NCBI GenBank assembly: GCA_015257795.3
Contig: CP072208.2
Location: 1 to 32,000, forward strand
Origin: Candidatus Nanogingivalaceae bacterium
GTDB lineage: Bacteria > Patescibacteriota > Saccharimonadia > Saccharimonadales > Saccharimonadaceae
DNA length: 32,000 bases
Direction: 5' to 3'
Shown: positions 1 through 32,000 of the stretch, piece by piece
Numbering within the stretch: position 1 is the stretch's first letter
Layout of the letters: the number at the start of each line of letters is the position of its first letter
Program-made: the position numbers and the translations under genes
Notes under the pieces: generated by a model
Databases searched by the model: none
What the model saw: the letters and a program-made list of their open reading frames with translations, nothing else
What the model was told of the DNA's origin: nothing

Positions 1-1359
1 ATGAATGAGTTGTGGAAAAACATCTTAGCTGAGCTTGAAATGGACCCTAGAATCCAAGGTGCAAATTTTAAGACTTGGTTTGCTGACACTCAACTCTTAT
101 CTTTAGAAAATGACCATGCAGTTATTGGCGCTAAAAATTCTTTTATAACTAATACTATCAAGAAAAAATATCTTGAGCATATCAAAAAAGCCTTTCGAAA
201 TAACGGTAAGAATCCTGAAATTATCTCTTTTGAGGTTATTTCCACAAAAAAACGTAAAAAACAGACCGAAGAAATTCCGACACATTCTTCTAAAAAACCT
301 TCTGTTGAGGATTTAATTAAAAAGAAGACCGAAAAAGCCAAACATTCCAGCGGTTTAAACAAAGATTTTACTTTTGATAATTTCATCGTTGGCGGATCAA
401 ACGATCTTGCATTTTTTGCTAGCCAAAATGTTGCCAAAAATCCTGGAACAAAATACAATCCACTTTATTTTTATGGTGAATCCGGATTAGGAAAAACTCA
501 CTTAATGCAGGCAATCGGTAACGAAATTGAAAAAACACACCCAGAATTAACTGTTCTTTATATTACAATTGAAAATTTCTATCGTGATTTTTTGGATAAC
601 GTGCGCTCAAAAAAGCAAGGTTATGCTGATAAATATCGCAATGTCGATGTTTTGATCGTCGACGATATCCAATTTATTTATGGAAAAGATAAAACTCAAG
701 AAGAGTTTTTTCATACTTTTAACGAATTACATCGAGCGAATAAACAGATTATTCTCTCTAGTGATCGTGCACCTTCAAGTATCCCAACTTTAACTGATCG
801 TCTAAAAAGCCGTTTCGAAAGTGGAATGACTGTTGATATCCAACTGCCTGACTTTGAAACTCGTCAAAGTATCGTTGAAGCTCGAGCAGAGCATGATAAT
901 GTTAAACTCGACCCCGAGGTGTCGGAGTTTATCGCCGAAAACTACCGCACAAATATTCGTGAAATTATCGGAGCGGTAACTCAACTAATCGCAATGGCGG
1001 AGCTGCGAAATATTAAACCAAACCTCGAGCTTGCGCAAGGATTAATTCAAAATAGTCGACCGACTCGACCAAATCATCTTAACTCAAAAAAGATAATTGA
1101 TAAAACAGCAAAATACCTGGGCGTTTCTAAAGAAGATATCTTAAGCAAATCTCGTCAAAAAGATATTAATCACGCGCGCCAAGTTGCTTGTTATTTAATG
1201 AAGTATGAGTTAAAAATGAGTTTTCCGCAAATCGGCAAGGAATTCTCACGCGATCATTCGACCATCATGAATGGTGTTTCGAAAATTGAAAAAGGCATTA
1301 AATTGGATGCTGAAATTCGCTCCGAAATCGAGAGCTTACGTGATTTAATTTACGAATAG
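1..1359 (+). CDS. dnaA: Chromosomal replication initiator protein DnaA
   Basis: 452-aa ORF. AAA+ Walker A GESGLGKTHL, Walker B VLIVDDIQF, SSDRAP...LKSRF box, and C-terminal DnaA-box-binding HTH region (ARQVACYLMK...FSRDHSTIMNG). Followed by dnaN and recF, the canonical origin gene order. Confidence 0.97.
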   Translation: MNELWKNILAELEMDPRIQGANFKTWFADTQLLSLENDHAVIGAKNSFITNTIKKKYLEHIKKAFRNNGKNPEIISFEVISTKKRKKQTEEIPTHSSKKPSVEDLIKKKTEKAKHSSGLNKDFTFDNFIVGGSNDLAFFASQNVAKNPGTKYNPLYFYGESGLGKTHLMQAIGNEIEKTHPELTVLYITIENFYRDFLDNVRSKKQGYADKYRNVDVLIVDDIQFIYGKDKTQEEFFHTFNELHRANKQIILSSDRAPSSIPTLTDRLKSRFESGMTVDIQLPDFETRQSIVEARAEHDNVKLDPEVSEFIAENYRTNIREIIGAVTQLIAMAELRNIKPNLELAQGLIQNSRPTRPNHLNSKKIIDKTAKYLGVSKEDILSKSRQKDINHARQVACYLMKYELKMSFPQIGKEFSRDHSTIMNGVSKIEKGIKLDAEIRSEIESLRDLIYE

Positions 1360-1420
1360 AGTCTAAATGGCTCTATTTTTATATCTGTTAATTTGACATT
1401 TTCTATTTTTAGTTTTATAA

Positions 1421-1452
1421 AAAGCGAACAGCTTTATTTGTTCGCTTTTGAC
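1421..1452 (+). terminator. Intrinsic terminator after dnaA
   Basis: Stem aaagcgaaca (1421-1430) pairs with tgttcgcttt (1439-1448) and is followed by a T-rich run. Confidence 0.6.
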
Positions 1453-1730
1453 TTTTTCTAATTATATTTTATTCATATAAATACTAAGAGCACTTCTCTA
1501 TTTGCGAAAATATATTTTTTATTTTATTGCTATGTTTGACAATATGCTGCTATTGTTTTAATAAAGTGTTGAAAGCTTGTGGAAAAATCAAAGATTTCGT
1601 TTGGAAAACCTGTAAAAATCTTGCAGAAAAAAATGGCAAAGTTTTGCACAAGTTTCTTGTGGATAATTTCCAATTTTCAAAATTGTGAAAAAGTATTTAA
1701 TTTATGCACAGTTTTTCAAAAAGTTTTGCT

Positions 1731-1759
1731 TTGATTTTCCACACAAAAAATGGTATAAT
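1731..1759 (+). promoter_or_regulatory. dnaN promoter (TTGATT-N17-TATAAT with TGG extended -10)
   Basis: -35 TTGATT at 1731-1736, 17-nt spacer, TGGTATAAT at 1751-1759. A DnaA box (1735-1743) overlaps the -35/spacer and two tandem boxes lie in the leader. Confidence 0.6.
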
Positions 1760-1846
1760 TTAAGTAGTGAATAAGTGGTTTTCCACAGTTTCCACAACAC
1801 CTATTATTATAACTACTACTTTTTAAGAAAAAGGAATTTGAATTTT

Positions 1847-2941
1847 ATGGAACTGACTGTTAATAAAGATGATTTAGCTAAAGCACTCAATAATGTTGAA
1901 GGAATTGCAAGTGCAAAAACAAGTATGCCTATTCTTGAGAATATTCTTTTACAAACAGATGGACCAAGACTTTTAATTGCTGCTACAAATTTAGAGATTG
2001 CGATTTCGCAAAAAATTAGTGCAAAAATTGAAAAAGTTGGTTCGATTATGGTTCCAGCAAGTTTAACAAAAAGTTTTATTAGTAGTCTTCCATCAAATAG
2101 TCAAGTTTCTTTTAAAGTTAGCGGCGATCATATTTTAATTGAAAGTGGAAATTATAAATCTAAAATTAATGGTTTTTCGGCTGAAGATTTCCCTGAACTG
2201 CCAACAATTGATGAGCCAACCGCACGATTTTTTATGAGTACGGATATTTTTAAAGAAGCGGTTGATCAAATCAACACGGTAAGTATGGATACTTCGCGGC
2301 CAATTTTAACGGGTGTGTTTTTGCATACTTTCGAAAACTATATTTATATGGCCGCAACGGACGGTTATCGATTGAGCGAGCGAAAGTTGTTTGAAACTGA
2401 TCAAGAGTTTGAATCAATTGTTCCAAGCAGTGTTTTAGCAAAAGTTAAAAGTGTTATTCCAGAAAAACTTGATGAAATTGAAATTCTTATCAACGATAAC
2501 CAAATTCAATTTATGGTTGGCGATATTTTAGTAATTAGCAATTTAATTGATGGAAAATATGTTGAATATCGCCGTTTAATTCCCGATAAAACTGAAACTA
2601 CAGTAAAGATCAGCCGCACCGATTTTTACCAAATTGCAAAAGTTGCAAAAGTTTTTAGTGATAAATCTGGTGGAAGTGTTAAAATCACTGCAAACGAAGA
2701 AACTTCGAAATTATCAATGCATACAATTGCTAGCGAAATTGGTGAAAACACATCTGAAGCCGATGCGGAAATTCAAGGTGGAGGCGAAGTTACGCTGAAT
2801 GTAAATTATATCGAAAATGCTTTAAAACCATTAAAATCTTCGAAAATTTATTTTGGATTTTCAGGAAAACTTGCGCCAACAATTTTTAAAAATACAGATA
2901 GCGATGATTATATCCACATTGTGATGCCTCTAAAAAGTTAG
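1847..2941 (+). CDS. dnaN: DNA polymerase III beta sliding clamp DnaN
   Basis: The ORF-track entry starts at GTG 1775, inside the DnaA boxes. The ATG at 1847 (MELTVNKDDL...) is preceded by AAAGGAA and gives a typical 364-aa clamp. Beta-clamp-like sequence (ILENILL, ATDGYRLS, MPLK end) and its position after dnaA support the call. Confidence 0.94.
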   Translation: MELTVNKDDLAKALNNVEGIASAKTSMPILENILLQTDGPRLLIAATNLEIAISQKISAKIEKVGSIMVPASLTKSFISSLPSNSQVSFKVSGDHILIESGNYKSKINGFSAEDFPELPTIDEPTARFFMSTDIFKEAVDQINTVSMDTSRPILTGVFLHTFENYIYMAATDGYRLSERKLFETDQEFESIVPSSVLAKVKSVIPEKLDEIEILINDNQIQFMVGDILVISNLIDGKYVEYRRLIPDKTETTVKISRTDFYQIAKVAKVFSDKSGGSVKITANEETSKLSMHTIASEIGENTSEADAEIQGGGEVTLNVNYIENALKPLKSSKIYFGFSGKLAPTIFKNTDSDDYIHIVMPLKS

Positions 2942-2948
2942 GAATTGA

Positions 2949-3986
2949 ATGATTTTAAAAATTTTAAGGGTTCAGAATTTTCGAACGCATTCTGATTTCA
3001 TTTTAGAAATTGGTGAAAAATCGACATTAATTTCTGGTGCAAACGGTAGCGGAAAGACTTCACTTCTTGAAGCGATTTATTTTACTCTTCAAGGAACTAG
3101 TTTCCGATCGAGCGATAAAGAAATTCTTCGAAATGATGGTTCTAGCTGGTTTCGGATTGATTTAAAAGATTCGAAAGATTCTTTAAGGACGGTTACATTC
3201 GATAATTCCCTTACTAGTTCGAAAAAGCAATTCCTAATAGATGGAAACAAAAAAGCACGCCTGAGCGCAAATTTAAGGGTTCCTGTGGTGCTTTTTGAGC
3301 CTGAAGACTTGCAATTATTGAGCGGGTCGCCGAATCGCCGACGTAATTTCCTGGATCATTTTTTAGCCCAAATTTATCCAAGTTTTCAACTAGCACTTTC
3401 AAGATACAATAAAGCCTTAAAGCAGCGAAATAATCTGTTGAAAAGTGATAATTTCTCAAAGATTGAACTCTTTCCGTGGGATTTGATGCTCGCAGAATAC
3501 GGTTCCGAAATTATTTCGAAAAGATGTGAATTTATAAAATTATTGAATTCGAAGATCGAAAATATTTATGCAGAAATTTCAGGAGTTAAAGATAGTATTA
3601 AAATTCAATATTTGGGCGACAATGTCTCGAAAAGCGAAATTTTAGCGATCTTAAGTGAAAATGTTGAGCGCGATAAGATTTTAGGCTATACAAGTTTTGG
3701 TCCACACAAGCATGATATTCAGTTTATTTTTAATGGAAAACCAGCGCAAAATGTGGCAAGTCGTGGCGAGAACCGTAGTTTAGTTTTAGCGCTTAAATTT
3801 ATCGAAACAGACATTTTAGCGGAACTAACTGGAAAACGACCAATTGTTTTGCTCGATGATGTATTTTCAGAGCTTGATAATGAGCGACAAAAATTACTAA
3901 CTAAGCATTTTTCGAAATATCAAACTATTATAACTTCAACAAACGATATTCAGGTTGACGAATGTAAAATAACCTCACTAAGTTAG
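2949..3986 (+). CDS. recF: DNA replication and repair protein RecF
   Basis: 345 aa. N-terminal Walker A GANGSGKTSLLEAI, signature-like SRGENRSLVLALK, Walker B VLLDDVFSELD. Sits in the dnaA-dnaN-recF order. Confidence 0.93.
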   Translation: MILKILRVQNFRTHSDFILEIGEKSTLISGANGSGKTSLLEAIYFTLQGTSFRSSDKEILRNDGSSWFRIDLKDSKDSLRTVTFDNSLTSSKKQFLIDGNKKARLSANLRVPVVLFEPEDLQLLSGSPNRRRNFLDHFLAQIYPSFQLALSRYNKALKQRNNLLKSDNFSKIELFPWDLMLAEYGSEIISKRCEFIKLLNSKIENIYAEISGVKDSIKIQYLGDNVSKSEILAILSENVERDKILGYTSFGPHKHDIQFIFNGKPAQNVASRGENRSLVLALKFIETDILAELTGKRPIVLLDDVFSELDNERQKLLTKHFSKYQTIITSTNDIQVDECKITSLS

Positions 3987-4001
3987 TGAGGTTATTTTTT
4001 T
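3971..4001. terminator. Bidirectional intrinsic terminator between convergent recF and the T4SS operon
   Basis: Stem aacctcac (3971-3978) pairs with gtgaggtt (3986-3993). It is followed by a T-run on the + strand and preceded by an A-run, which reads as a T-run on the - strand. Confidence 0.6.
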
Positions 4002-4003
4002 GG

Positions 4004-4591
4004 TTAATCTGTAATAGGCTTTACGTTTGTTGTATCTTCTTTACATACGGCAGGGTCGCAGTAATTATATTCGAGAACTGGATTTTCTTCCTTATCGGTG
4101 TCATAAAAATAGAACTTATACCTAAATGGTGTGAAAGATTCAATTTTTACCCATAAGGTTTTTTTGTTAGTATCTAGTTCGATCTTGAAGCGATGTGTGA
4201 AGATATTAGTTTTTGGATCTGTTTTGGCTGAGTAAGAGTCTTTATACATACTTACACGCTTATAATAAGTATTGTAATTATTGCCATTAACTTTAAGCTG
4301 ATACTGTCGAACGACACTTTGAAATTCTTTATACATATTGAAATTTGCGCCGTTATTAACAAACTTTTCAAAGCCAATATACGGAACAGCATATTCTGGA
4401 AGATTTCCACCAGTTGGAGGGCCAATTACTTCGCCCGAAGCTGGATCGATCTCAGGTTTTTTGTTGGCCTCTTGCTGCTGGCGAACAACCGACCAGATTG
4501 CTAAACCAATCATGAGTGCGCTAGCAAATAGAAAGGTTATTACGATAGCTTTGATTTTCTTGTTTTTTAAAATATCTCTAAGCATATTCAA
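4004..4591 (-). CDS. Bitopic membrane protein, last gene of the T4SS-like operon (topology compatible with the VirB8/PrgL class, unproven)
   Basis: 195 aa. Single N-terminal TM (AIVITFLFASALMIGLAIWSVV), then a roughly 150-aa Tyr/Asn/Lys-rich ectodomain. AAGGAG sits 6 nt upstream of the ATG, and the gene starts 6 nt after the upstream stop. No sequence motif recognised. Confidence 0.7.
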   Translation of the reverse strand: MNMLRDILKNKKIKAIVITFLFASALMIGLAIWSVVRQQQEANKKPEIDPASGEVIGPPTGGNLPEYAVPYIGFEKFVNNGANFNMYKEFQSVVRQYQLKVNGNNYNTYYKRVSMYKDSYSAKTDPKTNIFTHRFKIELDTNKKTLWVKIESFTPFRYKFYFYDTDKEENPVLEYNYCDPAVCKEDTTNVKPITD

Positions 4592-4597
4592 CTCCTT

Positions 4598-6358
4598 TTA
4601 TTTAGTAACTCCAAATGCTGCGAAAGTCATTGAGATGACGTAAGAAGGATCATAAGGAGTGTCGTCAAGCTCTTTACGGCCAGGGTTTGCTGTGTACCAT
4701 TTTCCACCTGAGCTTTTTCGAATAACAACATAGTGGCTCGTGTTTAGGAATGGACCGGGGCCAGTTCCTGCTAACATAACCAACCCACCTTTCTTTAGGA
4801 CATCTTCAACAGCATTAACTGAAATATCAATTTTAGATTGTTTTAATCCATAATCTTGTACCATTTCAACAACTCCTAGGGTAGTTCCGTATCCGGCTTC
4901 ATAGCCCTTTTCGGCGGCCTTTTTAGCCATCTCAAGAGGGCTGATGGATTTTCCAGTAAGGGCTAGTACCATGTTGGAAACAGATGTTGGACCGCAGGCT
5001 GCGTGACACATTGTATTTCCAGGATTTTTTCCCCACTGTTCATTAGCCCATCGTGGATCGCATTGTTCGAAAACTGAGAATCCATCTGATGTTGTGTGTG
5101 ATGCGTCGGCTGAAGTCATAAACTTGCCCGAAGCAGATCCGGTTGCACCACAAGAGTCCGATGACTTAGAAGAATTATTACCACCACCATTAAGCGCTTC
5201 TTGTAGGAATTTTACATAGGCTTCCTGTCCCTCAGTATTTGGGTGAATTCCATCACCTGAGTAAAGCTTTTCGCGTCCACCATTTTTCTCGGCGTAAGCC
5301 TTCCAATCTAAAACTTTAACTTCACTATGCTTTGATGCGAATGCTGACAACTTCTTGTTGATTACTTCATAATCAGCGTTACCACCTTTCGAGAAGTTAT
5401 TTACCCAATAAATTTTCTTACCTTTTAATTTACCAAGTAGGGTTTCAGCAGCGCTTTCATCAAAGTTATCGTTAGTTCCAAGATTGATTACAACAGTATC
5501 GTTTATTTCAGCTGGGAGTTTGCTTGTTGCGGCTGCGATTGAGTCTCCGACCGTTGCTGAAACGTTCGAACCTGAGAATGTTGAAGTAAGTTTATCTTGT
5601 ACACCAACAGTAATAGAATCGCCGATGAAGGTTATTTTTCCGCTATTTGATGAACTATTCGAGCTTGAAGATCCTGAATTTGAGCTCGAGCTTGAGCTGT
5701 TTGAGCTTGATGAATTGCTTGAAGAACTTGAAGAACCTCCACCCTTACCTTTATATTTAGCAAGAATATCATTACCAACTTGCTCACCTTCTTGAATACG
5801 TCCAGGTCGCAAATCTTCACGCGGTCGTTCAAACTGAAGCGTCCAGGCTGTAGTTGCTTCTTTCACGGATTTTGCAGAACTTACGGCATTTTTTGCGGCC
5901 ACTTCTGGGCCCTCAAGTTCTGTCCATAGGAAATCTAGCTGAACACCAAGATCTGATACGGGCTTACCCTTTTCTTTGGCATAATTTTCGAGATTTGTTC
6001 GTCGTCCAAAAGACCACTGAGCAATACCATAACCAATTCCGCTACCCGCCTCATTTAAGTCAGGTTGAAAGTGGTTTGATTCACCCCAAAGGCTACCCAT
6101 AACTCCAGCAACCTGTTCATCGCTCCAACCTTTAGATTTGAAGAAGTTCCAGATTTTTTCAGCATTATCGTTTCCTTCGAGGTTCGTGGAGCCACTACCA
6201 CCACCTCCTCCGGTTCCACAATCATCACCCGCATCGTAATAGGTGATATTATTTGAATTGAAGAATTTAGCATTAAAATCTGCTTTGGCTGGAAAGCTAA
6301 TTAAATCGGCTAGCAAAATAGATACGGCTATAATTGGTAAAATTCTGATTCGTTTCAT
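4598..6358 (-). CDS. Secreted three-module cell-wall hydrolase (phage-tail-lysozyme-like + SGNH/GDSL esterase + C39-like cysteine peptidase)
   Basis: 586 aa with a signal peptide (ILPIIAVSILLADLISFPAKA). Residues ~63-185 resemble the phage tail lysozyme family (IWNFFKSKGWSDEQVAGVMGSLWGESN...GYGIAQWSFGRR...QLDFLWTEL). Ser/Asn linker at 206-240. SGNH blocks FIGDSITVG, NLGTNDN, DGIHPN. C-terminal ACGPTSVSNMVLAL ... SHYVVI matches the Peptidase_C39_2 Cys/His pattern. Confidence 0.85.
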   Translation of the reverse strand: MKRIRILPIIAVSILLADLISFPAKADFNAKFFNSNNITYYDAGDDCGTGGGGGSGSTNLEGNDNAEKIWNFFKSKGWSDEQVAGVMGSLWGESNHFQPDLNEAGSGIGYGIAQWSFGRRTNLENYAKEKGKPVSDLGVQLDFLWTELEGPEVAAKNAVSSAKSVKEATTAWTLQFERPREDLRPGRIQEGEQVGNDILAKYKGKGGGSSSSSSNSSSSNSSSSSSNSGSSSSNSSSNSGKITFIGDSITVGVQDKLTSTFSGSNVSATVGDSIAAATSKLPAEINDTVVINLGTNDNFDESAAETLLGKLKGKKIYWVNNFSKGGNADYEVINKKLSAFASKHSEVKVLDWKAYAEKNGGREKLYSGDGIHPNTEGQEAYVKFLQEALNGGGNNSSKSSDSCGATGSASGKFMTSADASHTTSDGFSVFEQCDPRWANEQWGKNPGNTMCHAACGPTSVSNMVLALTGKSISPLEMAKKAAEKGYEAGYGTTLGVVEMVQDYGLKQSKIDISVNAVEDVLKKGGLVMLAGTGPGPFLNTSHYVVIRKSSGGKWYTANPGRKELDDTPYDPSYVISMTFAAFGVTK

Positions 6359-6366
6359 TACAATAC

Positions 6367-9300
6367 TTAAGTATTTCCTTTAATTAAATCCATAGGGTTG
6401 AAGGCACCTTTTTCTCCCGGTACTCCGGTTCCCTTCTTTGTTTCAAAGTGAAGATGTTCCCCGCTTGCGTTTCCTTCTGCTCCGGTAACACCAATCTGCT
6501 GGCCTTTTTTAACTTTATCTCCTTTATGCACGCTATGGGATCGCATGTGTGAATACGTGGTGTAAATATCGCCATTATGCTTAATTGCAACGTAGTGACT
6601 ACCAGCACCCCATCCTACGGTTTCGGCGTCTCCACCGTAAACAACTTCACCGTCTGCTGCCGCATAAACTGGTGCTGCAGAGCCGAAGGTTGCACTACCG
6701 AAGTCTATTCCATAGTGTGTTGATGAGAATCCATCAAAGAATGATCTAGGTCCGAAATCTTGATCTGGCCCAACACCTTCGATTGAGTCACCATTAACTT
6801 TAACACCCTTAACTGGCCACACAAATTCTCCACTAAGTTTAGCTAGATCTGGGTCTACACCTCCTGAACTTGAGCTTGAACTTCCAGATCCGCCACCTTC
6901 GTCAGGTTTGAAATCTTCATTCATACCTTCTTCAACCCGAACATCTGTTAAGAATAGTGCGTATAGATTAGCTTTTGGATTTTTATCACTATTACAAATA
7001 GCTCCAAAGTTATCGTCATCATCATCTTCTGATGCGCCGATTGGTTTTTTGCGGTTGAAGCAATATTTTTCGTACTTTTTAAGTTCGGGACCCATTTCAA
7101 CTGTACTTAGCATATCGTCAGTATCCTCGTCTCCGGAGTTATCTTTTTCTTTTAAATCTCCGCTACTCTTTAGCTCGTTGATAACTTCATCTGTATCTTT
7201 ATCGGCTATTTTCATATCGATACCAGTATAGACATTGCAGAAAATATCAGTTGCAGCACCAGTATCTTTGATAGACTTATCTTCACAAGTGTCCATATTT
7301 GCAATAAAGTTCGCATCATTTGCAGCATGTGCGCCAGGCGTGATTGCAGCGAATGATCTTTGCGCACCACCAATAATCGAAGGCAGGAAGCCGCTGATTG
7401 AGGCTATTTGCTTTGAATAAGGTAGCATATTGCTTACAATTGAACCTAGGAATGTGTGACGAGTATTTGGATCGAACGGACTTCTTGTCTTTCGAATTTC
7501 TTCAGCATTTTCGGCAATTTGCCTTTCGGTCTCATGGTAAAAAGCAACGGCTTGTGATTTAGTTAATACTCCTCCGCTTCCGGCCATTGTGTTTTTAGAC
7601 ATCATCGCAGCAGAACCCGACATTATGGCATTACCAAAATTTTCACCTTTAGTGGAGTCGTTAAGAATTGTTCCAGTTAAACCTTGCGCAACATGCAGAG
7701 ATATCTCATCCATCGCCTTATCTTTTAAGACAGTTAAGGCAAGAGACAGTGCAACACCAACAGCCGCTCCCCAAGCTATAGATCCTAGAACTTCAGCTAC
7801 ACAGGCAGTAGTTGCGCAGGCCACGAGGCTGGCTACGACTACTGCAGCACCAACTACAGCTGTAGTAACAGTTGCAACTTTACACCCTTTACGAACCACC
7901 CAGCCAAGAGTTCCGCTAGTGAATGTATCCATTATTTTTGCTAAAGCACCAGTTATACCAACTTGATAGTCTTTTGCCGAATTATCTAATTTAGAGACGC
8001 GGTCTCCATAAGCAACAGCGCGCCAACCCTGCGAATCTGTAGCGCTTTTTCCAGGACTATTTTCTTCAGCTGAATCTGCGAAAAATGCAAAGGCCTCTTT
8101 TAATCTAGAAGTATTAGAATCGCTTTGTTCGCTGTCTTTTTTCTCGTCGGAATCTTTCTTATTAGCAATTCCCATTAAACTATTTCCTTGAGCTGTGACT
8201 TCTTCTTGGGTTGCATCACCGGACCTGATCTTTGAAGACATCGAAAGGAAAGATAGCCCAAACTGAGCAAAAACTTCAACTTTTGCTACTTTCGCAACAC
8301 TCCATCCCATAGTTACGAGTGCATACACGCCACAAATTTTATCAATTGCATTTAATGGGCCACTAAGTGTCTGACCTACACCCTTAATGGTATTTGCGGC
8401 TGCAATGGATTTTTGTCGGGCATTTTTAAAGCCCTTTTTGAGTTTATCACTATTAGATTTTAACTTATCTTTAACTGCACTCGTACCCTTATCTCCTTTT
8501 TCAACTTTACCGTCTTCTGGGTCCGGGTCACCCTTACGGCTTTTGCCGTCAGCGTCCTCTTCTTTCGAATGATCATTGGCAGTTTTTTTCATGTCCTCAT
8601 CAATTTCTTCTTCGGTTTTGCCCTTGTTATTCTTTCTCCATTTCTTGAAGCTAAACCACCCCTTAAGCTTTCGCCACTTCTTGTCTAGGAAAGATGCAAA
8701 GCGCCCGTTATAGCCACGTTTAAAAGCCTCCCGAACCTCGGGATTTTTAGTTAGCACATTTTTAATATCTGAAGATGTATTATTTATTGTAATTTCTTGG
8801 CCAGCCTTAGTGTAGGTTAAGGATTTGATTTTTTTACGACCAAAAAGGCCATCACCATCCTCTAGTTCAACTTTAAAACCAGCCTCGCGTAGATTCTTAA
8901 TATTTCGATTAGTCACTCGTGACATTCGACAAACGATTCCTGCCGTACAGTTTGCGCCCTTAACTTTAAGTTTCATAACTTTTACGCTTCGCTTGTTCAT
9001 GCTTATCGAGGCTGAGTTGAGCTTTTCGGTAATCATTTCAGTGATATGGTTCGACATCAGGGAGACCATATTAAATGTTCCGGCAAAAATTAAAGCACCA
9101 ACACCACCAATAACTCCACCAGTTGTAGCAAAAGCTCCCTTACCCTTAAAGAATGACATCGCGCGGTTTTTTGCGCCGCCTTTTGAGGCTGCATTTCGTG
9201 ATTTATGAGTTCCTCCGCCGCTAACATTATTACGCCAACCACTTGATTGAGTTGTGGTTGCGTCTTTCATGAGGGTTTCGTTATCGCTGATTCCTGAACT

Positions 9301-9486
9301 TGAGCTTGTTGCCATAGACGAATTTTCAGCGCTCGCTAAATCTGACGGATTATAGCCGTCATCACCGCGAATAACCTCAGCGTTTCCCCATCTACTTTTT
9401 GCTTTTTCTAACGCAGATTGGTTTGTGTCGCTTAAGTCGCTAAAATCAAGATTTTCATCTTGGTCAAAATCTCTTGCTGCTCCCAT
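6367..9486 (-). CDS. Large polytopic membrane protein with C-terminal M23 (LytM-type) metallopeptidase domain
   Basis: 1039 aa. Hydrophilic N-terminus, then TM segments (GGVIGGVGALIFAGTF; ICGVYALVTMGW; VTTAVVGAAVVVASLVACATTACVAEVLGSIAWGAAVGVALSLALTVL). GGGSGSSSSSSGG linker, then M23 motifs HYGIDFG and GEHLHFE. Confidence 0.85.
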   Translation of the reverse strand: MGAARDFDQDENLDFSDLSDTNQSALEKAKSRWGNAEVIRGDDGYNPSDLASAENSSMATSSSSGISDNETLMKDATTTQSSGWRNNVSGGGTHKSRNAASKGGAKNRAMSFFKGKGAFATTGGVIGGVGALIFAGTFNMVSLMSNHITEMITEKLNSASISMNKRSVKVMKLKVKGANCTAGIVCRMSRVTNRNIKNLREAGFKVELEDGDGLFGRKKIKSLTYTKAGQEITINNTSSDIKNVLTKNPEVREAFKRGYNGRFASFLDKKWRKLKGWFSFKKWRKNNKGKTEEEIDEDMKKTANDHSKEEDADGKSRKGDPDPEDGKVEKGDKGTSAVKDKLKSNSDKLKKGFKNARQKSIAAANTIKGVGQTLSGPLNAIDKICGVYALVTMGWSVAKVAKVEVFAQFGLSFLSMSSKIRSGDATQEEVTAQGNSLMGIANKKDSDEKKDSEQSDSNTSRLKEAFAFFADSAEENSPGKSATDSQGWRAVAYGDRVSKLDNSAKDYQVGITGALAKIMDTFTSGTLGWVVRKGCKVATVTTAVVGAAVVVASLVACATTACVAEVLGSIAWGAAVGVALSLALTVLKDKAMDEISLHVAQGLTGTILNDSTKGENFGNAIMSGSAAMMSKNTMAGSGGVLTKSQAVAFYHETERQIAENAEEIRKTRSPFDPNTRHTFLGSIVSNMLPYSKQIASISGFLPSIIGGAQRSFAAITPGAHAANDANFIANMDTCEDKSIKDTGAATDIFCNVYTGIDMKIADKDTDEVINELKSSGDLKEKDNSGDEDTDDMLSTVEMGPELKKYEKYCFNRKKPIGASEDDDDDNFGAICNSDKNPKANLYALFLTDVRVEEGMNEDFKPDEGGGSGSSSSSSGGVDPDLAKLSGEFVWPVKGVKVNGDSIEGVGPDQDFGPRSFFDGFSSTHYGIDFGSATFGSAAPVYAAADGEVVYGGDAETVGWGAGSHYVAIKHNGDIYTTYSHMRSHSVHKGDKVKKGQQIGVTGAEGNASGEHLHFETKKGTGVPGEKGAFNPMDLIKGNT

Positions 9487-9554
9487 TTTTTTCCTAAATT
9501 AAAACTCAAAAATTTATAAGACTATCTTAACATGTTTATGCTCATGTTTCAAGA

Positions 9555-11417
9555 CTAGAATAATTCATTCGGGTCTGCATACCCATTTGTCATTAAGTTA
9601 TCACTCTGGCGATTCTTAGAATTATTTGGACTTGTTGAAATTAACTGGTGTTCAGTATCACTGGCAATAATTTGAATATGAACGTGATTCTGTCCAGCGA
9701 AGAATAGACCTTGCCCAACTGGGAAGTTTGCAAGACGTTTACGCTCTTCTTCAGTTAATTTAAAGACATCACTCAAAACATCAACTGCGCTTGAAGATTG
9801 CTTTAGAAGTAGCTGCATTGAGCTGTTCGAAACAATCGCACGACCCATTTTTGAACCCATAAAGTCTTCAACGTCCTGAGAAATTGTAGTAAGACCAAGG
9901 TAGTATTTTCGGGCGCGTTTTGCCAAACTGAACAAAAAGTTTGCGGAATCGTCGTATTTCATTAACTGCCAAGCCTCATCAACGATCAGCATACGTTTTT
10001 TCTGTTCCGAACGCACAATATTCCAAATGTGTGAAAGCACAATATACATCGCAACTGGGCGAAGTTCATCTTCAAGGTCGCGAATATTAAATACCACCAT
10101 TGAGTTATTAATATCAATATTTGATTGTTGCGAGAAAATCCCCGCGAATGTTCCGGTGGTATATTTGCGAAGGCGTTGTGCTAAACTTGGACCGCTTCCA
10201 TCCATATGAACCAAAGTATCATAAAGATTATGGATTGTTGGCGGTGTTGAATTATGCGTTAGCGGATCAGAAGTAATTCCAGCGCGCGCATAAGTATCGA
10301 TAATCGCTTGATCAAGATCAGCTTCTTCACTCGGCGAAAGACCAATTGATTGCCCTGCACTCGTTCCGCCAAGCATTAAGCGAAATAGGCCGTGAAGTGT
10401 AACGATATTTGCGCGAAGTGCGTTGTCGGCTTCCTCGGCATCAATAACGTGTGGCAAATCGAACGGATTAATTCGCACATCAGAGTTCAAACTTAAGCGA
10501 ATGTAGCTTCCGCCAACCGCATCACTTAATTTTTGGTATTCGTTTTCTGGGTCGATAATTAAAACTTCGGCGCCCATCATCATTGTTCGAAGGGCCTCAA
10601 GCTTCACAGTGAAAGATTTACCGGCACCAGATTTCGCAAAGACCACCATGTTAGCGTTTTCAAGTGTGAAACGGTCGAAAATAACAAGTCCGTTATTGTG
10701 CATATTAACACCATAAAGAACACCATTTTCCTGCGTAAGATCGGCAGAAGTAAATGGGAATGAGGTTGAAATTGCACCCGTGTTCATGTTTCGGCGAATC
10801 TGTAATTGATCTGAAAGTTGAGGAATTGTTGCTTTCAAGCCCTGCTCTTGTTGGCTTGATGCCACTTTCGAAAATAGCATTTGCTGTCCGAGCATTGTTT
10901 CGATTTTACTTCGTACGAAGTTTAATTCATCAAGGCTATCAGCATAAATCGTTAAATAAAGTCCAAAACGGAAGAATTTTTCCGCTCCAAGCTGGAGTTG
11001 ATCTCGAAGCTCTTCGGCGTCATTTAAGGCAGCCTCGAGCGCTGGGTCACGAGTTTTACCCTTTTCATTATTAATCGAAAGGTCGGCTTCAAGCTGGGTA
11101 ACTTTTCGGCGGAGGTTTTTCATCACGATTTCGGTTTCAACTGGATAAATAAACATTGAAACATCCAAAACTTCATCAGCATTCAAGATTGGTGAAGCCC
11201 ATCCGGTGTAAAGCTGGCGTGGGTAGCCATAAACGTAGATTGTCTGGCCGTATTTTGTGCCTAAGCGAAAATAGCTCGAGTGAAATTCGAGGCTTGATGG
11301 CGCGATAAGGTCGCGTAAAGTGTTAATACCAGTTAAAAATGCTTGTTCAACCTCAGCCTGCTCTTGGGCGCGTTGCTGCGCGGCAATATCAACTGCGTCT
11401 TTTTTCTTCTTCCCCAT
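9555..11417 (-). CDS. virB4: VirB4-family T4SS ATPase (PrgJ/TcpF-like)
   Basis: 620 aa. Walker A FAKSGAGKSF, Walker B MLIVDEAWQL, LGLTTISQDVEDF motif. N-terminal IAPSSLEF...YGYPRQL region is typical of Gram-positive VirB4 homologs. The ATG lies 2 nt after the upstream stop, with GGAGGA inside the upstream gene end. Confidence 0.92.
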   Translation of the reverse strand: MGKKKKDAVDIAAQQRAQEQAEVEQAFLTGINTLRDLIAPSSLEFHSSYFRLGTKYGQTIYVYGYPRQLYTGWASPILNADEVLDVSMFIYPVETEIVMKNLRRKVTQLEADLSINNEKGKTRDPALEAALNDAEELRDQLQLGAEKFFRFGLYLTIYADSLDELNFVRSKIETMLGQQMLFSKVASSQQEQGLKATIPQLSDQLQIRRNMNTGAISTSFPFTSADLTQENGVLYGVNMHNNGLVIFDRFTLENANMVVFAKSGAGKSFTVKLEALRTMMMGAEVLIIDPENEYQKLSDAVGGSYIRLSLNSDVRINPFDLPHVIDAEEADNALRANIVTLHGLFRLMLGGTSAGQSIGLSPSEEADLDQAIIDTYARAGITSDPLTHNSTPPTIHNLYDTLVHMDGSGPSLAQRLRKYTTGTFAGIFSQQSNIDINNSMVVFNIRDLEDELRPVAMYIVLSHIWNIVRSEQKKRMLIVDEAWQLMKYDDSANFLFSLAKRARKYYLGLTTISQDVEDFMGSKMGRAIVSNSSMQLLLKQSSSAVDVLSDVFKLTEEERKRLANFPVGQGLFFAGQNHVHIQIIASDTEHQLISTSPNNSKNRQSDNLMTNGYADPNELF

Positions 11418-11419
11418 AA

Positions 11420-12205
11420 TTAAAATCCTCCTTGATTTGGATTATCACCCTCTGCTTTTCGAACAAATAAGCTTGCTGTATCACGGAAATCACCCAAAGG
11501 CTCATAAACTGCCGTATCTGGGTTATAAACATTGTAATAAAGCTCACCAAGTTCTTTCGTGCTTAACTGCACGGATTTAATTCCCATTTGATAAAGTCCA
11601 CCAGTGATTGAGTCAACGCGTTTTTTAATTTCCTCGCGCGCTTTATCCCAGGTATTTCGATCAATTTTCGAAATTTGTGCACTTGGTTTTGCGAATATTT
11701 TTCCAAAAAATCCCTTGGCTGAATCTTTAAGATTATTTAGATCACCAGTTGGGTGGTAAGGAATAACAATAAAGAAAGATTTATCCATAATATTCGCACT
11801 GCGACTCAAACTATCGATAAAGTTAATATAATCTTCCATTAAATCACCAAGAAGCATATTATCTTGAGCCATTTGAATATCGGCAAGTTTGTTTAGATAT
11901 GGCTCGATATCAACGCGTTGCGAACGAACCAAAATTTGAATTGGAAAAGTTAGCGAGTTTAAAAAGCTCTGGTAAGAATACTCCACTCCCTCACGTTCAC
12001 GAGAACTCATAAGGTCGAAGTTGATTGACTTACAAGCAATAACTGCTCGAAAGCTGCCATCGCGCATCACAACCATTCCTTCACGAAGTTCGGCAATTTC
12101 TAGCGAATTTTGTGTTGAAGTTGGGTTAGCTGGTGCATTTGAATTTGTTTTATTCTCGGCTTGGTTTGCATCCATTGCTGGATTTTTTTGATTCATGTTA
12201 TTCAT
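11420..12205 (-). CDS. Soluble T4SS-operon protein translationally coupled to VirB4 (possible detached VirB4 N-terminal-like module)
   Basis: 261 aa with no TM. Disordered N/Q/T-rich N-terminus, then a globular part (LREGMVVMRDGSFRAVIACKSINFDLMSSREREGV...FLNSLTFPIQILVRSQRVDIEPYL). Sits between the PrgI-like and VirB4 genes with 2-3 nt gaps. Function not recognised with certainty. Confidence 0.75.
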   Translation of the reverse strand: MNNMNQKNPAMDANQAENKTNSNAPANPTSTQNSLEIAELREGMVVMRDGSFRAVIACKSINFDLMSSREREGVEYSYQSFLNSLTFPIQILVRSQRVDIEPYLNKLADIQMAQDNMLLGDLMEDYINFIDSLSRSANIMDKSFFIVIPYHPTGDLNNLKDSAKGFFGKIFAKPSAQISKIDRNTWDKAREEIKKRVDSITGGLYQMGIKSVQLSTKELGELYYNVYNPDTAVYEPLGDFRDTASLFVRKAEGDNPNQGGF

Positions 12206-12208
12206 TAT

Positions 12209-13687
12209 TTACCTCAATGATATTAATACTTCATTTTCTTCCAGGTCGACCTCTTTTGAATTATCCTGGGTAATCTTTTCTTTATTTGCTATTTTATTCG
12301 CTTGGCGTGCAAGCGTTTCAACCGAAAGGTCCTTTCCTTCTGAAACTAGCCTTTTCATTTCAGCACTAATTTCTTTAGCAGAGGTTCGACCGGTTGATTG
12401 TTTTTTATTAATGAACGGATTATCCTCTGGGTTTGTTGAAATTCTCGCCTTTGGATCGCGCTTTTCTCTTTCGTCTGTTGTATTATTAAATTCTCGAATT
12501 CTCTCAATATCTTCACGGAGTCCTTCAAGTTCATCTTTTTGGCTTTGATAGCTTTCTGGACTATTCGGTGCTGGATACGGATGTTGTTGCGGTTGATTTG
12601 GATAAGGGTTCTCAGTAAAGTTTGAAAGTGGTTGTGGCGCAGGTTGTTGGATATTGCGCGGTGGGTTTTGTTGCCAGTTGGGTGAAATAACAGTTTGATT
12701 CATTGAATCTGGGTAAGGGTTGTAATGAAGCTTGATATTATTAAATTCGTTATTATTTTCAGGATTTGGTTGAGGCGGATTTTGCCAGTTTTGGCTTGGA
12801 GTGTAGCTATTAGAATTATTCTGTCCCGAATTCCAATTTTGCGTTGGGTTTTGCGGATAGGTATTCGTAAAAGTATTGTTAGGAGTTTTATTTTGACTAA
12901 AATTCATGCGATATTGGTCTTGCTGATTTTGTGAAAATGCTGTAGGCTGAGTTTGTACTGGGGCTGATACTGGGGCTTGAATTGAGACATCTTCAAATTT
13001 AACATTATCTGAGCCAATGTATTTATTTTTAGGATCGAAATAATAAGTTTGGTCTTGAATGTTTTCCGAACTTTCATTCGTAAACTGTGCGAGATTTCGC
13101 GCCATATCAAGGTTTTGCATAATTTGTTGTTTACGTCGCTGGTCGTGTTGGCTTAAAAGATTATCAACATTTGAAGATACGCGGGAATTTTCAAACATAT
13201 CTTCCGCTGAACGTGCCTCATTAGAGTATTCCTCTCGAACGGTCGTGTTTACGGGTGCAATTGAGTGCTTAATAGCCCAACCTTCAGTGTCAACAATATC
13301 CGCCAAATAACTAAGCCGTCTTGACGCTTCATTTTGTGAGATATCTTTAGTTAAATGTTCATCTTTTTTAATTGGCGCAGAAATTTGAATCAAATGTTCA
13401 ACACCATCTGGCTGCCAATAACGCTTATTAGGTTTAATATAAAAAGAAACAATTGCAGCAAGATAAGTTTCCATTGGTTGATCTTTTCGCAGAGGCAATG
13501 CGAGCGCTCCAAAGAAAATGATGAAAGGCATTGGTATAATTACTAATCCAGGAAAAATTCCCCATAGAAAAATATCCAGTGCAATACAGCCTGCAACAAT
13601 AATCAAGTAAATAAACTGCCGAAAATTAAACGGCCCAAGCAATTTGTCATCAGCCTCAACGTCTTGAGGAACTTTATAAACGCTCAT
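12209..13687 (-). CDS. PrgI/VirB3-like membrane protein fused to a long Q/N/P-rich low-complexity region
   Basis: 492 aa. The N-terminus YKVPQDVEADDKLLGPFNFRQFIYLIIVAGCIAL plus a second TM matches the PrgI (VirB3-like) family pattern. Residues ~237-383 are Q/N/P-rich (NPYP, QNW repeats). The C-terminus is charged and helical. Confidence 0.8.
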   Translation of the reverse strand: MSVYKVPQDVEADDKLLGPFNFRQFIYLIIVAGCIALDIFLWGIFPGLVIIPMPFIIFFGALALPLRKDQPMETYLAAIVSFYIKPNKRYWQPDGVEHLIQISAPIKKDEHLTKDISQNEASRRLSYLADIVDTEGWAIKHSIAPVNTTVREEYSNEARSAEDMFENSRVSSNVDNLLSQHDQRRKQQIMQNLDMARNLAQFTNESSENIQDQTYYFDPKNKYIGSDNVKFEDVSIQAPVSAPVQTQPTAFSQNQQDQYRMNFSQNKTPNNTFTNTYPQNPTQNWNSGQNNSNSYTPSQNWQNPPQPNPENNNEFNNIKLHYNPYPDSMNQTVISPNWQQNPPRNIQQPAPQPLSNFTENPYPNQPQQHPYPAPNSPESYQSQKDELEGLREDIERIREFNNTTDEREKRDPKARISTNPEDNPFINKKQSTGRTSAKEISAEMKRLVSEGKDLSVETLARQANKIANKEKITQDNSKEVDLEENEVLISLR

Positions 13688-13725
13688 TCTCTATTTTTGC
13701 CCACTTCTCCTTTATTATTAGTACA

Positions 13726-13734
13726 ATTTTAACA
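13726..13734 (-). promoter_or_regulatory. Extended -10 element (TGTTAAAAT) upstream of the T4SS operon
   Basis: The minus strand reads TGTTAAAAT about 32 nt upstream of the ATG at 13687. No good -35 element. Confidence 0.4.
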
Positions 13735-13817
13735 TATTTTTTCTAAAAAATAAAGTAAAAAAAATAGACAAAGTCGTGAATGCTGACCTGACACCTAGCA
13801 GTTTAGCTATTTCAATA

Positions 13818-13846
13818 TTGACAAGTCAGACATTTTTTGATATACT
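13818..13846 (+). promoter_or_regulatory. Promoter-like element TTGACA-N17-TATACT, divergent from the T4SS operon
   Basis: TTGACA at 13818-13823, exactly 17 nt of spacer, TATACT at 13841-13846. Confidence 0.45.
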
Positions 13847-13852
13847 TTTGAA

Positions 13853-14140
13853 AGTTATTATTTATTTTTGGGGATTTATTTACCCCAAAAAAAATAAAAA
13901 GATTTCGTCGTTTTCATATGACGAATGTCTTTTGTACATTTTCGAAAATTTAGAATTTTCTGAGAATTGAAAATACAATAAATAGTAACTCAAACAGAAA
14001 AAACCACTTCCGAAAACGGAAGCAGTTCTTTAACCGAGTAGTTCCATAAACTAGGCCAATAGTTTATGGAATGAATCACATCTCCACAGTGAGATCAATC
14101 ATTTATTGCGGTTACGCTCGTTCTTGCGTAGCCGTTTTTT
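13853..14140 (+). ncRNA. Candidate structured small RNA (~290 nt, family unknown)
   Basis: Bounded by the promoter at 13818-13846 and an intrinsic terminator at 14108-14140. Contains an 8-bp hairpin at 13866-13890, a 6-bp hairpin at 14007-14022 and a perfect 12-bp hairpin at 14042-14071. No convincing ORF or RBS lies inside. Confidence 0.3.
14108..14140 (+). terminator. Intrinsic terminator (plus strand)
   Basis: 9-bp stem, cggttacgc (14109-14117) pairing with gcgtagccg (14126-14134) with one G-U pair, then TTTTTT at 14135-14140. Confidence 0.6.
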
Positions 14141-14269
14141 ATTATCTTTATCTGGCGGTTCTTTATTTGAGTTTTTTATAAACAATTCAATCAGAACTTC
14201 CAAAATTGGATAAGCTTTTTCAAAAACACTTATCAAAAGCAAATCAATATTTATATTTGACAAATAATA

Positions 14270-14304
14270 GAAAAAAGACGGATCATTTTTTAAACCGTCT
14301 TTTT
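14270..14304 (-). terminator. Intrinsic terminator after the VirB6-like gene
   Basis: Stem agacgg (14276-14281) pairs with ccgtct (14295-14300), flanked by A-run and T-run. On the minus strand the hairpin is followed by TTTTTT. Confidence 0.65.
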
Positions 14305-14374
14305 AATTCACCCATAAGATATATGAACTCAGATTACTTTTAGACTACTGAGCGTTAAACTGTCTAAACTCTGT

Positions 14375-17077
14375 TTATTTTTTATTCTTAATATTGGTTG
14401 GTTTCCAGTTTGAACCAAGAATGGAGTCGTAGATTGCCTTATTACTCTTTTCGACCTCTTTAAGCATTTTGTGGATTTCAGATCCCTGAACTGCATTAAG
14501 CTTACTGTATTCAGCGGGGTTCTCGTTAATTGTTTTAACACTCTTGAGTGTTGACTTGAGTGTTTCATCCGACATTGCTGAAAGTGCTTTTTTATCCCAG
14601 ATGATTTTCATTGCATCATTTGAAGCTTTTATAATTTTCTCATCTGAAACATTCTTGGTGTAGTTATCATGAATAGCATTTATAACTTCTTTTGAAGTCA
14701 TGCCGTTTACTGCGATATTTTCTAAGGCCGCTCCGCCAATAAACTGAAGATCGTCTTTTTTGGTTTTCTTGAAAGCTTCAACCAAATCGCTACGATTGGC
14801 ATTTAATTCGCTACCAAGTGAAGTTTTACCGAGCGAATCTAGAGCGGTTTCGAGATTTGATGAACCCATGAATTTCTCGGCCGTTGCAGCGCGCAAATTC
14901 TTAGTAATTTCGAAATCGATTCCATCTTTTTGAATACTTTCACCCATATTTTTTGAGAAGATTTGGTTATAATCGTTGCCTGAAAAGTTGAGTGATTTTG
15001 TAAGATTTGCGAGTGATTCGACCTCTTCTTTGTTTTCTTTCGAAGCGGCCGCCATAGCACTAGCAAGTGCTGAGACTTTTCCAGATTCGCCACGAACACC
15101 AGATGCGGTATTTAATAGGTCGTTATTGTAGCGCAAATTGTTTGCCATTGCATTATTGAGTGCAATATTGTTATTTCTTTCAGCTTGCTTAAATGAAGTT
15201 GTTCTGTTTGCATCATCGATGAATTTAAGTGCCTGTGAGCCAAATTTTCCATTGAGAGTTCTTAGAGTATCATCGCTAAGATCAACAATTCCTCTAATCT
15301 TACCACTCGGATCTTTATCAAGAGTTGAACTGAGTAATTCAGATTTAATTTGTGAAACTGCCGCGCCAGATTGGGCGTTGGCACGATTCAAGGCCTCGTT
15401 AGCGAGCATTTCTTGGTATTGAGTATTTGTTCCCAAAATATGTTGCTTGCGAGCTTCGTAATATCTGTTCGAAAACGCATTTGAACCTTCTGGCATATTT
15501 TGAACGGCTTCTAAATCAGAATTCTCTTTATTCGCAAAGCGTTCTTTTTGATATGTGTCAGCAATAGATTTTGCTGAACCGATTCTTCTTGATCGGTTGT
15601 AATTCATTTGATTTAAGCGAGAACCAAGTGATGCTGGATTTTTTGCAATTCCCCGATTTCGGTACATTTCTTGATTTTCTCCAAGGAATTTCTTGGCTCG
15701 GTCAATTGGTCCTTTATTTGGATTGTTGATAATTCCAGCAAATTTACCAAGTAGACCACCACTAATTCGCATAATTGTTGGTGTAATTGCAAGTGGTACA
15801 ATCTGAACAACTGCACCTAAAAGGAAGACTAAAAAGCTTCCGTTTGAGCTAGCAATAATTGTAGTTCCAACGAGCTGTGCTCCACCAAATAGTAGGGATA
15901 TAATTGGATACATGACAAGCATTGTCGTGAATAAATCTTTCCATTTCTGGAACCATTTTTCGGTATTTGGTAGGATGTTTGCGGCGAAAGCTAAAGGTGC
16001 TAAGAAAACTAAAACAATAATAATTGCTTGACGAGCAGCTAGAATTACTAAGCCAACTACGGCTGAATAGATAACGGCAACCAAAGCGCCAAGTATCATC
16101 ATTACTGCTGCACCAGTACTTCCTGCAGTTGCTACAGATACTGTGTATGCTCCATACGCTACAACACCACTTCCACTTAAAACAGCTGCAGTCATATTTG
16201 ACCAGTCTAAACCTGAAACCTTAATCTTATTACCGCCACTATTGAAAATGCTGTTTCGAATTCCCACGAGAAGATTTTGTGCTTGGGCGCCTAAAATATT
16301 CGAAATGTCCACCAAAATTGCACAAATATAATAAGAGATATTAATTAAGATTGCTGCTACGATTAATTTTGGTAATATTTTTTTTACACCATAATTACTA
16401 ATTCCAAACCCAGTCACCTGTGAATAAATGACAAAAACAAAACCAATCACGAAAAAGATATTCGCGACATTTCGCATGTAATCCCAGACCTGGAAGAGAC
16501 CTGATTTATGGGAAGTATAAAGTGGTTGAACTCGCAAAAAAGTTTGAAGCCATTCATAAATTCCATCCATCCATTTCGAGATAGTGTTTGCAACCATACA
16601 AACCATCCAGCCACCACCGCCTTCAACGCTACAGTTTGATGTTTCTTCATCTTTTGAGGTGCCGTCAACTTTAACATCTTGCGCATCACCATCTTGTTTT
16701 AGATTTCCTAAGGCGCTCACGTCAAAAGTGTAAATTTTTCCACTAGAGGCATCGTTTTCGTCATCTAAAGCAATAACTGTGGTTTTTTGATTGTCTGCGC
16801 TGACAGATGAATTTTCTGCATAGATTTTTTTTGAACGAATTGAATCAGGATATTTCGAAGTATCAGAAACTTTTGTATAAACTTTTCCGTTGTATTTTAT
16901 ACCATTTTTTGAAGAATCTGTCCATTGAGCACCATCGAGCGCGTAAGCCAGGCTCGAACTAAAAAAGCCCAAGATTGTGACTACTGTTATAGTCGCGATA
17001 AGAAAAACTTTTCGAAAATCTTGAGTTTTTGCTTTTCTGAACCTCGTCAAGATCTGCATATGACCTGATTTTATCAT
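14375..17077 (-). CDS. VirB6/TrbL-like polytopic T4SS membrane protein with a ~460-aa C-terminal hydrophilic extension
   Basis: 900 aa. N-terminal signal/anchor (FLIATITVVTILGFFSSSLAYA), a ~150-aa ectodomain, then at least 6 TM helices between residues ~195-440 (for example IFFVIGFVFVIYSQV, LIVAAILINISYYICAILV, AIIIVLVFLAPLAFAANIL). A long helical, N/K/S-rich tail follows. The family call rests on topology and context. Confidence 0.6.
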   Translation of the reverse strand: MIKSGHMQILTRFRKAKTQDFRKVFLIATITVVTILGFFSSSLAYALDGAQWTDSSKNGIKYNGKVYTKVSDTSKYPDSIRSKKIYAENSSVSADNQKTTVIALDDENDASSGKIYTFDVSALGNLKQDGDAQDVKVDGTSKDEETSNCSVEGGGGWMVCMVANTISKWMDGIYEWLQTFLRVQPLYTSHKSGLFQVWDYMRNVANIFFVIGFVFVIYSQVTGFGISNYGVKKILPKLIVAAILINISYYICAILVDISNILGAQAQNLLVGIRNSIFNSGGNKIKVSGLDWSNMTAAVLSGSGVVAYGAYTVSVATAGSTGAAVMMILGALVAVIYSAVVGLVILAARQAIIIVLVFLAPLAFAANILPNTEKWFQKWKDLFTTMLVMYPIISLLFGGAQLVGTTIIASSNGSFLVFLLGAVVQIVPLAITPTIMRISGGLLGKFAGIINNPNKGPIDRAKKFLGENQEMYRNRGIAKNPASLGSRLNQMNYNRSRRIGSAKSIADTYQKERFANKENSDLEAVQNMPEGSNAFSNRYYEARKQHILGTNTQYQEMLANEALNRANAQSGAAVSQIKSELLSSTLDKDPSGKIRGIVDLSDDTLRTLNGKFGSQALKFIDDANRTTSFKQAERNNNIALNNAMANNLRYNNDLLNTASGVRGESGKVSALASAMAAASKENKEEVESLANLTKSLNFSGNDYNQIFSKNMGESIQKDGIDFEITKNLRAATAEKFMGSSNLETALDSLGKTSLGSELNANRSDLVEAFKKTKKDDLQFIGGAALENIAVNGMTSKEVINAIHDNYTKNVSDEKIIKASNDAMKIIWDKKALSAMSDETLKSTLKSVKTINENPAEYSKLNAVQGSEIHKMLKEVEKSNKAIYDSILGSNWKPTNIKNKK

Positions 17078-17164
17078 ATTTTAACCCTTTTGTCAATCTT
17101 TAAATTGTTTTTTCGAAATAAAACACTTGCTTTTTCCCTAAAAATGGTTTAAAGTATAATTATT

Positions 17165-17794
17165 ATGATTAAAAAAATAAAAAAAATAATTACAATTGGG
17201 CTAGTTTTGACGAGCTTTTTTGTAGCTTTTCAAACGTTTTTTGTATTCAGCAACGATGCATATGCGAAGCTACAGTATATAGATGGTAATGGTAATGCGG
17301 TCGATGCCCCTAAATCATCAAATAAGAAGAAGAAGGATAATAAAAAGAACAATTCAGGCTCTAATTCAGCACCAGCGCCTGCCCCTGCGCCCGCTCCTGC
17401 AAATTCAGGTTCAACATCTGGATCGAGCTCTAGTTCAAATTCCGGCTCCAGCTCTTCCAGCTCAAGTGATGGAGACGCGGGTGAAAACAAAGAAAATGAA
17501 GACGAAAAGGAGCCGATCGACAATACTCCGGAAGAAGTTAAAACAGCAATTCTTCCAGAAAGTTGGAAAATTGAAGATATTCTCAACATGATTCTGCTAG
17601 TTGTAACAACTGGAGTTGGAATTGCGGCCGTCGGTGCGATCGTTTATGCAGGTGTATTATATATAACTGCGCGAGATAATGCTGGGCAAGTTTCAAAAGC
17701 TAAAACAATGATCATGAATACGGTTATTGGTGTAGTTGCGTACATATTAATGTGGGCATTCCTACAATGGATTATTCCAGGAGGAGTCTTCTAA
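17165..17794 (+). CDS. VirB2/TrbC-like T4SS pilin paralog 1 (long Lys/Ser/Ala-Pro-rich ectodomain)
   Basis: 209 aa. Signal peptide ending AYA, low-complexity KKKKDNKKNN...APAPAPAPAPA...SSSSS region, and a C-terminal two-helix hairpin with the shared motif (IVYAGVLYITARDNAGQVSKAKTMIMNTVIGVVAYIL). Confidence 0.75.
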   Translation: MIKKIKKIITIGLVLTSFFVAFQTFFVFSNDAYAKLQYIDGNGNAVDAPKSSNKKKKDNKKNNSGSNSAPAPAPAPAPANSGSTSGSSSSSNSGSSSSSSSDGDAGENKENEDEKEPIDNTPEEVKTAILPESWKIEDILNMILLVVTTGVGIAAVGAIVYAGVLYITARDNAGQVSKAKTMIMNTVIGVVAYILMWAFLQWIIPGGVF

Positions 17795-18234
17795 TGAAAA
17801 AAATTTTATTGATGTTATCTATTATGCTTATGCCGATGATGTATTTTTCACAAAGCGCTTATGCAGACTCGGGATGTACTGGAAATGAAACTTTCTTTGG
17901 CCTTCCTGCTTGGTATCGCGGATTAGTTACTTCTGGCGAAAACGGCTGTCAGATTAAAGAGATTGGCCCTAATGATGCAAAGAATAAACACGAGATTACG
18001 ATAGAACAATTTGTTTGGACGGTCGTAGCAAATGTGATTGATATGGGATTTCGAATTGCAGGGTTGGTAGCGATGGCATTCATTATTTACGCGGGATATC
18101 AATATATGATTGCTGCTGGTGATCCAGGAATGCTTGCAAACGCAAAAAGGTCATTGACTAACGCGGTAGTTGGTCTAGTGATTGCAATTTTAGCATCAAC
18201 AATAGTAACATTTGTATTAGGAATTTTAGGATAA
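17794..18234 (+). CDS. VirB2/TrbC-like T4SS pilin paralog 2
   Basis: The ORF track starts at 17752. The ATG at 17794 (MKKILLML...) overlaps the upstream stop as TAATG and follows AGGAGG. 146 aa, signal peptide ending AYA, Cys pair in the mature N-terminus, two-helix core IIYAGYQYMIAAGDPGMLANAKRSLTNAVVGLVIAIL. Confidence 0.8.
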   Translation: MKKILLMLSIMLMPMMYFSQSAYADSGCTGNETFFGLPAWYRGLVTSGENGCQIKEIGPNDAKNKHEITIEQFVWTVVANVIDMGFRIAGLVAMAFIIYAGYQYMIAAGDPGMLANAKRSLTNAVVGLVIAILASTIVTFVLGILG

Positions 18235-18599
18235 TGGAACAATATATATTTTTAGCAGAAGAAAATGGATCTGGAGATAAGGGCGAAAGCACTTCAGATG
18301 GTTCAATAAATTTCGATAAATCCAAGGTATTTAATAACGTTGACACTTCAAATAAAGACAAAGCTAATGATGCTTCCCTTCAGAATGCGTTTAATACGGC
18401 ATTTATCTGGGCTGGAATAATTTGCGTTATCGTGATTGTTGTTGCGGGTTTGACGTTTGTTACCTCCTCTGGTAACCCTGGCCGAATTTCGAAAGCTAAA
18501 TCTGCGATAGTGTATGCATCTTTCGGAATTGGGATAATTGTCTCAGCAGCTTTAATTGTAAATCTCATTATTGGTGGGCTATTGAAAGGAAGTATTTAG
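18234..18599 (+). CDS. VirB2/TrbC-like T4SS pilin paralog 3 (no signal peptide)
   Basis: 121 aa. Start overlaps the upstream stop (TAATG). Acidic hydrophilic N-terminus instead of a signal peptide. Two-helix core VVAGLTFVTSSGNPGRISKAKSAIVYASFGIGIIV. Confidence 0.7.
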   Translation: MEQYIFLAEENGSGDKGESTSDGSINFDKSKVFNNVDTSNKDKANDASLQNAFNTAFIWAGIICVIVIVVAGLTFVTSSGNPGRISKAKSAIVYASFGIGIIVSAALIVNLIIGGLLKGSI

Positions 18600-19190
18600 A
18601 TGAAAAAGATTATTCTATTAAGTAGTATCTTATTCGCGTTCATGATGCCGACAAATGCATTTGCGGCGACCCCATTCGGTGCCTGTAAAAATGTTGTTTC
18701 CGGAAATACAGCTGTTTGCTCTGGAGATGCGAAAGACGCTAAAGAAATTGCCAAAAATATAATTTCGGTTCTTCTTTGGATTGTAGGAATGGCCTCGATA
18801 ATCGTAATTGTCTATTCAGGAATTACTTTTGTTACATCAGCAGGAAATCCAAGTCAAATCACACGAGCTAAAACAATGTTGCTGTACGCTGTAGTTGGTC
18901 TGGTAGTTTCGATTTTGGCATATGCAATTGTTAACTTTATCGTTGGAAGCGCGGGCGGAAGCAAAGGTGGATCCAGTGGTAGCTCCTCATCTTCTAGCTC
19001 AAGCTCTGGCTCTGGTGGTAATTCATCTAGCGGTTCGGGATCTTCTAATAAAAATTCAAATAATAATTCGCCAAATACTAAGTCTGATAATTCAAGCGGT
19101 AGCCAAGGCAACGATGGCAGACCTTCCTTCCCAGAACTTAACTCTGGAAAAAATGAAACAGGTGATAAAAGTATTTGGACAAAAATATAA
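18600..19190 (+). CDS. VirB2/TrbC-like T4SS pilin paralog 4 (Ser/Gly/Asn-rich C-terminal tail)
   Basis: 196 aa. The ATG abuts the upstream TAG. Signal peptide ending AFA, Cys pair, core VIVYSGITFVTSAGNPSQITRAKTMLLYAVVGLVVSILAYAIVNFIVG, then a ~75-aa S/G/N-rich tail. Confidence 0.8.
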   Translation: MKKIILLSSILFAFMMPTNAFAATPFGACKNVVSGNTAVCSGDAKDAKEIAKNIISVLLWIVGMASIIVIVYSGITFVTSAGNPSQITRAKTMLLYAVVGLVVSILAYAIVNFIVGSAGGSKGGSSGSSSSSSSSSGSGGNSSSGSGSSNKNSNNNSPNTKSDNSSGSQGNDGRPSFPELNSGKNETGDKSIWTKI

Positions 19191-19209
19191 AATAATTTAA
19201 GGAGAATAA

Positions 19210-19593
19210 ATGAAGAAAATTTTATTAGCATTCGGTTTAATTTTTGCTTTTGCTACCCCTATTGTTATGACATCGAATGTTCTAGATAATCAAGCCCATG
19301 CTGAGGGCGCTGCAGATTTAATTCAAAAAGGTGCGGACTCTACTGGTCAGAAAGATTCTCGATCGGCTGGTGACCTTGCTAAAGATTTCGTTAATATTAT
19401 GCTTTTTGCGGTTGGTATCTTAGCGGTTATCATGCTTATCTGGGGTGGTATCCGATATGTATTGTCGGGCGGAGATAGTGGTGCTGTTAGTTCAGCTAAG
19501 AAGACAATCCTTTATGCAGTAGTTGGCTTAATTGTCGCTATCTTAGCTTATGCTATCGTCAATTTTGTCATTACCACTATTGCAAAAAAATAA
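19210..19593 (+). CDS. VirB2/TrbC-like T4SS pilin paralog 5
   Basis: 127 aa. AAGGAGA RBS, signal peptide, core MLIWGGIRYVLSGGDSGAVSSAKKTILYAVVGLIVAILAYAIVNFV. The core closely resembles that of paralog 6. Confidence 0.85.
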   Translation: MKKILLAFGLIFAFATPIVMTSNVLDNQAHAEGAADLIQKGADSTGQKDSRSAGDLAKDFVNIMLFAVGILAVIMLIWGGIRYVLSGGDSGAVSSAKKTILYAVVGLIVAILAYAIVNFVITTIAKK

Positions 19594-19607
19594 AATTTTG
19601 GTATAAT
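19580..19607 (+). promoter_or_regulatory. Promoter of pilin paralog 6 (TTGCAA-N16-TATAAT with TGG extended -10)
   Basis: TTGCAA at 19580-19585 and TGGTATAAT at 19599-19607. The 16-mer TGGTATAATTTAAGTA is identical to the one in the dnaN promoter (1751-1766). Confidence 0.6.
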
Positions 19608-19649
19608 TTAAGTATAAAATAACTTTTTAAGAAAGGAAATTAATTTAAA

Positions 19650-20063
19650 ATGAAAAATTTTGTAAAAACAGCTTTATTAGCTGCTGTAACAGTGTTCGCT
19701 GTTGGTGCTACAACATTTGCGACTCCAGCATATGCTGCCGATTGTAAAGTTACTGGTGGTCTAAAAGCTGCCGATAGCTGTGCTAAAGGTGTTCAAGAAG
19801 AAAATGGTGGACCAACAAGCTTGTTTGACGGAGACTCACCAATTTTCACAACAGCAATCAACATTATGCTCTTCATTATTGGTATTCTTAGCGTGATTAT
19901 GCTTATCTATGGTGGTATCCGATATGTTCTTTCAAGTGGTGATTCTGGTGCTGTGACAAATGCTAAAAATACAATTATGTATGCTATTATCGGTCTTGTT
20001 ATCGCTATCTTGGCTTACGCTATTGTTAACTTCGTTATTGGATCAATTACAAATAAGAACTAA
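19650..20063 (+). CDS. VirB2/TrbC-like T4SS pilin paralog 6 (own promoter and terminator; candidate major subunit)
   Basis: 137 aa. GAAAGGAAA RBS, signal peptide ending AYA, Cys pair (ADCKVTGGLKAADSC), core MLIYGGIRYVLSSGDSGAVTNAKNTIMYAIIGLVIAILAYAIVNFVIG. Confidence 0.88.
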   Translation: MKNFVKTALLAAVTVFAVGATTFATPAYAADCKVTGGLKAADSCAKGVQEENGGPTSLFDGDSPIFTTAINIMLFIIGILSVIMLIYGGIRYVLSSGDSGAVTNAKNTIMYAIIGLVIAILAYAIVNFVIGSITNKN

Positions 20064-20078
20064 AGTTAATAAAAATAA

Positions 20079-20110
20079 AAAGAGACTTTCTAATGAGGTC
20101 TCTTTTTATA
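20079..20110 (+). terminator. Intrinsic terminator after the pilin array
   Basis: Stem aaagagac (20079-20086) pairs with gtctcttt (20098-20105), followed by a T-run. Confidence 0.7.
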
Positions 20111-20130
20111 TTGGGATTAATATGACGTAA

Positions 20131-20165
20131 AAATAAAAATCTCGAATGGTTAATTCGAGATTTTT
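20131..20165 (-). terminator. Intrinsic terminator after the hsp20-family gene
   Basis: Stem atctcgaat pairs with attcgagat (about 20138-20161). On the minus strand it is followed by TTTTATTTTT. Confidence 0.65.
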
Positions 20166-20169
20166 AGAT

Positions 20170-20637
20170 TTATAGAACTTTGATTCGTGTTGCTTGAGTT
20201 TTTAGCTTTGTAAAGCTAATTGTTAGAATTCCATCTTTCAACATCGCCTCAACTTCATCTTCCTTGATTGGAACTGGAAGTGTTAATGTTCGACTGAATT
20301 CTCCCCAGTAACATTCTTGAGCATGATGAGCAATAATTCCCTCTTGATCACCAGGATTTAAGCTACCGCTAATTGTTAAAGTTCCGTCTGAAAGTGAAAC
20401 ATCCAAGTCATTTTTGTTTACGCCTGCAGTTCGCGCTTTAACAAAAAGTTTATCTTCTGTTTCGTAAACATCAACAGCGAGCTGACCTGGAAGTTCATTC
20501 TCTTCTTCAGCCATTTCAATTTGTTCAGATTCTGCGAAAGCTTCGTCTTTTGAAGTTTCCATTAGATCATCACCAAAGTTGAAAGCAGCTTCGAGCTCAT
20601 CATTCAAAAAGCTGTCATCATTTTGTCTTCTAGCCAT
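20170..20637 (-). CDS. Hsp20/alpha-crystallin family small heat-shock protein
   Basis: 155 aa. Acidic N-terminus, then an alpha-crystallin domain (LAVDVYETEDKLFVKARTAGVNKNDLDVSLSDGTLTISGS ... FSRTLTLPVPIKEDEVEAMLKDGILTISFTK). A TTGATT-N17-TATAAT promoter lies upstream on the minus strand. Confidence 0.9.
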   Translation of the reverse strand: MARRQNDDSFLNDELEAAFNFGDDLMETSKDEAFAESEQIEMAEEENELPGQLAVDVYETEDKLFVKARTAGVNKNDLDVSLSDGTLTISGSLNPGDQEGIIAHHAQECYWGEFSRTLTLPVPIKEDEVEAMLKDGILTISFTKLKTQATRIKVL

Positions 20638-20726
20638 TTTTCCTCCACATTAATTACTAAATAGGCTTAATTTACTTTATTATACCGCACTTTTGCTGTA
20701 TAATCAAGGGGTAGAAACGATTTTTT

Positions 20727-21380
20727 ATGAAGAAAAGCATATACGAAATAGTTTTAGATTCATTTGCGCCTGAAAGGTGTTATTTTTGTGGAAAACTTAG
20801 TAGTCCTATTTGCGAAAAGTGCTTTAAAAGCTATTGTGGATTTGGAAAAATTCTTTCGAAACCGAATTCTGTGATTTCGAAAGAATTTTATCTATCGGAG
20901 CGTTCTGGCGAGCTTCAAAAAATGGTTGATGAGTTTAAGCTTCAGAGCAAGCGGCAAAATTGCCGACCTTTAGTGCGGCTTTTTGTTGACTTCTTGCTTT
21001 CGAAAGAAGTTTTTCTTCAAAATCGTGATAAAATAGTTTTAATTCCTATTCCAACACTCTCGAGTCATATTCGTGAGCGTGGATTTGATCATACCGAGAT
21101 GTTGGCGAAAAATCTTTCGGATATGCTTGATGTTCAGAAAATACAAATTGTTCAAAAAATTGAAAAAACTTCACAACGGGGTGCAGACTTTAAAACTCGT
21201 CAAATTCAAGCTAAAAAATCTTATAAATTTATCGGCGAGAAGCTTTCACAAGATAAAATCTATGTCATTCTTGATGATATTCGAACGACTGGCGCGACTT
21301 TAAATTCGATTGCGAAAATTCTCCGCAAAAACGGTGCAAAAGAAATTTGGGCATTTTATCTGCTTCAACAAGAAAAATAA
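20727..21380 (+). CDS. comFC: ComF-family phosphoribosyltransferase-fold protein (ComFC-like)
   Basis: 217 aa. N-terminal CxxC...CxxC zinc-finger-like motif (CYFCGK...CEKC) and C-terminal PRTase motif VILDDIRTTGATL. Confidence 0.8.
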   Translation: MKKSIYEIVLDSFAPERCYFCGKLSSPICEKCFKSYCGFGKILSKPNSVISKEFYLSERSGELQKMVDEFKLQSKRQNCRPLVRLFVDFLLSKEVFLQNRDKIVLIPIPTLSSHIRERGFDHTEMLAKNLSDMLDVQKIQIVQKIEKTSQRGADFKTRQIQAKKSYKFIGEKLSQDKIYVILDDIRTTGATLNSIAKILRKNGAKEIWAFYLLQQEK

Positions 21381-21421
21381 CTTGAGCTTTTAAAAAAAGT
21401 ATGTTATAATGGTTTTTATCT

Positions 21422-21511
21422 GGAGAGGTGGCCGAGTGGTTGAAGGCACCGGTCTTGAAAACCGGCATGCGGTAAAACGTATCGAGGGTTCGAATCCCTC
21501 CTTCTCCGCCA
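21422..21511 (+). tRNA. tRNA-Ser (anticodon UGA), CCA encoded
   Basis: Acceptor GGAGAGG/CTTCTCC, anticodon stem ccggt/accgg with loop cTTGAaa, long variable arm, T-arm gaggg-ttcgaat-ccctc, terminal GCCA. Confidence 0.93.
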
Positions 21512-21597
21512 GAAGATAGAATCTCACCGTTTGGTGGGGTTTTATCTTTTTTTATTTTTTTGTAAATTTAAACAGCTTATGCTATAATAAAAATATT

Positions 21598-22254
21598 ATG
21601 AATTTTGATAACGAGAATCAAAACAATGTCCCTCGTGTGACTGGGCTGCCTGAATCACAATTTCAAACTCCAAGTTCGGGTCATTTCATGGCTGAAAATA
21701 CGGACCACAGCTATGAAAATGAATCTTTCCAGACGCAAGAATATAGGACTGTTGAAAATAATGAGATGCAGAATCCCGATAATATAACTGAGGAACGAGA
21801 AATTGCAAATTGGCAGGCTCAAGACCTAATTATTGGCGATAAAAATGAAGTTTGGTATTTGTTCTTTTTTCTAGCCAGCTTATTATTGTGTGGGTTTGCA
21901 ATTTGGGCTCAAAGCTGGACTTTTCTTGCATTAATAATCGTATCTTCGATTGGAATTCTTGTTCTTCGAAAATCTGATCGTTCACAAATTATCTCATATA
22001 GTCTTTCGAATCATGGAATTTATATGGGTACCACTTTTCATGCATATGACGAGTTCCGTGCTTTTGGTGTACGTAAAGAAAGTTCGACATACTCGATCGT
22101 ATTTCTACCTAAAAAACGTTTTGCGCCAAGCACTGTGATTTACTTCCCTAAAGATTACGGTGAAAAAATTACTGATATTATCGGCGCACGCTTACCAATG
22201 GAAGAAGTTAAATTTGATCTCATCGATAAGATTATCCGGAAAATAAAACTTTAA
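21598..22254 (+). CDS. Hypothetical membrane protein (disordered N-terminus, two TM helices, small C-terminal domain)
   Basis: 218 aa. TM pair VWYLFFFLASLLLCGFAIWA / FLALIIVSSIGILVL. TATAAT at 21583-21588 lies only 9 nt before the ATG and there is no SD. Confidence 0.7.
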   Translation: MNFDNENQNNVPRVTGLPESQFQTPSSGHFMAENTDHSYENESFQTQEYRTVENNEMQNPDNITEEREIANWQAQDLIIGDKNEVWYLFFFLASLLLCGFAIWAQSWTFLALIIVSSIGILVLRKSDRSQIISYSLSNHGIYMGTTFHAYDEFRAFGVRKESSTYSIVFLPKKRFAPSTVIYFPKDYGEKITDIIGARLPMEEVKFDLIDKIIRKIKL

Positions 22255-22257
22255 TTC

Positions 22258-22286
22258 TTGCAAAAATATAAAAAATATGCTAGAAT
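22258..22286 (+). promoter_or_regulatory. Promoter of tRNA-Arg (TTGCAA-N17-TAGAAT, TGC extended -10)
   Basis: TTGCAA at 22258-22263, 17-nt spacer, TGCTAGAAT at 22278-22286. Confidence 0.55.
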
Positions 22287-22343
22287 TAAAAAGTCCATTA
22301 ACGTGGAAGAACTTCAAAAGTTAGCTACTGAAAAGTAGCATAT

Positions 22344-22420
22344 GCACCTGTAGCTCAGCTGGATAGAGCGTTGGCTTGCGGAGCCAAAGGTCGTAAGTTC
22401 GAATCTTGCCAGGTGTACCA
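22344..22420 (+). tRNA. tRNA-Arg with anticodon GCG, CCA encoded
   Basis: Cloverleaf folded by hand: acceptor GCACCTG/CAGGTGT, D-arm gctc-agctggata-gagc (A20 present), anticodon stem ttggc/gccaa with loop tTGCGga, T-arm gtaag-ttcgaat-cttgc, ACCA end. The backbone resembles Bacillus-type tRNA-Arg(ACG) apart from G34. Confidence 0.85.
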
Positions 22421-22427
22421 TAGAAAA

Positions 22428-22454
22428 AGCATCAGAGTAATCTGGTGTTTTTTC
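22428..22454 (+). terminator. Intrinsic terminator after tRNA-Arg
   Basis: 7-bp stem catcaga (22430-22436) pairs with tctggtg (22441-22447), then a T-run at 22448-22453. Confidence 0.6.
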
Positions 22455-22477
22455 TATTTTGGTAGTATAATAAACTT

Positions 22478-23995
22478 ATGGTTAAAAGGATGAGTGAAAA
22501 ATATCAGAAACTAATTAAGGATAATCAGCGAAATCGAAAAATTTTGATTTTTTCTGCGTTAATAGTTTTGGTTATCGCAGTCATTTCTTACTGTGCTTTT
22601 TATATGATTAGCAAAAATAATCAACAAAAATCCACTCCTCAAACTGAAAACTCTCAAGAAGTTTCAAAATATTATTTTAAAGATTCGAAATATGAAGGAA
22701 TAGCTTCGAAATTTATTGAAAGAAAAACTAAAAAAGAAGAAGTTTCTTTGGAAATCCCAGTAACGAAAAATTCGAAAATCAATGATTTTATTAACAAAAA
22801 AGTTAAAGAAATTGATGATACTTTTCGCGCAGATATCAAAAAACCATTTTTCGATAAACCTGCGACTGAAAAAATGAGCTACCAAGTTTACTATAACCAA
22901 GATAACCTTATTTCGCTAGCTCTCTCGGTTAAACAAGATACTCACGGAGCAAATTTAGTTGATGAAAATCTTTTTTGGACTTTTGATAAAAATAGTGGCG
23001 ATGTTATAAAGCTAAGTAGTTTCTTAACCGATAAAGATAAATTTAAGCCAAAAGTTTTAGAAATTTTTAAAAATAAAGTTTTTGAATTTTTAAAGAGTAA
23101 AAATTTAGAATATTCGAAAGATATTTTGGATGAATTAACTTTTGATAATCTTGAGAATTTTATTATTTTAGATAAGCAAACTATTGATTTTCCATTTTCT
23201 CGATCAGATATCTTACCTTCTAGTTACGGTGATGTCAAAATCCAGCTAAAAATTAGTGAAATTTACGAATTTTTACAAAATGATTTTGCGCGCAAAACTT
23301 TTGATGTTCCAGAGCCACCAAAACCTAAAGCCGTAGCTCCAAAGCCAGTGTCGCAACCTGCTCCGGTTATTTCAAGGGCGCCAGTTGTTTCGGGCAATTG
23401 CCCAAATTGTATTGCTATCACTTTTGATGACGGCCCAGGAATTTATACTGATCGACTCTTGGGATATTTGCGAAATTATAATGCAAAAGCAACCTTCTTT
23501 ATGATTGGCCCTAATGCCCAGCGATATTCAGGTGTGGCTCGACGCGTTTTCGAAAATGGCCATCAGATTGGAAATCATACGTGGTCGCACCCTTCGTTAA
23601 CTAGTCTATCTGATGCACAAGTTCAAAATGAAATCTCATCTACAAATAACGTGTTGCAAAGTATAACAGGTGCTCGACCACAAGCCCTTCGCCCTCCCTA
23701 TGGGGCAACAAATTCTCGCGTTCAAGCTGACGCTGCTGCTCTTGGTATGGCTTCTGTTTTGTGGTCGGTAGATACTCGCGACTGGGCGGATAGAAATTCG
23801 GCAGTAGTCTGTAATCGTGCAGTTTCGAATGCTCGTTCGGGTTCAATTATCTTATTGCACGACATTCATCCAACTTCCGTTGAGGCTGTTCCATGTATTT
23901 TACAAAACCTAACATCTCGCGGATTTCGTTTTGTAACGGTTAGCCAACTTTTGGGCGGATTACAGGCTGGTCAGATCTATTATTCCGGAAAATAG
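22478..23995 (+). CDS. Membrane-anchored polysaccharide (peptidoglycan) deacetylase, PdaC-like architecture
   Basis: 505 aa. N-terminal TM (ILIFSALIVLVIAVISYCAFYMI), a DUF3298-like middle region (THGANLVDENLFWTFDKNSGDVIKLSSFL), a Pro-rich linker, and a NodB domain with motifs ITFDDGP, HTWSHP, RPPYG, LLHD. An alternative start exists at 22490. Confidence 0.88.
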   Translation: MVKRMSEKYQKLIKDNQRNRKILIFSALIVLVIAVISYCAFYMISKNNQQKSTPQTENSQEVSKYYFKDSKYEGIASKFIERKTKKEEVSLEIPVTKNSKINDFINKKVKEIDDTFRADIKKPFFDKPATEKMSYQVYYNQDNLISLALSVKQDTHGANLVDENLFWTFDKNSGDVIKLSSFLTDKDKFKPKVLEIFKNKVFEFLKSKNLEYSKDILDELTFDNLENFIILDKQTIDFPFSRSDILPSSYGDVKIQLKISEIYEFLQNDFARKTFDVPEPPKPKAVAPKPVSQPAPVISRAPVVSGNCPNCIAITFDDGPGIYTDRLLGYLRNYNAKATFFMIGPNAQRYSGVARRVFENGHQIGNHTWSHPSLTSLSDAQVQNEISSTNNVLQSITGARPQALRPPYGATNSRVQADAAALGMASVLWSVDTRDWADRNSAVVCNRAVSNARSGSIILLHDIHPTSVEAVPCILQNLTSRGFRFVTVSQLLGGLQAGQIYYSGK

Positions 23996-24035
23996 TCTTT
24001 ATTTCAATCTATAATTATGATAAAATAGGAATATT

Positions 24036-24125
24036 GGAGAGGTGGCCGAGTGGTTGAAGGCGCACGACTCGAAATCGTGTATGCGGGCAACCGTATCGGG
24101 GGTTCGAATCCCCCCTTCTCCGCCA
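24036..24125 (+). tRNA. tRNA-Ser (anticodon CGA), CCA encoded
   Basis: Same acceptor and D-arm as the tRNA at 21422. Anticodon stem cacga/tcgtg with loop cTCGAaa, long variable arm, T-arm ggggg-ttcgaat-ccccc, GCCA end. Confidence 0.93.
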
Positions 24126-24132
24126 CGAAAGT

Positions 24133-24156
24133 AGCTCGCGTTTGCGGGCTTTTTTC
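24133..24156 (+). terminator. Intrinsic terminator after tRNA-Ser(CGA)
   Basis: Stem agctcgc pairs with gcgggct (one G-U pair), GTTT loop, then TTTTTT. Confidence 0.6.
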
Positions 24157-24163
24157 GTATTTG

Positions 24164-24192
24164 TTGACATTGGTTTTAGATTCTGTTATAAT
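24164..24192 (+). promoter_or_regulatory. Near-consensus sigma70 promoter (TTGACA-N17-TATAAT with TGT extended -10)
   Basis: TTGACA at 24164-24169, 17-nt spacer ending in TGT, TATAAT at 24187-24192. This is the best promoter match in the window. Confidence 0.7.
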
Positions 24193-24227
24193 ATAAAAAT
24201 AGTTCTTTTAGAAATGAGGTTAGAAAA

Positions 24228-24620
24228 ATGAAAAAAATGTTTTTTCAATTTACTTCCGTTTATGCGTTTTCACTAATTATTGCAATATTATTGTTAATTT
24301 TTAAATCAAGAATTCCAGAAGGTGACTATCTTGTAACACGACTTTTACTTTTTGGATGTAGCGTATTGACGGGTGCATTGCTTTTTACCCCAAGATTTAT
24401 GGTAGGGCTATTAAAGAAGATTTCTAAGAATAGTGTTGCTAACCCTGATGAATTTCCAGGAGGCTCAATATCTTGGCTATGTATTGTTTTATCTGTTTTT
24501 ATTCTAGATGTATTTTTCGGATTGACTTTGTTGATCCCTATAGCTACTATTATACAATCTAGTTATATTTTATATATTCTTGTTAGAAATTATAAAATTT
24601 TAATAGAATCAGAAGAATAA
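24228..24620 (+). CDS. Small hypothetical membrane protein (about four TM helices)
   Basis: 130 aa. GAGGT RBS, hydrophobic segments (AFSLIIAILLLIF, LLLFGCSVLTGALLF, WLCIVLSVFILDVFFGLTLLIPIA). Followed by a terminator hairpin at 24628-24651. Confidence 0.7.
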   Translation: MKKMFFQFTSVYAFSLIIAILLLIFKSRIPEGDYLVTRLLLFGCSVLTGALLFTPRFMVGLLKKISKNSVANPDEFPGGSISWLCIVLSVFILDVFFGLTLLIPIATIIQSSYILYILVRNYKILIESEE

Positions 24621-24627
24621 CCTCTCT

Positions 24628-24651
24628 AAGTCAGCAAAAGCTGGCTTTTTT
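24628..24651 (+). terminator. Intrinsic terminator
   Basis: Stem aagtcagc pairs with gctggctt with an AAAA loop, then a T-run at 24646-24651. Confidence 0.6.
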
Positions 24652-24671
24652 ATTTTCGAAAAATACTCTCT

Positions 24672-27494
24672 CTATTGTTTAGTTATCTCTTCATACATCT
24701 CAAATAATCGTGCAACTGTTTCACTTTCCGTTAACCAAGTTTTCTTCCTGTCTACGATTTTTGTCATATCATAAGCTTCCATAACTGCTTTATCGTTAGC
24801 CTGGTGAGCTCGTCTAAGTTCTTTTGGCATAGTTAACTCATCATAAAGATCTGCTAATGAGCTATCAGGGTACAGTGCACGCGCATCGAGAATAGCCTTA
24901 GCAGTTTTAGAAATCTTCTCTTTTTGCTCATCTGTCACTTCTGGCCAAGGGAAATTGTTGTAAACTATCTTCGCAGAATAACGATAACGCATTTCTAGTC
25001 TACCAGCAACAGTACGCATCCAAGCCATGTGAACGTTGGAAGTTAGAATACCGAATTCATAAAGTGTAGCATTGGGAATAATTTGTACGGCATCACTTGA
25101 AATTATTTGACCATCGATAAAACCAATCGGTATATATCTTCTGTTTTCTGAAGATACCCTTGGAATTAGTAAATAATCATTATCATTATGTCTTATCTCT
25201 TGGAATTCCATGGCTCTTTCAGCACTATCTTGAGTTTGTTTTTTAGGACTACTTTGTCGAAATTCTTTAACTAATTGTATCCTACTGATAATTGGAGGGA
25301 TGCTTCGTAAAGTACTAGGATTCTGACCAGCTAACCATAAACAGTATCTTTCTTTATTGTTTATGAATTCCGAAGCTCCATATACCCGTCGTATCATCGA
25401 TTCGGCTTGTGGGTATGTCTTAATAAGTTCGTCCTTTTCTTGCAATGTTAAGAAAAGGTACCCTCCGTCAGTTGGCTTGCTTCCATAAACCATCGGAGAA
25501 ACTTCACATATTGCTTTGGTTCTACTATCGATGAAAATTAAGTCCCCATTGATTAAATATGGATTAATTTGCTTAGCAATAATTTTTGTCTTATCATCAT
25601 AAATAACTTTGTTTTTGGGATTATCTGACACTGAAAATCCAATGATTACACAATGAACTGCTGCTTTATTTTTAGCTTCACTGTTCCATTTAAATGTTCT
25701 GTATGCGAAGTCTATATGGATTCCAAATCGTTCATAGAGTGGTTTCCATACACTGGCTACTTGCTCTCCTTGTGTAATTGAGTTAGTTGATACTAAAGCA
25801 GTTCGGATTGATGTGTTCTGCATGATCTGGCTCGCCTTAAAATACCAAGCTGAAACAAAGTCAATTTTGCCAGCTGTTTTATATGGTTTACCGTTTTCAT
25901 CAACATAAACACTCAATAAATCAGCTTTTTGCTTAGGAGATTGGAGTGAATACCCTAAAAAGGGTGGATTACCAATTATATAGTTCAATTTATCTTTAGG
26001 CACTACTGTTTCCCAGCCAATTTCTAAAGCATTACCTTCAACAATATTGGTATAAGACTTGAGCGGTAGAAAATCGATATTTGTATATACGATATCTGCG
26101 GTTTCTTCAAGCATTTGACTTTCTGCAATCCAAAGCGCTGTTTTAGCCACAGAAACTGCAAAGTCATTAATCTCAATGCCATAAAATTGATTCAGTTGGA
26201 CTTTAACAAGCTCTTGCCCGACATCAAGCGCAACGGCATCTCCCATATAGAGTCTAATGGCTTCATTTTCTAAACGTCGAAGAGAGATATATGTCTCAGT
26301 TAAGAAATTCCCAGAACCACAAGCTGGGTCAAAGAAAGTCAGACTCGCTAGTTTTGATTGGAACTGCTTGGCTTTTCGTTCAACGATTTTAGGTTGCTTA
26401 AATTGACGAATCTCATTCAATTCATCTTTTAACTCATCTAAGAAGAGTGGATCGATAACTTTATGGATATTTTCAATAGAGGTATAGTGCATACCACCGC
26501 TACGACGTGTTTCGGGGTTGAGAGTTGATTCAAATACTGCTCCAAAAATAGTAGGGCTGATTTCTGACCAGTCGAAACTAGACGAAGCATGTTCCAAAAT
26601 TAACTCACGTAGTTCATCGGTAAAATTAGGGATTTCCAGATTATTCTCTGCAAACATCCCACCATTCACATAAGGGAAAGCGTTCAATTCACTATCAAGG
26701 TAAGGATCACGCGCATCGATTGGCGTGTCTAAAACAGCAAAAAGATCGACTAGCCCACGACGAAAGTCACGGCTTCCAAAACGAACCATGTAGTCATGAA
26801 ACATCGTTTTGTGTCCAAAAATACCAGCATCTTCAGCATATAGACAAAATACTAGACGCACGATAAGCTGATTAATAGCATGAAGGCTTTCGGGGCTATT
26901 TGGATTAATGTATTGCTTAAGAAGGCTTTCATAAATCTTACCGACAATCTCACCAGCTTCAATAGAAACCTTCATCTCACGCTCTAAGTGTTCATTTGTC
27001 TTGTCAATTAAAAATTCTAAACGATAGGCTTCTTTATCTAAATCAGCAAGTTTAATGACTTTAGGTTCGCCGTTTGGTTGCTCCATGTCATAGACATAGA
27101 ACTCTTTGAAATTACAAGTCACAATCCAACGGGGGCGTTTAGAATATGGAAGATTGGCTGAATAGCGTTTTGCTTGTTGGAAAGGCGTAAGATAAGTATC
27201 ATCGGACTGTTTTATAGCTTTATTAAGGTCTTTATTCACCCCTTTTTGCTCAATCAAAACTTTTGTTTTTTCTATATACCCATCTATAAAACTAGTATGG
27301 TCAAGCATCACTTTATCTTCAAATTTTATATACTCACTTGGGTTTTCAATCCCATAAACAGATTGAAGTAAATCTAACCAGAAAGACTGGCTATCTTGCC
27401 TTTCGTTCCCTCTATTTCCCCAGCGTTCAATAAATGCTTTAGCTTGCTTTTTTTGTTCCCGGATATTATTCACTTTGTGCTCTCCAACTACCAT
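24672..27494 (-). CDS. MmeI-family type IIL (IIG) single-chain restriction endonuclease / N6-adenine DNA methyltransferase
   Basis: 940 aa. N-terminal region matches MmeI-like enzymes (AKAFIERWGNRGNERQDSQSFWLDLLQSVYGI) and carries a D-X10-EQK nuclease motif (FIDGYIEKTKVLIEQK). SAM motif I FFDPACGSGNFL, catalytic motif IV IIGNPPFLGY, and a large C-terminal target-recognition region. Confidence 0.88.
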   Translation of the reverse strand: MVVGEHKVNNIREQKKQAKAFIERWGNRGNERQDSQSFWLDLLQSVYGIENPSEYIKFEDKVMLDHTSFIDGYIEKTKVLIEQKGVNKDLNKAIKQSDDTYLTPFQQAKRYSANLPYSKRPRWIVTCNFKEFYVYDMEQPNGEPKVIKLADLDKEAYRLEFLIDKTNEHLEREMKVSIEAGEIVGKIYESLLKQYINPNSPESLHAINQLIVRLVFCLYAEDAGIFGHKTMFHDYMVRFGSRDFRRGLVDLFAVLDTPIDARDPYLDSELNAFPYVNGGMFAENNLEIPNFTDELRELILEHASSSFDWSEISPTIFGAVFESTLNPETRRSGGMHYTSIENIHKVIDPLFLDELKDELNEIRQFKQPKIVERKAKQFQSKLASLTFFDPACGSGNFLTETYISLRRLENEAIRLYMGDAVALDVGQELVKVQLNQFYGIEINDFAVSVAKTALWIAESQMLEETADIVYTNIDFLPLKSYTNIVEGNALEIGWETVVPKDKLNYIIGNPPFLGYSLQSPKQKADLLSVYVDENGKPYKTAGKIDFVSAWYFKASQIMQNTSIRTALVSTNSITQGEQVASVWKPLYERFGIHIDFAYRTFKWNSEAKNKAAVHCVIIGFSVSDNPKNKVIYDDKTKIIAKQINPYLINGDLIFIDSRTKAICEVSPMVYGSKPTDGGYLFLTLQEKDELIKTYPQAESMIRRVYGASEFINNKERYCLWLAGQNPSTLRSIPPIISRIQLVKEFRQSSPKKQTQDSAERAMEFQEIRHNDNDYLLIPRVSSENRRYIPIGFIDGQIISSDAVQIIPNATLYEFGILTSNVHMAWMRTVAGRLEMRYRYSAKIVYNNFPWPEVTDEQKEKISKTAKAILDARALYPDSSLADLYDELTMPKELRRAHQANDKAVMEAYDMTKIVDRKKTWLTESETVARLFEMYEEITKQ

Positions 27495-27665
27495 ATTATT
27501 TTGATTTATTTGTGTAATAAATCCTTTAAGGTTTTAATAATTTTATTTTATCTGTTTCTGTTAATTCATATTCTCTCAATAAACTAACAATTTCTTCTAG
27601 TCCTGCATTTAGTCGGGCTTTTTCATATTTTCCCACTATTTGAAACTTAATGGTGGTTTTTGAAA

Positions 27666-28715
27666 TTATTTTACTAATTCAATCTTTAGTTTTTCAATTA
27701 ATTCCACTGGTGTCGGGTTAACATTATTCAAAATTGCAAGATAAATACTTACGAAATCTGCTAAAATTGAGCCCCAAAGAACTTGTTCAAGATAAGTTGA
27801 ACCTTTAAGTTCGATATTTCGTGCAGCTGGGCGCTTTCCGCTTAAAAGCCTATCTGAAATTTCAAAACGCTTTTGCACTCGCGGATGGTCTAAATTACTT
27901 CGAAGATTAAAAATTGCAAAGAGTTTTTCAACTGGGTGCGAACTCCAGCCAATAAATTCATTGTGATTGAATTCCGGATATTCGTTATAAAAGCTAACGT
28001 TTTTAGCATTTTCGTTCCAAGAAATCTTCCATTTATAAGCCAGCGGTGAAAATTCATTCGAACTTAGAAAAACTGCACTTCGCCCTGCTGAATAAAGCGC
28101 TAATTGTTTGGCATAGTTTCTTTCGGTTGAGATATTCGCTACCCAAGATTCACTTTCCTTTCGTAAAAAGTCGGCATAATGCTCAACTTCTTCGTGCATC
28201 TCATTTGAGATAACCCCAAAATTTACTAAAATTTTTGTTAGAGCGCGGAAATTATAGATTACAGCCATTCGAGGTTGTAGCCCGGCTGGCAATTTAACGT
28301 GTGCGATATCACGGCTTCGAGCAATTTCTTCAATTTTACCATGAGAAGAAATGGTTGCAATCTGTGCACCAATTTCAATAGCTTGATGTAGTGATGAGAT
28401 TGTTTCTTCAGTATTTCCAGAGTAAGAACTAATAATTACAAGTGTATTTTTCGAAACATTTTTTGGTAAAATGTAATTTCGAACAACCTCAATTGGCAAA
28501 GTTATATTGTTTTCAAGCCACTTCTTAACAATTAAGCCAGCTAATGCTGATCCGCCCATTCCGGCAATTACGATATTTTTAATCTCCCTCCCATCATTTT
28601 CGGGAGAAAGAACTTCCGCTTGAAAAAGCGTTTGTTTCCACTGTTCGCTAGCGACTAAGAGTGCATTTTGCGGGTCGCGCTGAACTAATATATTAAAATT
28701 ATCTAACATTTCCAC
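27666..28715 (-). CDS. SIS-domain bifunctional phosphoglucose/phosphomannose isomerase-type protein
   Basis: 349 aa. SIS motifs IVIAGMGGSALAGL and ISSYSGNTEETIS. Length and C-terminal region are typical of the archaeal/bacterial PGI-PMI family. Confidence 0.7.
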   Translation of the reverse strand: MEMLDNFNILVQRDPQNALLVASEQWKQTLFQAEVLSPENDGREIKNIVIAGMGGSALAGLIVKKWLENNITLPIEVVRNYILPKNVSKNTLVIISSYSGNTEETISSLHQAIEIGAQIATISSHGKIEEIARSRDIAHVKLPAGLQPRMAVIYNFRALTKILVNFGVISNEMHEEVEHYADFLRKESESWVANISTERNYAKQLALYSAGRSAVFLSSNEFSPLAYKWKISWNENAKNVSFYNEYPEFNHNEFIGWSSHPVEKLFAIFNLRSNLDHPRVQKRFEISDRLLSGKRPAARNIELKGSTYLEQVLWGSILADFVSIYLAILNNVNPTPVELIEKLKIELVK

Positions 28716-28802
28716 CCTTTCGAAAAATAATCTTGATTATGCTTTAATTCTATGATACAATATAACTAATAAAAAGTAAAGTCAATTAAGAAAAGGTGGG
28801 TT

Positions 28803-29291
28803 ATGGAAATTGATATGAGTCAATCAAGCAAGATGCCAGTTAGCGACGACCCAGAGCTCGCTAAGATTCTTTCTGGTGTTAATGCTTCGAATAGTAACGA
28901 TAATACAAATGACGATACAACAAACGACGGATTGCAGTATGAAGGTCTTGAGCAAATGCCAGATGCGCAAGAAGATATTCAACCAGAACAGCCAATTGAA
29001 CAAACGATTGAGCAACCAGTTGAACAAACTGTGCCTGTGACAAGTTTTGCTGCTTTAGATCTAGATGGAATTAAAAGTCATGCGCTAGAAGATTTGCGCC
29101 CATTGGTTGATAAACTAACAGTTACAAACGAAGAAAAATTTGATATTTATCTTCTACTTCTTCGTTCAAGCGATGATGACACTTTGATTGAACCAGCTTA
29201 TAACGCTGCTCGTGCGATCGAAGACGAAACTAAACGCGCGAATGCTCTACTAGATGTAATTAAAGAAATTGATTACTTCAAATCAAAATAA
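28803..29291 (+). CDS. Acidic hypothetical protein
   Basis: 162 aa. AAGGTGG RBS, D/E/Q/N-rich N-terminal half with EQP(I/V)EQT(I/V) repeats, helical C-terminal half. Confidence 0.65.
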   Translation: MEIDMSQSSKMPVSDDPELAKILSGVNASNSNDNTNDDTTNDGLQYEGLEQMPDAQEDIQPEQPIEQTIEQPVEQTVPVTSFAALDLDGIKSHALEDLRPLVDKLTVTNEEKFDIYLLLLRSSDDDTLIEPAYNAARAIEDETKRANALLDVIKEIDYFKSK

Positions 29292-29301
29292 TTATAGATT
29301 T

Positions 29302-29335
29302 AAAAACTACACTAGGTATTTCTAGTGTAGTTTTT
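29302..29335. terminator. Bidirectional intrinsic terminator
   Basis: Perfect 14-bp stem aaaaactacactag (29302-29315) pairs with ctagtgtagttttt (29322-29335). It lies between convergent genes. Confidence 0.7.
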
Positions 29336-29405
29336 AAGTTAATTACAATAATAAGATATACTAGTAGTTAAAAGAAGATATTTTCATGATTATTCGCTCA
29401 ATAAA

Positions 29406-30155
29406 TTATATATCGATGGTCTCACCTACAGCTAAAACCCTATAGCCTGCAGCCTCGACTTCTTTATTTGTCGTATTGTAATGACTATAGTCTTCAATAT
29501 GAATTGGATAAATATTTTTAGGCTGAAGTAGGTCATTCATTTGGTTTAGCATTTTCAAGTCCATGGTAAATGGTCCACCAAATGAACCTGATTTTACAGC
29601 ACCTAAATTAGCAAATATGGCATCTATATTTTTAGGAACATTTTTTGTTAAGTCTGGGTACAAAACAGTATCACCAGTAAAATACATGACTTTAGTTTCT
29701 GACGAACTGGTGATTGTTAGTTGATAGCCATTTACCTTTCCTACTATCTTTCGCATGATATAATTACTGGCATGATAAGCAGGTAAAGCTTTAATAGTGA
29801 TATTATAATCATCGATTGAAAATGTATGTTTGTCTCCCCATTTTAAAACACTATTATTTAAGCATGACACGCCATTTAAGATTTTCTTATTAGGAGAAAG
29901 GACTGTTTTACCCTTCAAATAATCTTTCCCTACATCATCCAAATGATCTTGATGCCCATGAGTAATTAGCCATACATCAACTTTACTAAGAAGAGACTTA
30001 TCCTTATGAACATCAGTTTGTTTCTCGGAGACAAATCCTTTAAACCGTACCAAGGTTCCTTTAGGTGATAAATCAGGATCAATTCCAATATAAAATTGAT
30101 TATCAATGGAGATAACGCCACATGCAACGCCACAATAAGTAAACAAAATAGACAT
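29406..30155 (-). CDS. MBL-fold metallo-hydrolase
   Basis: 249 aa with the HxHxDH motif (ITHGHQDHLDD) and downstream His/Asp residues typical of the metallo-beta-lactamase fold. Confidence 0.8.
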   Translation of the reverse strand: MSILFTYCGVACGVISIDNQFYIGIDPDLSPKGTLVRFKGFVSEKQTDVHKDKSLLSKVDVWLITHGHQDHLDDVGKDYLKGKTVLSPNKKILNGVSCLNNSVLKWGDKHTFSIDDYNITIKALPAYHASNYIMRKIVGKVNGYQLTITSSSETKVMYFTGDTVLYPDLTKNVPKNIDAIFANLGAVKSGSFGGPFTMDLKMLNQMNDLLQPKNIYPIHIEDYSHYNTTNKEVEAAGYRVLAVGETIDI

Positions 30156-30227
30156 AGTACCTCTATTATTTTATTAATTCTTTATATGTCCCAAGCAATC
30201 TTACGCTAGTCAACTATAAACTACATG

Positions 30228-30788
30228 CTAAATCTGTTTTGATGGTTTCGAGAAAAATAATAAATATATTCCAAACACAAGCTTAATCGCTGAGTCAATA
30301 TATGCTATCAATCCTAAAGGTATAGCAATAAAAATGTATCCTACAAAAATATTAATGGCGCAAATAAGACCTAGATATATCATTGATTTTCCATGCACAA
30401 AATAATACGGGAAAAAATGTAGTGCAGTTGCCATCAGCGCTCCCAGCCAAATTAATCTCCAATTCTCAGTCGCAAAGAATGGTCCACCCAGCAAAACCAT
30501 TAAGATAAATAATAGAATAACGGCACGTGAAGATATTTTCTTTTGAAATTCACTCGAGGGGCCATCGGATAGTTTAGTTAGCACCTTTTTATTCATGTTG
30601 ATTGAGAAAAAACTAATAACATATCCAATACTAAATATTTGCATATTTATTATTTGCTTTCCTCCTATTAAAGTAGCTATCGAAATAATCGCCGCTATTA
30701 CAATTAGCCACAATCCACACGCTCTCTTATAATTGAATTCTAACTTTTCATCTTTATTGTAGCCTAAAAAAGCCATAAAAATCTCCAC
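30228..30788 (-). CDS. Hypothetical polytopic membrane protein
   Basis: 186 aa with five or six hydrophobic helices. No recognisable motif. Confidence 0.65.
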   Translation of the reverse strand: MEIFMAFLGYNKDEKLEFNYKRACGLWLIVIAAIISIATLIGGKQIINMQIFSIGYVISFFSINMNKKVLTKLSDGPSSEFQKKISSRAVILLFILMVLLGGPFFATENWRLIWLGALMATALHFFPYYFVHGKSMIYLGLICAINIFVGYIFIAIPLGLIAYIDSAIKLVFGIYLLFFSKPSKQI

Positions 30789-30870
30789 TAATCTCTAATA
30801 TTTACACCCCACTATATTGCTATTCTTTATTAAGGAGTTTTAAAAATAGCAATATAGTTTTTCGAATACT

Positions 30871-32000
30871 TTATTTTTTAGGATTTTTCTTCTTCTTTTT
30901 AAGGATGAGTGCAATCGCTGGGGTAATAGTTGCAGTAATTAGGACGGTAAGAACTAGAAGATTATTCTGTTCGTCTTGTTTTTTCTTATCTTCTCGCAAG
31001 AACCCTGTTTCTGGTGAATTGATACGCTGATTTTTAACTTCAGGGTTATGTTTTTCTTCTGCTGGTTTAGAATTGTCAGCTTCAGCTTTTTTAGCAGCGA
31101 TTAATTCTTTAATTTTTTGAAGTTTTTCGGTTAATTCTTTACGCTTATTTTCATCTTTAACTTTCGAAATCAAATTCTCGGCATTAGCAATCTCTGAATT
31201 AATGTCTTCAAGCTTATTGTCATCAAGATTTTTCTGGATATTTTCTAGAGAATTATCTGCTTTTTTCTGATTTTCAGCTTCTTTATTAAGCAGCTCTTTA
31301 ATCTTATTATTTAGGTTATCAGCCGCAGTTTTTATTTCTTCTTCTGTAGTTAAAGGTTTATCGATTAACTGTTTCGCGTCATCAATTAAACTTTCCGATA
31401 TATCATTTTTAATATAATCTGGCTGATTATCTAAATTCTTGAGCGCATCTTTAACTGGATCGCGCGAGATTGTTCCAAAAATAAGGTGGAATTTAACAGT
31501 AGTTGAATTTCCATATTCATTGATTGCGGTTGAAGTTATGATGAAATCACCTTTTAGCTGATTTTCTTGATTATTTAAAACTTCGTCGGCGTCATTTCCG
31601 AATAGGATAACTCTAGATGTGTCACTTGTTGCGTAATAGCCTGATGTTTTTGAAATTTCGGTTCGTAAACTCTCTTTAAGATTGTCCAAAACTGATTTTG
31701 TTAATTTTGTAGAGGTTTTATCGAAATTTAATGTTGTGTTTTCTGTGAGCGGAGTGTCTTCAAATTCAATTACTGGTTTTTCGGCAGAATTTACATCAAT
31801 TCCCTCAACTGTAATTGTGGATTTACTGAAATTCAAATTGAATTTATTTCCACTCGGTAGTGTATTATTTTTTTCGTGAACTTCAAAATTATAATTGCCT
31901 TTTAAAACAGGTTTAATAATCTTAACATACCCGCCATCTTGTTTAGGATTTCCATCGGCATCAGTATTAACGAAGTTCTCGTTTTCTTCAATTGGCATAG
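30871..32000 (-). CDS. Cell-surface coiled-coil protein with LPXTG-like C-terminal sorting signal (probably 5'-partial at the window edge)
   Basis: The reading frame is open to the window end; the first Met in the window is at 31998. It has a beta-rich N-terminal part and a K/E/N-rich coiled coil. The C-terminus is SPETG, then a 14-aa polar spacer, a hydrophobic helix LLVLTVLITATITPAIALIL, and a KKKKKNPKK tail. Confidence 0.6.
   Translation of the reverse strand, partial: MPIEENENFVNTDADGNPKQDGGYVKIIKPVLKGNYNFEVHEKNNTLPSGNKFNLNFSKSTITVEGIDVNSAEKPVIEFEDTPLTENTTLNFDKTSTKLTKSVLDNLKESLRTEISKTSGYYATSDTSRVILFGNDADEVLNNQENQLKGDFIITSTAINEYGNSTTVKFHLIFGTISRDPVKDALKNLDNQPDYIKNDISESLIDDAKQLIDKPLTTEEEIKTAADNLNNKIKELLNKEAENQKKADNSLENIQKNLDDNKLEDINSEIANAENLISKVKDENKRKELTEKLQKIKELIAAKKAEADNSKPAEEKHNPEVKNQRINSPETGFLREDKKKQDEQNNLLVLTVLITATITPAIALILKKKKKNPKK

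Follow-up and report, generated by a model that had tools for sequence, protein, structure and literature searches.

A chromosomal, relaxase-less type IV secretion locus beside the replication origin of a Saccharibacterium, with a probable role in transport at the host interface

The window analysed here, a stretch of 32,000 nucleotides, carries a locus that is almost certainly the chromosomal type IV secretion system (T4SS) of Saccharibacteria (TM7), in this case of the G6 (Nanogingivalis-like) lineage. The system probably serves transport at the interface with a bacterial host, while uptake as the direction of this transport is our least certain call and is put forward only tentatively, by analogy. 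Taken as a whole, a host-linked conduit with uptake favoured is the best explanation that we can offer, held at slightly less than even confidence. The locus descends from monoderm conjugation machinery (MPF_FATA, CD1110-type) and is fixed beside oriC. All 13 ORFs that a first-pass annotation had described as contiguous genes (4004-20063) are present where it placed them, and they lie among their neighbours as follows:

1-1359, plus strand: dnaA (Pfam)
1578-1787: cluster of five DnaA boxes with at most one mismatch within 210 nt, candidate oriC
1775-2941, plus strand: dnaN (Pfam)
2949-3986, plus strand: recF (Pfam)
3966-3998: bidirectional terminator-like hairpin of 15 pairs, common to the recF side and the convergent 195-aa gene
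4004-4591, minus strand: 195-aa bitopic protein with a conserved DPxSGE motif (TM segment 12-38)
4598-6358, minus strand: secreted hydrolase of 586 aa with lysozyme, SGNH/GDSL esterase and C39-like cysteine peptidase modules (Pfam)
6367-9486, minus strand: 1039-aa membrane protein, a cysteine-rich scaffold with a C-terminal M23 endopeptidase (Peptidase_M23, 78.9 bits)
9555-11417, minus strand: VirB4 ATPase core, 620 aa, usual N-terminal domain missing (NCBIfam CD1110 family)
11420-12205, minus strand: TrsD-like protein, 261 aa (NCBIfam TrsD, E 5.4e-8)
12209-13687, minus strand: PrgI/VirB3-like protein, 492 aa (PF12666 PrgI, 39.7 bits, cut-off 27, residues 5-90)
13688-14374: non-coding PrgI-VirB6 spacer of 687 nt, no ORF above 64 aa
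14375-17077, minus strand: VirB6-like extended polytopic protein, 900 aa (TrbL matches at family level, hhalign)
17165-20063, plus strand: six divergent VirB2-type pilin genes (PF18895 T4SS_pilin) at 17165-17794, 17794-18234, 18234-18599, 18600-19190, 19210-19593 and 19650-20063
20170-20637, minus strand: hsp20 (Pfam HSP20, 54.7 bits)
20727-21380, plus strand: comF-like PRTase (Pfam Pribosyltran, 31.8 bits)

The cytoplasmic-membrane translocon parts are PrgI/VirB3, a split VirB4 (TrsD-like N-domain and ATPase core) and an extended VirB6. Two proteins cut the wall, namely the 1039-aa membrane scaffold with its terminal M23 endopeptidase and the secreted lysozyme, SGNH esterase and cysteine peptidase, and the bitopic 195-aa protein and the pilins complete the set. 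Profile-HMM searches uphold the earlier PrgI, VirB4, M23, three-module hydrolase and T4SS_pilin assignments. Intergenic gaps between the minus-strand genes from 4004 to 13687 measure 6, 8, 68, 2 and 3 nt, which fits the earlier description of 2-8 nt apart from one gap of 68 nt, but that description fails at the PrgI-VirB6 junction with its 687 nt.

The gene order of the window is that of SEML1_0005-0021 of Southlakia epibionticum ML1, except for three genes absent from the window, and the T4SS genes correspond one by one to SEML1_0005-0019, minus the genes lacking here. SEML1_0004-0019 were annotated by structure by Wang 2023 (PMC10633639), whose Tn-seq called most T4SS genes of the locus essential for epibiotic growth. 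Quinonero-Coronel 2025 (PMC12102498), surveying 2,474 virB4 genes, derived the T4SSs of Patescibacteria from MPF_FATA with relaxases mostly missing, and reported explicitly the TrsD and PrgI components, the VirB2 pilin arrays and the dnaA proximity; McLean 2020 found the locus in the various groups of Saccharibacteria. An origin-proximal, relaxase-less T4SS cluster carried by all Saccharibacteria had thus been published, and the idea that most of the architecture could be undescribed has to be given up: the reading is right, not new. Our additions are small, comprising the conservation of VirB4 relative to DnaA, the swapped C-terminal hydrolase of the 1039-aa family, the presence of one VirB6 paralog per locus in this lineage (one or two in other Saccharibacteria), and the finding that the nearest non-CPR VirB4 loci already carry linked pilins.

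The DnaA-box cluster spans the gap between dnaA and dnaN together with the very start of dnaN and is 2.2 kb away from the T4SS locus, close to the distance of about 2 kb from oriC, next to dnaA-dnaN-recF, that had been noted before. Of 60 loci from related Saccharibacteria species with enough flanking sequence, 58 have virB4 and dnaN separated by 5.3-9.2 kb and encoded on opposite strands in every case, so that the synteny comparison proposed at the outset confirms the origin-proximal position; TrsD, PrgI and VirB6 are upstream of virB4 in 49 of 49. The conserved order is comF, hsp20, pilins, VirB6, PrgI, TrsD, VirB4, M23 protein, hydrolase, small bitopic protein, recF, dnaN, dnaA; hsp20 and the comF-like gene are ordered as SEML1_0020 and SEML1_0021 of S. 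epibionticum, and within a 10-kb flank hsp20 occurs in 25 of 49 loci and the comF-like gene in 24. Neither a relaxase nor VirD4/TcpA, VirB11 or an integrase was detected among the 27 ORFs of the 32-kb window (Pfam, NCBIfam), and att-like repeats are likewise missing from the 32 kb, in agreement with the earlier statement that the extra conjugative components are absent. Having no linked relaxase or coupling protein, the locus is therefore not a conjugative element; together with the missing integrase and att repeats and the retention of dnaN in 58/60 loci, this means that its interpretation as 'domesticated', that is, as a chromosomally fixed, non-conjugative T4SS core beside oriC and not an ICE, stands.

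VirB4 matches the NCBIfam CD1110 family with 372 bits (cut-off 325) over model positions 176-734 only and aligns with residues 209-754 of the 783-aa C. perfringens VirB4; the Walker A (KSGAGKSF) and Walker B (MLIVDEAW) motifs claimed before were both read from the sequence. The 261-aa partner, previously described as being without recognisable family, is by its profile matches TrsD-like, the split-off N-terminal domain of VirB4: it aligns with N-terminal portions of three VirB4 models (at model positions 2-117, 19-183 and 91-241), reveals a weak collinear BLASTP match to residues 35-102 of C. perfringens VirB4, and its gene is present in 49/49 loci with enough flank. The PrgI/VirB3-like protein, well above its cut-off as annotated, has two N-terminal TM helices (hydrophobic stretch 22-67) and a long N/Q/P-rich tail that is specific to the lineage; in distant relatives, conservation is confined to about the first 190 aa. 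Across 80 Saccharibacteria species representatives VirB4 is 80-99% identical, with the best genome matches all in Saccharibacteria and 90% identity to the Ca. Nanogingivalis gingivitcus homolog. In genomes in which it is 83% identical, DnaA, DnaN and RecF stand at 47-49% and the envelope-exposed parts have diverged to 25-46%. These values come from the 80 loci whose VirB4 matches best, a choice that inflates the VirB4 identity. The cytoplasmic VirB4 thus appears far more conserved than DnaA, suggesting slower evolution.

The 900-aa VirB6-like protein has about six hydrophobic segments; it consists of a signal/TM region, a conserved-Cys ectodomain, a TM core at ~200-440 and a long hydrophilic C-terminal tail. 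Its own TrbL match is weak (E 0.4, profile positions 23-206 of 215), and the VirB6-like assignment holds at family level, with TrbL matches in 9 of 31 homologs (best 2.9e-5) and hhalign matches to polytopic proteins of VirB4 loci from Embleya (TrbL_4 hit, probability 92%, E 7e-7) and Pontibacillus (TrbL hit, probability 65%). The spacer next to it gave no Rfam match over 13688-14374, and only 85 nt adjoining PrgI are conserved beyond locus L001. On its minus strand, a hairpin with a T-run directly follows the VirB6 stop and another lies near 14000, and the plus strand has predicted promoter-like (13818-13846) and terminator-like (14108-14135) sites. With its terminator-like hairpins, the spacer would divide the minus-strand genes into at least two predicted transcription units.

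Transcribed divergently from the VirB6 gene, the pilins score in order 24.3, 49.4, 42.8, 36.1, 47.0 and 43.2 bits against PF18895; five of the six pass the cut-off of 26.6, and the first falls just under it (E 3e-5). They share the motif G..Y....G(D/N)(P/S)G....AK at a pairwise identity of ~25%, and five of six carry Sec-type signal-peptide-like N-termini. For pilin 2, the ATG at 17794 is the most likely start codon, rather than the GTG at 17752. The last pilin is the most conserved in close relatives (91% vs 63-71% for the others), and its gene has its own predicted TG-extended -10 promoter-like site at 19580-19607.

The 586-aa hydrolase, in the position of the essential SEML1_0006 of S. epibionticum (two lysozymes and a cysteine proteinase), bears out its description as a secreted three-module enzyme with a hydrophobic signal-like N-terminus at 2-26 and the domains Phage_lysozyme2 (127.7 bits), Lipase_GDSL_2 (37.5 bits) and Peptidase_C39_2 (35.4 bits); a VirB1-type function is predicted. 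In the 1039-aa protein, which has TM segments at ~125-144 and 534-588, the M23 domain reported earlier was located at residues 923-1019 and looks active, showing intact HxxxD (HYGID) and HxH (HLH) motifs. The cysteine-rich scaffold of ~880 aa is conserved in 77 of 80 loci, while the C-terminal domain is swapped between lineages, being M23 in 15, VanY in four, CHAP in four and NlpC/P60 in one of 32 homologs. Its AF2 model (mean pLDDT 62) matched the PDB in the M23 part only, with no known fold for the scaffold, and the family is unrelated to VirB6 (hhalign probability 3%). The 195-aa protein, bitopic as proposed, with one N-terminal TM helix followed by a small alpha/beta ectodomain, is the positional counterpart of SEML1_0005 (annotated PEGA in S. 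epibionticum); a PEGA match was found in 2 of 51 family members. An iterative HMM recovered syntenic members of the family from at least 23 loci, and among 1.84 billion proteins it has 123 cluster representatives, all of 82-257 aa. Foldseek of its AF2 model (mean pLDDT 81.7) against the PDB gave no significant match (best E-value 0.78), and the protein has no known fold. A search for a VirB8-like subunit found none here: PrgL, through its VirB8 domain, matched the 195-aa model with a probability of only 0.07. With the fold of the 1039-aa scaffold missing from the picture, the model of the apparatus is incomplete.

VirB4 may supply the energy for pulling pilins out of the membrane and polymerising them on a VirB3/VirB6 platform into a pilus or conduit, while the hydrolases would open peptidoglycan, probably that of the host as well as their own. 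Such a conduit would link the epibiont with its bacterial host and move macromolecules between them. The host-interface role is supported by the contrast between VirB4 and the exposed parts and by the lineage-swapped hydrolases, although the variable hydrolase domains could follow the epibiont's own wall instead. Known T4CP-less precedents are the importers ComB and archaeal Ced, and Ptl with a periplasmic intermediate that is missing in a monoderm. Since no T4CP receptor was seen and such precedents import or need that intermediate, uptake appears somewhat likelier than effector injection.

Injection is the strongest rival, a less likely reading in which the same apparatus exports effectors or toxins into or onto the host, manipulating or permeabilising it in the manner of the Xanthomonas-type bacteria-killing T4SSs, Ptl or the Brucella systems. 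Nearly all characterised T4SSs are exporters, Wang 2023 (PMC10633639) favoured protein export 'or an alternative capacity', McLean 2020 compared the locus to ptx/ptl, the Sec-signal-bearing hydrolases could be cargo themselves, and the fast-evolving exposed parts fit an arms race. However, no T4CP was seen in the window, and the distant VirD4-like homolog elsewhere in the S. epibionticum genome is non-essential; the locus has no effector-like gene or immunity pair, the small proteins of the 'secreted array' are pilins and not toxin subunits, and Ptl-type two-step secretion needs an outer-membrane-bounded periplasm, which a monoderm does not have.

It is improbable that the system is an adhesion or contact organelle only, with a VirB2 pilus and hydrolases serving to attach to the host wall and anchor in it and no substrate passing. 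Six variable pilins recall the antigenic or host-range variation of adhesive pili, and the adhesins otherwise used by Gram-positive T4SSs are not present, but type IV pili already serve host adhesion in Saccharibacteria, and a VirB4 that is so highly conserved and keeps its Walker motifs, together with VirB3 and VirB6, is more in line with a translocon than with a mere fibre, even if VirB4 is needed for pilus biogenesis too. The ComB-like machine for natural transformation suggested by the first-pass annotation shares the lack of relaxase and T4CP and could work with the comF-like gene 0.7 kb away, a neighbour in 24/49 loci; its weak NCBIfam matches to the archaeal DNA importers CedB and CedD are far under the cut-offs and reflect the shared ATPase fold, and VirB7, VirB9 and VirB10 homologs are absent. 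In S. epibionticum, moreover, competence needs type IV pili and ComEC, deleting comEC eliminates competence but not viability while the T4SS is essential, and the comF-like SEML1_0021 is non-essential, so that this very unlikely reading is largely refuted for the essential function. An integrated conjugative element or recent remnant, with relaxase, T4CP and integrase beyond the window, is suggested by the CD1110 family being named after conjugative transposons, by the T4CP and relaxase-like gene adjoining virB4 in the nearest plasmid relative (Embleya) and by a G+C content of 0.39-0.43 in the locus vs 0.30-0.35 in the flanks, but it is refuted in practice and hardly credible given the constant place by dnaA, dnaN and recF in 58 of 60 related species, the absence of integrase and att repeats from the window, the slower evolution of VirB4 than of DnaA, and relaxases in only 103 surveyed Patescibacteria genomes, rarely near virB4 (PMC12102498).

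For a host-linked conduit with uptake favoured, the imported cargo would be material of the host, such as nucleic acids or other building blocks. A patescibacterium has been described with tubular structures, maybe T4SS pili, directed towards the host envelope, and the same organism takes up host RNA. S. epibionticum depends on its T4SS for epibiotic growth, a requirement that is independent of ComEC, and a conduit to the host would account for the essentiality of the orthologous locus in this way of life.

The window starts exactly at the dnaA start codon in the ORF map, and the T4SS cluster follows directly after dnaA, dnaN and recF, ahead of hsp20 and a comF-like gene.

Features of the window (coordinates, strand, feature)
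1-1359, plus strand, dnaA
1775-2941, plus strand, dnaN
2949-3986, plus strand, recF
4004-17077, minus strand, seven T4SS genes: 195-aa protein (4004-4591), 586-aa hydrolase (4598-6358), 1039-aa M23 protein (6367-9486), VirB4 (9555-11417), TrsD-like 261-aa protein (11420-12205), PrgI (12209-13687), VirB6-like 900-aa protein (14375-17077)
17165-20063, plus strand, six small (pilin) genes
Right flank, hsp20 (minus strand), comF-like PRTase gene, three tRNAs, polysaccharide deacetylase gene, MmeI-type restriction-modification enzyme gene, pgi and others

The first-pass annotation had described the minus-strand genes as a tight operon with gaps of 2-8 nt and one of 68 nt. Gaps of 6, 8, 68, 2 and 3 nt were indeed found, those of 2 nt (VirB4 side) and 3 nt (PrgI side) flanking the TrsD-like gene, but the VirB6-like/PrgI junction is opened by 687 nt. 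A cluster at 1578-1787 comprises five DnaA boxes, one perfect and none with more than one mismatch, within the dnaA-dnaN spacer and extending into the first bases of dnaN, which puts the candidate oriC about 2.2 kb away from the first T4SS gene. All seven minus-strand genes of the system (4004-17077) lie head-on to forks from this presumed origin, an orientation opposite to dnaN that is retained in 58/58 related loci. Their G+C content (window 4001-12000) is 0.39-0.43, compared with 0.30-0.35 in the surrounding genome, although the position of the locus is ancient and fixed; the probable reason is Gly/Ala/Ser-rich proteins and not recent transfer. On the right flank, a complete MmeI-family type IIL restriction-modification gene with all five MmeI Pfam domains (24672-27494) is located just past two tRNA-Ser genes (85% mutual identity) and a tRNA-Arg gene (21422-24125). 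Past a DUF5673 gene (21598-22254), no window gene was detected in the related loci, most of whose flanks stop thereabouts. Three ORFs in this part, 24228-24620 (130 aa), 28803-29291 (162 aa) and 30871-31998 (375 aa), gave no match in Pfam, NCBIfam or PHROGs; the first displays about three predicted TM helices and the last a predicted C-terminal TM helix.

Pfam and NCBIfam bore out the assignment of the PrgI, VirB4, M23, three-module hydrolase and pilin genes. VirB4, with Walker A (KSGAGKSF) and Walker B (MLIVDEAW) present in its translation, matched the NCBIfam model “VirB4-like conjugal transfer ATPase, CD1110 family” with 372 bits (cut-off 325), yet the 620-aa protein covers only positions 176-734 of the 752-position model and was aligned to residues 209-754 of the 783-aa VirB4 of C. 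perfringens. The adjacent 261-aa protein, which the first-pass annotation could assign to no family, matched NCBIfam TrsD with an E value of 5.4e-8, under the curated cut-off and collinear with VirB4 N-termini, and also, in each of three different VirB4 models, the N-terminal segment. Since this TrsD match complements a VirB4 that aligns only past the N-terminus of its model, VirB4 is divided between an N-domain protein and an ATPase core, a situation already published (PMC12102498). A PHROGs search with the unknown proteins gave only a weak terminase-like P-loop-neighbour match for TrsD, which is not meaningful. PrgI reached 39.7 bits in Pfam (cut-off 27) and carries a lineage-specific N/Q/P-rich tail, comprising about 200 aa more than the PrgI of Southlakia epibionticum.

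The 900-aa protein is the weakest assignment among the components checked, its own TrbL/VirB6 match showing an E value of 0.4 with an alignment across nearly the whole profile. At the family level, TrbL was the sole Pfam family recurring among its homologs (9/31, best E 2.9e-5), and hhalign of the family against the polytopic proteins encoded upstream of PrgI on an Embleya plasmid and a Pontibacillus replicon, which match TrbL_4 and TrbL, respectively, revealed probabilities of 92% (E 7e-7) and 65%. From these profile comparisons, the VirB6-like assignment appears moderately well supported. The VirB6 profile returned only low-complexity noise from PDB sequences. In the nearest relative (L001 2250-4931, VirB4 99% identical), the VirB6-like gene is split into ORFs of 264 aa and 606 aa, owing to either a frameshift or an assembly error.

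Two of the minus-strand genes encode wall hydrolases. The 586-aa protein begins with a signal-peptide-like stretch and continues with Phage_lysozyme2, GDSL/SGNH and Peptidase_C39_2 modules, and the 1039-aa protein ends in a Peptidase_M23 domain with intact HYGID and HLH motifs. A giant hydrolase-bearing protein of this kind is encoded directly after virB4 in the window and in 77/80 relatives, its C-terminal hydrolase being M23 in 15, VanY in four, CHAP in four and NlpC/P60 in one of 32 homologs (alignment A4, L002-L075), which is evidence, at the level of domain matches, that lineages apparently differ by exchange of the wall hydrolase carried on the giant scaffold. Outside the C-terminal hydrolase the family has no Pfam match, and its scaffold of about 880 aa displays eight invariant or near-invariant cysteines. 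The AF2 model of the scaffold protein is of moderate confidence (pLDDT 62), with PDB matches for the M23 part only. The scaffold protein occupies the VirB6 position of Tn916 and ICEBs1, from which came the idea of a second VirB6/ConG/TcpH-like protein; the idea was rejected as unsupported, hhalign to the VirB6 family giving a probability of 3% and only M23 matching the PDB.

At 50% identity, the family of the 195-aa protein comprises 123 representatives out of 1.84 billion proteins, with lengths of 82-257 aa throughout, and is encoded at the syntenic position in many related loci; PEGA, the annotation of the S. epibionticum gene SEML1_0005, was matched by 2/51 members. The AF2 model is confident (pLDDT 81.7) and shows a TM helix and a long helix packed on a six-stranded sheet. 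Foldseek against the PDB found no significant neighbour (best E 0.78; PrgL VirB8 domain, probability 0.07), and sequence profiles likewise gave no support for the protein being the missing VirB8. For both the 195-aa protein and the scaffold, the function is likewise unassigned in the structure-based annotation of Wang et al. 2023 (PMC10633639).

All six small proteins matched T4SS_pilin (PF18895), five of them exceeding the cut-off, and share the motif G..Y....G(D/N)(P/S)G....AK at a mutual identity of about 25%. Five of these six VirB2-type pilins carry Sec-type signals; pilin 2 (MKKILL...) probably starts at 17794. A TG-extended -10 promoter-like site of its own precedes the last pilin gene (19650-20063; region 19580-20063), which is the best conserved of the six, with 91% identity vs 63-71% in close relatives, and whose product may be the major subunit. 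A 24-nt motif of this region, TGGTATAATTTAAGTA..., recurs just 5' of dnaN (1751-1774) with 88% identity.

The 687-nt spacer (13688-14374), bordered by the stop of the VirB6-like gene at 14375 and the PrgI start at 13687, contains no ORF above 64 aa and gave no match in the Rfam or tRNA search. Its minus strand reveals terminator-like hairpins near 14300 and 14010, and its plus strand a strong promoter-like site at 13818-13846 (11/12 matches, TG) followed by a terminator-like hairpin at 14108-14135; to judge from these predicted sites, the plus strand could give rise to a small antisense transcript some 290 nt long. Save for the 85 nt adjoining PrgI, the spacer is common to L001 only (91% identity), the other relatives having about 90-110 nt.

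A VirB4 protein scan with one genome per species yielded 568 confirmed relatives, the best 80 of which were used for comparison and are nearly all labelled Saccharibacteria/Saccharimonadales, with a few unclassified or other bin labels. VirB4 is 80-99% identical to that of these best 80 species representatives, the value being 99% for an uncultured Saccharibacteria MAG and 90% for Ca. Nanogingivalis gingivitcus (TM7 G6, HOT-870). A tblastn search with all window proteins against the related loci unveiled the conserved order comF, hsp20, pilin array, VirB6, PrgI, TrsD, VirB4, ~1000-aa protein, hydrolase, small protein, recF, dnaN and dnaA. The synteny comparison that the first-pass annotation had suggested showed the origin-proximal position to be core among related species, dnaN being located 5.3-9.2 kb from virB4 and always on the opposite strand in 58/60 loci whose flank measures 9 kb or more. 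TrsD, PrgI and VirB6 are all present in 49/49 related loci with enough flank, and pilins lie within 10 kb in 39 of the 49, the remainder mostly having a second VirB6 paralog that displaces the array. In distant genomes, the median identity of VirB4 was 83% vs 47-49% for DnaA, DnaN and RecF and 25-46% for the M23 protein, VirB6 and the pilins, and in close genomes 98% vs 78-93% for DnaA, DnaN and RecF, within a set of loci (L002-L080) that was picked by VirB4 similarity and is therefore biased towards high VirB4 identity. These alignments are evidence that VirB4 is apparently under much stronger constraint than DnaA, while the exposed parts seem to diverge quickly.

The first-pass annotation suggested that the architecture might be largely undescribed, which does not hold. 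Wang et al. 2023 (Cell, PMC10633639) reported an “apparent T4SS (SEML1_0006-0019)” in S. epibionticum ML1, noting its Gram-positive-like composition, an essential pilin series and missing coupling and relaxase proteins; by Tn-seq, nearly all genes of that locus were essential in co-culture, and the requirement for epibiotic growth is known from this Tn-seq of S. epibionticum ML1 only (PMC10633639). The region (TM7x) has been on record across Saccharibacteria since McLean et al. 2020 (PMC7427843), and a 2025 FEMS review features the Saccharibacteria T4SS. Surveying 2,474 Patescibacteria virB4 genes, Quinonero-Coronel et al. 2025 (Microb Genom, PMC12102498) described the MPF_FATA relationship, TrsD, PrgI, VirB6, rare relaxases, dnaA/dnaN proximity, comF nearby in some classes, and VirB2 arrays of 2-11 genes with a mean identity of 25%. 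The locus, the absence of a relaxase, the pilin array and the origin-adjacent position are already published, and because of this (PMC10633639; PMC12102498; PMC7427843) the earlier inference of a core apparatus is right but a rediscovery, the window being one more instance of the Patescibacteria T4SS clade with nothing different of substance (PMC12102498; PMC7427843).

In S. epibionticum, the counterpart SEML1_0004-0019 shares the position directly after dnaA, dnaN and recF and ahead of hsp20 and comF, as well as order and strands of a small exported protein, a multi-domain lysozyme/peptidase, a protein of about 1100 aa ending in a peptidoglycan peptidase, VirB4 (about 612 aa), a TrsD-like protein of about 290 aa, PrgI, a VirB6-like protein and six pilins. 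It differs in having three extra genes in total, with two VirB6-like genes (SEML1_0011, 0013) where the window has one, and with an NTF2-like (SEML1_0012) and a prealbumin/BT0923-like gene (SEML1_0004) absent from the window. The window hydrolase displays an SGNH/GDSL module in place of a second lysozyme-like domain, and its giant protein ends in M23 and not in a Hedgehog/DD-peptidase (M15-like) domain; the 687-nt spacer after the VirB6 gene and the extra PrgI tail are further differences.

With Firmicutes MPF_FATA systems (CD1110/CTn2-Tn916 type, pGO1 Trs, pCF10 Prg), the window shares the CD1110 VirB4, a PrgI-type VirB3, a polytopic VirB6 and, in the case of pGO1, TrsD; a large wall hydrolase immediately downstream of virB4 is also encoded on a C. 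perfringens plasmid (L081). In contrast to these systems, the window carries no T4CP (VirD4/TcpA-type coupling protein), relaxase, accessory DNA-processing genes or recognisable VirB8-like (PrgL/TcpC, NTF2-like fold) subunit, its VirB4 is split, its position is chromosomal and fixed, and it possesses VirB2-type pilins, which those systems reportedly lack.

The nearest non-CPR VirB4 loci in PLSDB were found on a linear plasmid of Embleya sp. (L083) and an 898-kb replicon of Pontibacillus sp. (L082), with VirB4 37-39% identical. Both share the order pilin(s) (PF18895, up to 72 bits), a TrbL-like polytopic protein of 750-780 aa, PrgI, TrsD and a short VirB4, but have one or two pilins each, not six. 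This order, already present in Actinobacteria and Firmicutes plasmids, bears on the origin of the pilins and weakens the proposal that they were recruited from diderm systems once transfer to Patescibacteria had taken place (PMC12102498); among non-CPR taxa, McLean et al. 2020 found Actinomycetales to match the small proteins best (PMC7427843). The Embleya locus (NZ_CP108778.1; L083 5595-6125, 8383-9432) includes an unannotated PF18895 ORF (72 bits) and a PrgI apparently fused with a TrsD-like domain, and it is probably conjugative since a T4CP, a relaxase-like gene and an NlpC/P60 hydrolase are kept. In Pontibacillus (NZ_CP062975.1; L082 4456-14009), two pilins, VirB6, PrgI, TrsD, VirB4 and a 1050-aa M23 protein are encoded with no relaxase nearby, the M23 protein having only its M23 domain in common with the Saccharibacteria scaffold protein; this cluster adjoins flagellar genes. 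Priestia megaterium (L084 7871-12097), also among the closest non-CPR loci, has a linked PF18895 gene and a virB4 that looks disrupted (259-aa and 362-aa ORFs).

The locus combines an inner translocon of monoderm type with wall hydrolases and VirB2 pilins, in a fixed position next to the origin and with no linked DNA-processing genes. VirB4 would drive assembly of a pilus or conduit on VirB3 and VirB6, the hydrolases would open walls, and macromolecules would then pass between epibiont and host. Neither a VirD4-type receptor nor a relaxase is used by Bordetella Ptl, Brucella VirB, Helicobacter ComB or archaeal Ced; of these, ComB and Ced are importers, and the bacterial T4CP-less examples are diderm systems with VirB7/9/10 outer-membrane cores. 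We know of none among these four that is essential for growth. In sequence, they resemble the window only in the VirB4 ATPase fold (for CedB, E 5e-12, far under its cut-off). Since no T4CP receptor was seen and T4CP-less precedents either import (ComB, Ced) or need a periplasmic intermediate (Ptl), we lean to uptake over effector export as the direction of transport, uptake by analogy being a tentative reading and export a rather doubtful one. In another Patescibacterium, which takes up host RNA, tubular structures, possibly T4SS pili, reach towards the host envelope. The ComB-like DNA uptake considered in the first-pass annotation fares worse, as no VirB7, VirB9 or VirB10 domain was detected in the window, and essentiality of the S. 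epibionticum T4SS for epibiotic growth is independent of ComEC-mediated transformation (PMC10633639; 2025 FEMS review). An ICE is effectively excluded, the 27 ORFs of the 32-kb window showing no Pfam or NCBIfam domain of a relaxase, T4CP, VirB11 or integrase, the surroundings of the locus no att-type direct repeats but only short AT-rich chance repeats and the two tRNA-Ser paralogs, and the relatives no patchy distribution; VirB4, adjacent TrsD and PrgI, a VirB6-like protein and a pilin array near dnaA without linked relaxase or T4CP instead place the window among the chromosomal T4SSs of Saccharibacteria/Patescibacteria, and the first-pass view of a domesticated core apparatus stands.

Taking uptake further, the G6 locus might represent the smallest working Patescibacteria T4SS, with 13 genes, a single VirB6 and neither an NTF2/VirB8-like protein nor a T4CP in the locus, forming a feeding conduit that imports host macromolecules, its host range set by fast-evolving exposed parts and its ultra-conserved split VirB4 serving as invariant motor; in this full form we regard the proposal as improbable. 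The exposed parts would be the six pilins and the 195-aa protein, plus the multi-module hydrolase and the swappable hydrolase domain at the C-terminus of the 1039-aa scaffold. If the feeding conduit were true, the cysteine-rich scaffold of about 880 aa would be a new class of T4SS subunit. The additions made here are modest, namely a reduced, clean 13-gene example, the constraint on VirB4 set against the divergence of exposed parts, the exchange of hydrolase domains, and the pilin-to-VirB4 gene order on Actinobacteria and Firmicutes plasmids. To our knowledge, the Saccharibacteria T4SS is the only T4SS known as essential for the growth of its owner and, apart from the monoderm plasmid relatives described above, the only monoderm T4SS reported with VirB2 pilins. 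Of the systems lately added to the T4SS superfamily it is one of the more intriguing, and it may be the route by which ultrasmall epibionts tap their hosts.

Follow-up and report, generated by a model that had tools for sequence, protein, structure and literature searches.

Six tandem VirB2-like pilin genes beside an origin-proximal type IV secretion system in a human oral Saccharibacterium

Layout of the array and its neighbourhood

The DNA analysed here, referred to as the window, is a stretch of 32,000 nucleotides from Candidatus Nanogingivalaceae bacterium (contig CP072208.2, assembly GCA_015257795.3). On its plus strand, positions 17165-20063 contain six tandem open reading frames whose alignment reveals a common two-helix hairpin core. 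An earlier note, made from the sequence alone, had described six paralogous small ORFs here, and the coordinates agree. The products of this region are six paralogous VirB2-like pilins (PF18895), which belong to a monoderm-type (MPF_FATA-like) type IV secretion system (T4SS) located on the chromosome of a human oral Saccharibacterium, close to the origin. The genes, termed P1 to P6 by position, are real, diverged copies of a T4SS pilin. Identity to P1 within the array is 25-35%, the strictly invariant core residues of P1-P6 are few (G, G, A-K and G), and the motif ...AYAIVNF is common to P4, P5 and P6.

The note had also claimed a shared C-terminal helix-loop-helix core combined with sharply differing ectodomains. 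The core is seen in the alignment of all six proteins, and each of the described ectodomain features was found. The ectodomains of the mature proteins measure 40-60 aa and often carry a disulfide, and signal peptides are present in all pilins except P3. P1 (17165..17794, 209 aa) has a signal peptide (AYA/K) and a K-rich/(AP)5/poly-Ser insert, and has no Cys pair. The insert is a lineage-specific expansion, as the orthologs in sister species are only 149-160 aa long. P2 (17794..18234, 146 aa from the ATG) combines a signal peptide (AYA/D) with a Cys pair, and two Cys occur in 22 of 23 orthologs. P3 (18234..18599, 121 aa) has an acidic/polar N-tail ahead of the hairpin and neither signal peptide nor Cys. 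Its lack of a signal peptide, noted earlier, holds on closer inspection, since there is no N-terminal hydrophobic segment and the upstream sequence allows no longer ORF; the segment is likewise missing in 21/23 position-3 orthologs, none of which (0/23) contains a Cys. P4 (18600..19190, 196 aa) has a signal peptide (AFA/A), a Cys pair (two Cys in 22/23 orthologs) and a C-terminal tail of ~75 aa rich in S/G/N. This tail is limited to the present oral clade, the C-tail of the orthologs having a median length of 4 aa and a maximum of 81. P5 (19210..19593, 127 aa) has a signal peptide (AHA/E), no Cys and its own Shine-Dalgarno sequence (AAGGAG), while P6 (19650..20063, 137 aa), the candidate major subunit, has a signal peptide (AYA/A) and a Cys pair.

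The array is divergent from the adjoining monoderm-type T4SS and lies three genes from dnaA. The T4SS genes, all on the minus strand, begin with an extended VirB6-like polytopic membrane protein (14375..17077, 900 aa) that is transcribed divergently from the pilins, shows a weak TrbL match and a precomputed PF19590 TrbL_3 match, and is presumed to be the assembly platform. It is followed by a VirB3-like protein that combines a PrgI domain with a long extension rich in Q/N/P (12209..13687, 492 aa; PF12666, E 7e-10) and a TrsD-like protein (11420..12205, 261 aa). The latter matches NF041427 TrsD (E 5e-8) and VirB4 N-terminal models, resembles a separate VirB4 N-terminal domain and is 29% identical to its Pontibacillus counterpart. 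The signature protein of the system, the VirB4 ATPase (9555..11417, 620 aa), contains TraG P-loop and AAA_10 domains, is named VirB4-like of the CD1110 family, and retains 98% amino acid identity at saturated dS. Further along are a large protein whose C-terminal part is an M23 peptidoglycan endopeptidase domain (6367..9486, 1039 aa) and a VirB1/PrgK-like cell-wall hydrolase in which phage-tail lysozyme, GDSL and C39-like domains are combined (4598..6358, 586 aa). An M23 gene likewise comes after VirB4 in the Pontibacillus T4SS, and PrgK of pCF10 is also annotated as a phage tail tip lysozyme. The T4SS has no recognisable VirB5 or adhesin. Downstream of the array are an Hsp20 gene (minus strand) and then a ComF-like gene.

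Family membership and predicted fold

The assignment to a T4SS pilin family, which the earlier note had proposed checking by HMM search, is supported by PF18895 (T4SS_pilin, gathering cutoff 26.6 bits), which matches all six proteins. P2-P6 pass the cutoff with 49.7, 42.8, 36.1, 47 and 43.2 bits, respectively (E 4e-13 to 7e-9). P1 falls just under it (24.3 bits, E 3e-5) and is backed by NF045849 (E 1e-7) and by the position-1 orthologs. In a comparison set of 23 non-redundant six-gene arrays, consisting of 22 related genomes and the window, PF18895 matches 138/138 members. The next most frequent family is TrbC/VirB2, with 47 of the 138 at E < 0.01 and a best value of 3.7e-7; P2 of the window matches it at E 5e-4. 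No window protein reaches the PF04956 (VirB2/TrbC) cutoff of 27.9 bits, the highest scores being 20.7 for P3, 20.6 for P2 and 16.1 for P4; such scores indicate distant kinship with VirB2/TrbC, not membership. Matches to NCBIfam NF045849 (Mbov_0395 family pilin-like conjugal transfer protein) were obtained for all six at 26.8-33.2 bits (E 3e-8 to 3e-6), below the equivalog cutoff of 40 bits, so that by profile score the window pilins are related to this family without being equivalogs.

Both the alignments and the AlphaFold2 model of P6 place two C-terminal hydrophobic helices around a short polar/charged loop in the array pilins. In the model, the helices span residues 65-94 and 99-134, and the helix-loop-helix hairpin has a pLDDT of 82-88. 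Foldseek searches of the PDB with full-length and core-only models returned nothing at E < 1, their top matches included no T4SS pilin, and a PDB sequence search gave no match either. The bare helical hairpin is too simple to discriminate, and consequently likeness to solved VirB2 pilins is not demonstrable in this way.

The same features bear on an older annotation of the equivalent TM7x array, according to which the products would be small effectors, exported by Sec and passed on to the host. Signal peptides are indeed present in five of the six proteins, and the TM7x transcriptome paper refers to the array as "putative effector genes", of which three are induced in stable symbiosis. This reading is nonetheless highly improbable, given that every copy has two long C-terminal hydrophobic helices matching the pilin family, one copy has no signal peptide, and later papers re-annotated the array as pilins.

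Conservation, selection and expression signals

The array is ancient and ordered, and its positions are orthologous across the class. For P1 to P6, the best cross-genome match occupies the corresponding position of the array in 23, 23, 20, 17, 14 and 23 of the 23 arrays, which argues against a recent lineage-specific amplification. Position-specific traits are kept across the arrays, including the position 3 that has no signal peptide. The number of genes is less constant. Roughly ten of the fetched related arrays consist of five tandem genes and others of four, seven or eight, and therefore six is not obligatory. The earlier note had named, as grounds for doubting its reading, the occurrence of such arrays away from T4SS genes in relatives; this is not what is seen, as a VirB6-like gene is located divergently upstream in 48 of 49 related arrays.

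Every one of the six copies is under purifying selection, with dN/dS of 0.07-0.28. Within the species, none of the pilins is hypervariable: variable sites amount to 2.5-5.4%, compared with 6.7% in VirB6 and 9.3% in ComF, and there are no indels. P6 is the most conserved paralog, with 50-60% identity across the class, 88-93% identity at dN/dS ~0.1, and a reduced dS like that of Hsp20. The cores of P5 and P6 are identical at 49/72 residues, 26 of which use different codons (dS ~1.9), in line with the earlier description of very similar cores that differ at many synonymous sites.

Expression signals separate the array into parts. P1-P4 are co-transcribed and translationally coupled, and the junctions named in the note are present: TAATG between P1 and P2, where the P2 start overlaps the P1 stop, TAATG between P2 and P3, and TAGATG between P3 and P4. 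The P5-P6 gap, in contrast to the overlapping upstream junctions, measures 56-167 bp in 23/23 arrays. The promoter and terminator attributed to P6 are both found in the window. The former is an extended -10 promoter (TTGCAA-16-TGgTATAAT, 19580..19607, plus strand), with its -35 element inside the end of P5. It is kept across species with saturated synonymous sites, and the spacer is invariant within the species. The latter is an intrinsic terminator hairpin 3' of P6 (20075..20109, plus strand; -16 kcal/mol, z = -3.96, with 0/200 shuffles as stable). The strongest codon bias among the pilins is that of P5 and P6, with ENC values of 38.2 and 40.6 compared with 49-61 for P1-P4, although ENC is noisy at 120-200 codons.

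The proposal of P6 as the major subunit is based on its own conserved promoter and terminator, the spacer ahead of it, the highest conservation, the reduced dS and the low ENC. Non-redundancy of the copies is suggested by positional orthology, the kept position traits, the dN/dS range and the low within-species variation. It could instead be supposed that the six are interchangeable major pilins that vary the cell surface, allowing host-strain matching or evasion of host or phage, as proposed for VirB2 of Bartonella and Anaplasma. Quinonero-Coronel 2025 (PMC12102498) raises this possibility, and it would suit the divergent ectodomains as well as the P1 insert and P4 tail lengths, which vary between sister species. 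Interchangeability is quite improbable, however, in view of the class-wide orthology of positions, the purifying selection and the scarcity of strain variation just described. In addition, P1-P4 are translationally coupled and therefore co-expressed, a search for switching repeats found none, and each of the six genes is required in Southlakia. Of the two possibilities offered in the earlier note, one major subunit plus minor subunits consequently fits better than alternative variants for host specificity, considering positional orthology, purifying selection, and the promoter and codon bias of P6; the data favour specialised, non-redundant subunits.

Known systems and the proposed roles of the subunits

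The window array has its ortholog in the essential SEML1_0014-0019 of Southlakia epibionticum ML1. There, and in the equivalent TM7x array, six tandem PF18895 genes are likewise divergent from a VirB6-like gene of the origin-proximal T4SS, followed in Southlakia by Hsp20 (minus strand) and a ComF-like gene. The window thus has the Southlakia-type arrangement near dnaA, in which tandem PF18895 genes are flanked by a divergent VirB6-like gene on one side and Hsp20/ComF on the other. Sizes at the end of the array also match, with 384 and 417 bp for the final two pilin genes in Southlakia and 384 and 414 bp in the window. The two differ in species, coordinates and gene lengths: P1 of the window has a long low-complexity insert but not the usual Cys pair, P4 has its S/G/N-rich tail, and the window contains a single VirB6-like gene and a 690-bp gap free of ORFs, against a pair of VirB6-like genes and one NTF2-like gene in Southlakia. 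Wang 2023 Cell (PMC10633639) described the six Southlakia pilins with the same synteny and all essential; its Tn-seq table gives GD/ES/ES for every one of them and NE for a seventh, solitary pilin. Orthology and purifying selection suggest that each pilin gene would also be needed for epibiotic growth of the window species.

Since earlier work on a related species had described this array and shown it to be essential, its recognition here is a correct rediscovery, not a new finding. A preprint by McLean 2018 (10.1101/258137) noted arrays of 4-6 VirB2-like genes, and the catalogue of Quinonero-Coronel 2025 lists 441 arrays with 2-11 pilins each. The earlier remark that six pilins are highly unusual holds against classical diderm T4SSs only; in Saccharibacteria multi-pilin arrays are the norm (PMC10633639, PMC12102498, PMC12857230, bioRxiv 10.1101/258137). 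What is added here is the positional orthology, the kept position traits, the purifying selection, the P5/P6 codon bias, the conserved P6 promoter and the parallels on Bacillota megaplasmids. The patescibacterial arrays of PMC12102498 consist of tandem VirB2-like genes near virB4, are abundant in Saccharimonadia, show a mean within-array identity of ~25%, and belong to T4SSs near dnaA, as in the window. That study proposes host-range versatility, whereas the present data favour fixed, specialised positions. It also leaves open a co-option of the pilins from diderm systems; here PF18895 pilins are also found in Bacillota T4SS loci.

Diderm VirB2/TrbC/TraA pilins (PF04956) are likewise small proteins of a T4SS cluster with a leader peptide, two hydrophobic helices and a short charged loop, and their sequence similarity to the window pilins is weak but recurrent. 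They are usually encoded by a single gene, usually alongside a VirB5 tip protein, which the window array does not have, and their ectodomains are smaller than the often disulfide-bearing ones of the window pilins. The T4SSs of Bartonella, Anaplasma and Rickettsiales resemble the window in having several diverged virB2 copies each. They are, however, diderm MPF_T systems whose copies are thought to serve antigenic or host-surface variation, while the window copies are ancient, keep their orthology position by position, and are each required in Southlakia. Lineage-specific amplification and raised strain variability of the Bartonella/Anaplasma type are not seen in the window array.

Among Gram-positive systems, the Enterococcus plasmid pCF10 encodes PrgF(B2), a VirB2-like protein essential for conjugation and modelled on a VirB6 pentamer (ter Beek 2025 preprint, 10.64898/2025.12.18.695078). 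It is a two-TM hairpin in the same gene position, just upstream of VirB6-like, PrgI, VirB4 (CD1110 family) and lysozyme genes. Unlike the window pilins, it is a single functional copy of 75 aa with neither signal peptide nor ectodomain; it has no PF18895 match and no significant profile similarity to them (hhalign E 0.065, probability <1%). A parallel in sequence is provided by Bacillota megaplasmids (Pontibacillus NZ_CP062975, Priestia NZ_CP045273). Their pilins, annotated as PF18895/"Mbov_0395 family pilin-like conjugal transfer protein", pass PF18895 (47.4 and 41.8 bits), match the Saccharibacterial pilin HMM at 5e-18 to 1e-14, and have a signal peptide and a Cys pair. The gene order is the same (pilin(s), VirB6-like, PrgI-like, TrsD-like, VirB4, M23 peptidase), but there are only one or two tandem copies, the hosts are free-living Firmicutes, and VirB4 is 37% identical to that of the window.

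Taken as a whole, the array is probably best explained as a set of T4SS pilins with an abundant P6, perhaps together with P5, and non-redundant, specialised P1-P4. Five of the six proteins would be inserted by Sec and cleaved after A-x-A, and P3 would enter the membrane without a leader. Each would then form a two-helix hairpin whose K/R-bearing loop faces the cytoplasm and whose two termini lie outside. VirB4, together with the VirB6-like platform, may pull the subunits out of the membrane, and the extracted subunits could stack into a pilus or a short conduit across the wall towards the actinobacterial host.

Alternatively, the proteins might be pilin-like without building an extracellular filament, and serve the VirB4/VirB6 complex from within the membrane as accessory or channel subunits, or form no more than a very short in-wall stalk. 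Cryo-ET of Saccharibacteria shows no T4SS filament, and the N. lyticus study (PMC12206443) ascribes the filaments seen to type IV pili, no T4SS pilus being reported on Saccharibacteria. No Gram-positive T4SS pilus has been visualised, the hairpin is a generic fold, and a VirB3-like character has been ascribed to related Mycoplasma ICE proteins. Such an arrangement is nevertheless unlikely, as the proteins have sequence kinship with PF18895 and TrbC pilins, purely membrane-embedded subunits would hardly be expected to have disulfide-bearing ectodomains or long extracellular tails, and labelling of PrgF loop residues indicates membrane extraction in a Gram-positive system. With filament or conduit assembly as the preferred reading, P6, perhaps with P5, would be the abundant structural subunit, and P1-P4 would be low-abundance, non-redundant subunits specialised for initiation, tip or adaptor roles and bearing the variable ectodomains.

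Organisation and family membership of the pilin array

The six plus-strand open reading frames described in the earlier note are present at exactly the positions claimed: P1 (17165-17794, 209 aa), P2 (17794-18234, 146 aa), P3 (18234-18599, 121 aa), P4 (18600-19190, 196 aa), P5 (19210-19593, 127 aa), and P6 (19650-20063, 137 aa). Alignment of the six proteins recovers the common C-terminal core that had been proposed, namely a helix, the motif G-x-x-Y/F, a short polar loop running to A-K, and a second helix, with few invariant residues. In the comparison with pilin-family HMMs, all six proteins match PF18895 (T4SS_pilin), with P2-P6 above the curated cutoff and P1 just below it. The Pfam search also gave sub-threshold matches to TrbC/VirB2 (PF04956) for P2, P3, and P4. 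All six proteins hit the NCBIfam model NF045849 ("Mbov_0395 family pilin-like conjugal transfer protein") as well, with E-values of 3e-8 to 3e-6 but scores under the equivalog cutoff of the model. The closest database proteins carry the names Candidatus Saccharimonas or Nanogingivalis, and the exact P1 protein is found in 692 blocks of a metagenome collection, including sample HMPC12-1, apparently from the Human Microbiome Project.

AlphaFold2 models the core helix-loop-helix with confidence (pLDDT 82-88), while confidence is low in the signal peptide and ectodomain. With the full-length as with the core-only model, Foldseek searches of the PDB yielded nothing beyond generic helical hairpins (chemoreceptors, ATP synthase c, CnrX), each at E >1, and a PDB sequence search with a profile of P6 orthologs returned nothing relevant.

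The PF18895 pilin genes of the array are co-transcribed, with translational coupling in part of it. The TAATG, TAATG, and TAGATG junctions reported between the first four genes can be read directly in the sequence, P5 is preceded by the Shine-Dalgarno sequence AAGGAG, and a 56-bp spacer lies upstream of P6. A promoter scan locates the extended -10 promoter attributed to P6 (TTGCAA-16-TGgTATAAT, 19580-19607), and folding yields the terminator assigned to the same gene, a hairpin at 20075-20109 with -16 kcal/mol and z = -4. The cores of P5 and P6 are identical at 49 of 72 residues, of which 26 are encoded by different codons, and dS is approximately 1.9; consequently, their duplication is old, as had been argued. 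Taken as a whole, the observation in the earlier note is confirmed and its interpretation is supported.

P1 has no recognisable Shine-Dalgarno sequence (17128-17167). A TATAAT lies only 2 nt 5' of its ATG, and TTGCTT-17-TAAAGT is found just upstream. Translation of P1, which opens the array, might consequently start on an mRNA that is leaderless or has only a very short leader. Scanning the low-complexity coding segments for tandem or slippage repeats produced only trivial short ones. The Rfam search found nothing within the array or within the gap of approximately 690 bp in the neighbouring T4SS genes, and only three tRNAs in the whole window.

The T4SS neighbourhood and its counterparts in Bacillota

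The dnaA start codon forms the very beginning of the window, with dnaN and recF next in order (1-3986). This places the start of the T4SS no more than 4-5 kb from the presumed replication origin. A T4SS near the origin has also been noted for other Patescibacteria, with dnaA proximity reported by Quinonero-Coronel 2025 (PMC12102498). The system is of the monoderm type and lies on the minus strand, where it includes a lysozyme/GDSL/C39 hydrolase, an M23 peptidase protein of 1039 aa, VirB4 (9555-11417), a TrsD-like protein, a PrgI-domain protein (12209-13687), and a VirB6-like protein of 900 aa, from which the pilin array diverges. Downstream of the array lie Hsp20 and then a ComF-like gene. The array is tied to this VirB4/VirB6 system, and a VirB6-like gene is found divergently upstream in 48 of 49 arrays from the loci compared.

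Arrays of this kind have been described before. In Southlakia epibionticum ML1, SEML1_0014-0019 are annotated as six PF18895 pilins, followed by Hsp20 and a ComF-like gene (Wang 2023, PMC10633639). These pilins are stated to be essential, each of the six being scored GD/ES/ES in the Tn-seq table, and the solitary pilin SEML1_0024 is scored non-essential (PMC10633639). In a broader survey, 383 assemblies were reported to contain 441 arrays, made up of 2-11 VirB2-like genes with a mean identity of 25% (PMC12102498). Since McLean 2018 (10.1101/258137), Wang 2023, and Quinonero-Coronel 2025 already describe such arrays, the six-pilin array is a correct rediscovery, already known as a type of feature and also with precisely this gene arrangement. 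The window brings no new kind of system, and the comparative results serve to narrow the hypotheses. The remaining gains are the specialised-subunit hypothesis with P6 as the major subunit, the link to Bacillota, and fused poly-pilins as leads.

A tblastn search of P6 against plasmids gave matches on Bacillota and Actinomycetota replicons. The Pontibacillus megaplasmid NZ_CP062975 (7749-16183; locus L082) encodes two tandem pilins, both of which have a signal peptide and a Cys pair. Their PF18895 scores are 47.4 bits for the first and, just under the cutoff of 26.6, 23.8 bits for the second, which nevertheless matches an HMM of Saccharibacterial pilins at E 2e-15. These genes are followed by VirB6-like, PrgI/TraL-like, TrsD-like, VirB4, and M23 peptidase genes, which is the order of the window, and the VirB4 is 37% identical to that of the window. 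In Priestia megaterium (NZ_CP045273, 7782-12008; locus L081), one PF18895 pilin adjoins VirB4. The presence of Bacillota pilins in the same T4SS order shows that the family is not restricted to CPR bacteria, and suggests that it is native to this monoderm T4SS type and that the pilins came with it rather than being borrowed from diderms. This bears on whether the pilin was taken over from diderm systems, a question raised by Quinonero-Coronel 2025. According to a December 2025 preprint (10.64898/2025.12.18.695078), a VirB2-like protein, PrgF, is likewise required by Gram-positive conjugative T4SSs. In the Enterococcus plasmid pCF10 (NC_006827), PrgF occupies a gene position equivalent to that of the window pilins, and hhalign of the pilin cores against it gave no significant profile similarity.

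Several features of the neighbourhood can be recorded separately. VirB4 shows 98% amino acid identity to the sister species with saturated synonymous sites (dN/dS approximately 0.01-0.02), and it is 76-90% identical across the class; the adjacent VirB6-like protein falls to 30-41%. The PrgI (VirB3-like) domain covers only the first ~90 residues of a 492-aa protein, the remainder being a long Q/N/P-rich low-complexity region with a charged tail at the end; the Pontibacillus counterpart, in contrast, has 116 aa. The ~690 bp between the PrgI-domain and VirB6-like genes (13688-14374) contain no ORF longer than 64 aa and show indels among same-species contigs. Because the matching region of Southlakia contains additional genes, one NTF2-like and the other a second VirB6-like gene, this gap may represent a decayed gene. 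The genes downstream of the array include three tRNA genes (21422-21508, 22344-22417, and 24036-24122) and encode a complete restriction-modification enzyme of the MmeI family (type IIL), in which all five MmeI Pfam domains are present (24672-27494).

Conserved order and selective constraint

For the comparison of related genomes, 80 loci were taken from species-representative genomes using an alignment of P6 orthologs as the anchor, and were scanned with an HMM made from the window pilin cores. P6 orthologs were used because the VirB4 homologs among the matches listed were only 98%-identical proteins, unfit for a diverse anchor alignment. Nearly every Saccharibacterial locus with enough flank contains 5-8 tandem pilins. 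PF18895 matches all 138 members of the 23 six-gene arrays compared below; other families found among these are TrbC/VirB2 (47), DUF6112 (32), and DUF4134 (3).

Positions were compared in 23 non-redundant six-gene arrays. For positions 1 to 6, the best cross-genome match keeps the array position in 23, 23, 20, 17, 14, and 23 of the 23, respectively. Median junctions, from positions 1-2 to 5-6, are -4, -1, -1, +14, and +73 bp, and the P5-P6 spacer is at least 56 bp in every array. Position 3 has no N-terminal hydrophobic segment in 21/23 arrays and Cys in none of the 23, while two Cys are present at positions 2 and 4 (22/23 each), 6 (17/23), and 1 (15/23). P1 of the window differs from the latter in having no Cys but an expanded low-complexity insert instead. 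The array is ancient and ordered.

Each of the six copies is under constraint. Against five sister species, with dS saturated, dN/dS is 0.07-0.28 for all six pilins. P6 is 88-93% identical across these species, with a reduced dS of 0.6-0.75, as in Hsp20. Within the species (the window and six contigs, n=7), 2.5-5.4% of array sites vary, with no indels, and the P5-P6 spacer is invariant. Neither diversifying selection among the five sister species nor strain hypervariability among the seven same-species sequences was found. The idea that the six pilins form a repertoire of variants is disfavoured by this purifying selection, by the positional orthology of the arrays, by co-expression, and by the individual essentiality of the pilins in Southlakia. 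The P6 promoter is separate and conserved, its elements being kept in the P5-P6 spacer of diverged species. P5 (ENC 38.2), P6 (40.6), and Hsp20 (38.2) show the strongest codon bias, P1-P4 (49-61) the weakest.

Related genomes also carry extra solitary P6-like pilins outside the array (loci L050, L051, L053, L056, L057, L063, L070, L071, L076, and L077). In the sister species, a solitary pilin of 155 aa lies ~22 kb downstream of the array, at a distance that would place it past the window end; no solitary pilin is found within the 32,000-nt window. Many other Saccharibacteria have a minus-strand pilin 1.5-4 kb downstream of the array (e.g., 5837-6298 in L011 and 13450-13866 in L012), resembling the non-essential SEML1_0024 of Southlakia.

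Candidate roles and fused relatives

Epibiotic growth of the one Saccharibacterium tested requires both the T4SS and its pilin array, and the T4SS is the foremost candidate for the means by which these ultrasmall parasites draw on their hosts. No relaxase can be recognised in the saccharibacterial system, whose role has been called completely unknown (PMC11665869). The fixed orthology of the positions, the traits conserved at each of them, and purifying selection together point to specialised, non-redundant subunits, and codon bias and a conserved promoter of its own suggest that P6 is the abundant one. P6, possibly also P5, would then form the bulk subunit, and P1-P4 would be minor specialised subunits with initiation, tip, or adaptor functions. 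The system contains no recognisable VirB5 or PrgB-type adhesin, and the assembly would span the wall towards the host. T4SS pili have yet to be observed on Saccharibacteria, and so the pilins might, with lower probability, stay in the membrane without forming a filament.

The specialised-subunit reading can be extended, tentatively and with considerable doubt, to a fixed heteromeric machine rather than a set of spare parts. According to the literature, VirB2-like proteins assemble on VirB6 pentamers, with a charged loop lining the lumen. In the extended reading, P1-P4 (perhaps P1-P5) might make up a defined layer on the VirB6-like platform that serves for initiation or as the tip. This layer would take the place of the VirB5 and adhesin that the system lacks, and its distinct ectodomains, either disulfide-bonded or of low complexity, would touch the wall of the actinobacterial host. 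Beneath it, P6 would polymerise into a wall-spanning conduit taking material from the host. CPR poly-pilins (2-17 units, one signal peptide) would be covalent versions of the tip layer, and the position-3 type without signal peptide could be their evolutionary link to the array. The notion that five minor pilins make one pentameric layer is weakened, since many relatives have five-, seven-, or eight-gene arrays.

A profile of the six window proteins retrieved 77,855 cluster representatives (50% identity) at E <= 1e-3. The top matches are fused poly-pilins, single polypeptides with 2-17 tandem hairpin units (P0241, P0243, P0245, and P0248), one example having 1775 aa and 17 units. In each, a single signal peptide and a Cys-pair ectodomain come first, linkers of ~25-35 aa join the units, and further signal peptides are absent from the interior. 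The Candidatus Andersenbacteria protein PIT98131.1 falls into a cluster with one of these proteins.
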